Part shown: positions 1 through 64,000 of the stretch, piece after piece
How the letters are laid out: each line of letters opens with the position of its first letter
How positions within the stretch are numbered: the first letter of the stretch is position 1
Assembly: GCA_041665485.1 (NCBI GenBank)
Contig: JBAYIT010000001.1
Coordinates: 204,270-268,269 of the forward strand
Length of the DNA stretch: 64,000 bases
Reading direction: 5' to 3'
Source: Candidatus Shapirobacteria bacterium
Lineage (GTDB): Bacteria > Patescibacteriota > Microgenomatia > UBA12405
Program-made: the position numbers and the translations under genes
The notes under the pieces: generated by a model
What the model saw: the letters and a program-made list of their open reading frames with translations, nothing else
Databases searched by the model: none
What the model was told of the DNA's origin: nothing

Positions 1-809
1 AGGGGACAGTGGAAGCTAGGATCCCACCAAGACTGGAGATTAGAAAAGAGGCACTGATTGAATTACCACACATTATGGTATTAATTAACGATAAAGAGAA
101 AAATGTTATTGAAAAGACGAGAGGGGAAGAAGTGATTTACGATTTTGATTTAATGATGAACGGAGGACATGTTCGAGGGTGGAAGATTATGGATGAGAGG
201 GAGATTGAAAAAATAGCCGAGGCTTTAGAAAAATTGATTAGTAGTGATGGGTTTTTGTTTGCTATGGGAGATGGAAATCATAGCTTAGCAACAGCCAAAG
301 CCCATTGGAATAACTTAAAAACGACTCTGAGTAACCAAGAACAGGAAACTCATCCGGCAAGATTTGCGTTGGTAGAGTTGGTGAATGTGTATGATGATGG
401 TTTGGAGTTTGAACCAATACACAGGTTAGTTTATAAAGTTGAGAGTGACAAGTTAATCAAGTTTTTAGAGGGCGATGGGGAAGAAGTAGCGGTGATAATG
501 CCGGAAGGAGGAAAGAAAATCAGAATTAAAAATAGGGGAAGTAATTTGCCGGTGGGAAATTTGCAGATACTTTTGGATAAATATCTTGAGGAAAATCCGG
601 AAACAAAGATTGATTATATTCATGGCAGGGAGGCGGTGGAAAAACTGGCGAGTGAGCTTCAGGGAGTGGGATTTATTTTGCCGGGAATGGATAAGCTAGA
701 TTTATTCCCAACGGTGGAGAAAGACGGAGCCCTGCCACGAAAAACTTTTTCGATGGGTGAGGCACAAGAGAAGAGATATTACTTGGAGGCGAGGAAAATT
801 GTGCGATAA
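1..809 (+). CDS. Hypothetical protein, 5'-partial at the window edge; carries a 'GDGNHS' motif and may belong to the DUF1015 family
   Basis: ORF 9..809 stays open back to base 1 in the same frame, so the N-terminus lies outside the window. The family assignment rests on motif memory only. Confidence 0.35.
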   Translation, partial: GTVEARIPPRLEIRKEALIELPHIMVLINDKEKNVIEKTRGEEVIYDFDLMMNGGHVRGWKIMDEREIEKIAEALEKLISSDGFLFAMGDGNHSLATAKAHWNNLKTTLSNQEQETHPARFALVELVNVYDDGLEFEPIHRLVYKVESDKLIKFLEGDGEEVAVIMPEGGKKIRIKNRGSNLPVGNLQILLDKYLEENPETKIDYIHGREAVEKLASELQGVGFILPGMDKLDLFPTVEKDGALPRKTFSMGEAQEKRYYLEARKIVR

Positions 810-816
810 TGAGAGG

Positions 817-1248
817 TTATGGAGTACCTTTGGTAATATTCCAAAGAAGATAAAAGATTTGTTTTTGGGTGGTGGCGATTTGTTGATTTTTGACCTCGAC
901 GCCAAAATACTCGTGGTTAAAAATGTGGTAAAAGGCGAAAATGTCGTTATAAATATAGGTATCATGGTTGAGAGTTAGCTTGGCTTTGGGAATAAATCGG
1001 TGTTGATAAAACTTGTTAAAATAGTCCTTGTTTTTGGTAAAAGAATTGTTTTGAGTGGGGTCGTTGCTGATTTCTTTGTTAATAATTTGGCGGTTGAGAT
1101 ATTCTTGGCGTAAAAACTCGGCATATTGGAGACCAACACCTTGATTCCAATCAAGATAGCCGTAACCGACAACTTCGTTGGTGGCGGAGAGGGTGTTGTA
1201 AAGAAGTTGCTTGAGGCCATCAACCCCGCGATAATAAAGAATCTTGGT
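817..1248 (-). pseudogene. 3' (C-terminal) fragment of a trmB-family transcriptional regulator gene, separated from its 5' half by the inserted element
   Basis: A 140-codon open frame on the minus strand contains no Met codon, so the ORF track missed it. It begins right after the recombinase stop region and reads 'IQRCSPTKILYYRGVDGLKQLLYNTLSATNEVVGYGYLDWNQ…WNITKGTP*'. This resembles the C-terminal domain of TrmB-family regulators. It lines up in-frame with the N-terminal half at 8553..8909 through a shared 'ctccccc' core. Confidence 0.6.
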
Positions 1249-2782
1249 GGGGGAGCATCGTTGAATTTATTGGCTGATTTAGGAAGATGTAATACGCTTT
1301 TTTCCAGTCCAATCCGAGTTTTCCGTCTTTCCACACCAAGTTCTCACAGAAAATGTCTACCATCTCTCTTTTGTTGTGGGGTAGTGCGATCCTTAATCTT
1401 TCAGTAACGTATTTGATGTTGTCTAAAAATGCGTTCATTAGGTCGTCTAGCTCGCGTTCAATGTTTTCGCATTTAATAACAGTATTTTTTAATGACGCTT
1501 CTTTTAATTCACTATCTTTTGTTAAACTATCGTAAGCTCCTTTTGTGATCTCTCCGGAAGAAAACTTTCTTCCTATGTTAATTTGTGCTTGTTTCTCAAC
1601 AGAGATTTTTTCTCCCAACTTCCTAATTTCCGCCTTGATTTTTATTAGTTCCGGTTGATTGAGTTCAGTTACGTAACCACGACCGGCACTCCAACCCTCC
1701 TCGTCCAGTTCGATAGATCCGAATGCTTTCATCAAATCATTTTCTAAATTTGACTCTGTTACGTAGCTAGTTCGCTTGATTTCTTTACACGGAGAGTTTT
1801 TCTTTCCGCATCGATAATACGTTATACCCTTCTTGTGTGTTCCCGAAAGCCAACCTCCACATAGCCCGCATTTTATGAGTTTGTTGGAGTAAGCGTAGTC
1901 TAACAAAGTTTCTTTTGGATGTTCGTTATCAGACAATACCTCTTGGACTCGGTAAAATAATTCGGACGAGATAAGCGGCTCATATTCTCCTTTTATTCTT
2001 CCACCCTCATGATAAAAGATTCCGGTATATTGGATATCTATCAATCGATTTCGCCATGTATTTTTTGAAAACTTTCCTGTTGTTGTTTTTGAGTTATTTG
2101 ATCTTAAGCCAATATCATAAGCAAAATCGGCAATTTGTTCGAAAGTAAATTCACCAGTAGCAAACTGTTCAAAAACCCTTTTAACGAGCGGCCCGGTCAC
2201 TGAATCAACCAACCACTTTTTCTGACCTGTTGGGCCTTCTGTTTTATACCCTAAGACAGGCGGTCTTGCAGGATGCTTCATATTATTAGCTTTCGACCTC
2301 ATCCCTGCTTTAGTTCTGATTCCGGTTTCGTCACTAGATTTTTTCGACATCGCAAATTCTATTGCGACCATCAACTGATCAGATGACGAATCGGTAAACA
2401 CTTTTGACGGGGTGTAGATTCTTTTTATCAAACCACTTTGTAAAAACCACAATATCTTACCACCGTCGCCAAAGTTACGTGCCAATCGACTAATTTCAGT
2501 ACACACAATCCCATCAATTTCGCCTCTGTGATCTTCGAGAAAAGTTAACATGTCACCAAAACCATCTCGAACGTAGGCTTCATATCCTGTTTTATCATCC
2601 TTAAAGGTTTTAATAATTGGTTTTAATTGATACTGCTGTGGTGCTTTCCTTGCAAATTCTAATTGATATTCAAGCGAATTCAGTTGCTTGTGGGCTTCAC
2701 CATCCTTGTTGTCTTCCGACGATTTCCGGATATAAGCTACCACTCTATCAAACTTTTGATTATCGTCGCTTGTGGATGTCAT
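1220..2782 (-). CDS. Large serine recombinase (integrase) with an N-terminal resolvase-type catalytic domain, a recombinase domain and a Cys-rich Zn-ribbon
   Basis: The N-terminus 'VVAYIRKSSEDN…' carries the catalytic Ser and has a resolvase-like layout. The central recombinase domain is followed by 'CGLCGGW…YYRCGKK…C' (Zn ribbon) and a C-terminal coiled-coil. 520 aa. Confidence 0.8.
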   Translation of the reverse strand: MTSTSDDNQKFDRVVAYIRKSSEDNKDGEAHKQLNSLEYQLEFARKAPQQYQLKPIIKTFKDDKTGYEAYVRDGFGDMLTFLEDHRGEIDGIVCTEISRLARNFGDGGKILWFLQSGLIKRIYTPSKVFTDSSSDQLMVAIEFAMSKKSSDETGIRTKAGMRSKANNMKHPARPPVLGYKTEGPTGQKKWLVDSVTGPLVKRVFEQFATGEFTFEQIADFAYDIGLRSNNSKTTTGKFSKNTWRNRLIDIQYTGIFYHEGGRIKGEYEPLISSELFYRVQEVLSDNEHPKETLLDYAYSNKLIKCGLCGGWLSGTHKKGITYYRCGKKNSPCKEIKRTSYVTESNLENDLMKAFGSIELDEEGWSAGRGYVTELNQPELIKIKAEIRKLGEKISVEKQAQINIGRKFSSGEITKGAYDSLTKDSELKEASLKNTVIKCENIERELDDLMNAFLDNIKYVTERLRIALPHNKREMVDIFCENLVWKDGKLGLDWKKAYYIFLNQPINSTMLPHQDSLLSRG

Positions 2783-3122
2783 CGTTTACTGCTTTGTATA
2801 GCTTTCGACCAAGTAATAATAAATCTTTGGGTTTATTGACACTCCTGTCGACGAGCTTCATTACTTCTTGTAAGTCTGTCTCAACTACTCGATCCTTATG
2901 GATTTTCTCGCCTACTAATCTCTCTCTATAATAAATCCGCGCTTGTGGTTCGGTGTAAACTTTCTTGATTACTTTTACAAATCTTTTCATATCACCAAGT
3001 AGCTTGGCGATGTCAGTCTCACTCAACCCCGGATCGCGTTTTCGCAGGTAGCTTACAAACCTTTTTTGAGCCGGTGTATTGTTGTCCATATTCACGTAAC
3101 TGATTATACAATTATCGGACAC
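2760..3122 (-). CDS. Small hypothetical protein upstream of the recombinase gene, overlapping its start; possible directionality or regulatory factor
   Basis: 120-aa ORF on the same strand, overlapping the recombinase start by 23 nt (operon-like). No recognisable motif. Confidence 0.4.
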   Translation of the reverse strand: MSDNCIISYVNMDNNTPAQKRFVSYLRKRDPGLSETDIAKLLGDMKRFVKVIKKVYTEPQARIYYRERLVGEKIHKDRVVETDLQEVMKLVDRSVNKPKDLLLLGRKLYKAVNDDIHKRR

Positions 3123-3456
3123 TCGTTAATTTCCCACAAACTATTTACTTTGGTTTACTTCTTTTACAAAGGCAAAACGAGTGACATTTATTCAAGATTC
3201 AGTCCCTTAAAAAAATTTCAGAATGGCGATTTCACCCCCATCTCACCCCCATTTTACCACCAGTCTCCTGCCTGACTTTTGTTGACGAATAAAAAATCAT
3301 TTTGTCGATTTTATAACGTTTTTACTACGCTTTTTTTACCATTTGTTTGATGGAAAATTGAGTATACGAAAAATATGTAATTCTTTTTACTTTCTTTTAC
3401 CCAAATAGACAATAAAAGAGGTAGAATACGACAATAAAGATAATATAGATTTTATT

Positions 3457-6321
3457 ATGAAAAAGAATCGTTTTGAGGTAGAAAACTTCAAGTTCAAATT
3501 TTTACCAGATACTCCTCTATCTTCTACAAAAGACACTGTTATGTTTGGTCACGAGCAAGTCGCTAAAGCACTCCTCAATATCGTTGTAGGGTCAACTCCT
3601 CCTTTTACAATAGGGCTTTATGGGGGTTGGGGGTCAGGTAAGTCAACTGTCATCAATTTATTAGCAGAAGAACTGGATAACATAAACGTAAAACATGTCG
3701 TGTTTGATGTTTGGAAATATAGTGAAGATTCTCTCCGTCGCCAGTTTCTCATCGAGTCTGCAAGACAATTAGGACAAACATCCAAAGTAAAAAAACTTAC
3801 GGAAAAGTTCGTATATTCTCTTACTAAAAAAATTGAAACAATCCGGTTTACACCCAAAAAATTTATCGTAAGTATCATCCCCATTGTTTTATTCTCACTA
3901 GTTTGGAGTTGGGTAACAGGGGATATAAACCAATGGAAAAGTATCACAATTCTATGCTTAGGGGGAGCATTTATTTTTCAAAAATATCAAGACAAATTGT
4001 TGATAGTTGATGATAATGTCTTAACTAGAGATAAAATATCCCAACCGGAAGAATTCGAAAATGAATTCAAAGAGATCGTTAATGATAGTAATGAAAACAA
4101 ACTCTTGTTTATTTTTGATAATTTAGACAGGGCTCCGAGGCAAAAAGTTGTCGAACTATTAACCACAATAAAAACATTTCTAGAAATAAGGAAGTGCATA
4201 TTTCTTGTTCCTTGTGATGAAACCGCAGTAAGGAAGCACATTAGCTCTGCCCTTTTGTCAAATGACTCAAAAAAAATATCTGATCAAGATAAACAAGATT
4301 ACGCTGATGAGTTTTTGCGGAAGTTCTTTAATACAGTTGTGAGGATGCCAAAGGTCGAGTATCTAGATCTTGACGTATACACTACATCTCTGTTAAATGA
4401 TACCCAAATAGAACTTTTCAATAAAAACCCAGACTTACTCGAATTAATTACATACTCCTTTAAGAATAATCCGAGGGAGATTAAGCAATTTATTAATTCT
4501 CTGATATCGCTAATAATTATTGTTTATGAAAGATTTGATGAGAAAATAACTAAAAAATTATCCAAAAACGATATTGCATTTTTTGCAAAAGTTCTTATTC
4601 TAAAACAGAAATACCACGACATTTATACAAAGTTGGAAGAGAGCATCTTAAATGATGCCATGGATTGGACTGAAGCCGAAAAAGGAGTCTTGAGGGGAAC
4701 GTTGGAAGAGTCAATGAAGTTTTTGAAAAATACATATTACATCACTCCCGATACTCTCAATGTAGGATCATATATTACATTAAAACAGTCGAAGGAGGAG
4801 ATTTCGTTACCCGGCTGGGAACAATTTATTCAAGCGTGTTTAAGTAGAGATGTCGAATCTGCCTCTAAGTTCGTAAATTCATTCATTAAGCAAGACAAGA
4901 TTAGTATCTTTGAAAACTTTTTACTTTATTATCTAAAATCTAATAGTCAGAGACAGGCTTTAATCAGGCCAATTTCTTCAACATGTGTGAAAGTATTTTC
5001 TGATATCTTAAACACGTCTATTCCTCCTAAGGTTGCTCGTGAATTAGCACGACAGATTTCTGGCCCACTTCTTAGGCCAGACACCTACGAGGATTACCCA
5101 ATACAAAATACAATAAAAGTTGTCAAATCGGGCATTAATAAAACTCAGAACAAAGAGCTTAGTCAAGCCTACATAGGCCTTTTTAATCATGCTGATAACA
5201 ATAGCCGGCTTATACTCAAAGAAGACTATGCATTGTCCATTCTTAATCATGTTTCTACAGATATAGAGTATTTCCAATCATCAATTCGTAATGTTAAAGA
5301 TCTTTTGAAAGATAGATTAAACTCAAGAAAATATATTGAAGTGTTTATCGATAAAGATAATCTTGAAAAGTTTATTTCCAATGAAACAATAACCAACTAT
5401 ATAACAAGAAACTTTGACGCAGGAACACTCAATGACGACGATGAATTGAGAAAAAATCTTGGCCTTTTAAATACAATCGGAGAATTAGACGAAGGACAAA
5501 TAAGGTTAATAGTTGAGAAGGTTAAAGAATTAATTGCCGCAGAATCAAACAATCCACCTGATAGAAACCAGAGAGATGTTTTAATTGAGTTCTTAACAGG
5601 TTTCATTGAGAAATTCCTTGATACTATTTCTACAGCCGAAGTTGAATATGTCAGTTCAAATATCGGCGTAATTTCAACATCAGCGACAGCTTGGTATAAC
5701 AACTCTTCATGGAGCATAAAAACAAAAGTGTTTTTACTTTCTCTCATACTCCGAAAAATTGACAAAAACGATAAAAACACAACTCTAGAAAGTTCTATAA
5801 TAAAGCCGTTTATTCAAAATGCTCCATATGATGAGGCATTTTCTACTTTAGATGAAAAGGTCGTTGAGGAAATAATTTCAAAAAATTATCCAGAATATAT
5901 CAAAGGATGTATGCGGTCATATGATTTTTTTACTAAAGGTTTTAAGTATTTATCATCCGATCAAAGAGGACAAATAGCTCTATCCATGATGTCGTCAAGT
6001 TTGGAGTTCTCTGTAAATGCTATTAAGAAATCTAATTATTTGATTGGTGCATCTACTGTTAGTGTGTTAAATGAACTATTCAATCGACTTGATTCCCAAG
6101 ACGAGAACTTCAAGGCTAATGTTTTCGAAATTGCATATAAAACACATTGTGGAAAAGACCCTGCTGTGGAAGAGAGATTTTTTAATGAGTTAAAGAATGT
6201 AAAGGGAAGTGATTTTGGAGACAGGATGATAAAAAAATATGTCAAAAAGCAGGGGAGGTTGTTTAGTAAAAGTCAGAAAAGTGATTTGTTAAATGTCACG
6301 CCAATACCCGCCGCTTCCTAA
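3457..6321 (+). CDS. KAP-family P-loop NTPase, 954 aa
   Basis: Walker A 'GLYGGWGSGKST' followed by 'FDVWKY'. A hydrophobic insert sits inside the NTPase domain ('IIPIVLFSLVWSWV…ILCLGGAFIF'). Walker B 'LLFIFDNLDR'. The C-terminal region is long and weakly conserved. This architecture is typical of KAP NTPases. Confidence 0.8.
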   Translation: MKKNRFEVENFKFKFLPDTPLSSTKDTVMFGHEQVAKALLNIVVGSTPPFTIGLYGGWGSGKSTVINLLAEELDNINVKHVVFDVWKYSEDSLRRQFLIESARQLGQTSKVKKLTEKFVYSLTKKIETIRFTPKKFIVSIIPIVLFSLVWSWVTGDINQWKSITILCLGGAFIFQKYQDKLLIVDDNVLTRDKISQPEEFENEFKEIVNDSNENKLLFIFDNLDRAPRQKVVELLTTIKTFLEIRKCIFLVPCDETAVRKHISSALLSNDSKKISDQDKQDYADEFLRKFFNTVVRMPKVEYLDLDVYTTSLLNDTQIELFNKNPDLLELITYSFKNNPREIKQFINSLISLIIIVYERFDEKITKKLSKNDIAFFAKVLILKQKYHDIYTKLEESILNDAMDWTEAEKGVLRGTLEESMKFLKNTYYITPDTLNVGSYITLKQSKEEISLPGWEQFIQACLSRDVESASKFVNSFIKQDKISIFENFLLYYLKSNSQRQALIRPISSTCVKVFSDILNTSIPPKVARELARQISGPLLRPDTYEDYPIQNTIKVVKSGINKTQNKELSQAYIGLFNHADNNSRLILKEDYALSILNHVSTDIEYFQSSIRNVKDLLKDRLNSRKYIEVFIDKDNLEKFISNETITNYITRNFDAGTLNDDDELRKNLGLLNTIGELDEGQIRLIVEKVKELIAAESNNPPDRNQRDVLIEFLTGFIEKFLDTISTAEVEYVSSNIGVISTSATAWYNNSSWSIKTKVFLLSLILRKIDKNDKNTTLESSIIKPFIQNAPYDEAFSTLDEKVVEEIISKNYPEYIKGCMRSYDFFTKGFKYLSSDQRGQIALSMMSSSLEFSVNAIKKSNYLIGASTVSVLNELFNRLDSQDENFKANVFEIAYKTHCGKDPAVEERFFNELKNVKGSDFGDRMIKKYVKKQGRLFSKSQKSDLLNVTPIPAAS

Positions 6322-6344
6322 TTCTAATTGAAACGGACAGATTC

Positions 6345-6563
6345 CTAAAACGGAAATAAATCTTGGACTTTCACATTTAACGCTTTGGCTAGGCGGTATA
6401 CAGTTTTTAACGATGGTTTTCGACTACCTGCCTCAATAAATTGGATATACTTCGTACTCAACCTGACTTTTTCCGCTAGTTGATCTTGAGTAAATCCAGC
6501 CAACTTTCTATATTTTTTAATTCTTTTTCCGAGTTTTAAATCATTTTCAGTAATCATACCCAT
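6345..6563 (-). CDS. XRE-family (Cro/CI-type) helix-turn-helix transcriptional regulator
   Basis: 72 aa. 'LGKRIKKYRKLAGFTQDQLAEKVRLSTKYIQFIEAGSRKPSLKTVYRLAKAL' is the canonical HTH_XRE pattern. Confidence 0.8.
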   Translation of the reverse strand: MGMITENDLKLGKRIKKYRKLAGFTQDQLAEKVRLSTKYIQFIEAGSRKPSLKTVYRLAKALNVKVQDLFPF

Positions 6564-6574
6564 AGGGTATGGGT
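6558..6574. promoter_or_regulatory. Perfect palindrome ACCCATAgggTATGGGT overlapping the XRE start codon; candidate operator
   Basis: Inverted repeat read directly from the sequence. A second inverted repeat, AAAAACAgctTGTTTTT, lies at 6619-6635 in the same divergent intergenic region. Confidence 0.35.
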
Positions 6575-6662
6575 AATGTGATGTTGATAGAACCTACTGT
6601 GTGTATCTGTTTAGATTCAAAAACAGCTTGTTTTTACACCAACTGTCTGTTACTATTTATTT

Positions 6663-6899
6663 GTGAAAGAAGAATATGTTTGTAGGAATTGTGGTTATAT
6701 CGGTGAAGCTGATAAAAAGGTTTCAGGATCATTTTTGGTTGAGGTTTTACTTTGGTGTTTGTTTATTCTCCCCGGAATAATTTACAGTATTTCTAGGTAT
6801 GCCAAAAAAGTCTTGATTTGTCCTGAATGTGAGAAAGAAACTTTAATCCCTACTTCATCAAAAATGGGAATAAAACTCGTAAGAGACATGGGTAGGTAA
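6663..6899 (+). CDS. Small Zn-ribbon membrane protein (CxxC…CxxC with one TM helix); GTG start
   Basis: 'CRNCGY…' and 'CPECEK' flank the hydrophobic segment 'FLVEVLLWCLFILPGIIYSI'. The only in-frame start is GTG at 6663. Confidence 0.45.
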   Translation: MKEEYVCRNCGYIGEADKKVSGSFLVEVLLWCLFILPGIIYSISRYAKKVLICPECEKETLIPTSSKMGIKLVRDMGR

Positions 6900-6936
6900 T
6901 TTGGTAAAATACACTTAATCTAGACATTTAATTTCT

Positions 6937-8415
6937 ATGTTTTGGCATGATGTAACCCTAGGAACATTTGACCCGATCAATAAAGGTGTTGGATTAGATT
7001 ATCGTAATCTTTTTCATGACCCCATCTTGGTCGAAACAATTCTCGCACACGAAGGAACCCATTATGCGATTTCTGAGACAACTGAATTCGGTCAAGCTAC
7101 TCATAGCCTCTTTAAATTACAGGATTCAATAGTTAAGATTGACCCAATTGAGTATGAGAATATGTTGGGAATCATTTACAATAGCCAGATCGCAGTTCAA
7201 GAAGGTTTCGCTACTTTGATGGAATTACTAAGACGCAAATCTAAAACTTCAAAAGCAGAAACACTTAGTTGGGCTTCACAAAATTTACCACTAGAATATC
7301 AACGGTGGGTCAATCCAATGTTATTTGTACTCGATTTATCAAGTTCATATCGTGATCAATTTACAGCAAAGGTGTCTCATTTAGCTATGACCACATCAAT
7401 TAGACGAGATATTCCAAAATTAAACCTTCTTTCAGATATCAATAAATTGAGAGACTACCTTGACGAGGATGACAATAATCCAAACAAAAGACTAAACCTA
7501 CTAGTTAATACCCTAAGTTCGAGACCATGGATGTGTACAAAAGATAATAATACTTTACTTAAAGAATCAGGTTTATATGTTCGGGAATCAGTTACAAAAC
7601 CGGAAATAGCGTCATTCTTAACTTACCTTACTTCATTTACAGACAACCCATACAATTTTTCAGAAACAGACATTGGTGACCCTGTTCCTGATAGTAGAGT
7701 GTTCATAGATGCTTTTAACAATACATTTGTTGCGAATATGAATTTAGATTTCACGAAAAATGGCGTTGTTATTTATGATCATAATAAATACGTAATCGAA
7801 TCGAAAAACTTTGAGGCAATAACTGCATTTCCCAGAGAAGGTAGACCTGATTTGACAGACTACCTTAGACGAGTTTCAACAGATGAGCCTGAAGTTGATA
7901 TTATTGGTTTTACAAAAACAGGTACCAGTTTTCTCACTACTACTTCCAAGAAAAAAGCGAAAACACTTATTGAAAGTTTGGATTGTCCATTTTTTGTCAG
8001 ATATGGTGATTTTGATAATCAAAAAAATACCCTGTTTTGGATGCCAGACCTTAAGACACCAGATTTTATTGTCTATAGATATCCGGAAAACTTAAATAGA
8101 TGTTTAGGAGAAATTTTAAAAGCAAGACCAGCCCAGTCTTTTAAACATGTTCATATTGGATCATCTGAGGGGAGTCCTTTACAAACATTGATCGTAAAAT
8201 CTGAGGGTATAAAAACTTTCCATGTGGTAAACACATATGGAAATGTAAAAGTAGGGGAAATAATAAAATCAATCCAAGCACAATCAGCAATAATGAGTAA
8301 CGACGATATCAACAATCTAAAAACACCGATCAATTGTTTCTTTTCTATATGGTCGGGGATGGGATGGAAATTAGATTGGGTAGAAATACTAACTAGCCAA
8401 CAATCTGAAACTTAG
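6937..8415 (+). CDS. Hypothetical 492-aa protein with an N-terminal HExxH motif ('AHEGTHY'); possible Zn-metallopeptidase, speculatively ImmA/IrrE-like
   Basis: The HExxH motif sits near residue 38. The rest shows no recognisable similarity. Confidence 0.4.
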   Translation: MFWHDVTLGTFDPINKGVGLDYRNLFHDPILVETILAHEGTHYAISETTEFGQATHSLFKLQDSIVKIDPIEYENMLGIIYNSQIAVQEGFATLMELLRRKSKTSKAETLSWASQNLPLEYQRWVNPMLFVLDLSSSYRDQFTAKVSHLAMTTSIRRDIPKLNLLSDINKLRDYLDEDDNNPNKRLNLLVNTLSSRPWMCTKDNNTLLKESGLYVRESVTKPEIASFLTYLTSFTDNPYNFSETDIGDPVPDSRVFIDAFNNTFVANMNLDFTKNGVVIYDHNKYVIESKNFEAITAFPREGRPDLTDYLRRVSTDEPEVDIIGFTKTGTSFLTTTSKKKAKTLIESLDCPFFVRYGDFDNQKNTLFWMPDLKTPDFIVYRYPENLNRCLGEILKARPAQSFKHVHIGSSEGSPLQTLIVKSEGIKTFHVVNTYGNVKVGEIIKSIQAQSAIMSNDDINNLKTPINCFFSIWSGMGWKLDWVEILTSQQSET

Positions 8416-8552
8416 TATTCAAGTCCACTCTTGCTACTATGTTTGAGCAAAATTATGCGATAGGGGATGATTACCGAGGCAATTTACTAGAATCGAAACA
8501 TCGTACTCCGAAGCTGGAATTGGTGTAAGCAACTGTTTGATATAGTACCTTC

Positions 8553-8909
8553 TCACAGCTTCCAACCGTCGGAGGGGGAGGAACTTTCGAGTTGTTGGAG
8601 ATTGGGGAGGAGAGAGGTGAGCGATTGATGGAGAGTATTGAGTTCAATTTGTTTATTTTGAAGAACAAGTTTTAGTTTTTCTGGAGGGGAGGCGGAGTAA
8701 CGGGTGGTTTTATGGTCGAGGATTTCTTCGACGAGGCCAAGGCGGGAGAGGTGTTCAAGAAGGCGATAAAGAGTGGTGCGGTTTATTGGTAAAGAGCGGG
8801 AAAGAGAGAGGGCGGTTTGGGAGGGTGATTGGAGGAGATTAAGGTAAACTTGGGATTCTTGAGTGGTAAGCCCAAAAGCCTCTAGTTCTGATACTAAGTT
8901 GTTCATCAT
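8553..8909 (-). pseudogene. 5' (N-terminal wHTH) half of the trmB-family regulator gene disrupted by the element
   Basis: 'MMNNLVSELEAFGLTTQESQVYLNLLQSPSQTALSLSRSLPINRTTLYRLLEHLSRLGLVEEIL…' is a TrmB-type winged helix followed by a coiled-coil. The frame ends in a stop 18 nt after the 'ctccccc' junction core. The ORF-track entry 8553..9194 is an artefactual upstream extension. Confidence 0.6.
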
Positions 8910-8958
8910 TATGAACAACAGTTTAACAAATTGGAATATGGGATGTAAAGTAGGGGGT

Positions 8959-9342
8959 ATGAAAGAACAGCTTGGTGGGATTTTGAAAACTAGAAGGGAA
9001 TTGATTAAGTATGATCCATCTTGGTGGGTAGTGGCCACTAATGGTAGGGAGCATGTAGGGGAACACGATTGGGCGGTGCCAATTTCGGGTGGAGAAGAGG
9101 GTGTTTTGTTGTTCAGAGTTAATGGTGATGAATATCTTGATATGACGGTAGAAGTAGGAGAACGAAAAATGTCTATTAGAAAGGTTTGGCCCAAGAATGG
9201 TGAACTTGAATGGGAGGTTAAACTTACTATGGAGATGGCGGGTGAATTGGGCGGAGTATTGAGCGAGGTGGGAGAGTTAATGCAGAAGTTAACGATAGAT
9301 CAAAAGAGAGCGACGGCGTTATGGCCGGTGGGAATTAGATAA
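8959..9342 (+). CDS. Hypothetical protein transcribed divergently from the trmB-like gene
   Basis: ORF 8863..9342. The start was chosen at MKEQ (8959), which is preceded by 'gtaggggg'. No known motif. Confidence 0.35.
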   Translation: MKEQLGGILKTRRELIKYDPSWWVVATNGREHVGEHDWAVPISGGEEGVLLFRVNGDEYLDMTVEVGERKMSIRKVWPKNGELEWEVKLTMEMAGELGGVLSEVGELMQKLTIDQKRATALWPVGIR

Positions 9343-9448
9343 TATTCTGGCTTAAGATAGACTAAATAAAAGATAGGCTTCACTAAAGGCCCTAGGAATG
9401 AAGATAGGTGTTAGATCTTAGTTCTTAGATCTTGGATCTTAGATTAGG

Positions 9449-9479
9449 TTGACACAAATAAAACCCGAAATGGTATTAT
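9449..9479 (+). promoter_or_regulatory. Candidate sigma70-type promoter upstream of radA: TTGACA, 19-nt spacer, TGgTATTAT
   Basis: -35 at 9449-9454 and extended -10 at 9471-9479. The -10 lies only 6 nt from the radA GTG, so the transcript would be leaderless. A long spacer lowers confidence. Confidence 0.3.
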
Positions 9480-9485
9480 TAGAAT

Positions 9486-10868
9486 GTGAAAAGTAGAGAA
9501 GAAACATTGTTTGTCTGTAAGAGCTGCGGCAATGAATTTGGGAAGTGGAGTGGGCAGTGTGGAGCGTGCGGGGAGTGGAATTCTTTAAAGGAAGCACCAA
9601 TAACCAAAAAACAATTTCCAAACAAATCCCAATTTCCAAATTCCAAATTAACAAACAGGAAAACGGAATCTATTAATTTGGGGGAAGTGGCCGAGTCAAA
9701 CTCGGTGAAAGATGATAAGGAAATGGTGTTTAAAACTGAAATTGAAGAAGTAGACAGAGTACTGGGGAAGGGAATAGTGGCCGGAGGGGTGATATTGCTG
9801 GCCGGTGAGCCGGGAATTGGCAAGAGTACATTAGTTACTCAAATTGTGGGGAAAATTGGTGGGGTGTATGTGTCAGCAGAGGAGTCGGCTCAACAAGTGG
9901 CGATGCGAGTAAAAAGGCTAGGACTGCCAATGGGGAATTTTGAGGTGTTGGAAACCAATAACGTGGAGGAAGTGGTGGGGTTTGCTGATCGAACAAATAA
10001 AGTGTTCAAATTAATGGTGGTGGACTCGGTGCAAATGTTATTTTCAGAGCAGGGAGTGGGGGCGCCGGGAAGTCCGGGACAAATTAAACAAGTGGCATTG
10101 GCATTAATTGAGATGGCCAAAAGAAAAAATGTGGCGGTGATAATTTTGGGGCATGTGACCAAAGAGGGGGAGATTGCCGGCCCCAAACTTTTGGAGCACA
10201 TGGTGGACACGGTGTTGTATTTTGAGGGAGACAAAAATTCGGACTTGCGGATTTTACGATGCCAAAAAAATCGATTTGGGGCGACGGATGAGGTGGGAAT
10301 TTTCAAGATGTTAGATGTTGGATTGGTAGATCTTAGAGGGGAAGATATAAATTTAACTGGCGATGGTGGAATAAAAATCGGGAGTGCTTTGACAGTGGTG
10401 ATGGAGGGAACCAGGCCGATGATGGTGGAAATCCAAGCATTGGTAACTGAGAGTTTTGCCCCTCAACCGAAGCGGGTGTTTTCGGGGATTGATTATAATC
10501 GAGGGCAACTTTTAGTGGCGGTGGCTCAAAAAACTTTGGGGATGCCACTGTATAAATATGATGTGTTTGTGGCAGTGACGGGAGGAATTAGGACTGAGGA
10601 TACTGGAGCGGATTTGGCAATAATTGGAGCGATGTGGAGCTCTTATAAAAATGAGCCAATTAAAAAATCAAAAATCAAAGATCAAAAATTAATTCAAAAT
10701 TTAAAAATTTCTGGTTTGGTGTTGGTTGGTGAGGTGAGTTTGCTGGGAGAGGTGAAGAAGGTGAGGGGATGGGAAAGACGGGAGAGGGAGGCAAGAGCGC
10801 TGAAAAAGGAATTGCTATATGTAAATAGTATAAGAGAACTTAAGGGTTTGGTAATTGGTAATCAGTAA
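9486..10868 (+). CDS. radA: DNA repair protein RadA/Sms
   Basis: N-terminal C4 zinc finger 'CKSCGNEFGKWSGQCGACGEW'. RecA-like Walker A 'LLAGEPGIGKST'. RadA-specific 'KNRFG' motif. Lon-protease-like C-terminal domain. GTG start. An in-frame repeat insertion lies in the linker ('KKQFPNKSQFPNSKL'). Confidence 0.9.
   Translation: MKSREETLFVCKSCGNEFGKWSGQCGACGEWNSLKEAPITKKQFPNKSQFPNSKLTNRKTESINLGEVAESNSVKDDKEMVFKTEIEEVDRVLGKGIVAGGVILLAGEPGIGKSTLVTQIVGKIGGVYVSAEESAQQVAMRVKRLGLPMGNFEVLETNNVEEVVGFADRTNKVFKLMVVDSVQMLFSEQGVGAPGSPGQIKQVALALIEMAKRKNVAVIILGHVTKEGEIAGPKLLEHMVDTVLYFEGDKNSDLRILRCQKNRFGATDEVGIFKMLDVGLVDLRGEDINLTGDGGIKIGSALTVVMEGTRPMMVEIQALVTESFAPQPKRVFSGIDYNRGQLLVAVAQKTLGMPLYKYDVFVAVTGGIRTEDTGADLAIIGAMWSSYKNEPIKKSKIKDQKLIQNLKISGLVLVGEVSLLGEVKKVRGWERREREARALKKELLYVNSIRELKGLVIGNQ
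9595..9650. repeat. Family-B dispersed repeat ('aaaaacaatttccaaacaaatcccaat…') inserted in-frame in the radA linker
   Basis: Near-identical copies occur at 45181-45240, 48545-48612 and 60358-60462. Confidence 0.7.
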
Positions 10869-10900
10869 TCGGTAATTAGTAAATCAGTAAATTGTTTTCC
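10856..10900. repeat. Tandem heptamer microsatellite (ggtaatc / ggtaatt)n
   Basis: 'ggtaattggtaatcagtaatcggtaattagtaaatcagtaaatt'. A similar array occurs at 59758-59800. Confidence 0.7.
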
Positions 10901-11040
10901 ACATGATGTTGAAAGGGGAGAGTTGGAGGCGTTTTTTAACCTAATTTGCTATGTAAGAAAGATATAGGGATATGTGATTTTGAGAGAGATAATTTATATA
11001 GGGTATGGACAGAAATAAAGAGTGGGGTTATATTGAAACT

Positions 11041-11151
11041 ATGAACTGGTGGAAGAAGATAAAGCAGGCACTGTTAGGAAAGAAGCGGGACAAATGGGTG
11101 GAGGATCAAATTAGAGGAATGGCGAAGTTGAAGGGGAGGTTAGTTCTTTGA
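11041..11151 (+). CDS. Possible small basic protein, 36 aa (MNWWKKIKQALLGKKRDKWVEDQIRGMAKLKGRLVL)
   Basis: Short ORF followed 10 nt later by a strong hairpin. Absent from the ORF track because it is under 60 aa. Confidence 0.2.
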   Translation: MNWWKKIKQALLGKKRDKWVEDQIRGMAKLKGRLVL

Positions 11152-11161
11152 AAAATGAGAT

Positions 11162-11202
11162 AACCCCGATATTGTGCTTCGCATCATCGGGGTTGTGTCT
11201 TT
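11162..11202 (+). terminator. Candidate intrinsic terminator: 9-bp stem aaccccgat/atcggggtt followed by a gtgtcttt tail
   Basis: The hairpin is read directly from the sequence. The U-run is weak. Confidence 0.3.
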
Positions 11203-11465
11203 AGGAAAATTTTGTCCTTTTAGTCCAAAATTTAACCTAAAGAAACGAAAAAGAAACAACCTTATCGATATTCTCAAAGCAGGTGGAACACGAATATGGT
11301 TGTTTCTTCACTTTCTAAAATACGGGGTTGACAGGAAAATGTCAAATCCGGGGTTCGACTATGTAGATGAGAGTGGCAGAGGGGGCAGGTCTGCCACTTT
11401 CAACTATGGAGTGGAAGGAAAGATAACTAGTTGTGGCAAATTTTTTTTGTGATTATAATGAATGT

Positions 11466-13013
11466 ATGAGAAAGACTTTTGTGGTGGTGATGGTTTTGGG
11501 AATGTTGTTTTTTGGAGTGGGAGTAAGAGGGGTAATGGCGGTGATGCCGGGTGACGCTAGTGGTAATAATGATGTGGGACTTGAGGATTTAGCGATTTGG
11601 AGAGAGGAATATGGTAAGACCGGACTTAGATCTGATTTTGATGGCAGTGGTGCGGTGGGTTTTGAGGATTTAAGAATATGGAAAATGGCTTATATAGAAA
11701 AATTGAATTCGGTGGATTGTGACAGATGTAGTGTTTTTTATGATAATCAACGGACCAGGTGGAGAGCGTCTGATTGTAATAAATCTCCTGCTTCGTGGGT
11801 GGTAGTAGAAAGGATTTATGATTCAACCTGTAGGGCACCGGCTTCGACTAAGAAAATGAATACCTGCCAGAGGTGTAGCACGGTAAATCAAGGACAGTAT
11901 GTGTGGTGGGAGATTGTGGAGGGAGAAAGTTGTAGCCGTGATCCGGGAACGGGAACCAGTGTTTATCGGGCAGAGGGGGTGACGATGTGCCAGATATCGG
12001 GACCATCCACGATTGATTGTGATCGATGTAGTCTTCTTTATGATAATCAGCGGACTAGTTGGAGAGCGACAAATTGTGATGTCTCTCCGGGGGATGGAGT
12101 AGTGGTAGAAAGAACTTATGACACGACTTGTGTGGCACCGGCTTCGACAAGAAAAGCCAATACTTGCCAAAGGTGCAGTAAAGCCGGAAATGGGCAATAC
12201 ACCTGGTGGGAGCCAGTAAGTGGAGTGGGCTGTGAAGTTGATCCGACAGGAGAGGTGATGAAGACGACAGTTGGATCGGTGACGATGTGTAATATAAATA
12301 CGTCAGAAACTTGTCCAGGTAGCTGTAAGTCTCAAACACCTCAAAAGCCGGATTGTGGATCTTACGGAATGGATAATGGGGTGGGATCATGTTCTGATCC
12401 GATGTCTAGATGTTGTGTAAATAAATGCACCCGATGTAGTCTTCTTTATGACAATCAAATGACCAGCTGGGTGGCAGACAACTGCGATCTTTCTCCGGCT
12501 TCGGGAGTGGCAGTGGAAAGAACCTATGACACGACTTGTGTGGCACCGGCTTCAACAAGAAAAGCCAATACTTGCCAAAGGTGCAGTAAAGCCGGAAATG
12601 GGCAATACACCTGGTGGGAACCAGTAAGTGGGGTGGGCTGTGAAGTTGATCCGACAGGAGAGGTGATGAAGACGACAGTTGGATCGATTGCCATGTGTAC
12701 TGAAACGGGTAGATGTGAAAGGTGCAGTACGGTTTATCCGAATCAGAAAGTGGCCTATTTGGGAGATTGTAGTAAGCCACCAATGCCGGGAATTGAGGTA
12801 GAAAGAATTTATGACATTGTTAATTGTGGATTGGGGAAATTTACGCCGACACCGGGGGTAACTGTGTGTCAGAGGTGTAGCGAGACGGTTTCGGGGCAAT
12901 ATGTGTGGTGGAAAAAGGAGGATGGCAAGACCTGTAATGATGACCCGGGGGCGGGAGTGGAGATACAAAGAACCGACCCGCGAAAGAATCGATTGGAGAA
13001 TTGTCACGGATGA
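11466..13013 (+). CDS. Secreted protein with an N-terminal pair of dockerin-like modules and four Cys-rich ~100-aa repeats
   Basis: Signal peptide 'MRKTFVVVMVLGMLFFGVGVRGVMA'. Modules 'DVGLEDLAIWREEY' and 'DFDGSGAVGFEDLRIWKMAY'. Four repeats of the form 'C(D)RCS..YDNQ.T.W.A..C..SP…VER.YD.TC.APASTKK.NTCQRCS…GQY.WWE'. Confidence 0.6.
   Translation: MRKTFVVVMVLGMLFFGVGVRGVMAVMPGDASGNNDVGLEDLAIWREEYGKTGLRSDFDGSGAVGFEDLRIWKMAYIEKLNSVDCDRCSVFYDNQRTRWRASDCNKSPASWVVVERIYDSTCRAPASTKKMNTCQRCSTVNQGQYVWWEIVEGESCSRDPGTGTSVYRAEGVTMCQISGPSTIDCDRCSLLYDNQRTSWRATNCDVSPGDGVVVERTYDTTCVAPASTRKANTCQRCSKAGNGQYTWWEPVSGVGCEVDPTGEVMKTTVGSVTMCNINTSETCPGSCKSQTPQKPDCGSYGMDNGVGSCSDPMSRCCVNKCTRCSLLYDNQMTSWVADNCDLSPASGVAVERTYDTTCVAPASTRKANTCQRCSKAGNGQYTWWEPVSGVGCEVDPTGEVMKTTVGSIAMCTETGRCERCSTVYPNQKVAYLGDCSKPPMPGIEVERIYDIVNCGLGKFTPTPGVTVCQRCSETVSGQYVWWKKEDGKTCNDDPGAGVEIQRTDPRKNRLENCHG
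12118..12693. repeat. Intragenic tandem duplication: 12118-12287 and 12524-12693 are about 98% identical
   Basis: Direct comparison of the two stretches. Both encode the identical peptide 'YDTTCVAPASTRKANTCQRCSKAGNGQYTWWEPVSGVGCEVDPTGEVMKTTVGS'. Confidence 0.8.
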
Positions 13014-14935
13014 AGCGGGTAGGATTTCTTATCGGACTGATTGGTTTGGTGTTGATGGTGGGCCCACCTACGCTAAAGCTTCGGTGGGTAAAAGCGGTGG
13101 GAGCGGTGGAGAAAGTGAATTTTTCGATTGAGGAAGGTGTAAAAGAAAAAGTAACAACAATAAAGTGTGCTAAGGATGATGTACCTGATGCTCCAGCGAG
13201 AGCTTTTGTGGATAGTAATGGGTCGGTTCAATTGATTGCGGCAAGTGGGGTTTTGTATCGATATGTTGGCGATAATTTGGATGATGCTCCGGTAAATAGA
13301 GATGAATGTAGAAGGTCGTTCTTGAGTCATGTTAGCGCCGACCCGAGAAATTATAATGATTTTGAATGGGTGGCTTCGCCATACACTGTTGATGGTAAGA
13401 CTGTTTATTCTTTGGTTCACACTGAATATCACGGTTGGTACCGTAATGATTGTAAGTACACCCAACCAGGAGATTTTTGGAAATGTTGGTGGAATTCAGT
13501 TAACTTGGCAAAGTCGGATGATGGTGGCCGGGCTTTTTACCATCTTGACCCACCTTTGCAAAATATTTTGAATTCCCCAATTGATTATGATCGAAATTTG
13601 GAAAACAATTTTCGGGGCTATTTTGAGCCGAGCAATATAGTTAAGAGGGGTGAATATTACTATGCTTTGGTGATGTCGATTAATAATGTTCCCAACGACC
13701 CAAGTAAAACAGGAATGTGTGTGATGCGAACTAATGATTTAGCTGACCCAAAAAGCTGGCGATTGTGGGATGGAAATGGATTTAATTTGCCCGGCGATAG
13801 GGCGGTTTGCCAGCCGGTGGCTTTACATATTGGCGGGAAAGCTAACCCGCACTATTCTTTGACTTACAATAATTACTTGGGAAAATATTTGGTTATTGGT
13901 TGCCAGCCGGATAATGCTCCAAACAATCCGGGGTGTGGATACAGACTTTCGGATGACTTAATTAATTGGTCTGATGAGGAGAGGATCTTTGCAGTTCCAA
14001 ATACGGCCGATTGGAAATATTACTGTTCTTATGGATCTTTGATTCAGCCGGGGGATGCAACCAGAAATTTTGAGGAAAGTGACCGGTCGCCTTGGTTTTA
14101 TTTTGGTTCACCAAGAGATGGTAACAGTTGTAATTATGACTTTGGTTTAAGTAATTTAGATCATGGTTTTAACATGGGAGAGCAGAATTTATGGCGGGTG
14201 AGGGTAAGATTTAATAAACCGGAGGACGTGGGAAAGTATGAGATTTTGGACCTAAGATTTAATGAAAAGAGAATTGACAAGACGCTGGATTCTTCTTTTT
14301 ATGGCAATAACGGAAAAACAATCGGGATTAATTTTGGCCAGGAGGGAGAGAGAAATTTTTTGAGATTTACCGGTGGTAATGGTGAGCGGGTGGAAGTGGC
14401 CGGTTCCGAATCGTTAAGGTGGAGTGGAGATTTGACGGTTGAGGCGGAGCTTAAAGTGAGAGGTGGTAGTAGTGAGAAAAAAGCAATAGTGAGAAGTGAA
14501 GAGAAAGATGGTTTAGGGTTATACTTGACGGGAGAAGGTAAGCTTAGATGGGAAGTTGGGGGAAAAGGTCAGGACAGCACGTTGACGATTACTGATAATC
14601 AGTGGCATAAAATAGCTGTGTCTTATCTGAGAAGCGGGAAAGTTGATTATTACGTTGATAATGTTTTGGCGGGGAGCTTTGATTATGGATCAGGAAAGGG
14701 AGAGATGTTGGGTAGGAACAAAATGATAATTGGAGACATGGGGTTGGTGGGGGAGATTGACGGAATTAAAATATTAAATTATGGCGTGGTAGTGAATGAA
14801 AAAATGGAACTGGAAGATTTGTTGATTTGGAAGAAAGAGTATAAGACGGGAAAATCTGAAAAGGCAGATTTTGATAAAAATGGTAAAGTTGATTTAGGAG
14901 ATTTGTTAGTATGGAAAAAAGGATACATAGAATGA
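13010..14935 (+). CDS. Secreted or membrane-anchored protein with an unknown ~400-aa domain, a LamG/concanavalin-like domain and a C-terminal dockerin-like pair
   Basis: Start ATG 13010 overlaps the upstream stop as ATGA. N-terminal TM/signal segment. LamG-like 'LRWSGDLTVEAELKV…DNQWHKIAVSY'. C-terminus 'LEDLLIWKKEY…DFDKNGKVDLGDLLVWKKGY'. Confidence 0.55.
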   Translation: MKRVGFLIGLIGLVLMVGPPTLKLRWVKAVGAVEKVNFSIEEGVKEKVTTIKCAKDDVPDAPARAFVDSNGSVQLIAASGVLYRYVGDNLDDAPVNRDECRRSFLSHVSADPRNYNDFEWVASPYTVDGKTVYSLVHTEYHGWYRNDCKYTQPGDFWKCWWNSVNLAKSDDGGRAFYHLDPPLQNILNSPIDYDRNLENNFRGYFEPSNIVKRGEYYYALVMSINNVPNDPSKTGMCVMRTNDLADPKSWRLWDGNGFNLPGDRAVCQPVALHIGGKANPHYSLTYNNYLGKYLVIGCQPDNAPNNPGCGYRLSDDLINWSDEERIFAVPNTADWKYYCSYGSLIQPGDATRNFEESDRSPWFYFGSPRDGNSCNYDFGLSNLDHGFNMGEQNLWRVRVRFNKPEDVGKYEILDLRFNEKRIDKTLDSSFYGNNGKTIGINFGQEGERNFLRFTGGNGERVEVAGSESLRWSGDLTVEAELKVRGGSSEKKAIVRSEEKDGLGLYLTGEGKLRWEVGGKGQDSTLTITDNQWHKIAVSYLRSGKVDYYVDNVLAGSFDYGSGKGEMLGRNKMIIGDMGLVGEIDGIKILNYGVVVNEKMELEDLLIWKKEYKTGKSEKADFDKNGKVDLGDLLVWKKGYIE

Positions 14936-16866
14936 GAAAGCTGTTGATGGTGATACTAATACTGATGTTTTGGATATCCAGAATGGAAGTGGAAGCGGTG
15001 GGGGAGAAGAAATTCTATTCTTATGATATTTCCAAAATTAACATGGATACGGATGAGGGTTATGACCAGGTGTCGTTTATAGTGGCTTTGCAGGGATTGG
15101 TTAATAGAAGTGGGCCAAGACTCTATTTATACAAGGCTAATTATTGGCCATTGGGGCCAAGTGTTAGAGCAGATGTGGAGCAATATTGGATGGAAAAATT
15201 TAAAAGACCAGGCGAATGGTTGGCCGATTATGAGGAAATCAAACTGGGGAATTTGGATGAATTAATTAATGTGTTTAAAGGTGATATTAAAGGGGTGGTG
15301 GCTTGGGATTCGAGGGTTGACTCAACAGTTAATGTGGCGACAACAGTGGCGGGAGTGGAGGGAGGAGTGGTGGTGATGCATGGAGGCGGGTTGTATCGAA
15401 AATTAGTTGAGAATTATAAGTTGCCGGTGTTGGTGGATTTGTTTGATAAGAATTTTGGTGATACATCGAGGGTCCCGGAGACAAGTTTGGCCAGCTTTCA
15501 TAGTTCGAAGGCGAATGCTTATTTGTGGCTGATAGAAAAATATCTTAAAACAGGAAAAGTTAATAGGACTGTTTTTGGATATTTGGAGGATGCTTATAGC
15601 CGGCATGATCCAGCTGGGGACTCGGCAGAACAAGTAACAGCCAAGGACTGGATAGTGATGAAAGGGGCGCTGGTTTTTGATTTGTCTCCGATGAATGCTG
15701 TTCCGAACGATGACTCAAACCAGAGAACAGGAGTAGACAGGGAAGTCTTTGAAGAGATAATGAAACAGGCGAGAAATCTGGTTCCAGACGGAAAAATGTT
15801 TGAGGTGTTGGGATTTTATGCTTGGTATGATAAATATAACAAGCTCAAGTCGAGCGCCAATTTTACGACTGCCGAAGTGGAAGAAGCATCAGTTAAATTA
15901 TTTAGCAAATATAATGCTGGGTTGATACCGGTTGACCATGTGCCGGCAACCAACTTGAGTTTTCATTTCCATGCCCCGAGAAATCAAACTTGGAAACAAA
16001 ATAATCCGGTAAAATCGACAATAAAACTAGAAAATAAAACCTATTTGCTTTACTACATGGGAGATTACGACCCAATTTCTTGGCTGAGTTTTGTGTTGCC
16101 GACTTATTGGGAAGACAGCAAAAGAGGATCTTTACCATTGGCTTGGAGTGTTGGGACTTATGATGGTTATTATCCAGACATGATTAATTACCTCTATAAG
16201 ACTAAAACAAAAAACGATTATTTTGTGGCGCCATTTTCGGGCTGTTTGTATGTTTGGCCGGAATTGTTGATGAACAGTTCAAAATATGCCGAGAGGTGTA
16301 AGGAGGAATACCAAAAAAGAGATTATAAATTTACAGGGATAACTAAGGGAGAGGTAGGGGAGTATTTTTCAACTTTTTCGGGTGGAGGGGTGGGAATGGA
16401 GATGCCGGTGATCGTGGGCGAGAAAACAATACCAAGCTTTTTGATTGACGGAACGCCGTTTGTGAGAGGAGTGAGTTTGGTTTATGATCGTAACCCGGTG
16501 GGGGAATTGGTGTATAAAATTAAAGGTGAGTGGCGGGAGAATGGATTGGCGCCGGAGGCAGGGAAAAGGCCGAATTTTATTGTGTTGAGACTATCGCCTT
16601 GGACGCCGTCGCAGGTGGCTGATTTTGACAAGAGACTAAGAGAATCTGAACCAGAACTAAATTTTGAAGCAGTTGACGCTTATACTTTTTTTGGGTTGGC
16701 GAAAGCTTCGCTTTCAGGGGTAACGACAGGAGCGGAAGTGGTGGTGGGTGATAATAAAGTAGCCGATTTAGAAGATTTGTTGATTTGGAAAAGGGAATAT
16801 TTGGCGGGGAAAGCAACATTAGAGGACTTGTTGACTTGGAAAAGGGAATATACACAATCAAGGTAA
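14932..16866 (+). CDS. Secreted hypothetical protein with a C-terminal dockerin-like pair
   Basis: ATGA overlap with the upstream stop. Signal 'MRKLLMVILILMFWIS'. C-terminus 'DLEDLLIWKREYLAGKATLEDLLTWKREY'. Confidence 0.55.
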   Translation: MRKLLMVILILMFWISRMEVEAVGEKKFYSYDISKINMDTDEGYDQVSFIVALQGLVNRSGPRLYLYKANYWPLGPSVRADVEQYWMEKFKRPGEWLADYEEIKLGNLDELINVFKGDIKGVVAWDSRVDSTVNVATTVAGVEGGVVVMHGGGLYRKLVENYKLPVLVDLFDKNFGDTSRVPETSLASFHSSKANAYLWLIEKYLKTGKVNRTVFGYLEDAYSRHDPAGDSAEQVTAKDWIVMKGALVFDLSPMNAVPNDDSNQRTGVDREVFEEIMKQARNLVPDGKMFEVLGFYAWYDKYNKLKSSANFTTAEVEEASVKLFSKYNAGLIPVDHVPATNLSFHFHAPRNQTWKQNNPVKSTIKLENKTYLLYYMGDYDPISWLSFVLPTYWEDSKRGSLPLAWSVGTYDGYYPDMINYLYKTKTKNDYFVAPFSGCLYVWPELLMNSSKYAERCKEEYQKRDYKFTGITKGEVGEYFSTFSGGGVGMEMPVIVGEKTIPSFLIDGTPFVRGVSLVYDRNPVGELVYKIKGEWRENGLAPEAGKRPNFIVLRLSPWTPSQVADFDKRLRESEPELNFEAVDAYTFFGLAKASLSGVTTGAEVVVGDNKVADLEDLLIWKREYLAGKATLEDLLTWKREYTQSR

Positions 16867-16932
16867 CTGTACACATATAGTATGTACTTGGGTACTTGAA
16901 ATATAGGATAGTGTTGTGTATTATATGTGTAT

Positions 16933-17772
16933 ATGAAAAGAAGAGAGTTTTTAGTGCGTGGGGGTACTGTTGCTGCTGCTGCTGCTGCATTATTTGCTAT
17001 TGGAGCGACTCCAGGAGGAGCTCAAGCTGCACCCGTAGGGCCACAAGGGGGGGATGGTAGTGATAGACGACCGGATGCGTTTGGGGGAGTGCCTGCCACT
17101 GTGGCTCCAAGGGTTCGGGCTATTGGACCAGAAAGGACACAAGGAGGAGATGGTGGTGTGGAGAGTGCGATGACTGGATTGGGAGAAATGGTTGATGCCA
17201 GCAATGTTGAAGGTTTGGAAGATATGGTTTGGGGGAACCGAATTGTATATCAAGAGATGGAGCTTGAATTTGCGACTTTACCTTGGGGTGGATCTGAAGG
17301 TGTTGGTTATGCTAGAAATATCGCTCCGGGGTCGAATCCAAATCTTTTATATAGACTTACAACTGATAATCATGCTTTTGTGAGCGAAGGGATGCCAATA
17401 CCTGCGATTTATAATGGTGTTTTGTGTGTGGTAACCCTGACTCGATTTGTAGATAGTAGAGAAGGTAGAATTACCTTTTCTGAATATACAGGCCACCATG
17501 GTTTTGCCTATCGACCAATGGTTGGAGTATATAACGTTGATACTTTAGATGAATTTGGAGTTTCTGGTAATGGGGAAACACTTGACACACGTTTTAGTTA
17601 TTTGAATGGTGCCTTTGGAACACCTATGTTTGATGTTAATCGCCCTTGTGCACCACCTGAAGTTGTCCCTATGGTGATCGAGTTCCATGATGGTGTTTTT
17701 GACCCAATGAAGTCGTTATATGATCGTTCTAAATGCAATTCACTTTTTGTGCCACTTGGAGTGAGACAATAA
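16933..17772 (+). CDS. Secreted hypothetical protein with a twin-arginine-like signal (RREFLVRGGTVAAAAAALFA)
   Basis: ORF 16927..17772. The motif R-R-E-F-L plus an Ala-rich h-region resembles a Tat signal. Confidence 0.45.
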   Translation: MKRREFLVRGGTVAAAAAALFAIGATPGGAQAAPVGPQGGDGSDRRPDAFGGVPATVAPRVRAIGPERTQGGDGGVESAMTGLGEMVDASNVEGLEDMVWGNRIVYQEMELEFATLPWGGSEGVGYARNIAPGSNPNLLYRLTTDNHAFVSEGMPIPAIYNGVLCVVTLTRFVDSREGRITFSEYTGHHGFAYRPMVGVYNVDTLDEFGVSGNGETLDTRFSYLNGAFGTPMFDVNRPCAPPEVVPMVIEFHDGVFDPMKSLYDRSKCNSLFVPLGVRQ

Positions 17773-17787
17773 ATAAGATTTGGGAGG

Positions 17788-19353
17788 TTACTGCAAATAG
17801 GACTGCTTCCATGCCATAAGGTCGGTGAGGTCGACGAGTTGGTCGTGATTGAAGTCGGCGGTGGGGGAATAGACTCCGGAAGAGTAGGCGTCTTTCCAAA
17901 AAGCCAGATCGAAAAGAGTGAGTTTAGTGAAATTGTAAATATCGGGTAGAGGTGGGGGCGGGGCAACAGGCTGAGAAGTCATTAAATTGTTAAGAAAGCC
18001 GGCACACCAGTTTTTAATTTGGGAATTACGACAATCGGGAGTGGTATCGTCGGGATTGAAGTAGTAATATTGGCCGTCTTTGTAAAATTCCTCTTGGAGA
18101 GTGAGATAGGCGGATTTATCGCCAACCAGAGCGGAATTGACAGCTTTTTCAATGGCGGTTTTAGCGACTTGGTCGCCACCCTTACTAGCCCAATAGTCTT
18201 TACTAAAAAACCAGGAACCGCCGGGCTCGTAGCCATGACGGGTGTTGGGATAATTGGCAAATTTTGGTTCATAAAAATAACTTTGTTGGGGGCCAAAGCC
18301 ATTAAATTTAAACCAAACCCGACTGCCATAAGTTTGATGAGCCCAGGTCATGATTTCCTGGCTAACCCGGCCGGAATCGGAGGGGCCATTGCCATATTGG
18401 TAGACAACCGGAGTGGGGCTAAAGATTTTGACATAGCGGGTAATCTGATCTTTCATGGCTTGGATAAAATAATCATCAGCAACATAGCAGAATTGTTTGT
18501 GCTGGGTGGGGCAATTTTGAAAACAGGGGACGACCTTTTCACCTTCACCGGTGGCGGGATTGTAGCCGGAGTTGCAGTAGCTTTGTTGAGCCAATTCGTT
18601 TTTGGGCTTTTTGGTGACAGAGGAGAGTGATTCAAAAATAGAACAATTGGGGTTAAGAACGTCTTTTAGGAAACAGGAAGTGTCGGTGACGGCACATTTG
18701 GGGCCGATGTTGCCTTCGCCGTAAGTGCCACCGGACATGATGTTGACAGCTTCAATAGTGCCACTGGCAAAGTCTGTAGCAAAGTGGTTTTTCATAGCCA
18801 TTAGAGCATTGGAAAGAAGAGAGCGGTAGGTTGGGTCCCAGATGGCAGGAATCGAGTGGATGGCTTTAACGTTATTTTGGGTAATTTCGACAATATCTTG
18901 GGGATTAATAATATCGGAGGACATATTGGCTGGTTTAGGAAAAGTAACGTTTTTGCCGGAGCAACGAACTTGGAGCATTTGAACACCCTGATTGATGGCC
19001 CAGGAGGGGACATTTTGGAAACCGGAGAGGTCATCGGAGGTTTGAATTTGAAGCCAAATGTTTTTGTTTCTGTCTCTGGCTTGGGAAACGATCTGGTCCA
19101 TTTGAGACCAATTGTATTGGCCTTGGTAGCGTTCAACGGCGGCCCAGCTGTCGCCTCCAGATAGGTCGCTGAGGGTAGATGATGAATAGCCGAATTTAAC
19201 TTCGGGGCGGGAAAGAAAGGGATCGGTAATAGAATGGGCCTGGCCAAGCCCCAGCCCTAAAACTGGAGCCGGATGAGGAAGAATTAGAAATAAGAAACAA
19301 GAAACAAGAAATAAGATGATAGTTAAATATAACAAGATATTTAAATTTGACAA
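17788..19353 (-). CDS. Secreted protein, possibly glycoside-hydrolase-like, with a C-terminal dockerin-like pair
   Basis: N-terminal TM/signal segment. C-terminus 'LTLFDLAFWKDAY…DFNHDQLVDLTDLMAWKQSY'. The hydrolase assignment is speculative. Confidence 0.45.
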   Translation of the reverse strand: MSNLNILLYLTIILFLVSCFLFLILPHPAPVLGLGLGQAHSITDPFLSRPEVKFGYSSSTLSDLSGGDSWAAVERYQGQYNWSQMDQIVSQARDRNKNIWLQIQTSDDLSGFQNVPSWAINQGVQMLQVRCSGKNVTFPKPANMSSDIINPQDIVEITQNNVKAIHSIPAIWDPTYRSLLSNALMAMKNHFATDFASGTIEAVNIMSGGTYGEGNIGPKCAVTDTSCFLKDVLNPNCSIFESLSSVTKKPKNELAQQSYCNSGYNPATGEGEKVVPCFQNCPTQHKQFCYVADDYFIQAMKDQITRYVKIFSPTPVVYQYGNGPSDSGRVSQEIMTWAHQTYGSRVWFKFNGFGPQQSYFYEPKFANYPNTRHGYEPGGSWFFSKDYWASKGGDQVAKTAIEKAVNSALVGDKSAYLTLQEEFYKDGQYYYFNPDDTTPDCRNSQIKNWCAGFLNNLMTSQPVAPPPPLPDIYNFTKLTLFDLAFWKDAYSSGVYSPTADFNHDQLVDLTDLMAWKQSYLQ

Positions 19354-19448
19354 AATTCTAGGTAATAAAATCTAGATAATTATCGGTGTCTATAATTTGA
19401 AAAGAGTAGTGGTTAGGGTAGGACTCCAGCCATTTCCTCAAATTTGGT

Positions 19449-19706
19449 CTACTTGTAAATTTGGTGGGTACCGACGGAAAGAAACCAGATGGTTGATTCG
19501 GATTCGAATTGAAAAATAATTCGATAGTGATAATCGATACTAAATGACCAAAAGTCTTTGAGTTTGCCAGAGAGTCGGTGGGTTTTTAATTGGGGATCGA
19601 ATGGGTTAAGACGAAATATTTTTTCCCGTTTTTCGGCTTTTAATTTAACTTGTTGGGGGATTTTACGATATTCTTTGGCGAATTGGGGTGAGTAGATGAT
19701 TTCCAT
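19449..19706 (-). CDS. Type II toxin, RelE/ParE superfamily
   Basis: 85 aa. 'LSGKLKDFWSFSIDYHYRIIFQ' is the characteristic RelE/StbE core. Confidence 0.75.
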   Translation of the reverse strand: MEIIYSPQFAKEYRKIPQQVKLKAEKREKIFRLNPFDPQLKTHRLSGKLKDFWSFSIDYHYRIIFQFESESTIWFLSVGTHQIYK

Positions 19707-19921
19707 TGACGCAACCCCTTAAGAGAGCGTAGCACCTGACCCTGACCTTTGGCAATTTGGGATTGGCTCGTTTTAAGATGTTTAAGGGCTTCGGATTCGG
19801 AGTATTGACGCAAGAGATAGCGGAAAAATTCGCTTTTGGAGGCGTAGTTACCAGCGACAACATACTCCTCAACAAGAGAGGAGAGGGTTTCCGGTAGAGA
19901 GATATTAATGATAGAGCGCAT
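19640..19921 (-). CDS. Antitoxin, ribbon-helix-helix/ParD-like; the ORF overlaps the toxin start by 67 nt in another frame
   Basis: 'MRSIINISLPETLSSLVEEYVVAGNYASKSEFFRYLLRQ' has an RHH-type pattern. It lies immediately upstream of the toxin. The real C-terminus may be shorter. Confidence 0.5.
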   Translation of the reverse strand: MRSIINISLPETLSSLVEEYVVAGNYASKSEFFRYLLRQYSESEALKHLKTSQSQIAKGQGQVLRSLKGLRQWKSSTHPNSPKNIVKSPNKLN

Positions 19922-19928
19922 GTAATAA

Positions 19929-20000
19929 ATTGTATTACAGGAGAAGATTGTTTGTCAACTAGTACAAAAATTTGACAAAATAGGTAAGGGGGGTTAAAAT
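19929..20000. promoter_or_regulatory. Back-to-back divergent promoters whose two -35 TTGACA boxes form the inverted repeat TTGTCAA-N13-TTGACAA
   Basis: The rho side reads TTGACA(19972-19977), 17 nt, TAAAAT(19995-20000). The toxin-antitoxin side on the minus strand reads TTGACA (complement of 19953-19958), 18 nt, TACAAT (complement of 19929-19934), and that -10 ends 8 nt before the antitoxin ATG. Confidence 0.4.
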
Positions 20001-20065
20001 CAAAAAGAAGAATTAAGTTTTCCCCCTTTTGCCTTGTTTTCCTTATTATTTTGTTTTTTTCATAA

Positions 20066-21217
20066 ATGACTGGAGAAAAAATTGAAGAGCCATCAGTGGT
20101 GGCGGGTGTTGGTGTTGAGCAAATTATTGGTTATTTGGATATTGCCAATGATGGTGGCGGGTTTGTTCGGCCATTGTTTACGCCAAGTATTCGTGATGCC
20201 TATCTGCCGGCGATGCAGATTAGGAGATATGGATTAAGGATGGGAGATTTGATAGTAGGGCTGGCCAAGGCACCAAAAGAAAACGAAAAGTATTGGGGGA
20301 TAGTGAGAATTTCCAAAGTTAACGAAGTTGATTTAATGGCAGCGGGGCGGAGGCCGGACTTTAGGGATCTGGTGCCAATTTACCCAACAAAACAGGTAAA
20401 ACTAGAAAGTGACCCGGAGATAATATCGACGAGAATTATTGACCTTTTTTGCCCAATCGGCTTTGGCCAAAGAGGAATGATTGTTAGCCCGCCGAAAGCT
20501 GGTAAAACAACACTTTTAAAGGAGATTGCCAGTGGAGTGGCGAAAAATTATCCAGAGATTCATTTGATGGCGGTGCTAGTGGGAGAGAGGCCAGAAGAGG
20601 TGACCGATATGCAAAGATTTATTAAGGGGGAAGTAGTGGCCAGTAGTTTTGACCAAAAACCAGAGGAACAGACAAAGGCGGCGGAAATTGCGATTGAAAG
20701 AGCTAAAAGATTGGTGGAGCAGGGAAAAGATGTGTTTATGGTGTTTGACTCGATTACCAGGTTGGCCCGGGCTTATAATTTGGCGATTCCAACTTCGGGA
20801 AGAACATTGTCGGGAGGATTTGACCCAGCAGCTTTGTATCCGTCGAAGAAATTTTTCGGAGCAGCCAGAAAGATTGAAAACGGTGGAAGTTTGACGATTA
20901 TCGGAACGGCTCTAGTAGACACCGGCTCAAAAATGGACGAATTAATTTTTGAGGAATTTAAGGGAACCGGCAATATGGAATTGAGACTGACAAGAGAATT
21001 GGCGGAAAGAAGGATTTTTCCGGCTTTTGATGTGTTGAAATCGGGAACAAGAAAGGAAGAGTTACTGCTTGACGATAGTACTTTGGGAAGAATTGTTTCA
21101 ATTAGGAGAATGTTTGATACTTTGGGGAATACCGATGAAGCAGCGGAGATGATTATTGACCAAATGAGAAAAACCAAAACCAATGCCGATTTCTTGGCAA
21201 AAGTGGTTAAAAAATAA
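20066..21217 (+). CDS. rho: Transcription termination factor Rho
   Basis: Cold-shock-like RNA-binding domain 'IIGYLDIANDGGGFVRP…GDLIVG'. Walker A 'SPPKAGKTTLL'. RecA-type ATPase core with Q- and R-loops. 383 aa. Confidence 0.9.
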   Translation: MTGEKIEEPSVVAGVGVEQIIGYLDIANDGGGFVRPLFTPSIRDAYLPAMQIRRYGLRMGDLIVGLAKAPKENEKYWGIVRISKVNEVDLMAAGRRPDFRDLVPIYPTKQVKLESDPEIISTRIIDLFCPIGFGQRGMIVSPPKAGKTTLLKEIASGVAKNYPEIHLMAVLVGERPEEVTDMQRFIKGEVVASSFDQKPEEQTKAAEIAIERAKRLVEQGKDVFMVFDSITRLARAYNLAIPTSGRTLSGGFDPAALYPSKKFFGAARKIENGGSLTIIGTALVDTGSKMDELIFEEFKGTGNMELRLTRELAERRIFPAFDVLKSGTRKEELLLDDSTLGRIVSIRRMFDTLGNTDEAAEMIIDQMRKTKTNADFLAKVVKK

Positions 21218-21257
21218 GAATTTACGAATTTACGAATTTACGAATCTGGAAAGATAG

Positions 21258-21632
21258 ATGGAGAACAAAACAATCAAATCCTTTACAGATCTTCTTGTTT
21301 GGAGACAAGCTCATGAATTGGTGTTGGAAATCTATAAAGTAACAAAAACGTTTCCTACAGAGGAAAAATATGGATTGACTGATCAAATAAGAAGAGCAGC
21401 AATTTCAATAACCAGTAATATTGCCGAAGGATTTTCTCGTGGCGGTTACAAAGAAAAATGTCAATTTTACTATATGTCTTTGGGTTCTTTGACTGAGGTT
21501 CAAAATCAATTACTGGTTGCTAGGGATGTTGGATATATTAGTAGTTTAGAATTTAATCGGATGGCGGAGAAAACTATTTCAGTACAGAAATTATTAAATA
21601 GATTTATTTCGACAACAAAAAGTTTTATCTAG
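21258..21632 (+). CDS. Four-helix-bundle protein of the 23S rRNA intervening-sequence / Avd-like family
   Basis: 124 aa. 'LLVWRQAHELVLEIYKVTKTFPTEEKYGLTDQIRRAAISITSNIAEG' is typical of the TIGR02436/PF05635 family. Confidence 0.75.
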   Translation: MENKTIKSFTDLLVWRQAHELVLEIYKVTKTFPTEEKYGLTDQIRRAAISITSNIAEGFSRGGYKEKCQFYYMSLGSLTEVQNQLLVARDVGYISSLEFNRMAEKTISVQKLLNRFISTTKSFI

Positions 21633-21664
21633 ATTCTAGATTCGTTAATTCTAGATTCTTAATT

Positions 21665-22774
21665 ATGGAAATAATAGGAAGAAGGAATATAAAAATAGAG
21701 TGGGGATTGATCAAGGAGTTTTTGAGATGTCAGTGGCAACTTTTGGCAGTGATAGCAACCGCCCTTTTGGGTTGGTCGGTGATAATCAAGGGGACTTTGA
21801 CGAAGTTAATGTATCGACAGAGGGGGAGATTTTCTCAAGGTTTTGTGAACGCCAGCTTGGCGGGAATGGTGCTACTGGTGTTAACTTTTTCGGGAAAACT
21901 TGAGGAAATAATTTCTAAAAGCCAGAGTGGGAATGAAAACCAAGGGGGAAATTATTATTTGCTGGCGACGGAAGGGGGGATGGATGTGGGGACATTGGTG
22001 TCTAACTCGCAAAAGGGTGAGGTGACTGAGTATCGGGTGGAGGCAGGAGATACAGTTTCGAGTATTGCCCAAAAGTTTTCGGTAAGTATTGATACGATTC
22101 TCTGGGAGAATAATTTGAAGTCGGCTGACAGCATTAAAGAAAAACAAATTTTGAGAATTTTGCCGGTGACGGGGCTTCGTTATAAGGTGGCCAGAGGAGA
22201 AACGATTTACAGTGTGGCAAAAAAGCTTCAAGTTGACGCCCAAAACATTATTGATTACCCATTTAACAGTTTTAGCAATGACGAAACTTTTGCTCTATTG
22301 GCGGGACAGGAATTAATTGTGCCAGACGGAATTAAACAGAAAGAAATAGTGGTGGATACCAACAGATATTTGGCTAGGACAGTGGCGCCGATTCCGGGAG
22401 TGGTGGGGGAGGGTAACTTTATGTGGCCGACTTCGGGGAGGATTAGCCAAAAGTATTATTGGTATCATCCGGCGGTGGATATTGCCAATGCCTCGGGCCC
22501 GGATATTGTGGCGGCCCAAGGGGGGACAGTGGTGACGGCTGGTTGGAACGCCGGAGGCTATGGTAATTATGTGATAATTGACCACGGAAATGGTTTTAAA
22601 ACTCTATATGGACATATGGTAACCGGATCGCTTTTGGTGTCGGCGGGCCAGAAGGTTAATCAGGGACAAAAAATTGGAAGAATGGGAAGTACGGGGAGGT
22701 CGACGGGGACACATTTGCATTTCGAAGTGATCGGGCTAAAGGGTAAAGTTGATCCGTTGGGAGTACTTAAATAA
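21665..22774 (+). CDS. LysM-domain M23-family peptidoglycan endopeptidase
   Basis: Two LysM repeats ('YRVEAGDTVSSIAQKF…', 'YKVARGETIYSVAKKL…'). The C-terminal M23 domain has 'HPAVDIA', 'YGNYVIIDHGNGFKTLYGHM' and 'GSTGRSTGTHLHFEV'. Confidence 0.85.
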   Translation: MEIIGRRNIKIEWGLIKEFLRCQWQLLAVIATALLGWSVIIKGTLTKLMYRQRGRFSQGFVNASLAGMVLLVLTFSGKLEEIISKSQSGNENQGGNYYLLATEGGMDVGTLVSNSQKGEVTEYRVEAGDTVSSIAQKFSVSIDTILWENNLKSADSIKEKQILRILPVTGLRYKVARGETIYSVAKKLQVDAQNIIDYPFNSFSNDETFALLAGQELIVPDGIKQKEIVVDTNRYLARTVAPIPGVVGEGNFMWPTSGRISQKYYWYHPAVDIANASGPDIVAAQGGTVVTAGWNAGGYGNYVIIDHGNGFKTLYGHMVTGSLLVSAGQKVNQGQKIGRMGSTGRSTGTHLHFEVIGLKGKVDPLGVLK

Positions 22775-22887
22775 AATTTTTAATTTTTAATTTTTAATTT
22801 TAAATCAATTTTTAATTCATAATTTTAAAATTAGAAAATTATATTTTGACTAAAAATTTCAAATTTTAAATTTAAAATTAAATTGTC

Positions 22888-24915
22888 GTGGTGGGGGCGG
22901 GGGATGTGCGGAAAAAAGACCTAGGTGGTGATAGACAGTGGGCGGATGATTTGTTAGTCTGGCTTATGATAAAGAAGATTTTTATATGGTATGTAGTAAT
23001 TGCTAACTGCTTATGGCTGGTGGCTTGGTTACCAGTGTCGACTGACCCGTTTGGATGGGGAAAAAATTGGCTATTGCTGGCAACTTTGGTAATAGGCTGG
23101 TGTTTGTGGACGGTGGCGAATCTGACGGGTGAAAGAAAACTAAGAGTTAATCGATATGCGATTTGGTTGCTGGCGTGGTTGGCATTAGCACTGGTGTCAT
23201 GGTGGTTGTTGCCGGGGCTTGGGGCAAGAAATAGGTCAATGTTAATTCCGGGTGGAGTGGGAACTTTAATTGGAGTAGTGTTGTGGTTTTGGTTATGGCT
23301 TCAGGGTGGGAAACAATTAAGGAAAGGACAATTTTTGGGATTGACAGTGGTGGCGGTGATAACGGTGGTGGTGGGGGTGGTGACTTTTATGATCCCGGAA
23401 AAGAGTTTACCGATTTTATGGCCAAAAGATAATCCAATTTTGGCGATTGGCCAGGGTTGGTCGATGTTTGGTTCTTTGTTGTCGGAAGTAGTATTTTTGG
23501 CAGTGATGGCCGGATGGTGGATCAAACGGGTGATTGGCAAACTTCGAGTTAACGAGAGTGGTTATGTGGTGGAAGCGATCGTGGCCGGGGTGTTGATTTT
23601 GGGATTGGGAGTGGATGTTTTTAGGATATTTAAATTGGGAGTGGTGGTTTTAGATTTAAATAGTAGTTGGGTAATAGCCTTGGAGGCAATGAAGAGAAAT
23701 CAATGGCTGGGAGTGGGGGTAGGGAATTATATCGAGGCTTTTAATTTGTTTAAGCCGGCATCTTTTAATTTGGGGCAGACCTGGACAACGGTTTTTTCCG
23801 GAGCAACAGTAGCCTTAATTCAGTGGTGGACGGAAATGGGATTAGCGGGAATGGTGCTGATAGGAATTGTGCTGACAATGGCGATTAAATCAAGAAGCCC
23901 GGGGGTAATTTTGGCAATGGCAATGTTCTTTTTACTGCCGGTAAATCAGGTGGTGTTGATGGTAGCATTAATGTTGTTGTTTTGGTCGGTGGAAACGACA
24001 AAAAGTGAAGTCCGGGTGGCAGTAGGAGAAAAAGGAGTAAATATTGGGCCGGTATTGATGGCTTTGGTGGTTTGGGGTTTGGCAATTTGGAGTAGCTATA
24101 ATTTAGGTAAGGTGTTGTTGGCGGAAGTGAGGATGAGGAGTTCGCTTTTGGCAATGGCAAAAAATGACGGGGTGAGAACTTATAATGAAGAGATATTGGC
24201 GATAGGGCTTAACCCCAATGATAGTGATTACAGGAGGATTTATTCGCAAACTAATTTAGCTTTGGCAAAAAATATTTTAGCCAATAAAGATCTAACTGAT
24301 GAAGACAAACAGAGGGCGTCGACTTTGGTGGAGCAGTCGGTTAGGGAAGCGAAGGTAGCAGTAAGTTTGGATAATTTAAACTCGGCCAATTGGGCAAATT
24401 TAGCGGTGATTTATCGCGAGTTGGTGGGGTTGGTTGACGGAGCGGCAGATTGGAGTTATCAGGCCTATACCCAAGCGGTGGCGCTGGATCCGACTAATCC
24501 GACTTTGAGATTAAATTTTGGTGGCTTACTTTATGCGGCTAATCGCTTTGAGGAGGCGGACAGGATGTTTGAGCAGGTGGTAACAAACAAGGCCGATTTG
24601 GCTAATGGCTGGTATAACTGGGCATACACGGCAAAAAATATGAACAAACTTTCGGAGGCAGTGGCAAGGCTGTCACAAGCTTTGACTTTGGTGCCGGTTG
24701 ATTCAACTGACAGGACAAAAGCAGAGGGAGAACTGGCGGGGTGGAAGAAAGAGCTGGAGGCTTTAAATCAGAAGCAAGGACAGGTGGGGCAAGTGACCGG
24801 AGAACCAACTCCGACACCAACAGAGGTGTTGAAGGTGGCAGAACCATTGCCAACGGCAAGCGAGGAGACAAAAGTAGTAGTGCCGACGGGGAGCTTGGAA
24901 CCACCGAAGAATTAG
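22888..24915 (+). CDS. O-antigen-ligase (Wzy_C)-like polytopic membrane protein with C-terminal TPR repeats
   Basis: At least ten TM segments. 'EAMKRNQWLGVGVGNYIEAF' is the ligase-loop motif. The TPR-like C-terminus is 'ADWSYQAYTQAVALDPTNPTLRLNFGGLLYAANRFEEA'. The true start may be the internal ATG at 22966. Confidence 0.6.
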   Translation: MVGAGDVRKKDLGGDRQWADDLLVWLMIKKIFIWYVVIANCLWLVAWLPVSTDPFGWGKNWLLLATLVIGWCLWTVANLTGERKLRVNRYAIWLLAWLALALVSWWLLPGLGARNRSMLIPGGVGTLIGVVLWFWLWLQGGKQLRKGQFLGLTVVAVITVVVGVVTFMIPEKSLPILWPKDNPILAIGQGWSMFGSLLSEVVFLAVMAGWWIKRVIGKLRVNESGYVVEAIVAGVLILGLGVDVFRIFKLGVVVLDLNSSWVIALEAMKRNQWLGVGVGNYIEAFNLFKPASFNLGQTWTTVFSGATVALIQWWTEMGLAGMVLIGIVLTMAIKSRSPGVILAMAMFFLLPVNQVVLMVALMLLFWSVETTKSEVRVAVGEKGVNIGPVLMALVVWGLAIWSSYNLGKVLLAEVRMRSSLLAMAKNDGVRTYNEEILAIGLNPNDSDYRRIYSQTNLALAKNILANKDLTDEDKQRASTLVEQSVREAKVAVSLDNLNSANWANLAVIYRELVGLVDGAADWSYQAYTQAVALDPTNPTLRLNFGGLLYAANRFEEADRMFEQVVTNKADLANGWYNWAYTAKNMNKLSEAVARLSQALTLVPVDSTDRTKAEGELAGWKKELEALNQKQGQVGQVTGEPTPTPTEVLKVAEPLPTASEETKVVVPTGSLEPPKN

Positions 24916-24965
24916 ATCCTAGTTCCTAGTTCCTAGATCATAGATCCTAGTTCCTAGATTTTGGA
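24916..24965. repeat. Family-C repeat (tagatcctagttcc…) in an intergenic position
   Basis: Same heptamer-based element that encodes 'SNIQDLRSK' inside genes at 25330-28365 and 41290-42020. Confidence 0.6.
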
Positions 24966-25325
24966 TTTTAGGTATTTGATGAGAGAGTTCAACATTTTAC
25001 CGATTTGGTTGGACATTTCGATTAAGTGGTTATACTCCAGTATTTTGATATAACCTAAATCTTTAGCAAGTAAGAGGTGATACTTGGTTTCGGCTAAAGA
25101 ACCCTTGGAGGTGTATAGAAATTGAATATACTCTTTTTTCGTTTGGCGTTCGTTTCCTTCGACGATGTTGGTGGCAACAGAACTGGACGATCTTTTAACC
25201 TGATCCGTTAAAGAGTATTTTTCTTCGGGTGGAAATGTTTTAGTTGCTTTGTAAACTTCGACAGTAAGTTGGTGAGACAATTGCCATACCCTTAAGTTTT
25301 CAAAACTGTTTTGTTCTGTTTCCAT
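24954..25325 (-). CDS. Four-helix-bundle protein (Avd/23S-IVS family), second copy
   Basis: 'LRVWQLSHQLTVEVYKATKTFPPEEKYSLTDQVKRSSSSVATNIVEG'. Confidence 0.75.
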   Translation of the reverse strand: METEQNSFENLRVWQLSHQLTVEVYKATKTFPPEEKYSLTDQVKRSSSSVATNIVEGNERQTKKEYIQFLYTSKGSLAETKYHLLLAKDLGYIKILEYNHLIEMSNQIGKMLNSLIKYLKSKI

Positions 25326-25353
25326 CTAACATCTAGGACCTAGCAACTAGGAT

Positions 25354-26508
25354 CTAATTAATAATCCACCACTTGAATTCAATGTCTTCGGTAACAGGGG
25401 AGTCGAGGCCGACAATAAAGGAGCCGGGTTGTTTGGAGAAGATTTGAAGGTTTTGATTTTTGCCACCTTTTGTTGTAGTTAGGTAGATTTGGGATAGGGA
25501 TGAGACGTGGGAGTTGGTGATAGTTAGTTGCTTTTGATTGGCGGGTAGGGTGCTGTTGCCGGAGAGAGCGTTGCTGTCGGATTGATTAACAACAGAGATC
25601 TTTTTGTCGGTTTCGGGAGAGGCGATGATGGGGCCATTGGGAATTGAGGCTTCGAGAAGAGGACCTTCGGGAGAGATGGTAGATCCTGGATCCTGGATCC
25701 TGGATGGGAATGAAGTGGGATTATTATTTTTATTTTGCGACAGTAAATTTTCCAGGGCGGATTTTTCCGAAGAAACAACTTGAATTTGGCTTTGGTCGGT
25801 AAGGAGGGGAAGGAGGCGGGTGTAGGTGGCTAGGGCCTCTGGTATTTGGCCAATTTGTTGTTGGAGGCGGGCGAGATCGTAAAAATTCTGAGCCTTGGTG
25901 GGTTCGAGACTGACGGTGGCCATAAGGTATTGGAGAGTATTTTGGGCATCGCCTTTTTTAGCATAGAGCGAGGCCAAAAGGCGAGATATTTCGGCAGAAG
26001 ACGGATTTAGTCGATTGGCGATGGAAAAATCGGCTAAAGCAGAATCGATAAATTGAGGCTGGGAGTCGGAAAGAGATTGATAGATACGGGCGCGTTGTTC
26101 GTAACCACGGAAATCTTGAGGGAATAATTTGATGGCATCGGTGGCGGAGAGGATGGACTGATTGAGAAGGTCGATAGTAGATGGTCGATCGTTGATCGTC
26201 GATGTTGGTTTTTGTTGTTGGAGGGCGAGGGCCTGTGAGAAGTATGTTTGGGAGGCGAGGAGGTAATGTTGGATGGACTTGGGAACTTGGGTGGGAATGA
26301 TTTGGATCTTAGATGGTAGATCTTGGATCTTAGATGAAGGATTTTGATTAGATTTGAGGAGGACGAGACTGCCAAAAGAGATAATGGAGAGGCCGGAAAT
26401 GGAGAGGAGGGGGAGCACGGAGTTCTTAGATCTTGGATGATAGATCTTAGATGGTTGAGAGAGGCCGAGAGAAGAGAGTTTGGTGATTTGATCGGGAGTG
26501 AGATACAT
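25354..26508 (-). CDS. Membrane-anchored TPR-repeat protein with the C-terminal 'WWIIN' domain
   Basis: N-terminal TM 'LPLLSISGLSIISFGSLVLL'. TPR-like repeats. The C-terminal ~60 aa, '…IVGLDSPVTEDIEFKWWIIN', are homologous to the C-terminus of the giant protein. Confidence 0.6.
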   Translation of the reverse strand: MYLTPDQITKLSSLGLSQPSKIYHPRSKNSVLPLLSISGLSIISFGSLVLLKSNQNPSSKIQDLPSKIQIIPTQVPKSIQHYLLASQTYFSQALALQQQKPTSTINDRPSTIDLLNQSILSATDAIKLFPQDFRGYEQRARIYQSLSDSQPQFIDSALADFSIANRLNPSSAEISRLLASLYAKKGDAQNTLQYLMATVSLEPTKAQNFYDLARLQQQIGQIPEALATYTRLLPLLTDQSQIQVVSSEKSALENLLSQNKNNNPTSFPSRIQDPGSTISPEGPLLEASIPNGPIIASPETDKKISVVNQSDSNALSGNSTLPANQKQLTITNSHVSSLSQIYLTTTKGGKNQNLQIFSKQPGSFIVGLDSPVTEDIEFKWWIIN

Positions 26509-26566
26509 GTGAGAAAATTTTAAATTCTAAATTCTAAATTTTAAATTTTAAATAAAAACAAGATAG

Positions 26567-26908
26567 TTATTTTTTAATTAGAGCAATTTTAGAAAAAATA
26601 AGAGAAAGTTCGTGAGCTTCTTGGTAAAGAATAGCAAAAATAGCATGTTGATTTGGGATTGCTTTAAAAAACATCTTTAACCAGTAGCGAGTTTCCATTG
26701 ATTCTCTTTTACAAATTAGGATTTTATTACGAAAATCTTTGGGACTTGAAGCTCCATTGGCTTCAGAATAATTAGCACCAATACTGGTAGCACTACGAAT
26801 TATTTGTTTGATTAATGGTAAGGTAATGGCTGTTTTGGGTAATTTTTGGCACAGATCAATAATATCTTCGCTAAATTTTTCAGTTCTTTTTTCTAAGTTG
26901 TACTCCAT
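26567..26908 (-). CDS. Four-helix-bundle protein (Avd/23S-IVS family), third and more divergent copy
   Basis: 'IIRSATSIGANYSEANGASSPKDFRNKILICKRESMETRYWL'. Confidence 0.6.
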   Translation of the reverse strand: MEYNLEKRTEKFSEDIIDLCQKLPKTAITLPLIKQIIRSATSIGANYSEANGASSPKDFRNKILICKRESMETRYWLKMFFKAIPNQHAIFAILYQEAHELSLIFSKIALIKK

Positions 26909-27020
26909 GAGATATAAGAAAATTTTAAATTCTAAATTTTTTAATTTTAAATAAAAACAAAAATAAAACTTATAATCACTGATTATTTTAGAATTTAGAA
27001 TTTAAAATTTAGAATTGTTT
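26909..27020. repeat. AT-rich intergenic repeat family (aatttaaaatt / tagaattt)n
   Basis: Similar blocks occur at 22775-22890, 26509-26566, 43375-43452, 48600-48711, 50040-50170, 51836-51968, 58500-58560 and 59900-60060. Confidence 0.6.
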
Positions 27021-30000
27021 TTAGTTAATGATCCACCAATTAATATCAATATTATGATCGAGGGGGTTGTCGATGGCAATGGTGAAACTAGATTTTAGAT
27101 CTTGGATGTTAGATGTTGGATCAATGTATTTGTCTTTAATATAAATGACTTGATTGTTAGTTGAGCCGACGGGGGTGAGGTAGACCATGGAAGCAGAAGT
27201 GAGTTGGTTGTTGAGGATGATGATTTCGGTTTGGCCGGCGATGAGAGTAGTGGTGCCGGCGGTAGTATTGGAAGCGATTTCCGCCGATTGGGTAGCAGAT
27301 TCACTCGGATCGGCTTGGGCGATGGCGACGTTGGGGAGGATGGTTAACTTGTTAGATCTTAGATCCTGGATGTTAGATGTTAGAGCGGTGAGAGAGGTGG
27401 TTTGAATATCGGAGGCAGTTATAAGATAGGTGGAGAGGGAACCCGAAATTGTGGCAGTTTGAGCGGTTAAGGTGCCGTTTAGATAGATATTTCCATTAAC
27501 AGTGACATCGCCGTTGTCGGCAATAATAAGAGTGTTGTTCATGATGTTAATAGTGCCAACTTTGGAGGGTTGAATGTAGAGAACCGAGGCGGTGGTTTCA
27601 ATAAGATTGTCTTTAATGATAATTTGGCCGGATTGGAGGGTGCCGGAAATTAGGGCGTCGGCCAATTCGGCTTGGCCGGCGACGGCCAACTGCCCAGCAA
27701 CAACCAGATTGTCGGTAAGAGCCAGAGAGCCGGTAATTTGAGCCGAGCCGGTGGAAATATCAGCCAGCCAGTTTTCTGATTGAGAGAGTAAGACGTCTTC
27801 TGGGGGAGTAGTAACAGTGGATGTGTCGATGATTTTCTTGACTTCGTCGCGGAGGGCGGAGATTTTTTGAGTCATCAGGTCGCCAAAGTTACCTTCACGG
27901 CTGATGATTTGATCGGCGTAGAGGATGCCACTGATGGTGGCATCTTTAGATCTTAGATCCTGGATGTTAGATGTTAGAGCGGTGATAGCGTTGGCGGAGA
28001 GAGTGGTAACACCGATGTCTTGGGCGGTGATGGTTTTGGATTTTAGATCCTGGATGTTAGATGTTAGGGAGTCAAGGTGATCGACATTAAGGCTGGGGGT
28101 TTTAATGTTTTGAGCGAAGAGAGAGCCAATAACTTCGGTGTCGCCGCCGATTTTGAGAGTAGAACCAATACCGGTGTTAGAGATTGGTGTAATAGTTTGT
28201 GTTTCGATATCATTAGATACTAATTTGGAAGTATTAATGATTCCTGCCTTTAGATTGGCAATAAGAGCTTGACTGAACTGTCCAAGACGGGTAACGGCGG
28301 AGCCGTTACTGGATGTTAGATGATAGATCTTAGATCCTGGATCTTGGATGTTAGTTTCTGGTGAAGTGACGATCTGGCCGAGGGTGTCGAGAGTAAGGAG
28401 GGTGTCGGGGTCAAACCAGCTAGGTTGGACTAAAGCGAGAATAGTGCAGTTACCCGGGTCAGAGCAGGAAGATGAGCTTTCCAGAGCTTTACCGATAATT
28501 GGCCCCGAGGTGGTGGCTTTTTGGGCACGGCCTTCGATGGTGGTAGAAGCAGTGAGCGGATCTCCAGGGCTAATAGCTCCATTTTCGAGGGTGATTTTAA
28601 CTGGCACTCGGCCGGAAAGAGCGATGGGGTAGACATTTTGGGAGGTTTCCGAAGAGCCAAGAAGAAGACCGGGATTAGTAGAAACGACACCGACGAGTTT
28701 TTGACTGCCGGCTTGGGCGCGGAGGACATGGCCAGTGTTTTCGAGATCGAAGGTAACAAGTTCGCCGGTGGAGAGATTTTGAGTAGAGGGGTAATTTTCG
28801 GCCAAATCGGCGTTGGCGGTGTCAACCGAGCCGATGTGTAAGACACTGCCATAGTTATTTTGATAATACTGTTTGAAGTACATATCGACGGCGGTATAGC
28901 TGGCGGTGTCCCAGACTGAACCGTTGTAGTAACCAGCTTGGCCTCCAGTATAGGTTGAACTACTATCTTTTTCTCTGACATTGATGTAATTTGATCCGTC
29001 TCCACCAGTGGAGGTGGTGGTAACAAGACAGTATTTGGTACCGGCTTGGAGATAGGGCTTGGTAGAGAAGGTGAGGGAATATTCGGCGCCAGGAGAAGCG
29101 GTTTCGCCAATGCTGGTGTTGGCGATATTACTCGAGGTGGCGACGACGGTTCCGTTTGGTTGGTTGCCATCGCAATTTTGGAGCTGAACAGAGAAGTTGT
29201 AGGAACCGGCACCGACTTTCCATAACTGGAGAGTAACTTTTGACAAGCTACCACTGGCTTGGGGAGTGAAACTTTGAGAAAAAAGACGAGTGCCGTAAAC
29301 AGCAAAACTATTGTTGGGGCCAGTGAAGCCTTGGTCGAGGGTTTCGGCGCCGGCAGCAGTGGAAACATCAATTCGGGCGCTGACGGAACCGTCGGATTTA
29401 TAGAAATAGAAATCATTACCACTGCCGGCCCAGAGACGAAGATCGTCAGTGCCACCTTGTTTGATGTCGCCACCGGCAACAATTAAACTACTACCAACGC
29501 TTAGACTGGTGGATAAATAACCATTGCCAACAACCTGAAGTTTGTAGGTAGGATTGGTAATGCCGATACCGACATTGCCGGTAGAATTTTGGATAAATAA
29601 TCTTGAATTTCCATCCTGATCAATATGGAAGGCGCTGGTAGTGGTTGGCTGTGACAATGTCCAAGTGCTTCGACCAGTTTCAACTAAGATAAACTTTGGC
29701 GTTGTCCCGGCAGTAGTCAAACTGTATATCGTGTTATTTGATTTAATGATGCCATTTACATCGAGGGTATAGCCTGGTGCGGTGGTACCAACACCAACAT
29801 TGCCGGTAGTGTAAAGGTTAGTAAAGCTAGCGGTGCCACCGACATTGAGAAGATAGAGAGCGTTGGTGGAGCCAATACCAAGGCGAGTAGAGATTAAGGC
29901 ATCGCCATTAACTTCTAGTTTGTAGAGGGGATTAGTTGTACCAATACCGACATTTCCGTAATTTGTTATTGTCATTGCTCTTGATAATCCAGCGCTAGCA

Positions 30001-33000
30001 TTACCTACATCGAAACCTAATGCGGAATTCACCCAGCTTGACCCTCTTTCAAATCCCCCAGTTATTCTTGATGCACTTCCAATCCAACCGGCACTACTAC
30101 CGTCATTGTTTTGAAAGACAATACTTGGGGAATATCTTCCGGGAGAGGAAGGAGAGCTGGTTAGAGTAAGTTGGGGATTATTGGCTGAGCCTGTAGTACT
30201 ATATAGGTGTAGTGAGCTTGTCGGAGCAGTTGTTCCAATACCAACATTGCCACTAGCATGAAGATTAGTAAAGCTAGCGGTGCCACCGACATTGAGAAGA
30301 TAGAGAGCGTTGGTGGAGCCAATACCAAGGCGAGTAGAGATTAAAGCATCGCCATTGACATGGAGTTTGTAGAGAGGAGCGGTGGTACCAATGCCAACAT
30401 TGCCGGTGGAATTTAGAAAAAGCTGGTTATCCCAACCGGTGATATCACCAGTGGTAGAAGTGGAAGAAGCAAGAAGTAATCCGTTACTATAGCCACGAAT
30501 TTGAGTGGCGGCGTTACTGACAATATGTCTTAGTGTACTACCAACGGCGACAGCATTAAAACGGATGGAACCACTTTGGTAGAGAGAGAGAGAACTGTCG
30601 CTAATTGAAGTAGAGTTAGATGTGTTGAAGTAGTAAGCGGTATTGCCAATGTCGACGAACTTGGTGCCAGTGATGATGCCGTTGGCGCTGATGGTGGCGG
30701 AGGAGCCAACACTTAGAGTGCCACCGATACTAAGATTGGTGGTAAAGTTGCCATTACCGATGACGTTGAGTTTAGCGGTGCTAGTAGCGCCGATGCCAAC
30801 ATTACCACCAAACATAGCATTGCCATTAATGCGTAAGTTAGCAGTTTGATCAGCGGTAAATTGATTTTGGACGAAGTCACCGGTGTTACCAATATTTAAA
30901 TAATAACTACCATGTTGGCCATCGAGGAGATCAGCACTTAGGTTGGTGACAGTGTTGGTGCTACCGACAGAGACAAAAGTACCACCGATGGTTAAGTTGG
31001 TGGTGATATTGGCAGAACCACTAACGTTGAGCTTGTAGGAAGAATTGGTTGCGCCGATTCCTAATGGTCCAAACATACTGACAGATCCGTATTTAAGATA
31101 ATCGTTGTAATTTGTAGAGAAAGCGTTGGCTTGATCGCCTTCGTAGAGCGAAACTGAATCGATCCAATCTGTATCACCGGCATGGGAAGTGCCGGTGTTG
31201 GTTAACATGAATATACTTATGGTTTTGTCGTCACCGATGGTGAAATTGGTTGACTGCCAGTGCCAGGCGTCGTCTTTAATGAGAGTTTGGTTGCCGTAGG
31301 CGACAATATAAGAGGTTCCATCATAAACACCGAGTTGAAGAGGGAGAGTGTTGGTTGAGCTAGATTTATACCAAAAGTTTAAGGTGTATTTTCTGGCCGT
31401 TGTCAGAGTGCTTCGAGGAGGGACGGTGTATTTTGCTCCTTGCCAGGCGCCACCATCAACCATTTTTAAAGAGTAGGTTGACTTATAGCCGGTGTCTCGG
31501 GAGAAGGTGCCACCATTGGATATCCAGGCGTCGGGAATGGATGAAGTGCCGATATTCCAATAATCAAAATTGCCATTGTTGATTAAATTGGCGGGAGCAT
31601 TGGTGCCGTCGCCACCAACCAGGTGCCCGGATAGATTAAGATTGCCGGAAATATCAACTTTTTGAGAGGGGGCGGTGGTGCCAAATCCGACATTGCCAGA
31701 AGAGGCGATGTATAAAGCCTGGGTGTTGGAATTGATACCTAAGAAAGAAAGGCCAAAAGAAGAAACACCAATGTTGGTGTTTTGAGTTAGTGTTCCTCCT
31801 AGTCCAACAGAACTGGTGCCGATGGATTGAAGGCCATTGGTGGCAGCAATAAAGTCATTGGCGCCATTTTTATCCCAAGCAGTAGTGTCTAAATAACCAA
31901 CTAAACCACTATTACCACTCAAGAAAGCAGCCACACTTGATCCACCAATGGCAGTATTAGAAAGGTTTAAAGAAGCAGTGGTGGTGGTGGTGCCAACACT
32001 TAAATCAGCGTTAGTGTAGATAGAAGCGGTTGAAGTTCCACCTACACCTAGTTTAGTAAAGACACCTTCACCAGTAACATGGAGCTTGTAAAGAGGATTG
32101 GTGGTGCCAAGGCCAATGTTGGTGCCGGAGTCATAGATAAGAGAGTTGGTAATGCTGACAGTGGCAGTAGTGCCAGTGAATTTAGTGAGGTAGCCGGAAA
32201 TAGGGTTGTTATCAACCAAGGCGATGTCTTTGTAGGTGGTATAGGCGGCGGTGCTACCGAAACTGCCTTGGTAAAGACGCATTCCCAAGCTAGACTTGTT
32301 AAATTCGAGGAGGTTTTGATTTCCACCTGAACCATCGAGATATGAATTAAGATGGAGGAAGTCTGCCCAAGGGCCGGCACTATTGTTGTTGTAGGCAGTA
32401 AAACCGAATTTTAGATTACTAGTGTTGACTTCAGTAGGACCTATTGAACGGTTGTCTTCCCCGTAGAGGCTAAGAGCTGGCCCACCTTCAGCGTTGGAAG
32501 TGGCGTAATTACCAGTAGTTTGAGTGCCGAGAGTAACATCTCCCCAAGAAAGATCACCATGCATAAGTTGGTTGACAGTACCGGAAGTGCCAATGAGTTG
32601 ATTGGTGGCATTGGTTCTAACCAGAGTGTTGGCGGTGACATTAGTTAGAGTAAGAGTATTACCAATAGAAAGAGTATTGCCAAAAACAGAAGCACCACTA
32701 ACACCAATGCCACCCGAGCTGATAGTTAAACCGGCAAAAAGAGGGGTAGCCCCGGTGTGGATGTTTTGAGGCAGGGAAAGGGTAACGGCTCCGGTGGGGT
32801 TGGAAGCAGTAATTTGATTAGTGGTACCAAGAATGCTGGTAACACCAATATTACTAAAGACATTGGTACTAGAAAGACTAATACCAACACCGGCGGTGTA
32901 AAGAGTGCCAGCACCACTAGTAAAAGCGCCAGCTCCTAAAACATTTTTGTATAAGTTACCAGATGAATCAATAAAAACGGCGGTGGTGCCGACGCCGGTT

Positions 33001-36000
33001 GTGCCAATTCCTAAACCAGAAAAATTAACAGTTCCGCCAACTCCCAAACTTCCAGTTCCACCGACTTGGAGAGTGTAAGAAGGGGTGGTAGTGGCAATAC
33101 CGACTTTACCGGTGGCATCGATTACTAATGCTACGCCACTTGCAAAAGTTTCAGAACCGTATCCAATCTTAAATTTGTGACTATCAGAGCCATCTCTACC
33201 AATCGACCATGAGGTACTTGTATTGGATCTAAAATTTATAACGCTATTGTTTGTAGATTTACCTTGTAAATATAGTAATGCGTTACCAGAGGCGACGTTG
33301 TCTATCATTACCCCAGAAGTCCCCACTATATCTAGGTTAACTCTTGGCCCCGTCGTTCCAATGCCAACATTGCCATTAGCCTTTAAATAAAGTGATTGAG
33401 TATTACCCGTACCCAGGAAAGAAAGATTGTAGGAAGAAAGATTAATGTTGGTGTTTTGAGTAAGTGTTCCACCTAGGCCAATAGATAGTTGATCAGTGCC
33501 AGAGATAGAAGTACCAATACCATTGTAACCAAGAATAGAAGCAGTATTACCAAGACCAATAGATTGAGCAGTACCCAGGGAACCAGCCAACATCCAACTA
33601 ACATTGGCTGATTGAGCATAACGATTATCAAGATCAACAGTGGCCAAAGAAGTGAGATGACCAAGACCATCAAGACCAATGTCTTGAATGACAATACCAT
33701 TACTGTTGTCAGAGGAAGCTTGAGAGGAAGTATCGGCGTGAGAGATAGTGGCACCAACTCCAGTACCGGTAACCACCATACTAGTTCCAGCTTGGAGATT
33801 AAGTAAACCATCAAAGGCCAGACCATTTAAAGCTCTTTTACTAACCACATTATTACTATCGATAAACAAGGCAGTGGTACCAGTACCAGCGACAGTGGAG
33901 GCACTTAAAGTTAAAGTACCACCGATGCCGACATTGGCAGAGAAAGAAGAAGTACCGGTAATACCAATACCACCACTGTTAATGAAAAGTGAATAGGTAC
34001 TATGAGTAGCTCCAACACCTAGTTTAGTAAAGACACCTTCACCAGCTACTTGGAATTTGTAGAGTGGGGCAGTGGTACCAATGCCGACATTACCAGCTGA
34101 CAAGATAGACATGGCATCTACGGGAGTGCCAGCAGTTCGAGTTCTAAAAAAGATACCGCCTAAAACAGCACTATTGTAAGTATTGTCGATATATAGGTTG
34201 GCAACACCATTACCGTTATAGTGAATGAGACCTTGGTAGGCAGCGTTGTTACCAATGGCGACCGAGCCATTATATGCTTGTGCCCCACCGATTGGATCCC
34301 AACCGTTGAACGTTGCTTGGGTGACGGAATTACTATAAACATTAAATGGACTAGTTGGATTAGTCATACCGATGCCTACATTGCCATTGGTAGTAATAGC
34401 CAGGGCTTGGGTGTTGTTATTAACACCCATGATGTAGAGATTGTTAGCACCAGTATTAATGAAAGTATTTTGAGTTAATGTTCCACCTAGACCAATAGAT
34501 AGTTGATCAGTGCCAGAGACAGAAGTACCAATACCATTGTAACCAAGAATAGAAGCGGTATTACCAATACCGACTTGTTGAGCAGTACCAGTATTGCCAG
34601 CCAACATCCAACTAATGTAAGTGTTGTCTTGAAAGGCTAATCCACCTAAAGCTCTTTTACTAACCACATTATTACTATCGATAAACAAGGCAGTGGTACC
34701 AGTACCAGCGACAGTGGAGGCACTTAAAGTTAAAGTACCACCGATGCCGACATTGGCAGTAAAAGAAGTATTGGGAGTAATGGTTAGTCCAAGTCCGGCG
34801 ATAGTAGTTAAGTAGGAAGCATTACCAAAGGTAACAGTAGCACCATTACCCATAAACAAAGGTGACTTGGCAGCAGTAGTAGCAGTAAGAGTGTTGCCAA
34901 CAGAAAGTGTGCCGGTGACACTACCATTACCAGTGACAGACAAAGAAGCGGTAGTAAGAGTGGTGCCAACAGAGAGACTGTTACCAAACACCGAAGCACC
35001 ACTAACTCCAATACCACCAGCGCTGATGGTCAATCCGGCAAAGAGAGGAGTGGAAGAAGTAGTTAGGTGTTGACCAGTGTTAAAGGCAAGTTGGCTGTCA
35101 CCAATAGAATCACCAATGATAGCCAGGGAGACACCAACTCCTTCACCGGCAGTACCAGTAACCCCAATTTGACTATTACCGATAATGGTAGAAACATAAT
35201 TACCGGCAGTTTGAGTGCCGAGAGTAACATCTCCCCAAGAAAGATCACCATGCATAAGTTGGTTGACAGTACCGGAAGTACCAATGAGTTGATTGGTGGC
35301 ATTGGTTCTAACCAGAGTGTTGGCGGTGACATTGGTTAAAGTGAGAGTGTTGCCAATAGAAAGAGTATTGCCAAAAACAGAAGCACCACTAACACCAATC
35401 CCACCCGAGCTGATAGTTAAACCGGCAAAAAGAGGGGTAGCCCCGGTGTGGATGTTTTGAGGAAGAGTTAAAGTAACAGCTCCGGTTTGAGCAGTAGCCG
35501 TAGTGCCATTGGCTAGTATTTGATTGGCAGTGCCAGTTAAAGAAAGGACACCAGTATTAGTAATGGTCAAAGCATCGGTACCGGAAATGGAAGTGCCAAT
35601 ACCACTACCAGCTAAGAAAGAAGCAGTATTACCAAGACCAATAGATTGAGCAGTACCCAGGGAACCAGCCAACATCCAACTAACATTGGCTGATTGAGCA
35701 TAACGAGAATCAAGATCAACAGTGGCTAGGGAAGTCAAATGACCAAGACCATCAAGACCAATGTCTTGGATGACAATACCATTACTATTGTCAGATGAAG
35801 CTTGAGAAGAAGTATCGGCATGAGAGATGGTGGCACCAACTCCGGTACCAGTAACCACCATACTAGTACCAGCTTGGAGATTAAGTAAACCATCAAAGGC
35901 AAGACCATTTAATGCTCTCCGACTAACAACATTATTACTATCGATAAACAAGGCAGTGGTACCAGTACCAGAGACAGTAGAGGCACTTAAAGTTAAAGTA

Positions 36001-39000
36001 CCACCGATGCCAACGTTGTTAGTAAAACTTGAATTACCAGTAACACCAATACCACCAGCATTAACAAAGAGATTTTGAGCAAAGGTAGATCGGCCAGTGA
36101 CAGCCAGAGTACCACCGATACTTAAGTTACCAGTGAGATTACCATTACCACTAACATACAAAGCATTAGTATCTGTTCCTCCTACACCTAACTTAGTAAA
36201 GACACCGGCACCAGCAACTTGGAGAGGGTAAAGAGGGGCAGTAGTGCCGATACCGACGTTGCCACCACTTTTAATAGTGACATTTGCAGTATTATTCGTC
36301 CCCAAAATAACGTCATTAGTACCATAAGTTCCTATTACTAAACCTCTTCCCGTTCCACCATTAGGGTTATTTATAATAAAATCATTGGCGTTTCTAGCTG
36401 CTCCCAAAATTGAAGCTACATTATTATTGACACCTGGAACCATAAAAGCCAGGTACTGTCCAGTCGTATCTCCTACCATAAAGCGAAAATCAGCATTAGT
36501 TCCTGTACTTGTATTTTTCATCTGAACCCCTGATATACCGTCCACGTTGTCGCTAATTAAAACCTTTGGAACTGATCCAGAAAGTATGGGGGTAGTAATC
36601 AGACCTCCAATATCAAAAGTGGCATATGGACTTGTAGTCCCAATACCAACATTGCCATTGGTAGTAATCGCCAGAGCTTGGGTGTTGTTATTAACACCCA
36701 TGATGTAGAGATTGTTAGCACCAGTATTAATGAAAGTATTTTGAGTAAGTGTTCCACCAAGGCCAATAGATAATTGATCAGTGCCAGAGACAGAAGTACC
36801 AATACCATTGTAACCAAGGATAGAAGCGGTATTACCAATACCAACTTGTTGAGCAGTACCAGTATTGCCAGCCAACATCCAACTAATGTAGGTGTTGTCT
36901 TGAAAAGCGAGTCCGCCGAGAGCTCTCCGACTAACAACATTATTACTATCGATAAACAAGGCAGTGGTACCAGTACCAGCGACAGTGGAGGCACTTAAAG
37001 TTAAAGTACCACCGATGCCGACGTTGGCAGTAAAAGAAGTATTGGGAGTAAGAGTAATTCCGGAACCAAGAATGGTGGTTAAACCACTGGCATGACCAAG
37101 AGTAAGAGCACTACCATTGTTACTAAAGATGGGAGAGAAAACAGAGGCAGAGAAAGTAGGAGCATTAGTAGTACCAATGGTGACAGTAGAACCAGAGATA
37201 GTATTTAAGATGTTAGTGCCATTGGCAAAATTAACAGTAACACCAACACCGATAGCAGTACTACCAGCACCAGTAGCTTGCAAAAACCAACGATCATCAC
37301 TACCACTCTTATCCCAACTACTAGTATCAAGATAACCAATCAAACCACTATTACCAGAAAGGAAAGCCGCCACACTTGATCCACCAATGGCAGTGTTACT
37401 TAGATTTAAAGAAGCAGTGGTGGTGGTGGTGCCAACACTTAAATCAGCATTAGTGTAGATAGAAGCGGTTGAAGTCCCACCTACCCCTAGTTTAGTAAAG
37501 ACACCAGCACCAGCAACTTGGAGGGGATAAAGGGGAGCGGTGGTGCCGATGCCGACATTGCCAGCCGTAGTAATCGCCAAAGCTTGGGTGTTGTTATTAA
37601 CACCCATGATGTAGAGATTGTTGGTGCCAGTGTTAATGAAAGTGTTTTGAGTAAGTGTTCCACCTAGGCCAAATGTAATTTGACTAGTACCAACTGAAGT
37701 AGAGGTAATACCATTTAGACCAGTAAAGGATAAAGTGGTGCCACCACTGATGGTTTGATTACTAGAAGCTTTAGCAATCCAGTTGTAGGTACTAGCAGTA
37801 CTATCGAGGAAAGCTAGAGCACCTAATGCTCTTTTACTAACGACATTATTACTATCAATAAACAAAGCAGTGGTACCACTACCAGCAACAGTGGAAGCAC
37901 TTAAAGTTAGAGTACCACCGATGCCGACGTTGTTAGTAAAACTTGAATTACCAGTAACACCAATACCACCAGCATTAACAAAGAGATTTTGAGCAAAGGT
38001 AGATCGGCCAGTAACAGCCAGAGTGCCACCAACATCAAGGTTGGTGGTAAATCGACCACTGCCGGTAACATCAAGTTTGTAGGCGGGGGAAGTGTTGCCA
38101 ATACCAACCGAGCCGTTGGCTTGAATGTAAAGATTGGTGTTGGCGCCAGATCCGGAAGTAATTTTGAGAGAATAATTGGAGGAAGAGGTGGAGCCAATAT
38201 CGAGATTGAGACCATTGCCGGAAGAATTTGACGAAACAAGAGAGGCAAGGTTACCAGAGCCTGATGAACCGATACTAAAAACAGTGCCAGTGGCTTTGGT
38301 GTAAAGCTGGGAGAGGTTAAGAATGTTGGCAGTGTCGGAACATGATCCGGAAGACTCGGTGCATTTGGAGGAGAAATTGACCAAGGGGTTAAGGATACTA
38401 AGACTACCGCCGGTGGCTGGTTGGAGAGAAACGGTGGCGCCGGCCCAGATGGAGAGGGTGTTGATGGTGTAACTACTGCTGGTGTTAGCGGCGCCGATTT
38501 GGTAACTGGCAACTCCGGTCACTTGATTAATGCCCTGATTCCAGAGAGATGTTTGCCCGGCTCCAAGGGTAACTGTTCTAACGTTATTAACAGACAGAGT
38601 GGAAAAAACAATTTCTGAAGCATTACTACTAGTGCCGATGGAAAGGTTGGTATTCATGCCACTGGCGGTAGTGGCAACGCCAATAGGGGTAATTTGATTA
38701 ACATTGTAAAAACTGGCAGCGCCGGCGACGAGGCTGGCAGCTTGACCGGACATGGTGATTCCGATGCTGTAAGTGCCAGGAGTAGGGGCAACCAGATACC
38801 AAATATCGGCCCAGGTTTGAGTGCCGGAGGCGGTGGTGGCTTTGGTGAGTGGGGTACCGTTCCAGTAAATGCCGGAAACGGTGCGGGTAAGACTGTTTTG
38901 ATAATTGACACCGACAATTAAAATGTTGTTGGAGTTATTGCCAACTGTGTGGTTGAAATTGAGATTGGTGGTATTACTGACACCGATGGAAGAATTGGCA

Positions 39001-41522
39001 TCGGCGGTGATGGTGGCGCTTCCGCCGGTTATATTGGCGGTTAGATTTCTTAAAACCGAGAGGTCATTATTATTGACAGTGGAATTTCCGGTGTAAGTGG
39101 TGTCGTTGATAATATCTAACTTATTAGTGGGGCTGGTGGTGCCAAGGCCAAAATTGCCGGTGCCAAAAAAGCCGAAGTTATTGCCATTAAGATCGATTTT
39201 GGTGAGTTGGTTGAGAGTGCCACCGAGACCAACAGTTCGAGAAGTTTCAGTTAAGCCGTTGTTGAAAGTATAGGCACTGCCAAAAGCCAGAGCACCAAGA
39301 ATGTTTTTGTATAAATTGCCAGAGGCATCAGTAAAGACGGCGGTGGTGCCGGTGCCAGTAGAACCAAGGCCTAAACCACTAAAATTAACCGTACCACCAA
39401 CTCCCAAACTTCCTGTTCCCCCGACTTGGAGTCTGTAGGTAGGATTGGTGGTGCCGATACCAACATTGCCGATATTTGTAATTGTGACCCTATCGTTAGT
39501 TCCTAAAGCACCAGTGTTGTTAGAAAAGGTAAACGCCCCCGAATTACTATTATCAGCTCCAATTGTCCAAGCGTTTGCTCCCTGAGTGGTATCAAAATAT
39601 ATAGATGGGTCTCCGGCCAAACCTCCTGCAGTTTTAATTATAATTCCTGCGTTAGAATTAGCCGTGTTACTGGTATTTTGTATCGTCATTCCATTGTTGC
39701 CACCTGAGTTACTACCACCAACTGTGAATGCAGGTAATCCGTTTGCGTTTATGGTTACAGCTCCAGTGAAGTTGCCATCTCCAGCAACATTAAGAAGGGC
39801 AGTAGCGTGGGTACCACCAATACCTAATTTAGTGAAATTACCAGCACCATTAACGTCAAGAGTGTAGAGAGGGAGGGTGGTTCCAATTCCGACATTGCCG
39901 GATCCGTCGATAGTTAATCTTCGGGTAGCATTTGTATATAAACTAAATTTGTTGTTTCCGGCAACACCGATTAGTGCATTTGTGGCTGTTCCTGAATCAA
40001 AGCCCGCATCACTTCCCCAATAAGATAAAGCCGTACTACCGACTTTTAAATATTGATAGGTTCCACTGGCAGCTACGCCGTTGATGGTAATTGCACCTGA
40101 TACTTCTATTTTTGTAGTTGGGTTGGTTGTTCCGAGGCCGACTCGGCCAGTGGCGTAATCGAAATACATAACTTCAGTATTACCAATATTAAGTCTGGTA
40201 TTTTGGGTGAGGGCGCCGCCGAGGCCGAAAACATTAGTAGAGATAGCGGATAAACCATTGGTGGTGGAGTAAGTCGTGCCGATGGCGGTGTCGGAGAAAG
40301 CCAGAGAACCGAGAACACGGCGGGTGATAATGTTGGTGGATGGATCAATGAAGAGGGCGGTGGTGCCGGCGCCAACGATAGTGGAGTTTGAAAGGGTTAG
40401 AGCGCCACCAATGTAAACGTTGCCGGAGGCGCCAACGGAAAAACGAGTATTCAATTGAGTGTTGCCAACCCCTAAATCGTAGTTTTGAAATTGAAGAAAA
40501 TTGTAATTATTGGAATAGTTACTTCTGACGATGCCGGAATAAAGATTACCGGAAACCATGTTGGCGTCGGCTTCGGCTTGAACAAAGCCACCAACAGCAG
40601 GGGCGTTCATTTCAAAAGAAAGATCAAGAATGCCGCCAGCATCGGGGTTGATGGTGATGTTGCCACCACTGCCGTCGCTAGCTTTGAGGAGCATGGCTTG
40701 GCCTTCGATGCCAAAAGTGCCGGAAACTGATTTGATGGTGGGGGAGGTTTCGCCAAGGTTGAGGTTGCCAGAGTTATCAAAAACAGCGACGGTATTTTTG
40801 TAACCGATGCCGGAGGTGCCAAGGCCCAAACCCTGAAGAGTTTCGGAATTAAGGGCATAGGCGACGGTGGCAATTTGCTGGCGGGGGTCCATTACTTCGG
40901 TGCCGGCGGTAATTTCTAGCCAAACTTCGGCGTTTTCAGAGAAAACGCTGGGAGGGATTTCAGTGCCGTGAGTTTTGCCAATGACGACATTAAAAATGCC
41001 ATTGTCGTCGGGTTTAACAACTTGACTATTGCCGGTGCCGGAGGTGTAGAGAGAGGTGCCGGCGCCAAGCGTGCCATTGTTCCAGAGTTTAAAAATAATG
41101 CCGGTTTCGGAAGTGATGGGATTGCTGTAGGAATCGGTGAGACGGCCTTGAAAGGAGAGAATTCTGCCGGGGCGGATGGGGGAGGAGGTGGTGGAATAGG
41201 CAAGGTTTTTGCGGGCTTTGAGGATGGTTTGGGAATAGAGGCCGTAGGTGAGACCGGCGAATAATATGAGGAGGGTGGAGAGAACGAGATAACGACTAAA
41301 TGAGATCCTAGATGTTAGATCCTGGATCCTAGATTGGAGGTTGGATGGGGTTGGGGATGGTGGTTGGTAACTGGTAATAAACTTCTTTTTAATTAAGAAT
41401 TTTTTGAAGACGGAGATAGAGGAGAGCTTGCGGTTGATGGTGGCGGGGGAAAGATTTTGGGACTTTAAGTAGTCTTGGTAGGAGGAGAGACGAGAATGAT
41501 CGAAATACTCTTTGAGTTGCAA
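27021..41522 (-). CDS. Giant (4833 aa) membrane-anchored surface protein with tail-fibre-like repeats, an N-terminal integrase core-binding-like domain and the C-terminal 'WWIIN' domain
   Basis: Single uninterrupted ORF. N-terminus 'SYQDYLKSQNLSPATINRKLSSISVFKKFL' (tyrosine-recombinase SAM-like motif), then TM 'YLVLSTLLILFAGLTYGLY'. More than 4000 aa of G/T/S/N-rich repeats with 'GNVGIGTT.P.YKL.V.G'. Five 'SNIQDL(R/K)SK' motifs. C-terminus '…IDNPLDHNIDINWWIIN'. Confidence 0.8.
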   Translation of the reverse strand: MQLKEYFDHSRLSSYQDYLKSQNLSPATINRKLSSISVFKKFLIKKKFITSYQPPSPTPSNLQSRIQDLTSRISFSRYLVLSTLLILFAGLTYGLYSQTILKARKNLAYSTTSSPIRPGRILSFQGRLTDSYSNPITSETGIIFKLWNNGTLGAGTSLYTSGTGNSQVVKPDDNGIFNVVIGKTHGTEIPPSVFSENAEVWLEITAGTEVMDPRQQIATVAYALNSETLQGLGLGTSGIGYKNTVAVFDNSGNLNLGETSPTIKSVSGTFGIEGQAMLLKASDGSGGNITINPDAGGILDLSFEMNAPAVGGFVQAEADANMVSGNLYSGIVRSNYSNNYNFLQFQNYDLGVGNTQLNTRFSVGASGNVYIGGALTLSNSTIVGAGTTALFIDPSTNIITRRVLGSLAFSDTAIGTTYSTTNGLSAISTNVFGLGGALTQNTRLNIGNTEVMYFDYATGRVGLGTTNPTTKIEVSGAITINGVAASGTYQYLKVGSTALSYWGSDAGFDSGTATNALIGVAGNNKFSLYTNATRRLTIDGSGNVGIGTTLPLYTLDVNGAGNFTKLGIGGTHATALLNVAGDGNFTGAVTINANGLPAFTVGGSNSGGNNGMTIQNTSNTANSNAGIIIKTAGGLAGDPSIYFDTTQGANAWTIGADNSNSGAFTFSNNTGALGTNDRVTITNIGNVGIGTTNPTYRLQVGGTGSLGVGGTVNFSGLGLGSTGTGTTAVFTDASGNLYKNILGALAFGSAYTFNNGLTETSRTVGLGGTLNQLTKIDLNGNNFGFFGTGNFGLGTTSPTNKLDIINDTTYTGNSTVNNNDLSVLRNLTANITGGSATITADANSSIGVSNTTNLNFNHTVGNNSNNILIVGVNYQNSLTRTVSGIYWNGTPLTKATTASGTQTWADIWYLVAPTPGTYSIGITMSGQAASLVAGAASFYNVNQITPIGVATTASGMNTNLSIGTSSNASEIVFSTLSVNNVRTVTLGAGQTSLWNQGINQVTGVASYQIGAANTSSSYTINTLSIWAGATVSLQPATGGSLSILNPLVNFSSKCTESSGSCSDTANILNLSQLYTKATGTVFSIGSSGSGNLASLVSSNSSGNGLNLDIGSTSSSNYSLKITSGSGANTNLYIQANGSVGIGNTSPAYKLDVTGSGRFTTNLDVGGTLAVTGRSTFAQNLFVNAGGIGVTGNSSFTNNVGIGGTLTLSASTVAGSGTTALFIDSNNVVSKRALGALAFLDSTASTYNWIAKASSNQTISGGTTLSFTGLNGITSTSVGTSQITFGLGGTLTQNTFINTGTNNLYIMGVNNNTQALAITTAGNVGIGTTAPLYPLQVAGAGVFTKLGVGGTSTASIYTNADLSVGTTTTTASLNLSNTAIGGSSVAAFLSGNSGLIGYLDTSSWDKSGSDDRWFLQATGAGSTAIGVGVTVNFANGTNILNTISGSTVTIGTTNAPTFSASVFSPIFSNNGSALTLGHASGLTTILGSGITLTPNTSFTANVGIGGTLTLSASTVAGTGTTALFIDSNNVVSRRALGGLAFQDNTYISWMLAGNTGTAQQVGIGNTASILGYNGIGTSVSGTDQLSIGLGGTLTQNTFINTGANNLYIMGVNNNTQALAITTNGNVGIGTTSPYATFDIGGLITTPILSGSVPKVLISDNVDGISGVQMKNTSTGTNADFRFMVGDTTGQYLAFMVPGVNNNVASILGAARNANDFIINNPNGGTGRGLVIGTYGTNDVILGTNNTANVTIKSGGNVGIGTTAPLYPLQVAGAGVFTKLGVGGTDTNALYVSGNGNLTGNLSIGGTLAVTGRSTFAQNLFVNAGGIGVTGNSSFTNNVGIGGTLTLSASTVSGTGTTALFIDSNNVVSRRALNGLAFDGLLNLQAGTSMVVTGTGVGATISHADTSSQASSDNSNGIVIQDIGLDGLGHLTSLATVDLDSRYAQSANVSWMLAGSLGTAQSIGLGNTASFLAGSGIGTSISGTDALTITNTGVLSLTGTANQILANGTTATAQTGAVTLTLPQNIHTGATPLFAGLTISSGGIGVSGASVFGNTLSIGNTLTLTNVTANTLVRTNATNQLIGTSGTVNQLMHGDLSWGDVTLGTQTAGNYVSTIIGNSQIGVTGTAGEGVGVSLAIIGDSIGDSQLAFNTGQHLTTSSTPLFAGLTISAGGIGVSGASVFGNSLSVGTTLTTASLSVTGNGSVTGTLSVGNTLTATTAAKSPLFMGNGATVTFGNASYLTTIAGLGLTITPNTSFTANVGIGGTLTLSASTVAGTGTTALFIDSNNVVSKRALGGLAFQDNTYISWMLAGNTGTAQQVGIGNTASILGYNGIGTSVSGTDQLSIGLGGTLTQNTFINTGANNLYIMGVNNNTQALAITTNGNVGIGMTNPTSPFNVYSNSVTQATFNGWDPIGGAQAYNGSVAIGNNAAYQGLIHYNGNGVANLYIDNTYNSAVLGGIFFRTRTAGTPVDAMSILSAGNVGIGTTAPLYKFQVAGEGVFTKLGVGATHSTYSLFINSGGIGITGTSSFSANVGIGGTLTLSASTVAGTGTTALFIDSNNVVSKRALNGLAFDGLLNLQAGTSMVVTGTGVGATISHADTSSQASSDNSNGIVIQDIGLDGLGHLTSLATVDLDNRYAQSANVSWMLAGSLGTAQSIGLGNTASILGYNGIGTSISGTDQLSIGLGGTLTQNTNINLSSYNLSFLGTGNTQSLYLKANGNVGIGTTGPRVNLDIVGTSGVMIDNVASGNALLYLQGKSTNNSVINFRSNTSTSWSIGRDGSDSHKFKIGYGSETFASGVALVIDATGKVGIATTTPSYTLQVGGTGSLGVGGTVNFSGLGIGTTGVGTTAVFIDSSGNLYKNVLGAGAFTSGAGTLYTAGVGISLSSTNVFSNIGVTSILGTTNQITASNPTGAVTLSLPQNIHTGATPLFAGLTISSGGIGVSGASVFGNTLSIGNTLTLTNVTANTLVRTNATNQLIGTSGTVNQLMHGDLSWGDVTLGTQTTGNYATSNAEGGPALSLYGEDNRSIGPTEVNTSNLKFGFTAYNNNSAGPWADFLHLNSYLDGSGGNQNLLEFNKSSLGMRLYQGSFGSTAAYTTYKDIALVDNNPISGYLTKFTGTTATVSITNSLIYDSGTNIGLGTTNPLYKLHVTGEGVFTKLGVGGTSTASIYTNADLSVGTTTTTASLNLSNTAIGGSSVAAFLSGNSGLVGYLDTTAWDKNGANDFIAATNGLQSIGTSSVGLGGTLTQNTNIGVSSFGLSFLGINSNTQALYIASSGNVGFGTTAPSQKVDISGNLNLSGHLVGGDGTNAPANLINNGNFDYWNIGTSSIPDAWISNGGTFSRDTGYKSTYSLKMVDGGAWQGAKYTVPPRSTLTTARKYTLNFWYKSSSTNTLPLQLGVYDGTSYIVAYGNQTLIKDDAWHWQSTNFTIGDDKTISIFMLTNTGTSHAGDTDWIDSVSLYEGDQANAFSTNYNDYLKYGSVSMFGPLGIGATNSSYKLNVSGSANITTNLTIGGTFVSVGSTNTVTNLSADLLDGQHGSYYLNIGNTGDFVQNQFTADQTANLRINGNAMFGGNVGIGATSTAKLNVIGNGNFTTNLSIGGTLSVGSSATISANGIITGTKFVDIGNTAYYFNTSNSTSISDSSLSLYQSGSIRFNAVAVGSTLRHIVSNAATQIRGYSNGLLLASSTSTTGDITGWDNQLFLNSTGNVGIGTTAPLYKLHVNGDALISTRLGIGSTNALYLLNVGGTASFTNLHASGNVGIGTTAPTSSLHLYSTTGSANNPQLTLTSSPSSPGRYSPSIVFQNNDGSSAGWIGSASRITGGFERGSSWVNSALGFDVGNASAGLSRAMTITNYGNVGIGTTNPLYKLEVNGDALISTRLGIGSTNALYLLNVGGTASFTNLYTTGNVGVGTTAPGYTLDVNGIIKSNNTIYSLTTAGTTPKFILVETGRSTWTLSQPTTTSAFHIDQDGNSRLFIQNSTGNVGIGITNPTYKLQVVGNGYLSTSLSVGSSLIVAGGDIKQGGTDDLRLWAGSGNDFYFYKSDGSVSARIDVSTAAGAETLDQGFTGPNNSFAVYGTRLFSQSFTPQASGSLSKVTLQLWKVGAGSYNFSVQLQNCDGNQPNGTVVATSSNIANTSIGETASPGAEYSLTFSTKPYLQAGTKYCLVTTTSTGGDGSNYINVREKDSSSTYTGGQAGYYNGSVWDTASYTAVDMYFKQYYQNNYGSVLHIGSVDTANADLAENYPSTQNLSTGELVTFDLENTGHVLRAQAGSQKLVGVVSTNPGLLLGSSETSQNVYPIALSGRVPVKITLENGAISPGDPLTASTTIEGRAQKATTSGPIIGKALESSSSCSDPGNCTILALVQPSWFDPDTLLTLDTLGQIVTSPETNIQDPGSKIYHLTSSNGSAVTRLGQFSQALIANLKAGIINTSKLVSNDIETQTITPISNTGIGSTLKIGGDTEVIGSLFAQNIKTPSLNVDHLDSLTSNIQDLKSKTITAQDIGVTTLSANAITALTSNIQDLRSKDATISGILYADQIISREGNFGDLMTQKISALRDEVKKIIDTSTVTTPPEDVLLSQSENWLADISTGSAQITGSLALTDNLVVAGQLAVAGQAELADALISGTLQSGQIIIKDNLIETTASVLYIQPSKVGTINIMNNTLIIADNGDVTVNGNIYLNGTLTAQTATISGSLSTYLITASDIQTTSLTALTSNIQDLRSNKLTILPNVAIAQADPSESATQSAEIASNTTAGTTTLIAGQTEIIILNNQLTSASMVYLTPVGSTNNQVIYIKDKYIDPTSNIQDLKSSFTIAIDNPLDHNIDINWWIIN

Positions 41523-41568
41523 ATTTAATAATTTAAAAATTTAAGAATTTAAAAAATTTTGGAAATTG

Positions 41569-42025
41569 TTAATTTGTGGGTTGTGAATTTGTCCATGTGA
41601 TATATTGGCGTAAATCAGAGATGTAGTTTTTGATAGTTGAAGGGGTGGCATGGTGGGTGGAGAGATAGGTAGCAAACTGTGATATAAGTGCATCAGGGGT
41701 GGGTGGAGGCGGGGAGGCAAGAGAATGGCGAATTTTCTTGAGGGGATTGTGGTCAATCAATTTTTGGTCGAGGGCAAATTGGCAGAAAGAGGAAAGAGAT
41801 GCTAAATACCTCCGGTAGTTAGAATTGGCGGATACTTTGTTAACAAAATCGGAAATTACTTTGGAGTCAAATGGATTACCTTGGCCAACCGAGTCGAAAT
41901 AGGTATAGAGGTCGGAGAGGTAGTTGCGGATAGTGGAATCGGAGTAAGACTTGGATGAAAGCCAGGCACGATAGGAGTTAGAGATCTTAGATCTTAGATC
42001 TTGGATGTTAGATGTTGAGGACATG
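41569..42025 (-). CDS. Stand-alone protein made of integrase N-terminal SAM-like (core-binding) domains, with no catalytic domain
   Basis: 'YSDSTIRNYLSDLYTYF…NYRRYLASLSSFCQFALDQKLIDHNPLKKI' and a second 'ATPSTIKNYISDLRQYITW' match the XerC/D core-binding pattern LSP.TI..Y…L..F..F…NP. Starts 'MSSTSNIQDLRSK'; the ORF track used a TTG start at 42042. Confidence 0.6.
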
Positions 42026-42260
42026 GTTAGCGCCAGAGCCAAACAAAGGAGGTGGCAATGATTAGAAAGGGAATGAGCCGTTCAACTACCGGTTTTACCG
42101 AATATAAAATTTTAGCTTCAAAATTAGACTTTTTAGACATTGTTATCAGTTATTAATAATTAATAATTTAAATATCTACTATATTGAAAAAGCTGTCAAG
42201 AAGGGGAAATTAAGCATTAAATGATGTAGATAGATAGGATCAATTAAGATAGTTTTCAGT

Positions 42261-42286
42261 TACGAGTTACGAGTTACGAGTTTCAC
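42261..42286. repeat. Tandem heptamer repeat (gttacga)3
   Basis: Related heptamers (tacgaat, ctagaat) occur in tandem at 21222-21248, 51616-51646, 54436-54470 and 56641-56690. Confidence 0.6.
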
Positions 42287-42565
42287 GGAGGGTTAACACG
42301 ATGATTTGCCTACTTTAGAAATAGGTCAAACTATTTTAATCAATAGCTTTATTGAGGAATTGGAGATAAGAGCAGTGCGGAGATATGCGGTTTATGATGT
42401 TTGATGTTAGTTGATATATTAGTTTAATAACCAATTTTCAATTTTCAAATACCAATGAATGACATAATGAATTAATTTTTAAATTAAAACATTAAATAAT
42501 TGTAAATTCATTGAAAATTGGATTTTGGAGTTTGAAAATTACTCGGTAATGGTATAATTCTTCTA

Positions 42566-42985
42566 ATGAAAAGTTCGAAGTTGATAGTTTACGGATTGTT
42601 GATGGTGGTGGGAGTGGGATTGATTTATTTCATGACAACACAAGTAATTCCTCGGGCGTTGGTGTCGATGACTAAGGCAGCGCCAAGCCAGAGAGTATCG
42701 TTTACTAATTCGTTGATTTTGGGAGAGAGGGTGTTGGTGACAGCAGATGGAGTGGAAAATGCTAAGGTAAATGTATTCGTAATGGATGATTCAGGCAAGG
42801 GAATACCGAATAGGTCGGTTGAATTATCAGGTCAAGCTGATAGTTCACCAGTAACAGCAACAACTGACGGCGAGGGGATGGCAAGTTTTGAATTTAGTTC
42901 AAAGAAAGAAGGAGTGATTGAGGTGACGGCGAGTATTGAGGGGGTGGATTTGGGCAAGAAGATGCGGGTGACGTTTAGGAATTAA
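42566..42985 (+). CDS. Small membrane-anchored protein with one Ig-like/Big-type domain
   Basis: N-terminal TM 'LIVYGLLMVVGVGLIYF'. The domain 'VLVTADGVENAKVNVFVMDDSGKGIPNRSVELSGQ…' is paralogous to the convergent gene. Confidence 0.5.
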   Translation: MKSSKLIVYGLLMVVGVGLIYFMTTQVIPRALVSMTKAAPSQRVSFTNSLILGERVLVTADGVENAKVNVFVMDDSGKGIPNRSVELSGQADSSPVTATTDGEGMASFEFSSKKEGVIEVTASIEGVDLGKKMRVTFRN

Positions 42986-43398
42986 TAAAACGTAATTTTG
43001 ACTGTCTGGGGTAAAACGGTGGAATTGATTTGGGCTTTGAGGGTGTAGGTGCCGGCTTCCGGAGAGGCGAGGTCGAAGGTGGCTTGGCCGGTGTCGTTGG
43101 TGGTGTCGGAGCTATTGATGGTGATGAGGGGTGAGGGCTTATCTAGAGAAATAAGGAGGTTGGGAATACCCAGACCGCGGGAGTCGAGTAAGAAGACAGT
43201 CAAGCGGATGATTTCTTTGCCGTCGGCTTTGGCAGTTAAGGGAGAGGCGAAAAGATAGGAGTTTTGGCTAAAATCGGTGGTGGTGGGGGAAGAGGAGGCA
43301 CGGGAGTTGAGGTTAGTGGTGCGGTAGATGAGAAAGAGGGTGGCGCCGAGGGCACAGAGGAGAATGAGGATAACGATAAAATTTTTAATTTTAAATTT
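42982..43398 (-). CDS. Convergent paralogue of the Ig-like protein; open frame with a TM segment but no canonical start codon
   Basis: The frame is open from the TAA stop at 43405-43407 and reads 'NLKFKIKNFIVILILLCALGATLFLIYRTT…LTVFLLDSRGLGIPN…KITFY*'. The only Met-like codon is TTG at 43203. The stop codons of the two convergent genes overlap (ttaa). Confidence 0.35.
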   Translation of the reverse strand, partial: KFKIKNFIVILILLCALGATLFLIYRTTNLNSRASSSPTTTDFSQNSYLFASPLTAKADGKEIIRLTVFLLDSRGLGIPNLLISLDKPSPLITINSSDTTNDTGQATFDLASPEAGTYTLKAQINSTVLPQTVKITFY

Positions 43399-43452
43399 TA
43401 AATTTTAAATAAAGATATTGATTTTATTATATCTGTTTTTAGAATTAAAAAT

Positions 43453-44262
43453 TTAGAATTTAGAATTAGACTGAAAAGGGATTAGGCTTTTGGGGAAAAG
43501 AGCAGGAAAGTAGTGCTTGGATTTCTTTTGATTTAGTAGAACTAAAACGATGAGAGTAATGAGGGTGAAGAAATAGCAGAGGAGGAGGATAATTGATAAG
43601 AGGTTACTTTCCGACTTTAGTCGGTAATTCAGGGAGAAAGAGTTAGGAGATGGACTACTGTTAATGAGGGTAGTAGCGAAAAGGCGGTATTGTCCGTAAT
43701 GATCGGTGGGGAGGGAGAAACTAAATCGACCTTGTTGGTTGCTTTTAGTTTCCAGGGGAGGGAGACTGGCGGCGTGGGCTTCGGGGATGAGAGAACGAGT
43801 GGAGCTAACTTGGTAAAAGTGAATCAGAACCAGCGAATTGGGAATTGTTTGGCCAGAGGCCGGAGTGGTGGCGTAAGCTTTGAGATTATCAGCGTCGAGA
43901 GTGAGGGTGGGAGGGAGGATGATGGGGCCTAGGTCAGTGTGATAGTTGTTGGGTGGAGGAGGGGGAATGCAAACAGGAAGAGATCGACGGGAGGATTCGT
44001 CGGTGCTGGAAAGACAAAGATCGGAGGGATTTTCCGGTAATATGGTTTTAGTAAATTCAAAATAGCCATTGGGGTCGGAAAAAGTGAGGGAGTAGACACG
44101 GGGGCTGGTTATTTCAACCCGGGAATTGGGAGAAGTGTAGCCAAAAATAGTTGCTTGATGTAAACCAATAGTCGCGGATATGGAAACGGATTTGACGGAT
44201 TCAATAGAAAACGACGAATTAGGGTTTAGAAAAAAAAGAGCGAAAAGGAGAATTGGGCCCAC
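43453..44262 (-). CDS. Secreted protein with a C-terminal TM anchor and Cna-B/carboxypeptidase-regulatory-like β-sandwich repeats
   Basis: Signal peptide. 'PNGYFEFTKTIL' and 'NQQGRFSFSLPTDHYGQYRLFATT'. C-terminal TM 'LLSIILLLCYFFTLITLIVLVLL' followed by a basic tail. Confidence 0.5.
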   Translation of the reverse strand: MGPILLFALFFLNPNSSFSIESVKSVSISATIGLHQATIFGYTSPNSRVEITSPRVYSLTFSDPNGYFEFTKTILPENPSDLCLSSTDESSRRSLPVCIPPPPPNNYHTDLGPIILPPTLTLDADNLKAYATTPASGQTIPNSLVLIHFYQVSSTRSLIPEAHAASLPPLETKSNQQGRFSFSLPTDHYGQYRLFATTLINSSPSPNSFSLNYRLKSESNLLSIILLLCYFFTLITLIVLVLLNQKKSKHYFPALFPKSLIPFQSNSKF

Positions 44263-44264
44263 AA

Positions 44265-45266
44265 TTATTTGTCCTTATACTTGTTTTTGAGAGAATCGAG
44301 TTCTTTTTCTAGCTCTTCGATTTGAGCGCTAGGAGGGCCTTGGCGGGTGAGGAGTTTGACGATGGCAATGATGATGACGACAGCCAGAAGGGAGAGGATG
44401 ATGAGCTTCCAGGGGATAATCCAGAAGAAGAGAGTGGCGGTGAGAATACCGCCAGCGCTACCGTAGCCGGTAGTTAAATTAGCTTGATAACGGCCAAAGA
44501 GCCATTTGCGGTTTAATTGATTTTCGTAGGTGCGATTGGTGTAAGGAAAAATATTGACCGATTCTAAAGGTAGTTGAGCCGTTTGGCCATTGAGCCAGTT
44601 TTTAATAGTGATTTCGCCGATGGGAGCGATGTGAATATCGGAGAGGTTGTTGATGGTGGTTTTGAAATCAACCGGTCCGTACTCCTGAAAATTAGGAGCA
44701 GTAAATTGGCTAACTTTAGCTTCTTGATTGATTGGCCCGGCAACGGTGATGTAGATGAGGCTACCGACGTTAGTGAGAATGGTGGAGCCGGTTTGAGAGA
44801 GAACAGCTTCGTTGTTGGGAGAATGGAGGACCATGGCATAGTGGCCGCCGGGAGTAGCGTCGTTGGGAGCAATAACGGTTAAAATAAGTGATTTAGTTTC
44901 ACCCGGTTTGAGTTTAAGGTTGGTTTCGGAAACTTGGAGCCAATTAGAAGCGGCCCAGCGATTTTGTTCGGCTGACTTAGCATCGATTTGAGTGGGAGTG
45001 CCAATGTCATTGACGACAACGAAGTCTTTGGTGGAAGTGGTGATAAATCTTTCGACGTTGGATTCGTTTCTGACTTTGAGCTCTTTGGAAACAACTTCTC
45101 CCGGTTTAACGGTGATTTCCAGGCGGGGAGGAATGGCGGTTAGGCCAAGAGCCGACTGTGCGCGTATACCAGTCGGAATTTCCAATGACCAAAAAACAAT
45201 TTCCAAACAAATCACAAAAGCCAATTTCCAAAGAGAATTTGAGTATGAGTTTTGAGATTTGATCAT
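44265..45266 (-). CDS. DUF916/DUF3324-like (CscA-like) cell-surface protein with a C-terminal TM anchor
   Basis: 'LTAIPPRLEITVKPGEVVSKELKVRNESN' is a DUF916-type N-terminal domain. C-terminal TM 'LTATLFFWIIPWKLIILSLLAVVIIIAIVKLL' followed by a charged tail. The signal peptide is encoded by the family-B repeat. Confidence 0.5.
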   Translation of the reverse strand: MIKSQNSYSNSLWKLAFVICLEIVFWSLEIPTGIRAQSALGLTAIPPRLEITVKPGEVVSKELKVRNESNVERFITTSTKDFVVVNDIGTPTQIDAKSAEQNRWAASNWLQVSETNLKLKPGETKSLILTVIAPNDATPGGHYAMVLHSPNNEAVLSQTGSTILTNVGSLIYITVAGPINQEAKVSQFTAPNFQEYGPVDFKTTINNLSDIHIAPIGEITIKNWLNGQTAQLPLESVNIFPYTNRTYENQLNRKWLFGRYQANLTTGYGSAGGILTATLFFWIIPWKLIILSLLAVVIIIAIVKLLTRQGPPSAQIEELEKELDSLKNKYKDK

Positions 45267-45310
45267 TGGAGCTTGTTTGGAACTTGTAGATTTGTAATTT
45301 GTTTTTTAGG

Positions 45311-46771
45311 TTAAAAGGTTGCTGTAGCAGTATAGGTTAACTGATTTTCGTAATTGCCAGCGGGTTGAGTGCTGGAAGCAACTAAACGATAGCAAATATA
45401 GGCTTGTTCGGTGGCAGCGGGAGTACTGGCGTTACTCATGATAGATTGAGCTTGAGAATAACTTTTACCGAAAGCTTTGTAGAGAGAAGTGGAGCCGACC
45501 CCAACAGTGTTGGCGCTAATATTTTGTAGGGTGTAACCCCAGCTGGATTGGGTAACGTCGGTGACCCAGGTATTGCCAACAGAATAGGTGCAGGTGCCGG
45601 CATCGCAGTTGGTGTCGGGAATAGTGTTGCCGGTGCCAAAATCTTTCATTTGGTCGGTTTCATAGACAGTAACAACATAGCCGTTATCGGCATTGGTAAC
45701 ACAGGAAAGGCGTTGGGCGAGATTATTGAAGGCGGCTAGATTAAGAGAGCCGAAAGCGACGGCGGTAGCGGTGGTGTTGGCAGCATTGGAGCCGAGAGTG
45801 TTACCGCAAACGACGTTAGAAGCACTGGTGCCGACAGCGTCGACGTAAAAAGTAATTGAGGGATCGACAGTGGCGGTGACACGAACACTTTCAACAACAG
45901 CAATTTTGCCTTCGATGGTGTCATCGGTGATAATGGCATCGGTGTCGTCTAAATGGCGAATGAAGAAAGAGTAAGTATCGGCAGTGGAGTTGGCTTGACC
46001 TTCAGTGTGAGATAGAGCCGGAGCCGGATTAATAAGTTGACTACCGGAAGCTAGGGCTCGGCCGATAGTGACGGTTGCGCCAACTCCGACGGGGTTGGTG
46101 ACGCCGGCGGCCAGGTCGCAGAGAATGACGTGATAGCTATTACTATTAATAACGGCGGTGGTGCCAACGGAGGCGGTGCCAAAGGGGCAAGAAACGTCGG
46201 CAGCAGTTAGCCGTGTGCCAAGGCCGGCGGAGCCGGAGCTGGGAGTAGTGGCACCGAAGTCAAATCCTTGCTGATCAGGAATACCGTCGTTGTAAGTTTC
46301 TCCGGAGCGACTAGTGGCTTTGATTAAGAACTGCCAAGCACCGGCAGTTTTGTTTGATTGAGGAGTAAAGGAAATAGTGTGAATAGCAGAGCGGGTGGCG
46401 ATAACGGCGTTGCCAACAAACGAGGCGAGGTGGGAAACAGTGGTGCCGATTTGAAAAGTGGCAGTATTACCAAGACCATTAACAGTGTAGGTGTTGAGGG
46501 TGGTGGCGCCACTGGTGCCGATGGCAATAGTATCGCCAACAAAAAGATTGTTAGTAGTGTTGCTGGGATTGGCAGTAAGGGCAATTTTGAGGATGGTGTC
46601 GTTTATGGTGTTACCGGTGCCCAGACGGGCAAAATAAGAGAGTTGGGAGGTGGAAAGAGTGTCTTTAACGTTGATAGGGCGGACTGATTGAAGCTTTTGA
46701 GGGCGAAGAGAAATAAAAATAGAGGCAATAATAAAACAGGCTAGGGGTAAAAAAATTTTTTGATGTTTCAC
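45311..46771 (-). CDS. WxL-like surface protein, 486 aa
   Basis: Signal peptide. Thr/Gly/Ala-rich low-complexity body. The C-terminal '…PAGNYENQLTYTATATF' resembles the WxL-domain terminus (AG.Y…LTWTL…P). Confidence 0.45.
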   Translation of the reverse strand: MKHQKIFLPLACFIIASIFISLRPQKLQSVRPINVKDTLSTSQLSYFARLGTGNTINDTILKIALTANPSNTTNNLFVGDTIAIGTSGATTLNTYTVNGLGNTATFQIGTTVSHLASFVGNAVIATRSAIHTISFTPQSNKTAGAWQFLIKATSRSGETYNDGIPDQQGFDFGATTPSSGSAGLGTRLTAADVSCPFGTASVGTTAVINSNSYHVILCDLAAGVTNPVGVGATVTIGRALASGSQLINPAPALSHTEGQANSTADTYSFFIRHLDDTDAIITDDTIEGKIAVVESVRVTATVDPSITFYVDAVGTSASNVVCGNTLGSNAANTTATAVAFGSLNLAAFNNLAQRLSCVTNADNGYVVTVYETDQMKDFGTGNTIPDTNCDAGTCTYSVGNTWVTDVTQSSWGYTLQNISANTVGVGSTSLYKAFGKSYSQAQSIMSNASTPAATEQAYICYRLVASSTQPAGNYENQLTYTATATF

Positions 46772-47604
46772 TTTGGTGATTTAATATTAGTAGTGGGCCG
46801 AAAGGTTGTCAACAGGCGAATTATTAGGAGAAAAGTAATTAGGATCAGGGGAGAAAGAGGGAGGATGTAAAAATTAACCGATGTTTGGCCAAGAGTGGCA
46901 GTATAAAGCCCTGGCCAAAAGGGTGGTTTAAGAAAGCAATTAACCGGTAATTTTTGAGAATCGAGGCAGCGAAAGGGGCGGGAATTATTGGCTAAAATGT
47001 TATCTGGGGCCAGAGTGAGGCGGGAAATTTCCAGATTATTTTTGGTGATAATAATTTGATCTTGAATTTTAGTGAAATGGGAAGTGGAATTAGTGATTTG
47101 GCCGGAAAAGTTTAGAGGAGTAAGAAATATGTCTTTGATTTGAGGGGAGATAGTAAAGATGGTGGTGGTTTTCTGGGGCAGATTTTGGGAGGGAGAAAAG
47201 GAGAGGAGGAGGTGGGAGCCAATACGGGCGGAAACAGAGGTGGAGTTGCCGTCGGCGACGGCCGATGGCTCTTGAGATATAAATAGGGTGTAGTAGGCAT
47301 CGGTGGGAGCGAAGTTGGTATCAGAGGAAATTTTGAGAACCAGTTGTTGACTTTGGCCTGGTCCGAGGCGGAAAGGTTGACCAAGCCGAAGGTCGCTATT
47401 ATTGAGTTCAAAATAAATGCCGGGGGGAGTGGTAACAGAGTCGTAGGTAACCGAGCCATTGGAGCCTTTGGGGAGCCAAGGGAGAATGGAGGTGGTGACT
47501 ATTTGGGGCGAATCGGAGAGATTTTGGATGTCAAAGGCTTGGGTGACTTTAATTCCGGGCTTGATGACTAGTTCGACTTGGGCAGGGGAGATGGAGAGTT
47601 TCAT
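46768..47604 (-). CDS. DUF916/DUF3324-like (CscA-like) protein lacking an N-terminal signal peptide
   Basis: Starts directly with 'MKLSISPAQVELVIKPGIKVTQAFDIQNLSD', the DUF916-type domain. C-terminal TM 'FYILPLSPLILITFLLIIRLL' followed by a basic tail. ATGA overlap with the GxxExxY gene. Confidence 0.45.
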   Translation of the reverse strand: MKLSISPAQVELVIKPGIKVTQAFDIQNLSDSPQIVTTSILPWLPKGSNGSVTYDSVTTPPGIYFELNNSDLRLGQPFRLGPGQSQQLVLKISSDTNFAPTDAYYTLFISQEPSAVADGNSTSVSARIGSHLLLSFSPSQNLPQKTTTIFTISPQIKDIFLTPLNFSGQITNSTSHFTKIQDQIIITKNNLEISRLTLAPDNILANNSRPFRCLDSQKLPVNCFLKPPFWPGLYTATLGQTSVNFYILPLSPLILITFLLIIRLLTTFRPTTNIKSPK

Positions 47605-47885
47605 ACAGATTTACACGAATTTATAACGGATTTACACTGATCTTTAGCGGATTCACACGGATCCATTGTCCACACCAGTCTCTTGATGTAGAGCTTGGAA
47701 GCACCGAAGTTAATCAAAAGTCCGAGTTGATAATTGGTTGATTTTAGATAATGAAGAAGTTGTTGTTTGGTTTGATAGACTTGCTCTTTGTGACCAAAAC
47801 CAAGACTGTTGTAGACATTAAACACTGCCCCCCGAATGGAGTAGGACAAGTCGGCGTAAATCAGCTTTTTATCTGTGGTAATCAT
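47601..47885 (-). CDS. GxxExxY-family protein
   Basis: 'LIYADLSYSIRGAVFNVYNSLGFGHKEQVYQTKQQLLHYLKSTNYQLGLLINFGASKLYIKRLV' matches TIGR04256. The gene sits between the WxL and DUF916 genes with taATG / ATGA overlaps. Confidence 0.6.
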   Translation of the reverse strand: MITTDKKLIYADLSYSIRGAVFNVYNSLGFGHKEQVYQTKQQLLHYLKSTNYQLGLLINFGASKLYIKRLVWTMDPCESAKDQCKSVINSCKSV

Positions 47886-48649
47886 TAGTACTTAGGAATG
47901 GCAGTAAAATTAATAGAATTTTGGTATTGGCCCTCGGGTTGGAGAGGGGAGATGTTAACTTTGTAGGTGATTTGATTGATATGATCTTTGACGGGGGAAT
48001 TTTCTGAGGCAATGATTTGGGGAATTTCGCTAGTTGCTTGGTTGGCAAATTGGCGGTAGTGGGAGGTGGTGGCAAAATAGGTGGTGGCGCCGGGGCCGGA
48101 GGCGCCGATGCCAAAGCCGTATTTGGAATCGTCGTCCCAAAGAGCGGAGGTGGTTTCGGAACAATTGGCAAGATTGCAAGTGGTGTCGGGAATGGTTTGA
48201 CCGATTGAATTGGTGAGGGGGTGATTTTGAGAAACAGTGACGTCGTAGCCATGACCAGAGGGCGTAGTGATGGTGAGAGTGTTGGTAAGAGTGGTGCCAA
48301 CATTGGGGGTAAGGGAGCCAAAATTTAGATCGAGATTATCAATTTCAAAAGAAAATTTATTAATTAGGATGTCGTAGATGTATTGAAAACCCATTTTGGC
48401 AGTGTAGCCATTGGAATCAAATTGGCCGGGGGCATTTTGACCAACGGTGTCGGTTAAAGAATAGTTGTTGGATGATTTTTTGCCGGATGTCATATTGAAA
48501 TTACCCCAGTCGATAGTGTAGGTGGCGGATTCAAAATGTTGGGATCGCGCCGGAGGCGGAAATAACAAATTACAAAAAACAATTTCCAAACAAATCCCAA
48601 TGACCAAAACCGGCAAATTTTTAATTTTTAATTTTAAATTTTTAATCAA
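47885..48649 (-). CDS. WxL-like surface protein, 254 aa
   Basis: Signal peptide encoded by the family-B repeat. C-terminal '…QPEGQYQNSINFTAIPKY' is WxL-like. Confidence 0.45.
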   Translation of the reverse strand: MIKNLKLKIKNLPVLVIGICLEIVFCNLLFPPPARSQHFESATYTIDWGNFNMTSGKKSSNNYSLTDTVGQNAPGQFDSNGYTAKMGFQYIYDILINKFSFEIDNLDLNFGSLTPNVGTTLTNTLTITTPSGHGYDVTVSQNHPLTNSIGQTIPDTTCNLANCSETTSALWDDDSKYGFGIGASGPGATTYFATTSHYRQFANQATSEIPQIIASENSPVKDHINQITYKVNISPLQPEGQYQNSINFTAIPKY

Positions 48650-48711
48650 TTTGAAATTTTCAATTTTAAAAATTATTTAGAAATTAGAAATTGGAAATTA
48701 GGATTTAGACT

Positions 48712-49350
48712 TTAAATGTCTTCCGATTTATCATCAATTTCAGAAGTTAGTTTTTGGGAGGAATTTAAAAGAGACTTGGCCGAGTCTTTGACGAATTTGA
48801 GTTGTTCTTTTTGGGTATGAGGGAGAGTAGGGTTGGAAAGAAGGACAGAAGTGGTGTCGATTATCTTGACAATGCCGGTTTTGAATTTAAGGGTGAGCCA
48901 GAGAAAAAAATCGGTTTCGTCGGTGGCTAGAGTGGAGGTGAGACGCTGGTTTTGGAGGAATTGATGGCCAATAAACCAAGCGAGTGGAGTAACAAAAACG
49001 ATGGAAATTAAAGGGATAACAGAGGGAGGAGAGTTGAGTGATTGAGAAAGGAGAATAACTTGAGTAAAAGAGAGGGCCATGGTGGTGGAGGGAGGGTTTT
49101 GGAAGGAAACGGTAAAGAGAAGAAAGTAGATCAGAAAGAAGAAGGGCGAATTGAGACCACCAGTGCTAAAAACAACCAGATGACAGATGATGGATAGAAA
49201 GTAATTTAAGCTTCGGGAGTATTTTTTAACAATAAAGGGAGTAATGATGCCAGTAATGGCAATGAGCTGGGGAGCGAGATTTTCAAAGGGAGTGAGAGTA
49301 AAGAGAAAGGGGATGGCGGCAGTGAGACAGAAATAGATGATGGAGAACAT
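48712..49350 (-). CDS. Polytopic membrane protein, hypothetical
   Basis: Five to six hydrophobic segments and a C-terminal hydrophilic tail. Confidence 0.45.
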   Translation of the reverse strand: MFSIIYFCLTAAIPFLFTLTPFENLAPQLIAITGIITPFIVKKYSRSLNYFLSIICHLVVFSTGGLNSPFFFLIYFLLFTVSFQNPPSTTMALSFTQVILLSQSLNSPPSVIPLISIVFVTPLAWFIGHQFLQNQRLTSTLATDETDFFLWLTLKFKTGIVKIIDTTSVLLSNPTLPHTQKEQLKFVKDSAKSLLNSSQKLTSEIDDKSEDI

Positions 49351-49423
49351 TTATTTAGTCTAAGTTAAAAAGTCCAAAAAGTCCAAAAAGTTAGAAAGTC
49401 TAAAACTAGTTTAGAATTAAGTA

Positions 49424-50053
49424 ATGAGGAAATTGGTTTTGACCGATGCGATGTTAGTGCTGGGATTGGGGCTAATTGTGGCCGGAATGGCGATCAATTT
49501 AAAATCTTCGAATACTTCTCAATCAAAAAAACTAGAGATAATTAAGGCCGGGGTATCAGCTACGCCCACCCCGGCAAGCTCGTTTTTAGTGGATGTGTCA
49601 GGGGAAGTGATTAGGCCTGGAGTTTACAAACTAGGGGGTGAGGCACGGATTAATGATGTGTTGGTGGCCTCGGGTGGGCTGACGGCTAAGGCGGATAGAG
49701 AATGGGTGGAGGCCAATATTAATCGAGCGGAAAAAGTGAGGGATGGAATGAAGATTTTCGTGCCGAAAATAAATCAACAAGTTCCAAAAAATCCGTCTGA
49801 GACGGACTCAACTTCGTTTCGCAATTTCCAAACAAGTTCCACGTACCAAGTTCCAAGTTCCAAAACAATTAGTTTAAATACAGCGAGTTTGGCACAGTTG
49901 GATAGTTTGCCAAAAATTGGGCCGGTAATCGGGCAAAGAATTATTGATTATCGAACTAAAAATGGGGGGTTTAAAAATGTTGAGGAGTTGAAATTAGTGA
50001 CGGGAATTGGGGATAAAATGTTTGAGGAAATTCGGGATTTAATTACTTTGTAA
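49424..50053 (+). CDS. comEA: Competence protein ComEA (SLBB domain plus helix-hairpin-helix)
   Basis: N-terminal TM. SLBB 'VDVSGEVIRPGVYKLGGEARINDVLVASGGLT…GMKIFVP'. HhH 'LNTASLAQLDSLPKIGPVIGQRIIDYR…'. The family-A repeat is inserted in-frame in the linker. Confidence 0.85.
   Translation: MRKLVLTDAMLVLGLGLIVAGMAINLKSSNTSQSKKLEIIKAGVSATPTPASSFLVDVSGEVIRPGVYKLGGEARINDVLVASGGLTAKADREWVEANINRAEKVRDGMKIFVPKINQQVPKNPSETDSTSFRNFQTSSTYQVPSSKTISLNTASLAQLDSLPKIGPVIGQRIIDYRTKNGGFKNVEELKLVTGIGDKMFEEIRDLITL
49791..49838. repeat. Family-A palindromic repeat (ccgtctgagacggactc…cttcg.ttcgcaatttccaaac) in-frame inside comEA
   Basis: Copies occur at 60181-60232 and 60388-60428, plus a partial copy at 51887-51912. 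When in-frame, each encodes 'PSETDS(T/A)S(F/L)RNFQ'. Confidence 0.7.
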
Positions 50054-50189
50054 TTTTCAATTTTCAAATTCCAAAATCCAATGAATTTATTAATGTTTTA
50101 ATGTTCAAATTGAAAATTTTAAAATTTAAACATTCATTGGTATTTGAAAATTGGAGTTTGAAAATTAACTATGGTTTGGGGTTTAGGCC

Positions 50190-50990
50190 ATGAGAGAGTA
50201 TTTTTTGGAAGTAGTTTACAGGAGTCTACCTCCACAAGAGGCGGGGTTAATGGCGGGGATGGTGTGGGGAGACAGAAGTGGGTTTTCTCTCGAATTAACC
50301 AACAGCTTGAAGGATAGTGGGTTGTGGCATTTGGTGGTGGTGTCGGGAGCCAACGTGATGATTTTGGCTCGGATGTTGGTAGAATTATTGGCGCCTCTAA
50401 TTGGCCGAAAAAAAGCAATTGGGGTGATGATGGTTATGACTTGGGGGTATGCCGGAATTGTGGGGTGGGAGATGCCGGTGGTGCGGGCGATAATTCTGAT
50501 GTCGATTTACTATTGGGCCCAAGTCTTGGGGAGAAAGTTTGATGTTTGGCGGTCTCTCATGTTGACTGCTATTTTGGTGTTGGTGGCTGACCCGGAGGCG
50601 GTAGGGAGTTTGAGTTGGTGGTTATCGGTTGTCGCCTTTATTGGAGTAATAACTGGGAAAAATTTAAATACTTTTTGGCAGACGATTTGGGTGGGGGTGT
50701 GGGTGACGCCACTTTTGGCAGTGGCCATAGGCAAAATAAGTTGGATATCGCCGTTGGCCAATGTGGCAGTATTGTTTATGGTGGAAGTAATAACTGTAAT
50801 AGGGTTGATAGGGACATTAACGGGGGGTTGGCTATTGTGGGCGGCAATGCCGTTACTGAGGTGGTTGCTAGTGGTGGCCGGGGCAGCAGGGAAGGCAGGG
50901 GTGGTAAATTATCAATTTAATTGGCTGATGGTTATTGGTTGGTATAGTCTACTTTTTTGGTATTTATGGAAAAACAAAATTAAATCTTAA
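50190..50990 (+). CDS. comEC: ComEC/Rec2, N-terminal 'competence' channel domain
   Basis: 'GLWHLVVVSGANV' corresponds to the ComEC 'HLLAISGLHV' motif. Multiple TM helices. Confidence 0.75.
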   Translation: MREYFLEVVYRSLPPQEAGLMAGMVWGDRSGFSLELTNSLKDSGLWHLVVVSGANVMILARMLVELLAPLIGRKKAIGVMMVMTWGYAGIVGWEMPVVRAIILMSIYYWAQVLGRKFDVWRSLMLTAILVLVADPEAVGSLSWWLSVVAFIGVITGKNLNTFWQTIWVGVWVTPLLAVAIGKISWISPLANVAVLFMVEVITVIGLIGTLTGGWLLWAAMPLLRWLLVVAGAAGKAGVVNYQFNWLMVIGWYSLLFWYLWKNKIKS

Positions 50991-50997
50991 AAAAATA

Positions 50998-51089
50998 CGT
51001 CATTGCGAGGAATAGTTACAAAAGTGACGAAGCAATCTCGATGAGATCGCCAGGTCTCCCGATAGTTATCGGGATCCTCGCGATGACGT
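50998..51089. repeat. 99-nt palindromic element (terminal inverted repeats acgtcattgcgagg / cctcgcgatgacgt) between the two comEC ORFs
   Basis: A second copy lies at 57133-57217. Internal hairpins are cccgata.ttatcggga, and gacgaagcaatc in one copy is present as its reverse complement gattgcttcgtc in the other. Both flanking ORFs are in the same frame (50190 ≡ 51090 mod 3). Confidence 0.7.
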
Positions 51090-51101
51090 GTGTATTGTTT
51101 T

Positions 51102-51854
51102 ATGAAACTTAAAATAAGTTGGTTGGTAGTTGCTGTCTGGCTCTTGATGGTTGGTTGGGTGGCGTGGGGGGAATTTAAAAAACCAAAACAGGTGGTAATA
51201 TTTTGCAATGTCGGGCAGGGGGATATGGCGATTGTGATTGACGGCGGATTTCAGATGATAGTTGACACCGGCCCGACAGGGAGAGCTGGTGTTGAGTGTC
51301 TTGAACGAAATTTACCAATTTGGGACAGAAAAATTGAAGTAGCGATTATTACCCATGGAGATGCTGATCATAGTGGTGGGTTAGTAGAAATTCAAAAAAG
51401 TTACTTGGTGGAAAAAATAAATGTGAGTGAAGGTGATGTGGTGAGATATGGTGAGGTGGAGTTTAGAGTGATTAGCGGGTCTCTCGACTTTGCTCGGGAT
51501 GAAAATGAGGGGAGTATTATTGGAGTTTTGGAATATGGGGATAAAACTTTCTACATGATGGCGGATGCGACGGCGGAGATGGAACAGGGACTGGTTTGGC
51601 GACAGAAGTTAGAATCTACGAATTTACGAATCTACGAATCTAGAGTTTTGAAGGTGAGTCATCATGGCTCGAGGGACGGGACGACGAAAGAATTGTTGGA
51701 GACGATAAAACCGGCAGAGGCGGTGATTAGTGTGGGGAAAAATAATTACGGCCATCCGGCGACGGAGACAATAAAAAGACTGGAGGAGTTTGAAGTGAGG
51801 GTGAGGAGGACGGATCGGGAGGGGGATATCACTTATAAAATTTTAAATTTTTAA
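51102..51854 (+). CDS. comEC: ComEC/Rec2, C-terminal metallo-β-lactamase domain
   Basis: TM helix, then 'VIFCNVGQGDMAIV' and 'HGDADHSGG' (the HxHxDH motif). The ORF-track start GTG 51090 lies inside the palindromic element, so ATG 51102 was preferred. Confidence 0.75.
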   Translation: MKLKISWLVVAVWLLMVGWVAWGEFKKPKQVVIFCNVGQGDMAIVIDGGFQMIVDTGPTGRAGVECLERNLPIWDRKIEVAIITHGDADHSGGLVEIQKSYLVEKINVSEGDVVRYGEVEFRVISGSLDFARDENEGSIIGVLEYGDKTFYMMADATAEMEQGLVWRQKLESTNLRIYESRVLKVSHHGSRDGTTKELLETIKPAEAVISVGKNNYGHPATETIKRLEEFEVRVRRTDREGDITYKILNF

Positions 51855-51968
51855 TTTGAAATTTTTAGTCAAAACTAAATGTTTTAATCCGTCTGAGCCG
51901 GACAAGTTTTAAAATTTAAGAATTTAAAATTGATTAAAAATTAAAAATTGTAAATTAAAAATTAGACT

Positions 51969-52949
51969 TTACTGATTTAGGGAGACTTGTTTGTAGACCA
52001 GGTCGGCGATGCCACGGATGGTGGCGGAAAGTTTGTTGAAGTCTTGGCCCCGAGTCATAATGCAGATGAGGTAGGGTTTTTGAGGATGATAGACGATACC
52101 GCAGTCGTGGAGTTGTTTGAGGCTGGTATCAAATTTTCTTTCACCATATTTGTGGGAGCTTTTGATGTTTTTAGGAGTCACAGCAGTAAGGCCTTGATTA
52201 AACGTGCTTTGGGAGAGAAGAGAAAGAAGTTTTTCGGAGTTGGTTTGATTTAAATAACTGGCGTTGTAAAGAATACGGAAAAATGAGGCATAATCCTTGA
52301 CGGAAATGATGTTGCCGCCTGGGTCGGAAAAACCCTTACTGATGTCAATGCCTAAATCAGAATAGGTTTTGACGATTTCTTGGTTGTCGATGGATTTTTC
52401 GAGAAGTTCGTAGGCAACATTGTCGGAATATATAATCATCCTTTTTAGTAATTCTTCAACAGAGTAAGTTTGATTGAGTTCGAGTTTAGTTTCGGGTTGA
52501 AAATTTTGGTTTTGATATTCGGAGAGTGAGGTAACGGAAAGCTCTTTGGTAAGAATTTGAGGGTCAGATTCTGAATGTTTAAGATAAGTGATGGCGGTGG
52601 GCACCTTAACCAGAGAGGCGGGAGAGAAAAATTCGTCTTGATTGATACCAAACCAGGGGCCATTATTGAGGTCACGAAAATAGACAGCAACAAAATCGAC
52701 AAGGCCAGAAGATTTAAGAGAGTCGATTTTTTGGGAAATAGCGTCTTCAAGAGAGTGAAGAACGCCTTTTGACGAGCTTAGGGCCGGGTCACACTCGATG
52801 AGGGGATTAATAAATTGGTACTTTTGGGGATTACGAGTTTCAGAAAAACTAGATTGAAGTGAAGAAGAGAAAATTTTAGTTAAACCGATGCCCAGGGCAA
52901 GGCCGAGAGTGAGAGAAATGACGATTATCGGGACTTGGCGATTAAACAT
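51969..52949 (-). CDS. Serine β-lactamase / penicillin-binding-protein-like (class A-like) secreted protein
   Basis: N-terminal TM/signal segment. 'SLVK' (SxxK) and 'YSDN' (SDN) motifs with 'HKYGE' in place of KTG. About 326 aa. Confidence 0.5.
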   Translation of the reverse strand: MFNRQVPIIVISLTLGLALGIGLTKIFSSSLQSSFSETRNPQKYQFINPLIECDPALSSSKGVLHSLEDAISQKIDSLKSSGLVDFVAVYFRDLNNGPWFGINQDEFFSPASLVKVPTAITYLKHSESDPQILTKELSVTSLSEYQNQNFQPETKLELNQTYSVEELLKRMIIYSDNVAYELLEKSIDNQEIVKTYSDLGIDISKGFSDPGGNIISVKDYASFFRILYNASYLNQTNSEKLLSLLSQSTFNQGLTAVTPKNIKSSHKYGERKFDTSLKQLHDCGIVYHPQKPYLICIMTRGQDFNKLSATIRGIADLVYKQVSLNQ

Positions 52950-52964
52950 TTCTAGGTGTATAAT
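52935..52964 (+). promoter_or_regulatory. Candidate promoter for the leuS leader: TTGGCG, 18 nt, TG-TATAAT
   Basis: -35 at 52935-52940 and -10 at 52959-52964. The predicted TSS lies close to the leader-peptide ATG at 52972. Confidence 0.4.
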
Positions 52965-52971
52965 AGCAAAT

Positions 52972-53004
52972 ATGTTAATTAACCTCCTTCTCTTGTTGGC
53001 TTAA
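52972..53004 (+). CDS. Leu-rich leader peptide MLINLLLLLA (10 codons) upstream of leuS
   Basis: 'atg tta att aac ctc ctt ctc ttg ttg gct taa'. Six of the ten codons are Leu, five of them consecutive. Confidence 0.45.
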   Translation: MLINLLLLLA

Positions 53005-53007
53005 AAG

Positions 53008-53054
53008 GCGGGGGTTAAAGGAAAAGCACAACCCCGCAAGAGCGGGGTTTTTTA
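53008..53054 (+). terminator. Attenuator: antiterminator (53008-53016 with 53030-53037) alternating with an intrinsic terminator (53030-53037 with 53042-53049, followed by a T-run)
   Basis: Segment 2 'gcgggggtt', segment 3 'aaccccgc', segment 4 'gcggggtt', then 'tttttag'. Segment 3 can pair with either partner. leuS starts at 53071. Confidence 0.5.
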
Positions 53055-53070
53055 GTTTAAAATAATAAAA

Positions 53071-55623
53071 ATGGCGGAAGAAAATAAATTTAAAGAAATT
53101 GAATCTAAATGGCAGGATTATTGGAATAAAAATCCTGATTTATATTCGGCTAAAGATAATTCGGATAAACCTAAAAAATATGTTTTAGTGGAGTTTCCGT
53201 ACCCGTCTGGATCGGGGTTACATATCGGTCATGCTTTTTCGTTTACTGGGGGAGATGTCTATGCTCGGTTTAAACGGATGCAGGGGAATAATGTGATGTT
53301 TCCAATGGGTTGGGATGCTTTTGGCTTACCGACAGAAAACCATGCAATAAAAATGAAACGCAGGCCACAGGAGGTAACTAAGGAAAATACCGATAATTTT
53401 AGAGAGGAGATGAAAAAGCTGGCTTTTTCGTTTGATTGGAGCCGGGAAGTAAATACAACCGACCCTGATTATTATAAATGGACACAGTGGATATTTATAA
53501 AATTATTCGAGAAGGGGTTGGCATATAAGCAAGAAATGCCAATTAACTGGTGTCCTAGTTGTAAAATTGGGTTAGCAAACGAGGAAGTCATCGATAATAA
53601 ATGTGAGAGATGTGGGGCGGAGGTATCCAGACGTAATATTAGCCAGTGGGTGGTAAAAATTACCGATTATGCGGATAGATTAATTGATGGTTTGAAAGAG
53701 ACGGATTTTATTGAAAAAGTAAAGCAGGCACAGATTAATTGGATTGGACGCTCGCAGGGAGCTCGCATTAAGTTTCAAGTTAAAAGTTTGTCAAGTTTAT
53801 CAAGTGTTAGAAAGTTAGAAGTATTTACCACCAGGGCGGATACGTTGTGGGGAGTAACATTTATGGTGATCAGCCCGGAACATCCATTCGTCGCTTCGCT
53901 CCTTAAGTCGAAAGTTATAAAGTTAGAAAGTTTGAAAGCAGTTGAAGATTATGTAAATCAGGCGAGGAAAAAGAGTGATTTAGAGAGGGCGGAATTGCAG
54001 AAAGAAAAGACAGGAGTGTTTACTGGGGTGTATGTGGTTAATCCGGCTAATGGCAAAGAAATTCCTCTGTATGTGGCCGATTACGTGTTAATGGGTTATG
54101 GAACAGGGGTGGTGATGGGTGTGCCGGCGCACGATCAGAGGGATTGGGATTTTGCCAAGAAATATAATTTGGAAGTAATTCCGGTGATAGAAGATGGTGG
54201 ACATGATTATGTAAAAGAAGCAATGGTGAGTGTTGATAAAGGCAAGATGATTAATTCCGGGTTTGCAACAGGAATGGAGGTGAAAGAAGCGATCAATAAG
54301 GTTAATGAGTGGGTGGAAAAGGAGGGGATAGGCGAGAGAACCAATATGTATCATTTACGAGATTGGATATTCAGCCGGCAACATTATTGGGGAGAACCTA
54401 TACCAATGATTTTTTGCGAAAGTTGTGCAAAAAATCAGAATCTAGAATCTAGAATCAAGAATCAAGAAGAAAACAGAAAAAAAATAAATGCAGGGTGGTA
54501 TCCGGTTCCGGAAGAGCAATTGCCGATTAAATTGCCCGAGGTAGAGGCTTATGAACCGACAGATACAGGGGAGTCGCCACTGGCGAAAATGACTGATTGG
54601 GTTAAAACGACATGTCCTAAGTGTGGTGGGGAGGCAAAAAGAGAGACAGATACCATGCCCAACTGGGCTGGATCAGATTGGTATTTTCTAAGATACTGTG
54701 ATCCTGTTAATGATACAGAATTAGCTAGTCAGGAAAAGATAAAATACTGGATGCCGGTGGATGTTTATGTGGGTGGAGACGAACACAATACTTTGCATCT
54801 ACTTTATTCTAGATTTATATATAATTTTCTATTTGACTTGGAGGTAGTACCAACACCAGAGCCATATAAAATAAGAATGTCACACGGTGTCATACTAGGT
54901 CCAGATAGCCAGAGGATGAGCAAATCGAGAGGAAATGTGGTGGTGCCATCAGTAGTGGCGGACAAGTACGGAGTTGATGTGCTAAGGTTGTATTTGATGT
55001 TTATGGGACCATTCGATTCGACAATGGTATGGAATGAAAAAACGGTGATGGGAGCAAAAAGGTTTCTTGATCGCTTCGCTCAATTTATCAAAATCCAATT
55101 TTCAATTTTCAATGAAACTGTAGAAAGTAGCAAGGAAGTTAAGGTGATAATTAATAAATTGGTGGCGGGAGTAACGAGGGATTTGGAGAGTTTTGGCTAT
55201 AATACGGCCATAGCAAAGCTTATGGAAGCTTTGCATAAATTTTCAAAATCCAATTTTCAATTTTCAATTGAGGACATAAAAACGCTGATTAAGTTATTGG
55301 CGCCGTTGGCGCCGTACACTGCAGAAGAATTGTGGAGTCAAGTTAGAGACAAGGATGATGATGATGTTTCGGTGCATGTGGCGCCGTGGCCGAGGGTGGA
55401 GGAGAAGTACTTGGTGGAGGAGACTGTGACTATGCCGGTGATGGTAAATGGGAAAGTGAGAGAGCAGATCGTAGTTGATAGATCGTCGATCGTAGATAAG
55501 AAGAAAATAGTTAAAATGGCGAAGGAGAAAGAGAAGATAAAAAAGTGGTTGGAGGAGTGTGAAATATTAAAGGAAATCTATGTTCCAGGGAAACTAGTGA
55601 ACTTTGTTGTCAGTACAAAGTAG
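53071..55623 (+). CDS. leuS: Leucyl-tRNA synthetase
   Basis: 'HIGHAF' (HIGH motif), 'RMSKSRGN' (KMSKS motif) and a Zn-binding 'CERCG' editing-domain layout. 850 aa. Carries in-frame repeat insertions (see findings). Confidence 0.95.
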   Translation: MAEENKFKEIESKWQDYWNKNPDLYSAKDNSDKPKKYVLVEFPYPSGSGLHIGHAFSFTGGDVYARFKRMQGNNVMFPMGWDAFGLPTENHAIKMKRRPQEVTKENTDNFREEMKKLAFSFDWSREVNTTDPDYYKWTQWIFIKLFEKGLAYKQEMPINWCPSCKIGLANEEVIDNKCERCGAEVSRRNISQWVVKITDYADRLIDGLKETDFIEKVKQAQINWIGRSQGARIKFQVKSLSSLSSVRKLEVFTTRADTLWGVTFMVISPEHPFVASLLKSKVIKLESLKAVEDYVNQARKKSDLERAELQKEKTGVFTGVYVVNPANGKEIPLYVADYVLMGYGTGVVMGVPAHDQRDWDFAKKYNLEVIPVIEDGGHDYVKEAMVSVDKGKMINSGFATGMEVKEAINKVNEWVEKEGIGERTNMYHLRDWIFSRQHYWGEPIPMIFCESCAKNQNLESRIKNQEENRKKINAGWYPVPEEQLPIKLPEVEAYEPTDTGESPLAKMTDWVKTTCPKCGGEAKRETDTMPNWAGSDWYFLRYCDPVNDTELASQEKIKYWMPVDVYVGGDEHNTLHLLYSRFIYNFLFDLEVVPTPEPYKIRMSHGVILGPDSQRMSKSRGNVVVPSVVADKYGVDVLRLYLMFMGPFDSTMVWNEKTVMGAKRFLDRFAQFIKIQFSIFNETVESSKEVKVIINKLVAGVTRDLESFGYNTAIAKLMEALHKFSKSNFQFSIEDIKTLIKLLAPLAPYTAEELWSQVRDKDDDDVSVHVAPWPRVEEKYLVEETVTMPVMVNGKVREQIVVDRSSIVDKKKIVKMAKEKEKIKKWLEECEILKEIYVPGKLVNFVVSTK

Positions 55624-56117
55624 AATACTAACATTTAGCAAAATATAGTTTTGTCTGCCAAAGGAATTTTGTAGTTAATTGTATTGGACTTTTGGCTATA
55701 AAGTTGTTTGTTGTTAATTGATTGTTGGTTGTGGAAAAGTCGGTGGGTATTTTATTAATTTGTGGGCAGATAGTATTGGAGCGGGATCTTTGAAGTAATA
55801 GCTAGCAGGCTTTTTAAGCTGAAGAGACAACCGTGAAATATTATTAAAAATAGCTTTTGATGTGGAGGCAGTATGTAGAAATGACAATAGGAAATAGATA
55901 GAGTTGGTGGTCGACAATGGTTGGTTTGGCTTTGAATGCGGTTTATGTGATCTACTAAATTAGATAAAGATAATACTTCGATGTATCTGTTTTTATCTTT
56001 TTACGGTTATTGACTAGAGAGGAAAAAAGAGTAAAAACGATGCAGAGAAAATACGGAGATGTTAGAAAAAGATGCGGAGATAGTAGACTAGATGGATTCA
56101 ATCGGTACGGTAATTGT

Positions 56118-56190
56118 GTATCCCCAGGTGGAAACGAACCACCATTTCAGGTTTAGGAAACCCGCGTTCTATCCATTGAACTATAGGGAC
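56118..56190 (-). tRNA. tRNA-Arg (anticodon CCT)
   Basis: Manual cloverleaf: acceptor GTCCCTA/TGGGGAT, D-arm GTTC-AATGGATA-GAAC, anticodon stem CGGGT/ACCTG, loop TTCCTAA, T-arm GGTGG-TTCGTTT-CCACC. No encoded CCA. Confidence 0.7.
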
Positions 56191-56285
56191 GAGAACAAGT
56201 TTGAAAGTCCAAAAAGTCCTAAAAGTAAAAAGTAAATTATCATTTGCTTTCAACTTTCTAACTTTGAAACTTTTTGGACTTAGAG

Positions 56286-56358
56286 TCGGGGACGCGGGAT
56301 TCGAACCCGCAACCTCACGATCCCGAACCGTGCGCGCTACCAGTTGCGCTAGTCCCCG
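56286..56358 (-). tRNA. tRNA-Pro (anticodon CGG)
   Basis: Manual cloverleaf: acceptor CGGGGAC/GTCCCCG, D-arm GCGC-AACTGGTA-GCGC, anticodon stem CACGG/TCGTG, loop TTCGGGA, T-arm GCGGG-TTCGAAT-CCCGC. Confidence 0.7.
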
Positions 56359-56772
56359 CCTACGCTCTTCGAGCTTCGGCGGGCAATGCCCGCTTCTACT
56401 CGTAGTCAAGGCTACGGCAGGTAAACCCGCTCTAGCCTTGTAGGTATGAGTATTATAAATGATAAATAGGACTTTTGAATTACAGGATAGGTGGGGTAGT
56501 GATGGCTTTGTTTATATAGATTTATCTTAAATAGTGTTTTGATATATATATTGAAATCTTGGTTAATAAAAATTAGCAGGAGCGGGAGATGAATGCCAGA
56601 GAACTTAATGGTTAATTGGGGTGGGGGGTAGGGGGGAATTTAGAATATACGAATCTAGAATCTAGAATCTAGAATTACGAAATAAGGAACAAGTTTGTAA
56701 ATAATTAATTATAAATATAGGATATTTTAGGATGGGCTTGACAAAGGAGGGGAAAATACCTAGACTTAATTT

Positions 56773-57123
56773 ATGAATAATCAAGATAGAAATACTAGAA
56801 CTTTGATCGTTAGTTTTGCGATTGCAATTATGGCTCTGGTGCCTCTTCGGATGGTAGAGGTAGGGCAGATGGCGAGTTTTATGGAGGTCAATAACCCGGT
56901 GGTTTTAGGTGAGTCGACGGTGGCCGAGCAGCCGGTGGTGAAAAGCGACACCCTATTAGAAGCTCCTTATCGGGAGATTGAAGAGAGGTGTGCTAACGAT
57001 GTAGTTTTGAATGAAAGGATAAAAGTGTTGGAAGCCAAATTGAACCAAAGTGGCTGGACGGAAGGCCAAGTGGGAGAAATGCTGAAGGGGATTAAAGAGA
57101 TGGAGATGGAGAAATGTCGGTAA
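56773..57123 (+). CDS. Small membrane-anchored hypothetical protein
   Basis: 116 aa. N-terminal TM 'LIVSFAIAIMALVPL'. Confidence 0.4.
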   Translation: MNNQDRNTRTLIVSFAIAIMALVPLRMVEVGQMASFMEVNNPVVLGESTVAEQPVVKSDTLLEAPYREIEERCANDVVLNERIKVLEAKLNQSGWTEGQVGEMLKGIKEMEMEKCR

Positions 57124-57132
57124 ATCAAAATC

Positions 57133-57217
57133 ACGTCATCGCGAGGCCGAAGGCCGTGGCGATCTCGTTTGGGATTGCTTCGTCTTCCCGATAAATCGGG
57201 ACTCCTCGCAATGACGT
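57133..57217. repeat. Second copy of the palindromic element (acgtcatcgcgagg … cctcgcaatgacgt), exactly between convergent gene ends
   Basis: See 50998-51089. Here it fills the 104-nt gap between the stop codons at 57123 (plus) and 57228 (minus) and could act as a bidirectional terminator. Confidence 0.7.
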
Positions 57218-57227
57218 TAGAAACTTT

Positions 57228-58433
57228 TTACCTAATCGTAATGGCGTAGAGGTTTTCGGGGGCGCTGTCGTAGGGTGAGATAACAGTAACCAGATCAAGG
57301 CCGTTGGTGGAAGTGGCTAGAACCAGAGCCATAAACTGGCCTTTGAAGAGAGTTTGGCGGTTGGAACCATCGGAGTCAGAAGCGTAAATAGTGTCGGTGG
57401 TGGCTAAAATCAGATTGTCGCTATTGGGGAGCCAAAAAAGATGGGAAAACTGGCCATTATCGGCGATCAGATAATTGGTGTCGTTTTTGAGGTCATAAAC
57501 ATAATATTTTAGAGGTTCAATTTGGCGTTGCTGGGGAAGATTGTTTTGGCTGGGTGGAGTAACAGTGAGGATAGGAGAAAGATTAATTTTTTTGTTTGCA
57601 AGATAGAGAATTTTCGATTCATCGGGAGAAAATTGAAGATGAGAGGAACTTTGGGTAGAAATTGCCGATTGAAGTGAGGATGGCAGACGGGAAATTTGAG
57701 AATTAATGAGGGTAGTTTGTTGAGTTTGCCATTCCTCTTTAATAATAGGTATTTGGGTGGTGACATCAAAAAGTTTGCCAGAAGTGATGGCAGAATCAAG
57801 TTTTATTAAGTAGTTGATGGCAGGTTTGAGGCTGGTGGCGAGAATGGATTTGCCGTCGGGAGCAAAAATAAAACTAAAGTGAGACCAATTAATACCAACA
57901 AAGTCGGGGGCGATTTGTTTGGGGGTGTTGTGGCCGAAAGAGAGAGGATAGCCCTGGTCTTCAAGGAGGTAGAGGCCATTGTCTTTGGTGGCGGAGGCGG
58001 ATGCAACAGCAAAGACTATTTTGGTATTGTCGGGGCTGACGGTGGGGTTGATGGCTCCGACGAAAGTAACCGGTTTAAGATTGGGGGCAGAACGAAAGAG
58101 TTGAGCACTAACCGGGCTGACAATTTCTTTTTTGATAGTGACCAGTTTAGCCCAAGGGAGATAACCATCTTTGGCAATCCTGACTTGGTAATTTCCCGGG
58201 ACGAGATTGAGAGTGTCGTCGGTGGCGGTAACTAGGCGGTCGTCGAGATAGACGGAGGCAGATTTGGGGGAAGAAGTGGCGGAAAGAAGACCGGTGGCTT
58301 GAAATTTTGGGCCATTGCTAAAATTAAGACGATAGCCTTTGCCAAAAACCACCAGGATGTAGGTGCCACAAACAACGAAGGTAAGAACAGAAAGGAGAAT
58401 AAGGAGACTCCTGTTATCTGATGGACGGGACAT
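57228..58433 (-). CDS. Membrane-anchored PEGA-domain protein with a TolB-like β-propeller
   Basis: N-terminal TM. PEGA motif 'PGNYQVRIAKDGYLPW'. Propeller-like repeats 'SPDNTKIVF', 'APDGKSI', 'SPDESKILY'. Confidence 0.55.
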   Translation of the reverse strand: MSRPSDNRSLLILLSVLTFVVCGTYILVVFGKGYRLNFSNGPKFQATGLLSATSSPKSASVYLDDRLVTATDDTLNLVPGNYQVRIAKDGYLPWAKLVTIKKEIVSPVSAQLFRSAPNLKPVTFVGAINPTVSPDNTKIVFAVASASATKDNGLYLLEDQGYPLSFGHNTPKQIAPDFVGINWSHFSFIFAPDGKSILATSLKPAINYLIKLDSAITSGKLFDVTTQIPIIKEEWQTQQTTLINSQISRLPSSLQSAISTQSSSHLQFSPDESKILYLANKKINLSPILTVTPPSQNNLPQQRQIEPLKYYVYDLKNDTNYLIADNGQFSHLFWLPNSDNLILATTDTIYASDSDGSNRQTLFKGQFMALVLATSTNGLDLVTVISPYDSAPENLYAITIR

Positions 58434-58577
58434 GAAGTTAGTATAAAGGATTAAGAGATAAGATGCAAGAACTAAGAGATAAGAAATGGTGGAGATTTAC
58501 AGACAAATTTTTAATTTGAAATTTGAAATTTTTAATCAATTTTTAATTTTAAATGTTTAAGTGTGTAAAATGAGGAG

Positions 58578-59579
58578 ATGAGATTATTTAAAAGATTGGG
58601 AATAGATCTTGGGACTTCAAACACGGTGATTTGGACTGAAGGAGAAGGAATAGTCTTAAATGAATCAACAATGGTGGCGGTGGCGCTTGAGGACAAACAG
58701 CTGTTGGCAGCCGGGGAAGAGGCAAAGAAAATGTCGGGGAAAACTCCGGATTATATTGAGGTTATCCGACCAATGAACGAGGGGGTGGTGGCTGATTTTG
58801 AGGTAACGGTGGCAATGATGAGGTATTTTTTGAGAAAAGTAATGGGAAAACTGTGGATGTTTGGCCCGGAAGTGTTGGTGTCGGTGCCAAGCGGAGCAAC
58901 TGAAGTAGAGCTAAGGGCGGTGATTGATGCAATCCTGGCAGCCGGAGCAAGAAAGGTTAATCTAATCGATGAGCCATTGGCGGCGGCCATTGGAGCAAAA
59001 ATTCCGATCGCTGAGTCTTTTGGGAATATGGTGGTGAGCGTGGGTGGCGGGTCAACTGAAGTGGCAGTGATAGCTCTTGGCGGAGTGGTGGCTCATAGTA
59101 GTATTCGGGTGGGAGGAGATCGAATTGATGAAGCGATTGTGTCCTATTTGAGAAAAAAACATAATTTATTGGTGGGGGAGCAGACAGCCGAGGCGATAAA
59201 GATAAAATTAGGGAGTGCGGTGAAGTTGAAACGTCCGGAGACGATGGAGGTGTCGGGGAGGGATGTGGTTAATGGTTTGCCGAAGAATGAGGTGGTTGAT
59301 TCGGACGGGGTGTATGAGGCGATTTTAGGAGTGTTGGAAGTGATTGTGGGGGCGGTGAGGCAGACACTTGAAGTGACACCGCCGGAGTTAGTGTCGGATG
59401 TGGCCGACAGAGGAATTGTGTTGTGTGGTGGGAGTGTTCAGTTGAGGGGATTTGACACTTTAATGACTCGGGAAATTGGGGTATCGACTCATGTGGTTTC
59501 TGAGCCGCAAATGGCGGTAATCAGGGGGGTGGGGATGGCGGTGGAGAATTTGGAAATCTATAGGCAAGCGCTACGGTGA
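58578..59579 (+). CDS. mreB: Rod-shape-determining protein MreB
   Basis: 'GIDLGTSNTVIW', 'IDEPLAAAIGA', 'VGGGSTEVAVIALGG' and a C-terminal 'GGGSV…' actin-fold motif. 333 aa. Confidence 0.85.
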   Translation: MRLFKRLGIDLGTSNTVIWTEGEGIVLNESTMVAVALEDKQLLAAGEEAKKMSGKTPDYIEVIRPMNEGVVADFEVTVAMMRYFLRKVMGKLWMFGPEVLVSVPSGATEVELRAVIDAILAAGARKVNLIDEPLAAAIGAKIPIAESFGNMVVSVGGGSTEVAVIALGGVVAHSSIRVGGDRIDEAIVSYLRKKHNLLVGEQTAEAIKIKLGSAVKLKRPETMEVSGRDVVNGLPKNEVVDSDGVYEAILGVLEVIVGAVRQTLEVTPPELVSDVADRGIVLCGGSVQLRGFDTLMTREIGVSTHVVSEPQMAVIRGVGMAVENLEIYRQALR

Positions 59580-60091
59580 TACATTCCAAAATCTTAACTT
59601 GTAATATTTTGGAATAATTTCTAATTTCCAATTTCTAATTTCCAAAAAAAGACAATATAAATCTAAATTAGAAATAAGAGATAAGAGATAAGAATTAAGA
59701 TAGTTTCTGTTGATATATAGATAAATAGTTTGAGTAAAACAGTTGTTCAATATGATTAGTAATTGGTAATTAGTAATTGGTAATTGGTAACTTATAATAA
59801 GTTTGGCGAAGAATAGGTGATATAGTTATGTAAATAGACTTATAAAGTGATAGTTTTTGGGGCGAATTTTAGCTTATAATGGTGAAAAATTAAGAATTAT
59901 AGAGAGATTTGCTAAAAAAAATTTAAGAATTTAAAAATTTAAGAAAATGGATTGGTTTGAACTAGAGAGGAAAGTGGAGTTTGATATAGTTTTATTAAAA
60001 AAATAGATAAAATTTTAAATTTTAAATTTTAAATTGAGGCTGAAGATAGCTAGTTTTTATAATATTTTAGTTTTGGCAGGAGGGAGAGGGA

Positions 60092-61006
60092 GTGCTAAGG
60101 GTTTATAATCATAATATGAGAAGTGGGTTTAAAGCTTGGGATTTGTGGGGAGTACCCCTCTTTGTAGGTACAAAGAGGGAAATTTTTCCGTCTGAGACGG
60201 ACTCCGCTTCGCTTCGTAATTTTCAACCATTTTGGATTGCGACGGTCAATCCGGAACATGTGATGAAGGCGGTTGAGGATAAGAGCTATATGGAGTTGTT
60301 GAACAAGACGGATATAAATGTGATGGATGGGATTGGTCTCCTGTGGGCTAAAGCCCTGCAGGAGAAGTTCCAAATTACAAAAAACAATTTCTCCGCCAGA
60401 GGCGGACTCCGCTTCGCTTCGCAAACAAGTTCTAAAAAACAATTTCCAAATTTACAAACTATTTTGAAAAAGTTATGGATTGGGTTTTGGGTGGGGATAG
60501 AAATTTTGGGAGGGAAACATAGGGAGGGGTTGATAGCGGGAAGTGAGTTGATGAAGGAAATGATTGAGGAGGCGGGAAGAACGGGGAAGAAGGTCTTTTT
60601 ATTGGGGGGGTGGGGAGACCGAGCCGCCGTTGCGGCTCGAAATTTTAAATTTTTAATTTTTAATTTTAAAAATAATTTGAAAATAGAAACGTGCGCGGGG
60701 GAGCCGGTCGAGTCAAACTCGATGGTAATTGAAAAAATAAATAAGTTTCAGCCGGATTATTTGTTTGTGGCCTATGGGATGAAGAAACAGGAGGAGTGGA
60801 TTTTGAAAAATAAAGATAAATTGAAAGTGGGGATGGTGATGGGGGTGGGGCGGAGCTTTGACTACTATAGTGGCGACCTAAAAATAGCGCCAAAATGGGT
60901 GAGAAGAATGGGATTAGAGTGGCTTTACAGCCTGATTCAGGAGCCTAAACGTTGGCGCCGTCAGCTGGCGTTGGTGAGGTTTGTGGGGAGGGTGATTTTG
61001 AGTTGA
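60092..61006 (+). CDS. WecB/TagA/CpsF-family glycosyltransferase carrying three in-frame repeat insertions
   Basis: 'IATVNPEHVMKA', 'GIGLLWA', 'KVFLLGG', 'GVGRSFDYYSGDLKIAPKWVRRMGLEWLYSLIQEP'. Insertions at about 60172-60235, 60358-60470 and 60640-60690 add 'REIFPSETDSASLRNFQ', 'QITKNNFSARGGLRFASQTSSKKQFPNLQ' and 'RNFKFLIFNFKNN'. Confidence 0.65.
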   Translation: MLRVYNHNMRSGFKAWDLWGVPLFVGTKREIFPSETDSASLRNFQPFWIATVNPEHVMKAVEDKSYMELLNKTDINVMDGIGLLWAKALQEKFQITKNNFSARGGLRFASQTSSKKQFPNLQTILKKLWIGFWVGIEILGGKHREGLIAGSELMKEMIEEAGRTGKKVFLLGGWGDRAAVAARNFKFLIFNFKNNLKIETCAGEPVESNSMVIEKINKFQPDYLFVAYGMKKQEEWILKNKDKLKVGMVMGVGRSFDYYSGDLKIAPKWVRRMGLEWLYSLIQEPKRWRRQLALVRFVGRVILS

Positions 61007-61007
61007 A

Positions 61008-61031
61008 AAGCCTGCCTGCCGGCAGGCAGGT
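61008..61031. terminator. Perfect 20-bp palindrome cctgcctgccggcaggcagg between convergent gene ends; candidate bidirectional terminator
   Basis: 9-bp GC-rich stem. The 'cttttc' run is weak on the minus-strand side and the plus side has 'tccaaaaatg'. Confidence 0.35.
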
Positions 61032-61064
61032 CCAAAAATGTTCTTTGAGAGGGGATTTTGGCCT

Positions 61065-61832
61065 TTAACCTTCATATAAACGATAGAAACATTTTTGAAA
61101 AGGACGATGTTCTCTGAGTCTGTCAAGGGCTGATTGGAGGTTGTCGATAGTAAGTTGGGTAATTTGAGCTGGAGAGGTTCGTTTGGTTTGAATAAGGCCG
61201 GCGGATATGGCTTGTTGGGCTGAGGCTAGGTGGCTTAGACAAATACCGTGTTCGAGCCCGTAACGTAGGTGTAAGATCAAACGTTGGGTTGGGGTTATGC
61301 CGGGACGGGGGGTAGCTCCTCTTTTGTCGTGCCCTCGGTTGATGAGATCATATTCTGTGGCTGTGTCTAGTGCTCTTTTAATAGCATTTAGTCTATCTTG
61401 ACGAGCAAAGGGTAAATCGAAAACTGGAAGAGGACGATCAAATAATTCTTTAATGAGCCATGTTTCTGGGCCAATGGCGAGGTATTCTAATATTCTATTG
61501 ACACCGGGTATGACCTTGGTTTTACTCCGACGATCTTCGTGAAGTGTCAGAGTGGTATCGGGTGATGCATGGAGGATATCTCCGAGAGTAACTATTCCAT
61601 ATTGTTTGGCTAGCCCCTCAAGATACTTCGGAGAGATAATGTAGGAGGGGGTATGGGTGGCTGAATCGTATGGTAGACCTATGCTTGTGAGTGGATACAT
61701 CAACACTTCTGGTGAAGGCGGGTAGGCAATAAGTTGTTGTCGGATATTTGGATTGATAGAAACTTGGAAAAAACTGTCTGGCCTGAATTGGCTGAAATCG
61801 AGCCGTGGTTGAAGTAGTCCTTCTTTAAACAT
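61065..61832 (-). CDS. Hypothetical protein; noticeably higher GC than its surroundings
   Basis: 255-aa ORF with no clear motif. The C-terminal 'ITPTQRLILHLRYGLEHGICLSHLA' could be HTH-like. Confidence 0.35.
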   Translation of the reverse strand: MFKEGLLQPRLDFSQFRPDSFFQVSINPNIRQQLIAYPPSPEVLMYPLTSIGLPYDSATHTPSYIISPKYLEGLAKQYGIVTLGDILHASPDTTLTLHEDRRSKTKVIPGVNRILEYLAIGPETWLIKELFDRPLPVFDLPFARQDRLNAIKRALDTATEYDLINRGHDKRGATPRPGITPTQRLILHLRYGLEHGICLSHLASAQQAISAGLIQTKRTSPAQITQLTIDNLQSALDRLREHRPFQKCFYRLYEG

Positions 61833-62026
61833 GAATTTGATTATATATGGTGGTGGAAAGAATATAATTATTTATATGGCTGGAGAGCGGGAGTGTGTGG
61901 TGGGGGATGTGGAAAAATTGCCGTGGTATGAAAAAGGCGGGGTGCAAACTTGCCCGTTTAAGGGAATGATTGAGGTGAGGGTTGGAATGCAAAGAGAACA
62001 GGTTGGAGGCAAACTTTGCTTGGCAA

Positions 62027-63058
62027 TCAGGGTAGAGCAATGCCCAGTGGGGAGGTTGTGGAAGTAGAAATTTTATCTTGAATTTGGTTTTGTATTGTTC
62101 GCCAATCTAGGTAGTAATCCCAAGACTCGTCATCATCTCCGGCTAGCCAATACCAAAAAACACCAGTGCGTAAACGGTCGGCCAATATGAGGTCAGGTAG
62201 GAGTTTGTCAAATTGACGTAAATAATTTTGGATAACGGTTTCCTCGTCGACAATTGGCGATGAGGCAATAACCTCTGGGGCTTCAAGCCGTTCAGGTGTG
62301 ATGTGCTGAACAGCCCACCGCCAAACATCGTCAAAGACATTAGTTGGTCTGGCTGTTTGGCCTGGCTGAGGCAATTTAAGCCCGGGCATGTCAACAACAA
62401 CAATGGGAGGGCGGTTACCGTTCTCAAATAATTTACAGAATTTGTCGAGGGCGAGGTTAAGGTTCCATTTTTCGGTTGTAGAATTGTTTTTGGGGTTCTG
62501 TTGCCAATATTGGTTGATGGCGGCGACAGCCGCTTTGATATCTAATGGTTGATTATTTAATAAACCAGCCTGATTTAAAATGTCGGTGTATAAAGAAATG
62601 TAGTCAATAGAAGAGAAGCCGGCTAAACTAACGACTTGAATTATTTCTGGTTTATTTTGGTGAGCGATAGCAGTGGCTAGGATGCTTTTGCCCATATTGC
62701 TTAGGCCGCCAAGGGCGACAACAGCTGGGGCTTGAACATCTTCGTTTGGTTGACCATATTGAGCGATGAGGTTAGCTTTGATTTGGAATAAGTCTCTGTC
62801 TCGATTTTTGTGGGCAAGGTGGCAAGCGGCAAGTAGCGGTAAGCCAAGATCTGACATGGCAAAAGCCATAATTTCGAGAGTATTTTGAGAAAGTTGAGGT
62901 TCTGTTTCGGTGGTAGTTGTTTTAGTTGTTGGTTGGGGGAAGTGTTTAAGAAGAGGTAGAAGGACGGTTCTGGTGCTGTCAACATCGCGCAAGACAGCCA
63001 ATTGGGCATGGTTTGCTAGCACCGGTAGAACAATAACTTCTCTATCTTCGGCGGCCAT
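62027..63058 (-). CDS. P-loop NTPase, hypothetical
   Basis: Walker A 'ALGGLSNMGKSILATAIA' and a Walker-B-like 'PIVVVDMPG'. Overlaps the upstream gene by 17 nt. Confidence 0.45.
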   Translation of the reverse strand: MAAEDREVIVLPVLANHAQLAVLRDVDSTRTVLLPLLKHFPQPTTKTTTTETEPQLSQNTLEIMAFAMSDLGLPLLAACHLAHKNRDRDLFQIKANLIAQYGQPNEDVQAPAVVALGGLSNMGKSILATAIAHQNKPEIIQVVSLAGFSSIDYISLYTDILNQAGLLNNQPLDIKAAVAAINQYWQQNPKNNSTTEKWNLNLALDKFCKLFENGNRPPIVVVDMPGLKLPQPGQTARPTNVFDDVWRWAVQHITPERLEAPEVIASSPIVDEETVIQNYLRQFDKLLPDLILADRLRTGVFWYWLAGDDDESWDYYLDWRTIQNQIQDKISTSTTSPLGIALP

Positions 63059-64000
63059 AGGAAATAACGGTTAGTTGATAACCAACCTTGGGAATGGTTT
63101 GGATTTGGTAGCGGGAGAGTTTGTCGTTTAGACGGCGCATGGTTTTGGCAATGGCTTGATCGGAAAAGCTGTCGTATTTACCCTGGCCCCACTTAAGATC
63201 AGAAATTTGCTCTTTATTGATTTCAAACTGATGAAGAAGCATAAATTCAAGAATATCTTTTTCGATTTTATTGAGCCGGTGGGGGGAAGGGATGCCAGCT
63301 TCACTGAAAGACAGGTCGAAATTGACAGTAATGGTGATTATGTTTTGTTGATTTTTTTTGATAAATTGGTCGAGAAGTGGGCTTTTAATGTCTTTAACTT
63401 GGTCTGATTGACAGGAGAGGTAAATTTGGGCAATGGGTTTGAGGATGCGGTCAAGATTGTTAATAGTTTCGGGATTGGAATTTAGAGGATAATTAGTGGC
63501 GACGAATTTGGTGAGCTGGACAATGCCGCCAGTTTCGGAGTAAATTTTGAGGTAATCATCGGGCTTAAGTTTAATGCCAAACTGACTGATAACTAACTTT
63601 TCATCTTTAGGAGACAGGGGTGGTAGATAATAAGTTTTATAAAGGTGATTGTGGTATTTGGAGAGTTGAAATTCAGAGCTGTGAATGAAGCCGGGGTTGG
63701 TGATGGCTAGAGCAAAATTTTGGCCAATTTTGGCTTGGGCAAAATACTGGTCGGCAATTGAAGAAGCGGTTTGAGGTTGCTGATCGAAACCGAGGTTAAG
63801 AATATTGAAGTCAGACAATGGTTCGTTTTCTTTTTCAATATATTTAATTTTTTTAGCGTGATGTTTTTCAGCAAACGATTTAAGAAGATGAGTGAGCCCC
63901 ATGCCAGGGAGGGATAAGAGGAGGATGCTGGTTTTAGTGTCAATGGAGTGGATTAGCTCTGATTCGAGTTGTTGATAGGCTTCAAGATCATAAGTGGCCA
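63042..64000 (-). CDS. OmpR/PhoB-type winged-helix DNA-binding protein with an N-terminal NTPase-like region, 5'-partial (continues past the window end)
   Basis: The C-terminus 'DILEFMLLHQFEINKEQISDLKWGQ…AIAKTMRRLNDKL…IQTIPKVGYQL' is a trans_reg_C winged helix. The frame stays open to base 64000 ('…ILLLSLPGMGLTHLL' is P-loop-like). Confidence 0.5.
   Translation of the reverse strand, partial: ATYDLEAYQQLESELIHSIDTKTSILLLSLPGMGLTHLLKSFAEKHHAKKIKYIEKENEPLSDFNILNLGFDQQPQTASSIADQYFAQAKIGQNFALAITNPGFIHSSEFQLSKYHNHLYKTYYLPPLSPKDEKLVISQFGIKLKPDDYLKIYSETGGIVQLTKFVATNYPLNSNPETINNLDRILKPIAQIYLSCQSDQVKDIKSPLLDQFIKKNQQNIITITVNFDLSFSEAGIPSPHRLNKIEKDILEFMLLHQFEINKEQISDLKWGQGKYDSFSDQAIAKTMRRLNDKLSRYQIQTIPKVGYQLTVISYGRRR

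Follow-up and report, generated by a model that had tools for sequence, protein, structure and literature searches.

In the window, the stretch of 64,000 nucleotides that was analysed, the two halves of a trmB gene were found 7.3 kb apart on the minus strand of a Patescibacteria (Microgenomates-type) genome. They flank an element of 7,319 bp, measured core to core (1252..8574), one end of which bears the gene of a large serine recombinase (LSR; Table 1). The inserted DNA is foreign, as the G+C content (0.33-0.37 between the junctions versus 0.40-0.48 outside) and the GC skew (about 0 versus +0.3 to +0.55 outside) break at both junctions.

Table 1. Coordinates of genes and attachment site components in the window.
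Feature	Position	Strand	Remarks
trmB C-terminal half	817..1251	-	144 codons and stop; without own start codon
Integrase ORF as integrated (LSR)	1220..2782	-	520 aa
B' arm of putative pseudo-attB	1226..1251	-	CCCACCAAGATTCTTTATTATCGCGG
attR (P-core-B') core	1252..1255	-	CTCC; likely crossover TC at 1254-1253
P arm	1256-1267		AATTCAACGATG; inside int gene
Small conserved ORF	2760..3122	-	120 aa; overlaps integrase start
KAP-family P-loop NTPase, cargo	3457..6321	+	954 aa; PF07693, E 3.3e-28
XRE-family HTH regulator	6345..6563	-	72 aa; PF01381, E 2.8e-17
Cargo ORF	6663..6899	+	78 aa; CxxC pairs and hydrophobic segment
Cargo ORF	6937..8415	+	492 aa; HExxH motif
Int(C)	8440..8574	-	45 codons in integrase frame (LRRLEAVRRYYIKQLLTPIPASEYDVSILVNCLGNHPLSHNFAQT); stop 8437-8439
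P' arm of attP	8545..8570	-	GACG-GTTGGAAGCTGTGAGAAGG
attL (B-core-P') core	8571..8574	-	CTCC; likely crossover dinucleotide TC at 8573-8572
trmB N-terminal half	8571..8909	-	113 codons; wHTH and long helix

The integrase carries the Pfam domains Resolvase, Recombinase and Zn_ribbon_recom, and S21 as well as C305/C308/C325/C332 are invariant across its family. Judged by these three domains and the invariant catalytic Ser and Cys, it is an intact LSR; a preliminary description of the locus had also named it a large serine recombinase. Family members in Patescibacteria showed 39-68% identity, the nearest phage LSR less than 27%, and the closest solved structure was the C-terminal domain of the A118 integrase (E 1.5e-5). 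The elements of this family are 5-8 kb long, contain no phage structural genes and carry variable cargo of defence type, here the KAP NTPase, in sister elements restriction-modification and candidate defence genes. In PADLOC the KAP NTPase matched QatA, PDC-S20 and PifA; against NCBIfam QatA it scored 92 bits at a cutoff of 600. The 78-aa ORF gave a marginal Pmp3 match (PF01679) on its hydrophobic segment (23.5 bits, cutoff 22.9) and zinc-ribbon matches that were all under cutoff, and the 492-aa ORF had no match in Pfam, PHROGs, PADLOC or NCBIfam. Homologues of the XRE regulator were present in 6 of 8 sister elements. The 120-aa ORF had no family match, was found directly upstream of int in 8/8 elements with the motif RFVxVxxKIYTEPQA, and is a candidate accessory or directionality factor.

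In favour of a small prophage or a satellite, the integrase matches phrog_95, an XRE regulator is present, the size resembles that of phage satellites, and some sister elements possess an ORF of 155-176 aa. However, besides the integrase and regulators PHROGs matched just one family, of unknown function. Neither PHROGs nor Pfam detected capsid, terminase, portal, replication or packaging genes in the element, relatives were absent from IMG/VR, and the cargo is of defence type. Together with the distance to phage LSRs this shows a plain integrative island and not a phage; the phage or satellite alternative is quite unlikely.

The interrupted trmB gene

The N-terminal half contains the TrmB wHTH domain (PF01978, E 4.8e-14), while the C-terminal half contains no Met from 1251/1248 down to 817, both as previously described. 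In the integrated state the N-terminal ORF runs 5 element codons further (DGWKL) to a stop at 8553-8555. All invariant family residues were kept in both halves, with 0 stops or frameshifts. The restored product of 257 aa (…LESSSPSPTKILYY…) had 27 homologues encoded by single genes (250-275 aa, coverage 97-99%), the best one 69% identical (E 3.5e-104). Its AF2 model reached a pLDDT of 91.8 and places the junction in a loop (108-115) following the helix 76-107, with the PLD-like C-domain of the TrmBL2-like model supplied by the C-terminal half. By Foldseek, the best matches were TrmBL2 over its full length (5bpd/5bqt, E 1e-13) and the TrmB structure 3qph. As in TrmB/TrmBL2 of Thermococcales, wHTH, long helix and PLD-like C-domain are combined, but the identity is only 15-18% and the host is bacterial (Patescibacteria). 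The proposed family search of the joined product was thus borne out for PF01978 and the homologues, and not for the TrmB C-domain PF11495, which found no match in the restored protein.

The related locus L001 carries an uninterrupted trmB homologue. By blastn, L001 4270-4652 aligned to window positions 8953-8571 and L001 4649-4816 to window positions 1255-1088, both segments free of gaps, and the C-terminal half as a whole is colinear with L001 4649-5078. In the relatives the uninterrupted trmB also has the same divergent radA neighbour. Hence, an LSR-bearing element interrupted a single TrmB-family gene. That the two pieces are naturally separate genes, with the integrase region as an unrelated island between them, is suggested only by gene callers annotating the N-terminal half as an ORF of its own. 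This reading is virtually untenable and was rejected: 27/27 homologues span both halves in one protein, the C-terminal half lacks a start codon, nucleotide colinearity with L001 jumps between the junctions within 4 nt, and the predicted fold is that of one TrmBL2-like protein.

Junctions and the divided integrase frame

The two blastn segments against the L001 empty site overlap by exactly 4 nt, the true common core CTCC. The preliminary description had proposed the 7-bp core 'ctccccc'. This heptamer is indeed present at both junctions (8580..8574 and 1255..1249), but was rejected because it arises by chance from a CTCCCC-CTCC repeat that belongs to the host; a third copy (3967..3961) has no bearing on the junctions. 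The statements that no long direct repeat exists and that the sequence places the boundaries to within a few base pairs held. In L008 and L025 only (G)CTC is common to the two junctions. Since every sister element has (G)CTC(C)-GAYG-GTTGRAAGCYGTGAGAAC at its far junction, the 'GACG' of the window is element DNA. The P' motif was conserved at the far junction in about 17 sister elements, and P' arm and P arm together form a CAAC-N12-GTTG dyad centred on TC. The correct join, rc(8571..8909)+rc(817..1251), yields 257 aa. Splicing had been expected to restore a continuous frame, and a single ORF was recovered, but the first join was 6 nt too short at the far junction; its 255-aa product showed a 2-residue gap against 14/14 aligned homologues, which the correct join abolishes. 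The coordinates suggested for the in silico join, 8909→8577 and 1252→817, give 769 nt, which are not whole codons. Precise excision at TC would give the intact 257-aa ORF.

The integrase frame crosses the att core and continues for 10 codons beyond the crossover in host DNA. Residues 1-510, Int(N), are encoded by the element, the last 10 (PHQDSLLSRG) by trmB DNA, and the sequence conservation of the family ends at …NSTML. This run-on had been noticed, but its cause was missed: the family attP (…TTCAACGATGC-TC-CGAYGGTTGRAAGCYGTGAGAAC…) sits within the integrase reading frame, and integration detaches a conserved tail of 44-47 codons, which in the window lies at the opposite junction (8574..8440). 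The sequences thus place the probable true 44-codon C-terminus of the integrase at the other end. The tail frame is open for 44-47 codons in 8/8 elements, whereas the other frames close after 3-33 codons, and differences between the tails follow the codon-position order 3>1>2. With an HMM built from the tail, the ORF was recovered from additional loci at their far junctions, and the orphan ORFs P0150-P0154 contain it. AF2 modelled the 44-residue tail with low confidence only (pLDDT <50). Int(N) retains all folded LSR domains. Loss of the tail probably matters for integrase activity. Less likely, the tail is an independent small ORF starting at the invariant GTG.

Archaeal 'suicidal' integrases of the SSV type (SSV1, pTN3, pT26-2) likewise have attP inside the integrase gene, Int(N) and Int(C) at opposite element ends and a full-length gene only in the circular form. 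They are tyrosine recombinases, were stated to be exclusive to archaea (PMC8371274), and the split separates the catalytic domain. In contrast, the bacterial serine integrase described here is shortened by just 44 residues at its end, and none of its recognisable domains is lost. In the integration-dependent immunity of mycobacteriophages, attP lies in the repressor gene, and integration also shortens the encoded protein, by 20-35 C-terminal residues, with a stop codon from host junction DNA (PMC8092301). There, however, the shortened gene encodes the repressor, the integrase is of the tyrosine type and the lost residues form an ssrA-like degradation tag, while the tails of the present family end in …FAQT, …TVT, …LNA and similar, with no -AA tag.

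Target choice and the trmB site

In 45 of 52 related loci the integrase gene ends inside a tRNA-Asn(GTT) gene, accounting for 28 of 32 distinct junction sequences. ARAGORN detected the tRNA overlapping the integrase 3' end in 38/52 loci; 7 further loci were assigned by sequence, 4 with an interrupted anticodon region and 3 cut or masked. Rfam confirmed a group I intron in 2/2 scanned loci with an interrupted anticodon region. No trmB insertion was found in 51 other informative loci and about 120 integrase homologues. TrmB matches in 84 loci were confined to L001 (intact) and L005, a second assembly of the window's strain (1 SNP) which also has the insertion, and the only trmB-derived integrase tail among the approximately 120 homologues belonged to P0055, again from the window's own strain. 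The dedicated trmB-targeting element implied earlier is contradicted by these data, as trmB adjoins no other member.

The P and P' arms in the window are typical of tRNA-targeting members, and the trmB site (CTCC-CCC-N5-GATTC) mimics the tRNA half-site. Its B' arm is similar to the acceptor and T arm of tRNA-Asn in reverse complement; with 14/22 matches to the tRNA-Asn arm of L025 it was the sole one of 630 CTCC sites with at least 13. By PWM the site ranked 1 of 113,330 at 17 nt, but the rank varied with the chosen length (16-140 at other lengths), and the B-arm base next to the core is C, where every tRNA-type site has G. Overall, the insertion looks like a singleton at a tRNA-like pseudo-site, and trmB was most likely hit off target or as a secondary site; the data do not support a recurrent regulatory switch. 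Alternatively, the element may have been retargeted to trmB in this lineage, of which one strain was sampled. The family shows at least 3 other recurrent non-tRNA junction types and can therefore acquire new targets.

With a probability of about 0.85, we regard the locus as an off-target insertion of a tRNA-Asn-family LSR element into trmB, with attP within the int ORF. The normal attB of the family is the last acceptor-stem bases of tRNA-Asn(GTT), where the exchange is harmless because attP repeats the GGAGC end of the tRNA. Here the element's own integrase has taken the look-alike site CTCC-CCC-ACCAA-GATTC and inserted 7,319 bp into the linker that joins the C-terminal domain to the DNA-binding/dimerisation part. 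The split regulator leaves a 118-aa wHTH-plus-helix fragment under the native promoter and a C-domain without start codon. The same event cuts the integrase: Int(N) keeps its folded domains and gains the host-encoded residues, the conserved tail remains at the opposite end, and the full 554-aa integrase can be made only from the excised circle.

The opposite view, a dedicated reversible interrupter whose conditional excision restores the regulator, would agree with the restorable ORF, the undamaged trmB halves and the intact integrase, conserved small ORF and Int(C). Disruption of the target gene is also much commoner for LSR elements than for those with a tyrosine integrase (PMC7192596). However, a recent insertion would leave the halves just as undamaged, the att sites of the clade fit a tRNA-Asn target, and a switch is recognised by one integrase clade having integrated several times independently at a single position (PMC7192596), whereas trmB was hit once. 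We consider such a switch improbable; the tRNA-Asn habit of the family and the singleton landing in trmB speak for a look-alike site. SPβ/spsM, skin/sigK and Listeria A118/φ10403S/comK share with our locus an LSR gene at one element end, a short att core without long repeat, insertion within a coding sequence and precise excision restoring the ORF (predicted here). Their sites are, however, recurrently used by their own clades and their excision is regulated, while the usual target of the present clade is a tRNA gene and the 7.3-kb element has no phage genes.

JGI metagenome contigs, IMG/VR and a collection of 5.8 billion proteins yielded no same-species empty-site allele, and none of the family members was met as an excised circle (attP form); scanning for the four att sites with degenerate patterns gave no matches. 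The uninterrupted allele expected in related genomes was therefore seen in relatives only, the nearest being 69% identical, and we infer mobility and a remaining ability to excise. An old, fixed insertion whose truncated integrase can no longer excise, like archaeal 'suicidal' integrases after integration, would fit these searches, the missing tail in the integrated state and the insertion in both assemblies of the strain. We judge it rather unlikely, as Int(N) keeps all folded domains and the composition of the element has not drifted toward that of the host. Moreover, elements from many hosts have kept the tail ORF and the att arms, which implies that the family still goes through cycles of excision and integration.

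The family habit resembles that of Islander-type tRNA islands with tyrosine integrases: a tRNA gene is entered at its 3' end, the gene stays intact because attP carries a copy of that end, and a displaced fragment marks the far end. Here, however, a serine integrase does the work, the duplication is limited to about 5 nt (GGAGC), and strands are exchanged at acceptor positions 71-72. One survey described tRNA genes as targets not reported before for large serine integrases, 14 of 297 predicted cases being still to be proven (PMC7192596).

The split trmB gene and the ends of the element

The N-terminal half of the interrupted gene, read on the minus strand from 8909 downward, encodes MMNNLVSELEAFGLT…LQQLESSSPS and carries the TrmB winged helix PF01978 (E 4.8e-14, 52 bits versus a cutoff of 25.6), with TrmB 3qph as the top PDB sequence match. 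The C-terminal half encodes PTKILYYRGVDG…WNITKGTP up to its stop and contains no methionine. Using the joined protein as query, 27 matches of 250-275 aa were found in Patescibacteria at a coverage of 97-99%, including named homologues from Beckwithbacteria and Roizmanbacteria; the top homologue showed 69% identity (E 3.5e-104). The closest one lies on contig L001 as a single uninterrupted gene with a divergent radA neighbour, as in the window. The 27 single-protein homologues and the intact L001 gene thus identify the two trmB halves as one gene split by foreign DNA.

Aligning L001 with the window by blastn yielded two segments without gaps (L001 4270-4652 with window 8953-8571, L001 4649-4816 with window 1255-1088), which overlap by exactly 4 nt, CTCC. 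The preliminary description had proposed the longer core ctccccc at 8580..8574 and 1255..1249. Both copies are present; however, a join at this core is off by 6 nt, seen as a gap of 2 residues in the alignments with all 14 homologues. The boundaries themselves could be fixed, at CTCC. The proposed insertion of a large serine recombinase (LSR) element restorable in frame held up; excision in silico at CTCC gave a gap-free ORF of 257 aa. The restored protein, rc(8571..8909)+rc(817..1251), reads …LQQLESSSPSPTKILYY… and aligns without gaps to …LQQLTTSSTSPTKVLYY… of L001. In the sister elements every far junction has the sequence (G)CTC(C)-GAYG-GTTGRAAGCYGTGAGAAC; in the window it is CTCC-GACG-GTTGGAAGCTGTGAGAAG. 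As the sister junctions carry GAYG after the core, GACG is element DNA and the extra CTCCCC is host DNA. For L008 and L025, two other contigs with related loci, only (G)CTC is common to both junctions. Far junctions looked for with CTCCCC(C) gave a misleading picture, since the two ends truly share no more than CTC(C); the motif of the attP arm P' succeeded as query instead.

Core to core the element measures 7,319 bp. Its att sites are of the LSR type, short, with an imperfect attP dyad and without a long direct repeat. The dyad CAAC-N12-GTTG is centred on the TC of CTCC, so that TC is most likely the crossover dinucleotide. The predicted attB, the empty trmB site, reads …GAAAGTTCCTCCCCCTCCCCCACCAAGATTC…, and the predicted attP of the circle form reads …TTCAACGATGCTCCGACGGTTGGAAGCTGTGAG….

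From sequence and structure model, the restored host gene is predicted to encode a TrmB-family regulator, with a winged helix and a TrmB/TrmBL2-type C-domain in one polypeptide. PF11495, the TrmB C-domain, was not matched by the restored protein at the sequence level. The AlphaFold2 model (mean pLDDT 91.8) matched the folds of TrmBL2 5bpd/5bqt (E 1e-13, about 270 aligned columns) and TrmB 3qph, and the insertion point falls into loop 108-115, between a long helix (76-107) and the first strand of the C-domain. The host has very few regulators; that one of them is left without its effector domain may be a real phenotype. A 159-aa ORF without Pfam match, located between trmB and radA, covers the start of trmB and the region upstream of it in antisense.

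Coordinates of features in the window and in related loci (L, fetched contigs)
Feature	Position (strand)	Remark
trmB, N-terminal half	8571..8909 (-)
trmB, C-terminal half	817..1251 (-)
attL core CTCC (far junction)	8574..8571	TC at 8573-8572
attR core CTCC (integrase side)	1255..1252	TC at 1254-1253
Integrase	1220..2782 (-)	520 aa; Resolvase, Recombinase, Zn_ribbon_recom domains
Int(C), detached integrase tail	8574..8440	integrase frame
Small ORF	2760-3122 (-)	120 aa; overlaps integrase start
KAP P-loop NTPase		954 aa
XRE regulator		72 aa
Cys-rich membrane-type ORF		78 aa
492-aa ORF	6937-8415 (+)	no family match
159-aa ORF	8863-9342 (+)
Giant ORF	27021-41522 (-)	4,833 aa
tRNA genes	56.1-56.4 kb	the only ones in the window
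L013, interrupted tRNA-Asn	11500-11740	group I intron, RF00028
L014, interrupted tRNA-Asn	11071-11350	group I intron, RF00028
L044 cargo	759-4023	Dcm methyltransferase + Z1/helicase protein
L008 cargo	6318-8405	PDC-S39 candidate defence protein (DUF7380/DUF4209); also in L035
L010 cargo	8581-9681	Mrr-type nuclease (Mrr_cat)
L025 cargo	6809-7852	type II restriction-enzyme-like protein (REase_II-like)

The integrase clade and its target sites

The integrase is classed with the LSRs by its predicted catalytic, recombinase and zinc-ribbon domains and a modelled embedded coiled coil. The resolvase-type catalytic domain PF00239 covers residues 14-167 (E 2.3e-16), and PF07508 (E 3e-11) and PF13408 (E 2.3e-6) were matched as well. 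In 38 family members S21 in YIRKSS does not vary, C305, C308, C325 and C332 are invariant too, and the AF2 model shows long helices at 376-457. More than 100 relatives at 39-68% identity were found, nearly all from Patescibacteria assemblies. Identity to any phage integrase in INPHARED was below 27%, the A118 integrase was the only solved structure reached by sequence, and IMG/VR searched with the integrase profile gave no relatives. Our literature search found a description neither of the family nor of an attP inside a serine integrase ORF.

A total of 84 related loci were fetched, of which 52 have enough downstream DNA for a target call. Using ARAGORN, a tRNA-Asn(GTT) on the opposite strand was found to overlap the integrase 3' end in 38 of them. 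Another 7 were assigned to tRNA-Asn by sequence, among them L011, cut by the contig end, and L019, which is masked; this brings the count to 45 of 52. In L013, L014/L049, L033 and L042 the tRNA-Asn is interrupted at the anticodon loop, and in L013 and L014 the Rfam group I intron lies at this interruption. As the intron-bearing tRNA-Asn adjoins the integrase, a single tRNA gene accommodates an intron as well as an integrative element. Group I introns have been described in Patescibacteria tRNA-Asn genes (PMC13011429). The family attB is the acceptor end of tRNA-Asn(GTT), …GGGGGAGC, with the crossover at acceptor-stem positions 71-72; the tRNA stays intact because attP repeats its GGAGC end, and the displaced end is found at the far junction. 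The clade is a large, consistent set of predicted LSR insertions in tRNA genes. According to PMC7192596, tRNA genes had not been reported as targets of large serine integrases, and that study found only 14 of 297 predicted cases.

Next to 28 distinct tRNA-Asn junction sequences, 4 others were counted, which are pseudo-sites or alternative targets. Together they outline the key positions, CTCC, CC(C), then GGAYTC. Besides trmB, at least three non-tRNA junction types recur (L009/L038/L039; L030/L031/L050; the tails of the homologous proteins P0042/P0058). The proteins at non-tRNA junctions (P0031/P0048/P0059, P0042/P0058, P0075/P0095/P0097) have tails conserved in the integrase frame at the protein level. 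L009 (junction 10768) and L030 (10876) show a normal far junction with the detached tail Int(C) 5.8 and 7.4 kb upstream, and in L009 the insertion is within or close to the 5' end of an acetyltransferase-like ORF.

The window copy sits in trmB and not in a tRNA gene. Searching the fetched loci by tblastn with restored TrmB matched only L001 (intact) and L005 (JGI 3300037810), a second public assembly, which belongs to the same strain as the window (1 SNP over 2.9 kb) and ends inside the element at window 2872. A trmB gene beside the integrase was found in 0 of 51 other informative loci and in 0 of about 120 homologue tails. With TrmB only in L001 and the same-strain L005, the trmB insertion is a singleton within a tRNA-Asn-targeting clade. 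A frameshift of the L005 integrase (194 + 326 aa) is only apparent; the two ORFs result solely from a scaffold N-run at L005 648-657.

At the insertion site the trmB sense strand is CTCC-CCC-ACCAA-GATTC-TTTATT; tRNA-Asn in reverse complement is CTCC-CCC-GCGTG-GATTC-GAACC, with the L025 variant -TCTAA-GATTC-GAAC. We built a PWM from the tRNA arms of eight close relatives and applied it to both strands of the restored 56.7 kb. The trmB site ranked 1 of 113,330 positions at 17 nt, and 95, 16 and 140 at 12, 20 and 26 nt. Mimicry of the full 26-nt tRNA arm was therefore rejected, as trmB is unremarkable at rank 140; the likeness concerns the proximal 17 nt only. With 14 of 22 matches to the L025 arm, trmB is the sole one of 630 CTCC sites with at least 13. 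The arms P and P' of the window copy are typical of tRNA-targeting members. These comparisons suggest that the insertion was the capture of a pseudo-attB mimicking the core-proximal tRNA half-site. A lineage-specific retargeting of the integrase to trmB would also place the element here; the recurring non-tRNA junction types show that retargeting does happen in this clade, and the trmB insertion was sampled in one strain only. On capture of a pseudo-site, the window adds one pseudo attB to the natural ones, and attP, attL, attR and both kinds of attB become available at base-pair resolution for an uncharacterised, deeply divergent LSR clade, as raw material for recombinase tools and studies of LSR site choice.

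Interruption of a gene by an LSR element is ordinary biology, and the window insertion would work like the gene-interrupting elements SPβ/spsM, skin/sigK and A118/comK. Precise excision in silico restored the intact 257-aa ORF. By the published test (PMC7192596), regulated gene integrity requires that one integrase clade has integrated independently several times at the same position; the window insertion fails it, as such recurrence was not found among the loci compared. Mobility of the element is inferred, and the searches found neither a circle nor an empty-site sequence. A 33-nt IUPAC pattern for attB, attP, attL and attR had 0 hits on JGI metagenome contigs, a collection evidently without this population, and a family-level attP pattern had 0 hits on IMG/VR.

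The integrase reading frame across attP

In the alignment of integrase C-termini conservation ends abruptly at …NSTML, the att core, and the tails beyond differ. Many of them read R-x-D-S-N, the reverse complement of the tRNA T-loop. In many tRNA-integrated copies, among them L002 (11521-11557) and its relatives, the truncated integrase ends at the TAA of …GTTAAC…, which is the Asn anticodon loop in reverse complement. From the far core of the window element the integrase frame runs onward as LRRLEAVRRYYIKQLLTPIPASEYDVSILVNCLGNHPLSHNFAQT to a stop; sister elements have LRWLKAVRTYFVKQLLTPIPATEYDISVL…, LRWLKVVRTVFYEQIITPTL… and similar. This frame is open for 44-47 codons in 8 of 8 elements, and the other two close after 3-33. 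Pairwise differences at codon positions 1/2/3 amounted to 0.25/0.22/0.37 within 30 nt of the core and 0.54/0.43/0.67 beyond, highest at position 3 and lowest at position 2 in both segments. Leu at codon 4 is near-invariant (TTG, CTG or CTA). Using a tail HMM, Int(C) was found at the far junctions of further elements, all 4.9-8.0 kb core to core, and in none of the integrase proteins. A profile of junction plus tail (A3), run against 5.8 billion proteins, found no full-length attP-form integrase; its only matches were five orphan ORFs in which Int(C) follows a start derived from the host.

A conserved in-frame Int(C) at the far junction places attP inside the integrase ORF. The full integrase, reconstructed as 554 aa, is predicted to be encodable only by the excised circle. 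Integration would yield Int(N), with residues 1-510 from the element and, here, 10 residues read from trmB. As a minor alternative, the tail might be an independent small ORF starting at the GTG of the invariant GTGAGAAC, a sequence inside the tail that probably doubles as an att-arm motif. For the split integrase, the AF2 model of the 554 aa shows all folded LSR domains ending by about residue 501; the tail has a pLDDT below 50 and gives no structural clue to its role. For the Dojkabacteria-type relatives (39-43% identity), a stretch of 10 kb contained no recognisable far junction, so the evidence for the split ORF is limited to the clade with at least 49% identity.

A review of archaeal recombinases (PMC8371274) describes integrases that disrupt their own gene as exclusive to archaea. 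The topology of these 'suicidal' integrases, attP within the ORF with Int(N) and Int(C) apart, is the same here in a bacterial serine integrase. The SSV type is a tyrosine recombinase (PF16795) with a separated catalytic domain; in contrast, the serine recombinase studied here keeps all domains in Int(N), a milder form with loss of the tail only. Among bacteria, integration-dependent immunity comes closest; there an attP in a repressor gene removes 20-35 C-terminal residues (PMC8092301). Two literature statements are contradicted, namely that LSRs are not known on tRNA genes and that self-splitting integrases are only archaeal. Read jointly, these data may describe the first bacterial serine-type self-splitting integrase, with its tail as a switch, in a tRNA-specialised LSR clade for which the trmB copy is a natural experiment; we hold this combined reading tentatively, at a probability of roughly 0.3. 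If true, every integration would produce a tail-less Int(N), and the tail would be a built-in directionality or dosage switch, with analogies in the archaeal suicidal integrases and in integration-dependent immunity. As a single capture of a pseudo-site, the trmB copy could then turn into a reversible interrupter of a regulator.

Gene content and cargo of the family

The family core consists of the integrase, a small ORF directly upstream (8 of 8 elements) and an XRE regulator (6 of 8); all other genes vary between elements. The small ORF, about 110-120 aa with the motif RFVxVxxKIYTEPQA, overlaps the start of the integrase in every element, in the window as in L006, L007, L009, L010, L011, L013 and L018. 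For the 120-aa copy of the window, Pfam, PHROGs, PADLOC and NCBIfam gave only marginal matches below cutoff and no credible one. It is a candidate directionality or accessory factor. The 492-aa ORF, likewise without match in these four databases, has an HExxH motif (AHEGTH) near its N-terminus; its position downstream of a divergent XRE regulator recalls ImmR/ImmA-type pairs, by analogy a speculation.

The KAP NTPase of the window is related to QatA, PifA and PDC-S20. NCBIfam QatA reached 92 bits versus a cutoff of 600 and matched only the KAP NTPase region, residues 29-319. A Qat anti-phage system was rejected, as QatA stayed below its equivalog cutoff and QatB, QatC and QatD had no matches. 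None of the genes was recognised as serving virion formation, packaging, replication or conjugation; the PHROGs matches comprised the integrase, regulators and a single family without known function. A prophage is unlikely, as PHROGs gave no match to virion structural, packaging or lysis genes and IMG/VR holds no relatives. By gene content, the family is a group of small integrative islands with predicted defence-type genes, and in Patescibacteria it appears to serve as a vehicle for small defence cassettes. To our knowledge, few mobile elements have been described in this phylum; those documented here are small, shuttle genes of defence type and insert at tRNA-Asn, a gene that often bears a group I intron in this phylum. 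The interest lies in this family rather than in the trmB interruption: elements of 5-8 kb, widespread in Patescibacteria, with a tRNA-Asn-specific serine integrase and attP inside its own ORF.

The G+C of the element is 0.33-0.37. The GC skew of the host + strand is +0.3 to +0.55 whichever strand the genes use (8600-64000), and about 0 between the junctions. Because of this strong host skew the foreign 7.3 kb stands out, and the minus-strand TrmB is rich in Ser, Pro, Leu and Thr codons. A skew of about 0 was also seen at 32-38 kb, inside the giant ORF.

Follow-up and report, generated by a model that had tools for sequence, protein, structure and literature searches.

A 7,325-bp integrative element in Candidatus Shapirobacteria carries genes for a KAP-family NTPase and a predicted metallopeptidase

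Do neighboring genes for a KAP NTPase, an XRE regulator, a Zn-ribbon membrane protein and an HExxH protein in a Candidatus Shapirobacteria genome constitute one defense system, or are they independent cargo of a mobile element? Patescibacteria have tiny genomes and reportedly few recognizable defense systems, so that a bounded 7.3-kb element with a KAP NTPase is a concrete, portable candidate for phage-resistance tests in this group. We analyzed a 64,000-nt stretch of the genome (hereafter the window), in which all ORFs described by an earlier sequence-only reading were present at the positions it had given.

The mobile element comprises 7,325 bp inserted in a trmB-like regulator gene, and its boundaries are mapped to the base. 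The features of its ends and of the recombinase region are listed below.

817..1248, minus strand: C-terminal fragment of the split host trmB-like gene, open frame ...PTKILYYRGVDGLKQLL...NITKGTP*
1249..1255: attL core GGGGGAG, left member of a pair of 7-nt direct repeats, from comparison of the junction regions
1220..2782, minus strand: large serine recombinase, 520 aa, with Resolvase, Recombinase and Zn_ribbon_recom domains (phrog_95 integrase, 5e-50)
2760..3122, minus strand: ORF for a 120-aa protein, with a 23-nt overlap with the start of the recombinase gene
3229..3261: three tandem 11-nt repeats, ATTTCACCCCC-like, from a repeat scan, within a 334-nt divergent intergenic region
8553..8909, minus strand: N-terminal fragment of the split host trmB-like gene (PF01978 TrmB, 1e-14), with an in-frame junction
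8574..8580: attR core, right copy of GGGGGAG, from the same comparison

GGGGGAG is the only word of at least 7 nt common to both junction regions. In silico removal of positions 1256-8580 regained one in-frame 255-aa TrmB-like ORF, in which the C-terminal frame is fused to the N-terminal fragment; in the window the final 6 codons and the stop of the latter come from the element. Base composition breaks at the same boundaries, with a GC content of 35.3% and a GC skew of -0.03 inside the element against 40-43% and +0.32 to +0.40 in the host flanks. The serine recombinase gene sits at one end of the element; its last 10 codons are host DNA past attL, and the product predicted from the circularized element is 556 aa. 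The two marks of a large-serine-recombinase integrative element, namely the recombinase domains and junctions whose removal restores the target, were both found. The repeat, the restored ORF, the composition break and the recombinase domains together confirm the earlier claim that a mobile element carries the cargo genes. The recombinase would move the element, with the trmB-like regulator gene as its target.

The 120-aa gene is probably co-transcribed with the recombinase gene. Its product matched no significant family in Pfam, PADLOC, NCBIfam or PHROGs and had no similarity to the small recombinase-adjacent proteins in the same position in two other loci (L006 and L018). The 11-nt repeats possibly serve as a binding site for a regulator. 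An Rfam scan of the element detected no RNA family. Since promoter and terminator scans gave counts not above those of shuffled controls, operon structure is deduced here from spacing and orientation alone.

The largest cargo gene encodes a KAP-family NTPase with the following features.

3457..6321, plus strand: KAP-family P-loop NTPase, 954 aa (PF07693 KAP_NTPase)
~3622-3645, plus strand: Walker A motif GGWGSGKS, residues about 56-63
3847-3972, plus strand: hydrophobic insert, from hydropathy
~4114-4131, plus strand: Walker B motif FDNLDR, residues 220-225
~4804-6291, plus strand: alpha-solenoid, from the structure model

PF07693 matched residues 34-349 (E 3.3e-28; 99.2 bits, cut-off 20), and G53, W58, G59, G61, K62, D221, N222, D224 and R225 are invariant among 36 homologs. 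The hydropathy profile contains a stretch at residues 131-157 and a shorter one at ~161-172, both located after Walker A and before Walker B. All 36 aligned homologs have a comparable insert; in our protein its second segment is short, about 12 residues. The domain match, the Walker motifs and the hydropathy thus agree with the earlier description of a 954-aa KAP NTPase with a hydrophobic insert in the NTPase domain. The structure model is confident and all-helical in the C-terminal half, where ~500 residues are predicted to form a HEAT/importin-like solenoid.

The NTPase domain also matched the PADLOC models of QatA (7.6e-20) and PifA (1.8e-10), as well as PDC-S20. PifA of the F plasmid and QatA of QatABCD share with our protein the KAP NTPase domain and a location on mobile elements or in defense islands, but the alignment is limited to the N-terminal NTPase part, and PifA was reported to have no TM helices (PMC13001434). 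The QatA equivalog model NF041923 of NCBIfam scored 92.4 bits, far below its cut-off of 600 bits, with residues 29-319 alone aligned. PADLOC identified no QatB, QatC (QueC-like) or QatD (TatD-like) among the neighbors, which are instead the XRE, Zn-ribbon and HExxH genes.

The KAP model is structurally similar to RdrA of RADAR. The RdrB adenosine deaminase partner is absent, and no gene of the element encodes a deaminase. Unlike our protein with its predicted membrane hairpin inside the NTPase domain, RdrA and the STAND/NLR-type NTPases belong to families that lack such a hairpin; the KAP protein, for its part, has no fused effector domain. The predicted two-helix membrane insertion within the P-loop domain is shared with Tmn of the YobI family, a single-gene defense with a membrane-level output (PMC13001434). 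Tmn, however, belongs to another NTPase family, is devoid of long accessory repeat domains and acts by a decameric Mg2+-export mechanism that is not known from any KAP protein.

The closest precedent is EF_KAP and its relatives (PMC13552941), stand-alone KAP fusions that were shown by experiment in 2026 to be anti-phage, with Walker B and the C-terminal region being required. They resemble the present gene in consisting of a single gene, in carrying a TM segment inside the KAP NTPase domain, in having a long C-terminal region of no known domain and in adjoining a serine recombinase gene. In our case, a large rather than a small serine recombinase moves a discrete 7.3-kb element, a HEAT/importin-like solenoid is predicted for the C-terminal region of ~600 aa, the host belongs to Patescibacteria, and the anti-phage role is a prediction.

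We found six loci of full-length KAP homologs, which have no constant neighbor. Four of them (L005, L006, L007 and L054) lie within serine-recombinase or DUF5659 elements, one (L055) is flanked by an OLD-family nuclease gene and a methyltransferase+ResIII pair, and one (L056) by C5-methylase/Vsr and NERD genes. In plasmids and viral contigs there was no full-length relative, the alignment being confined to the NTPase domain. The matches to QatA, PDC-S20 and PifA, the neighborhoods with restriction-modification, nuclease and serine recombinase genes and the experimental precedent (PMC13552941) make an anti-phage role, as suggested in the sequence-only reading, plausible. The KAP NTPase is probably a stand-alone anti-phage protein; the class of stand-alone KAP defense proteins, validated only recently, would then include a new phylum and a C-terminal region of the solenoid type.

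Downstream of the KAP gene, the window contains the following features.

6345..6563, minus strand: XRE-family HTH regulator, 72 aa (HTH_3, E 2.8e-17)
6557..6575: perfect 8+3+8 palindrome TACCCATAgggTATGGGTA, overlapping the XRE start codon
~6620-6636: second, AT-rich inverted repeat, 7+3+7, read from the sequence
6663..6899, plus strand: Zn-ribbon membrane protein, 78 aa (two CxxC motifs, hydropathy)
6937..8415, plus strand: HExxH protein, 492 aa, with HEGTH at 7048-7062 and an invariant QEG at 7198-7206

Transcription of the XRE gene runs toward the KAP gene and away from the Zn-ribbon gene. The HTH_3 match and the two inverted repeats support the earlier assignment of an XRE repressor with palindromic operator candidates, and the palindrome TACCCATAgggTATGGGTA is a candidate operator. 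XRE genes with 42-47% identity were found in both KAP-bearing and HExxH-bearing elements. The 78-aa ORF was likewise described correctly as a CxxC…CxxC single-TM protein: CxxC is located at residues 7-10 and 53-56 on either side of a hydrophobic stretch (19-46), which has Pro-Gly in its center. Weak matches were obtained to zf-LITAF-like (E 0.022) and to Pmp3 (5.8e-5 over 24 residues). The former, at 15.3 bits, is below the cut-off of 23.8 for the LITAF-like zinc ribbon (PF10601), and the likeness of the layout was judged by inspection only. Only one homolog was retrieved from 5.8 billion proteins.

In the 492-aa protein, an N-terminal HExxH had been noted as the only recognizable feature, and indeed no significant match was found in Pfam, PADLOC, NCBIfam or PHROGs. 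HEGTH occupies residues 38-42, and all 10 homologs compared retain H38, E39 and H42. The family comprises about 85 unannotated clusters of ~495 aa, mostly from Patescibacteria, and 2 of 10 members showed a faint SprT-like match (E 0.023). The structure model is confident and gave zincin fold matches; in it the N-terminal domain appears gluzincin-like. A Foldseek comparison with the PDB gave no match at E ≤ 0.001, and a profile search of PDB sequences returned nothing. It differs from the clan MA gluzincins (M1, M4 thermolysin, M3 and M32) in that by sequence it falls in no Pfam peptidase family, in the spacing of 46 residues to a putative third ligand and in its C-terminal alpha/beta domains, which are unrelated to theirs. 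We predict that it is a cytoplasmic gluzincin-like metallopeptidase, presumably with protease activity.

The sequence-only reading had proposed that the KAP, Zn-ribbon and HExxH proteins form one multi-gene system, and had itself named the failure of the three to co-occur elsewhere as grounds for rejecting it. No HExxH homolog was found in the six full-length or in 10 distant KAP loci, and neither a KAP nor a Zn-ribbon homolog in 40 HExxH loci; the latter absence is weaker evidence because many of these loci are short contigs, about 20 having at least 3 kb on at least one side. As the genes do not travel together elsewhere, they are separate cargo rather than one defense system. It is therefore very improbable that the three act together under XRE, with KAP as sensor or effector and the HExxH protein as a protease effector. 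The genes are adjacent on a small element, three of them on one strand, and KAP and HExxH homologs have similar neighborhoods elsewhere, such as methyltransferase+ResIII pairs, as such a system might lead one to expect. In the window, however, the oppositely oriented XRE gene parts the KAP gene from the Zn-ribbon and HExxH genes, and the Zn-ribbon protein with its single homolog cannot be a conserved system component.

We instead favor, with a probability of about 0.6, the explanation that two or more independent modules make up the cargo of the integrative element. The first module would be the KAP NTPase alone, held at the membrane by the hydrophobic hairpin between Walker A and Walker B. 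Its solenoid might act as the sensor that binds a component of a phage or other invader; binding would lead to nucleotide-dependent assembly at the membrane, and the assembly would disturb the membrane or ion balance and block the invader. This proposed mechanism is modeled on PifA and on Tmn, a related TM-inserted NTPase. Against it, the solenoid has no recognizable effector, which makes the output step conjecture, and the second hydrophobic segment of the hairpin is short. The second module would be the divergent pair of XRE and the Zn-ribbon and HExxH genes, in which the palindromes of the intervening region probably allow XRE to repress both its own promoter and the operon opposite. The zinc metallopeptidase family represented by the HExxH protein would be new and largely confined to Patescibacteria, where serine-recombinase and conjugative elements carry it as an accessory gene alongside nuclease and restriction-modification genes. 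The locus is ordinary mobile-element cargo of modest novelty: current views are not overturned, and the attractive multi-gene system is absent here.

An ImmA/IrrE-style derepression switch had also been suggested. In such a switch, the metalloprotease would cleave XRE on a signal of stress or infection and so turn on excision by the recombinase or cargo expression. As in ImmA/IrrE (Peptidase_M78, COG2856), an integrative element carries a gene for an HExxH metallopeptidase and, close to it, one for an XRE-family repressor; the motif is invariant, XRE is divergent from the HExxH-containing operon with palindromes between, and related XRE genes occur in five HExxH-bearing elements (L003, L012, L015, L023 and L043). 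But the protein is 2-3 times larger than usual with extra domains, Peptidase_M78 was matched neither by the window protein at E ≤ 0.1 nor by 10 members at E ≤ 5, and the pairing is inconsistent across the family: in about 6 of ~28 distinct loci an XRE gene lies within a few kb of the HExxH gene, and in 2 of them the genes are neighbors. These results do not support membership of the protein in the ImmA/IrrE family, and a switch of this kind is quite unlikely.

Another, also unlikely, explanation for the second half of the cargo is a small XRE-controlled conflict module in which the ~495-aa HExxH zincin is the constant part and its neighbor a swappable effector, here the small LITAF-like membrane protein and elsewhere a ~300-aa protein with a putative PD-(D/E)xK-like motif. 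If true, such modules would be a new type of defense or counter-defense in bacteria with few known systems of this sort. In three lineages (L003/L042 and L011/L040/L041), the ~300-aa partner lies immediately upstream of the HExxH gene and in the same orientation; L001 has a 337-aa gene with a 4-nt overlap with the HExxH gene, and HNH_5 and SNase genes adjoin it in further loci. However, the effector-like partners were recognized by eye, from SIR2-like GAGAS and PD-(D/E)xK-like motifs for which searches of Pfam, PADLOC and PDB sequences gave nothing, and many HExxH loci have no obvious partner. The XRE/Zn-ribbon/downstream-gene arrangement recurs once, as the sole other Zn-ribbon homolog also has a divergent XRE neighbor; the gene 3′ of it is truncated and is not among the HExxH homologs recovered, which argues weakly against a fixed pair.

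Under the favored explanation of independent modules, the HExxH protein most likely has a conflict function, either defense or counter-defense. The family had no relatives in IMG/VR viral contigs, GenBank phages or PLSDB plasmids. Three loci come from MAGs labeled Gammaproteobacteria and a fourth belongs to a Pedobacter MAG, so the restriction to Patescibacteria is not absolute unless these contigs were mis-binned. With about 85 clusters, no annotation and a confident model, the family is a reasonable target in the search for new protease functions associated with mobile elements. Its neighbors across the 40 loci are variable: a serine recombinase gene is near in at least 10 distinct loci, and others have T4SS genes (L004), methyltransferase+ResIII pairs (L008 and L043) or SNF2-Mrr (L012).

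GC skew on the plus strand is unusually high in the host DNA of the window, at +0.3 to +0.5 per kb, and GC content there is 40-48%; from ~1.2 kb to 8.6 kb the GC content is 33-35% and the skew is close to zero. The host skew is independent of gene orientation. The trmB gene, encoded on the minus strand, likewise has a G-rich plus strand. On the minus strand, the DNA flanking the element encodes the two halves of one gene:

8553-8909, minus strand: TrmB-type HTH N-terminal half of the split host gene
817-1248, minus strand: continuing open frame of the split host gene

The only word of at least 7 nt common to both junctions is GGGGGAG (1249-1255 and 8574-8580). In silico removal of the 7,325 bp yielded one in-frame 255-aa ORF with a TrmB domain; the predicted empty site reads ...CAACTCGAAAGTTCCTCCCCCACCAAGATTCTTTATTAT... 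on the minus strand, and excision is predicted to bring 8573 next to 1256 at the attP junction of the circle. The left end of the element encodes a large serine recombinase with Resolvase, Recombinase and Zn_ribbon_recom domains. Its ORF extends 30 nt past the left junction, the last 10 codons being host sequence (window 1220-1255), and thus integration alters the recombinase C-terminus: the protein has 520 aa in the integrated form and a predicted 556 aa, with a different and longer tail, in the circular form. The shared heptamer, the restored ORF, the break in skew and GC content and the recombinase bear out the sequence-only reading that the cargo rides on a mobile element.

All ORFs listed in that reading for the cargo region exist:

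2760-3122, minus strand: 120-aa ORF
3457-6321, plus strand: 954-aa ORF, KAP NTPase (Pfam KAP_NTPase, E 3.3e-28, well over the cut-off)
6345-6563, minus strand: 72-aa ORF, XRE/HTH_3 regulator
6663-6899, plus strand: 78-aa ORF, Zn-ribbon protein with two CxxC pairs around one hydrophobic stretch
6937-8415, plus strand: 492-aa ORF, HExxH protein (HEGTH at residues 38-42)

The 120-aa protein has no assigned function, and together with the recombinase these genes are the complete content of the element, which lacks genes for replication, transfer or virions. It is an ordinary serine-recombinase island, though very cleanly bounded. An 8+3+8 palindrome without mismatches overlaps the start codon of the XRE gene. 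Between the divergent recombinase operon and KAP gene, the intergenic DNA contains three tandem 11-nt repeats at 3229-3261 (ATTTCACCCCC, ATCTCACCCCC and ATTTTACCACC) and two copies of GACAATAAA within 3408-3438, which may be regulator or iteron-like sites.

The KAP, Zn-ribbon and HExxH proteins had been proposed to form one defence system. We searched 40 loci encoding HExxH homologues, about 28 of them distinct, with the proteins of the window; none of the 40 encodes a KAP or Zn-ribbon homologue, and no HExxH homologue occurs in any of the KAP loci. The trio thus shares none of the loci searched, and the proposal of a single system fails the co-occurrence test set out with it; KAP and HExxH genes were found together nowhere but in the window. 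The neighbours of the HExxH genes vary, with serine recombinases in at least 10 distinct loci, T4SS genes in L004, methyltransferase and ResIII pairs in L008 and L043, an SNF2-Mrr fusion in L012, and HNH_5 and SNase/Excalibur genes in several loci. DUF5659 and XRE gene families are common to KAP-bearing and HExxH-bearing elements, which indicates that KAP and HExxH genes are alternative cargo from one pool of Patescibacteria serine-recombinase elements. Serine-recombinase elements with either cargo repeatedly contain the small DUF5659 gene (L005, L006, L007, L008, L012, L018 and L054), which is absent from the element in the window; the recurrence of this gene suggests a shared backbone of a Patescibacteria integrative element family. 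The MAGs of four HExxH loci (L012, L014, L016 and L015) are labelled Gammaproteobacteria or Pedobacter rather than Patescibacteria; possible reasons are mis-binning and genuine transfer out of the phylum.

The KAP NTPase domain matches the PADLOC models QatA, PDC-S20 and PifA. The full-length KAP subfamily numbers more than 576 proteins. Across 36 full-length homologues (24-37% identity), the Walker A and Walker B residues are invariant, and a hydrophobic insert of ~25-60 residues lies between these motifs in all 36; its second hydrophobic segment is short in the protein of the window. An AlphaFold model built from the alignment of these homologues was confident (mean pLDDT 84). It contains an NTPase core and a beta-stalk of low confidence on which the hydrophobic helices sit, and its C-terminal half (about residues 450-945) is entirely helical. 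The model was likened to ORC/Cdc6, TnsC and STAND/NLR proteins, and its C-terminal half was grouped with solenoids of the importin-beta, CRM1 and CAND1 type; no enzymatic effector domain is visible in it. No neighbour is constant across six loci encoding full-length KAP homologues. Four of them (L005, L006, L007 and L054) are small elements that contain a serine recombinase, a DUF5659 gene or both, and often an XRE gene; the KAP gene of L055 lies between an OLD-family nuclease gene and a methyltransferase and ResIII pair, and that of L056 is flanked by C5-methylase/Vsr and NERD genes.

Single-gene KAP NTPases with uncharacterised C-terminal fusions guard Enterococcus from phages, adjoin small serine recombinases, and require Walker B and the C-terminal region for protection (PMC13552941, 2026). 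Tmn, a related NTPase with a TM insertion, is described as sensing phage proteins, turning over ATP and acting at the membrane, and PifA is summarised as a cause of membrane leakage (preprint, PMC13001434). Given these precedents and neighbourhoods without a constant partner, the KAP gene probably encodes a stand-alone, membrane-anchored sensor NTPase with an anti-phage role, for which we infer the sensing and output steps. Its description as defence-type cargo holds, by association and published precedent, and the gene belongs to a kind now experimentally established. These findings would not surprise a specialist; the element is useful as a portable test case for defence in Patescibacteria.

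The HExxH protein has no match in Pfam, PADLOC, NCBIfam or PHROGs. Nine relatives, each of 495-499 aa and 30-38% identical, were all that a word-indexed search returned. An exhaustive profile search gave 179 cluster representatives at E <= 0.001, of which 85 reached E <= 1e-30; with more distant proteins the likeness is limited to the N-terminal 30-200 region. H38, E39, H42, FGQ 51-53 and QEG 88-90 are invariant in 10 homologues from this unannotated family. The structural model is confident (pLDDT 85, pTM 0.81), and neither Foldseek against the PDB nor a profile search of PDB sequences gave a match. The protein contains no hydrophobic segment and no signal-like N-terminus. It is best described as a predicted gluzincin-like metallopeptidase of the cytoplasm, from a family without prior description, and points to an uncharacterised family of predicted proteases.

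The alternative that the XRE and HExxH genes form an ImmA/IrrE-style switch fails on family membership, since none of 10 family members matches Peptidase_M78 even at E <= 5, and pairing with XRE genes is inconsistent. Cleavage of a repressor by the HExxH protein, functionally analogous to ImmA/IrrE, is unlikely. A more interesting reading, also of low probability, is that the HExxH protein is the constant partner in small modules with swappable neighbours. An unannotated ~300-aa family with the motif HPDIS...D.REY.IECKR, encoded in three lineages immediately upstream of the HExxH gene and in the same direction, is a candidate and may be its dedicated partner:

L003, 106-774: ~300-aa upstream family
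L011, 2482-3342: ~300-aa upstream family
L041, 204-1103: ~300-aa upstream family
L042, 965-1867: ~300-aa upstream family

The effector-like nature of HExxH neighbours was read by eye from motifs, and searches gave no confirmation. In L001, a 337-aa gene (2272-3285) and the gene for the HExxH homologue have a 4-nt overlap, and the VILGAGAS at the start of the 337-aa product resembles SIR2-type proteins; no HMM or PDB sequence match was obtained for this likeness.

Among 5.8 billion proteins, the only homologue of the Zn-ribbon protein is 74% identical to it. On the 913-nt contig encoding this homologue (JGI sample 3300075153), the Zn-ribbon gene is again divergent from an XRE gene and lies upstream of a co-directional truncated gene; no such fragment is among the nine HExxH relatives from the word-indexed search. 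As the divergent layout is repeated there, the XRE and Zn-ribbon genes look like a real pair.

Elsewhere in the window, a single giant ORF of 4,833 aa (27021-41522, minus strand) covers the stretch at 33-38 kb in which the otherwise strong plus-strand skew falls to about zero. A 526-aa Cys-rich protein (11433-13013, plus strand) has about four internal repeats (C.RCS..YDNQ.T.W.A..C...) after a signal-like hydrophobic N-terminus.

Follow-up and report, generated by a model that had tools for sequence, protein, structure and literature searches.

A 64-kb stretch of DNA from a Candidatus Shapirobacteria-like genome (CPR, Microgenomates), hereafter the window, carries a short element that seemed, whenever it lay within a gene, to encode the peptide SNIQDL(R/K)SK. 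Is it the DNA or the peptide that recurs, and how did it come to lie in these genes? A first-pass annotation had offered two answers, a selfish insertion sequence with a frame preference, or a short linear motif acting as a processing or recognition site in a set of surface proteins. The analysis covered the window and 10 kb on each side of it, some 84 kb out of a source contig of 412 kb.

Copies of the element and the genes that carry them

The coding copies lie in three minus-strand ORFs: a giant ORF of 4833 aa (27021..41522), the ORF of a TPR protein (25354..26508), and an ORF (41569..42042) whose product was assigned a SAM-like domain, Phage_int_SAM_1, by Pfam scans of nine proteins or protein segments. 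These ORFs and domains match those first annotated. The SAM-like and giant ORFs were also considered as one gene split by an AT-rich array; this was ruled out, since the two-ORF layout is kept in loci L018 and L019.

A 27-mer, AGATCTTAGATCCTGGATGTTAGATGT, matched the window six times at three or fewer mismatches, always on the + strand (27090, 27354, 27948, 28038, 28325 and 41989), and gave matches in none of 100 shuffled windows. About six further degenerate copies of the same heptamer family were found by TRF and self-comparison. The places named in the first-pass annotation, which had counted at least 13 copies, thus hold 12-13, but only six of these are strict. Every copy has a period of 7 with head-to-tail units, a TRF result with which offset-7 self-comparison agrees. 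Read along the sense strand of the genes, the repeat unit is AAGATCT, which appears as AGATCTT on the window + strand; copies of this family have 3-6 units each.

Five copies were found, as described before, in the C-terminal part of the giant protein, all on the minus strand. The first (27089..27121; aa 4801-4811, DPTSNIQDLKSS) falls in a variable loop of the C-terminal '..WWIIN' domain and is identical at 31 of 33 nt to a copy in the TyrRS gene of L006. The second (27352..27384; aa 4713-4723, ALTSNIQDLRSN) and third (27946..27978; aa 4515-4525, ALTSNIQDLRSK) are exact matches of the 27-mer and have about seven further bases (TCACCGC) in common. The fourth lies at 28036..28068 (aa 4485-4495, SLTSNIQDLKSK), and the fifth is a six-unit copy at 28312..28354 (aa 4390-4404, TNIQDPGSKIYHLTSS). 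A degenerate minus-strand copy (41303..41334; aa 63-74, QSRIQDLTSRI) sits in the linker between a SAM-like domain and the TM helix of the giant protein, just before the helix as had been noted. The copy at the N-terminus of the SAM-domain protein was also recovered, with five units on the minus strand (41982..42016; aa 9-21, STSNIQDLRSKIS); three of them are perfect AGATCTT units, corresponding to codons 14-20.

The TPR protein, for which two or three copies had been suggested, carries three, all degenerate and on the minus strand. One, at 26424..26453 (aa 19-29, PSKIYHPRSK), lies directly before the TM helix and has its stop changed to TAT; another, at 26305..26335 (aa 58-68, SSKIQDLPSKIQ), lies directly after the helix; and the last is a perfect (GATCCTG)x3.4 array at 25682..25705 (aa 268-276, PSRIQDPGST). 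The two intergenic copies also proved real. At 24913..24959, 6.7 units of TAGATCC/TAGTTCC/TAGATCA fill the spacer between two convergent stop codons, and at 9411..9444, 41 nt upstream of radA, 4.9 units of TTAGATC retain their stop codons. A weak array of the same family but opposite sense within RadA (10306..10337, + strand; KMLDVGLVDLR) was downgraded as a firm copy, as it overlaps a conserved RadA segment and has a low TRF score of 34; it may be a chance resemblance.

The coding copies had been said always to encode SNIQDL(R/K)SK. This is true of the six strict copies, which give [TS]SNIQDL[RK]S, whereas the degenerate ones give circularly related peptides (K/N/R-I-Q/Y-D/H-L/P-R/K/G/T/P-S).

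Reading frame, codons and orientation

All 10 of 10 coding copies are read in the same frame, as claimed, but this is forced by the arithmetic of 7 against 3 together with the avoidance of stops. Because 7 and 3 are coprime, a heptamer array encodes one heptad peptide per strand in all three frames; for (AAGATCT)n it is S-K-I-stop-D-L-R (KI*DLRS), with one stop per 21 nt. It is because of this single heptad per strand that every coding copy reads K/N-I-Q/Y-D/H-L/P-R/K/G/T-S, i.e. SNIQDLRSK, and the apparent frame preference therefore needs no mechanism. AGATCTT has one stop per 21 nt whichever strand is read, and a copy can therefore be coding only once a mutation has removed the stop. In the coding copies the TAA of the pure repeat was changed to CAG, CAA or TAT (five, four and two times, respectively, at the stop position of 11 motif codon windows), and the six-unit copy contains two of these fixes, CAA and TAT, within one array.

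The same rare codons recur from copy to copy. Across the 11 motif windows, Thr is ACA at every position (7 occurrences; 7.5% background usage) and Leu is CTA at every position (11 occurrences; 9.4% background usage), and for one copy the probability of using the observed codon set, given its peptide, is about 2e-4. Synonymous variation among the copies is nearly absent, the exceptions being CAG/CAA at Gln and one TCC for Ser. This recurrence argues against selection at the peptide level. Since rare codons recur, intergenic copies keep their stops and an unrelated TyrRS gene carries a copy, it is the DNA that is conserved. The proposal of a selfish insertion sequence was thus right only in that DNA and not peptide is conserved; the element is not an insertion sequence.

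The sense orientation was seen in all 10 clear coding copies and also in the copies of L006 and L010. Stops do not account for this bias, as they are no more numerous on the opposite strand (RS*ILDL) than on the sense strand; the bias, a point against a heptamer-SSR model, goes together with an extreme GC skew between the strands, and the two are confounded.

Orthologous sites and the period-7 population

The peptide was not retained in orthologues. It was absent from those of the giant-protein C-terminus (A1, 39-46% identity), where its sites are indel-rich linkers, and from those of the N-terminus (A2, 52-60% identity), where the pre-TM linker is hypervariable. The TPR protein likewise has an orthologue, in L013, that lacks the peptide, and for the copy at 26305..26335 this orthologue has no counterpart. 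The copy sites are hypervariable, indel-rich linkers in which clean insertion boundaries cannot be drawn.

Other arrays occupy some of these sites. The L013 TPR orthologue has (AATCTAC)n encoding NLQSTIYHQR where the window (26424..26453) has SKIYHPR, and the L013 contig has an assembly gap, a run of N, at the site of the TPR array 25682..25705. The L018 giant orthologue has STIYHLPSK in its hypervariable pre-TM linker where the window has SRIQDLTSRI. In the C-terminal domain, two homologous sites share a motif that is specific to each genome: SNIQDL in the window, LTSDNLRS in L011 (twice, with 24 identical nt) and NQVQDDG in L012 (at least twice, with 26 identical nt).

The element belongs to a much larger population of repeats. 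We counted 36 period-7 tandem arrays in the window against 0.28 expected from composition-preserving 50-nt block shuffles, compared with 0-5 arrays for each of the other periods tested (4-6 and 8-12), and the TRF listing of the window likewise holds dozens of period-7 arrays. They are 17-45 nt long and mostly degenerate, with at most 3.4 perfect units. Their density is 2.4/kb in intergenic DNA vs. 0.32/kb in coding DNA, a difference of about 7.5-fold, and many abut stop codons. Unit types other than that of the element include AAATTTT, TTTAGAA, GAATCTA, CAATTTT, ATTGGTA, CGTAACT and more, and TAACTCG/TAACTGA-type arrays lie at 42258-42282 of the window and at 5706-5743 of L014. Each 10-kb flank of the window has two heptamer arrays, none of them of the AGATCTT family.

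Within genes, the arrays reach essential enzymes. In LeuRS and RadA the segments that vary most contain arrays of other heptamer families; those at aa 670-681 and 723-733 of LeuRS replace sequence and leave its length unchanged. The unchanged length counts against a heptamer-SSR model, because simple expansion does not predict same-length replacement. A period-7 excess was also found in L010, L012, L013, L018, L020 and L021 and was not found in unrelated control loci. The period-7 population marks this genome and several of its relatives.

Independent assemblies of the same strain (ENA, JGI, Logan; 99.7-100% identical) showed no length polymorphism in the arrays they cover, in window 1-10220, 50074-64000 and the flanks, a range outside which the giant, TPR and SAM copies fall. 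This speaks weakly against a heptamer-SSR model. The intergenic array at 9411-9444 is identical in the Logan assembly L017.

The search for further copies elsewhere returned little. The exact pattern AGATCYTGGATGTTAGATGT was matched once in 185,579 species genomes, where the contig is a GC-rich one from Cyanobium, and five times in 241 million metagenome records. L008 and L004 have one and the same Cyanobium-like sequence, and the sole bona fide extra copy, one with heptamer context, is that in the TyrRS gene of L006; among the species genomes there was none. The other exact matches were rejected as true copies, as they have no period-7 context and look like chance. Viral contigs scanned with a 23-mer gave no match, and a peptide census with concatenated motif variants gave 20 word-sharing candidates, none of which scored.

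Origin of the arrays and comparison with known repeats

We conclude, with a probability of about 0.7, that the element is a degenerate heptanucleotide SSR drawn from a genome-wide population of period-7 arrays and that its peptide is a by-product and not a signal; the peptide is probably a neutral spacer. Such arrays would arise as DNA and be homogenised as DNA, through replication slippage, short-patch recombination among members of one family, or both. Most would be intergenic, often adjoining or supplying stop codons. Within genes they would persist solely in structurally tolerant, hypervariable linkers, and there only if the TAA of each 21 nt has been mutated (here to CAG, CAA or TAT) and the frame is preserved by the net length.

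Over about 30 nt, several copies have their unit variants in the same fixed order, an observation at odds with the slippage model. The order CTAACAT CTAACAT CCARGAT CTAADAT is shared by six copies, those at 27107, 27371, 27965, 28055 and 42006 of the window among them, and by the copy in the L006 TyrRS gene, which lies on another contig. A fixed order needs inter-site copying, gene conversion or strong convergent pressure, and not independent slippage at each site. It is therefore conceivable, though unlikely, that five heptamers in fixed order make up a compound unit some 30 nt long, an ultra-small mobile or dispersed element copied as a block to new sites, coding sequence included, by a trans-acting function or template switching. 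The small dispersed repeats of cyanobacteria and, in effect, Rickettsia palindromic elements would be parallels. Its occurrence in unrelated genes (giant protein, SAM-like protein, TyrRS) is in keeping with such copying, as is the identity of motif pairs within the genomes of L011 and L012. However, the flanks of all copies are unrelated, and inspection revealed neither terminal inverted repeats nor target-site duplications nor any conservation in the flanks. No transposase domain was found in the Pfam scans of nine proteins or segments, and the gene tables of the window ends list one recombinase only, of the large serine type (1220..2782), which lies in a separate island of distinct composition. 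A hairpin or cruciform from the palindromic cores AGATCT, AAATTT and TCTAGA was rejected, because folding was no better than that of shuffled controls (DNA folding z +0.6 to -2.1, MFE -1 to -5 kcal/mol). An Rfam search of the window gave two tRNAs only and no family at the element, and the database searches, viral contigs included, yielded just the one extra copy. The unit variants are C-to-G on the G-rich strand, the direction of the extreme GC skew, and the shared pattern may thus be partly convergent; orthologous sites bearing arrays of different units resemble in-place turnover. We accordingly regard it as doubtful that the block CYMAACAT CTAACAT CCARGAT CTAADAT CT is an actively copied, protein-compatible Microgenomates micro-element, homogenised in each genome. 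If it were, it would rank with the smallest mobile DNAs yet described, moving among unrelated genes and perhaps among genomes and giving homologous linkers of surface proteins a genome-specific signature peptide (SNIQDL here, LTSDNLRS and NQVQDDG in relatives). It would also be a general source of new linker or disordered sequence in CPR proteins, essential enzymes included.

It is highly improbable that the arrays are contingency loci, in which 7-nt slippage would switch surface proteins off and 21-nt slippage would alter linker length in a NeuO-like manner. The 7-nt unit is not a whole number of codons, the genes involved encode surface proteins, and the perfect units of the SAM-like ORF (three) and the TPR gene (3.4) would suit slippage, for which the AAGACTC repeats of NeuO, encoding the heptad RLKTQDS, are a precedent (PMC3046976). 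The tracts, however, are short and mostly degenerate, which suppresses slippage; similar arrays lie in the essential LeuRS, RadA and TyrRS (L006), where switching off would be lethal; and arrays at the window ends, the part covered by independent assemblies, show no length differences. The NeuO poly-psi domain (E. coli K1 prophage CUS-3) is similar in that three units of a coding heptanucleotide give one heptad, in a region that is disordered in the protein (PMC3046976), but NeuO has 2-93 perfect units and a proven slippage switch, compared with 3-6 degenerate units at many scattered sites here.

AlphaFold2 gave the C-terminal 559 aa of the giant protein a mean pLDDT of 47.8, too poor for a fold search, with 63% of the chain at low confidence. 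Least probable is that SNIQDL(R/K)SK is a functional short linear motif (processing, sorting or recognition) common to CPR surface proteins, for although copies cluster in surface-type proteins, beside TM helices and in the shared C-terminal domain, where the paired motifs of three genomes could mean that the sites must match, most orthologues have no such peptide, synonymous variation is near nil with rare codons reused, intergenic copies exist, the same element lies in a cytoplasmic TyrRS and analogous heptamer peptides in LeuRS and RadA, the census was empty, and the five C-terminal copies all lie where pLDDT is <50, in a model that is poor overall.

The heptanucleotide SSR that we favour has likenesses among several repeats. 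Rickettsia palindromic elements are palindromic and about 100-150 nt long, and the small dispersed repeats of cyanobacteria are reportedly 21-27 nt. Like the element, both are short repeats found in frame in unrelated genes, housekeeping genes included, and add peptide segments at tolerant surface positions; unlike the Rickettsia elements, that of the window is about 30 nt, is built of tandem heptamers and has no significant hairpin. The tandem repeats of Borgs are also pervasive and fast-evolving, lie both between genes and in frame, and yield low-complexity or disordered segments. Their in-ORF units are said to be multiples of 3 nt and much longer, in contrast to the 7-nt unit and 7-aa protein period of the window.

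The TAACTGA heptamers known from Beggiatoaceae, Cyanobacteria and Bacteroidetes are likewise found both between genes and in ORFs (MacGregor 2015, PMC4679880). They form short tandem arrays of 2-6 units, mostly intergenic and often overlapping stop codons; the minority in ORFs lie at the peripheries of proteins, with a single repeating heptad (LSVISYQ) encoded in one orientation and stops in the other. The window differs in having many coexisting families of degenerate units and not one dominant heptamer, in that both AGATCTT orientations carry stops, and in its CPR host. An over-representation of heptamer SSRs is known from many bacteria and has been suggested to stem from slippage tied to the footprint of the polymerase (PMC4692102). 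An excess of period 7 over other long SSR periods, an intergenic bias and lineage-specific units are shared with the window, whose arrays are shorter and often translated, aminoacyl-tRNA synthetases included. We read the element as a CPR example of a heptanucleotide SSR family, of a kind with the STRR of cyanobacteria, the TAACTGA repeats of Beggiatoa and NeuO, and we found no published report of a heptamer-SSR excess in CPR/Patescibacteria.

For annotation, these data mean that when a 7-nt repeat encodes a peptide of giant CPR surface proteins, the recurrence of that peptide cannot be taken as evidence for a common signal. At least some Microgenomates genomes hold many heptanucleotide micro-arrays, which are translated not only in surface proteins but also in essential genes (LeuRS, RadA, TyrRS), at their most variable positions, and which turn over between relatives. 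This adds a deep-branching lineage to the unexplained heptamer-repeat excess of bacteria. It also offers a compact system, with genomes of about 0.5-1 Mb and many MAGs, in which slippage, gene conversion and other copying activities could be tested against each other, and in which one could ask whether heptamer repeats supply new linker sequence.

A heptamer repeat and its reading frame

The first-pass annotation had reported a DNA repeat that always encodes SNIQDL(R/K)SK when inside genes. We found that the repeat is real: the 27-mer AGATCTTAGATCCTGGATGTTAGATGT matched six times with at most 3 mismatches, always on the + strand of the window (27090, 27354, 27948, 28038, 28325 and 41989), and never in 100 shuffles. 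Further, degenerate copies at 41303-41334, 25682-25705, 26305-26335 and 26424-26453 came to light with Tandem Repeats Finder and pattern scanning, as did one intergenic array at 9411-9444 and another at 24913-24959. The earlier gene descriptions were also borne out, namely a giant ORF of 4833 aa (27021..41522), a TPR protein (25354..26508) and a Phage_int_SAM_1 protein (41569..42042), all on the minus strand. All six strict copies encode [TS]SNIQDL[RK]S, whereas the degenerate copies give SRIQDLTSRI, SSKIQDLPSKIQ, SRIQDPGST, NIQDPGSKIYHLTSS and SKIYHPRSK, so that "always" stands for the strict copies only.

The reading frame is constant, as had been noted, but no frame-sensing mechanism is required to explain a preference. 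Because 7 and 3 have no common factor, a tandem heptamer yields one and the same sequence in each of its frames, offset only by complete units. (AAGATCT)n is read as KI*DLRS in three of three frames (RS*ILDL on the opposite strand), and a pure repeat thus carries one TAA per 21 nt. In 11 motif codon windows the stop position was occupied by CAG (5), CAA (4) or TAT (2), so that Q or Y is encoded there; stops were retained in the intergenic copies. This arithmetic, together with the need to stay open, accounts for both the constant frame and the constant peptide.

Sense orientation was identical in all clear coding copies. Stop content fails to explain this bias, because both strands have one stop per 21 nt, and the skew strand is a confounder. 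Six window copies and a copy in L006, another metagenome contig, have their unit variants in one and the same fixed order across about 30 nt, which means either copying from one site to another or strong convergence. On the + strand the variants change C to G, in the direction of the genome's very strong GC skew, so convergence may account for some of the pattern.

The skew, (G-C)/(G+C), was +0.30 to +0.43 on the + strand in 4-kb bins at 8001-28000 and 40001-64000, whatever the gene orientation, and because of it minus-strand genes are almost without G-ending codons. Several related loci showed |skew| of 0.24-0.38; strong skew was noted for L014 (the flank beyond the window's right end), L006, L011, L013, L018 and L019, and no such skew for L010, L012, L020 and L021. 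The middle of the giant gene (28400-41300, about 13 kb) is without period-7 arrays, and its central ~10 kb has a low skew (0.07-0.20), unlike both gene ends and the surrounding genome; this region may have a differing history or constraints.

Constraint on DNA or on peptide

The repeat had alternatively been proposed to be a short linear peptide motif shared by a set of surface proteins. Four lines of evidence (codons, orthologues, the repeats of relatives and a copy in a tyrosyl-tRNA synthetase gene) favour constraint on DNA over constraint on peptide. Thr was ACA and Leu was CTA at every such position of the motif windows, against a background usage in minus-strand genes of 7.5% and 9.4%, respectively; given the peptide, the probability of the observed codon set in one copy is about 2e-4. 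The best homologues were Candidatus Shapirobacteria proteins. When the giant C-terminus was aligned with them (39-46% identity), the motif positions fell in indel-rich linkers of unrelated sequence, and at the N-terminus (52-60% identity) the motif lay between the SAM-like domain and the transmembrane (TM) helix, in a linker that is hypervariable. The second TPR-protein copy was absent from the TPR orthologue in L013. With the peptide lacking at these identities and ACA and CTA reused, the peptide-motif proposal was not supported. A census query for the peptide yielded no more than 20 candidates, which shared words with it, and none of them scored. The AlphaFold2 model of the giant C-terminal 559 aa was poor (pLDDT 47.8), and the placement of all five copies there in segments below 50 is only suggestive.

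In some relatives, these sites are occupied by repeats of their own. In L013, (AATCTAC)n gives NLQSTIYHQR at the site of the window's PSKIYHPRSK, and the corresponding pre-TM linker of the giant-protein orthologue in L018 contains STIYHLPSK. L011 has LTSDNLRS, from CTGACATCTGATAATCTGAGATCT, at two homologous C-terminal-domain sites (24 nucleotides identical), at the corresponding sites in L012 the motif is NQVQDDG (26 nucleotides identical), and L010 encodes SNIQDLRSN from the same 18 nt as the window. Because motifs match within genomes and differ between them, the comparison points to DNA-level concerted evolution or repeated recolonisation. In L006, the tyrosyl-tRNA synthetase gene contains the copy CCCAACATCTAACATCCAGGATCTAATATCTAGT, translated as LPTSNIQDLISS, which is identical to window copy 27107 at 31/33 nt.

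The orthologues with their own motifs at these two sites lie at 80-1873 in L011 and 13-2598 in L012. The NQVQDDG DNA of L012 is a 7-nt inverted repeat, ATCCTGA-ATCAAGT-TCAGGAT, and GSGTVQDD is also present four times in tandem. The TPR orthologue in L013 has a run of N (7670-7708) exactly at the site of the window's perfect (GATCCTG)n array; heptamer arrays may break short-read assemblies.

The giant (27021-27330) and TPR (25354-25650) proteins have in common a C-terminal domain of ~90 aa ending in (N/K)WWIIN, which is conserved in Shapirobacteria homologues, some with Peptidase_S74; its Pfam matches here, to K1-lyase_C and Peptidase_G2, were weak, and it possibly serves as a shared module for anchoring or assembly. 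The TPR gene has a 23S_rRNA_IVP (four-helix-bundle) gene on either side (24954-25325 and 26567-26908), and this family also neighbours homologous genes in L011, L012 and L020. The SAM-like ORF (41569-42042) directly precedes the giant ORF, whose own start is a SAM-like domain; a 46-nt spacer with an AT-rich period-8 array lies between them, where relatives have a 14-nt overlap (L018 8249-8671/8658; L019 9478-10014/10001).

Heptamer arrays across the window and in relatives

Heptamer arrays of many families are present in the window, the AGATCTT element being one of them. Self-comparison at offsets 2-15 gave 28 period-7 arrays and 0-5 for each other period, except for period 14, which is the double of 7. 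At a looser threshold there were 36 period-7 arrays against 0.28 expected from shuffles preserving local composition. They are 17-45 nt long, with units including AAATTTT, TTTAGAA, GAATCTA, CAATTTT, ATTGGTA and CGTAACT, and their density was 0.32 per kb in coding versus 2.4 per kb in intergenic sequence. Many abut or overlap stop codons. Translated arrays also occur in essential genes: LeuRS (53071-55623; array peptides NQNLESRIKNQE, QFSIFN and SNFQFSI) and RadA (9486-10868; SQFPNSK and KKSKIKDQK). The array segments are at the most variable positions in the orthologue alignments, and two of the arrays, both in LeuRS, involve no length change.

The LeuRS and RadA arrays are from other families, AGAATCT and CAATTTT among them; CAATTTT is translated as (N)FQFSI at two places in LeuRS and has intergenic copies at 42432 and 50052. 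Period-8 arrays, less frequent than heptamers, were seen at 21218-21245, 41521-41555 and 51612-51642 (GAATTTAC, AAATTTAA and GAATCTAC) and in L012 at 8320-8349 and 8861-8918 (ACATTGTT). Window positions 1-8000 are compositionally distinct (GC 0.34-0.38, GC skew about 0.04, no heptamer arrays), encode a large serine recombinase (1220..2782), a KAP NTPase (3457..6321) and an HTH gene, and probably represent foreign DNA that was integrated as an island. Adjoining the window (L014 1-4913, about 5 kb past the right end) is a second giant gene, with a called length of 11,461 aa and a Cys-rich N-terminus; its first 1,637 codons contain no AGATCTT-family arrays.

The period-7 excess was also present in Shapirobacteria loci L010, L012, L013 and L018, the Roizmanbacteria genome L020 and the unassigned related-type contig L021, and absent from L011, L019 and unrelated control loci.

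Origin of the arrays and known heptamer repeats

The suggestion of a selfish insertion sequence fails, since copy flanks are unrelated and shared terminal repeats or duplicated flanks were not found on inspection. Viral contigs contained no match to the element, the arrays folded no better than shuffled controls, and an Rfam search of the window returned two tRNAs only. No slippage variants were seen, and independent assemblies of the same strain were identical at the covered arrays, a weak test; the sequence they covered was roughly 1-10220 and 50074-64000 of the window, with flanks, and the giant, TPR and SAM gene copies lay outside it.

Heptameric simple-sequence repeats are reported to be over-represented in many bacteria, with polymerase slippage as the proposed cause (PMC4692102), and in NeuO a heptanucleotide repeat is translated into a disordered heptad (PMC3046976). 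TAACTGA repeats in Beggiatoaceae and Cyanobacteria form short, mainly intergenic arrays that overlap stops, with occasional ORF copies giving one heptad, and TAACTGA direct repeats are also abundant in some Bacteroidetes (PMC4679880). The window arrays have the same anatomy: short, mostly intergenic, overlapping stops and giving heptads in ORFs. The TAACTCG/TAACTGA arrays at window 42258-42282, L014 5706-5743 and L016 20360-20381 are the same heptamer as in those three groups. Our literature search found no report of heptamer repeats in the candidate phyla radiation. The "motif" arises by translation of a degenerate heptanucleotide microsatellite; repeats of this kind are known, and the lineage is new.
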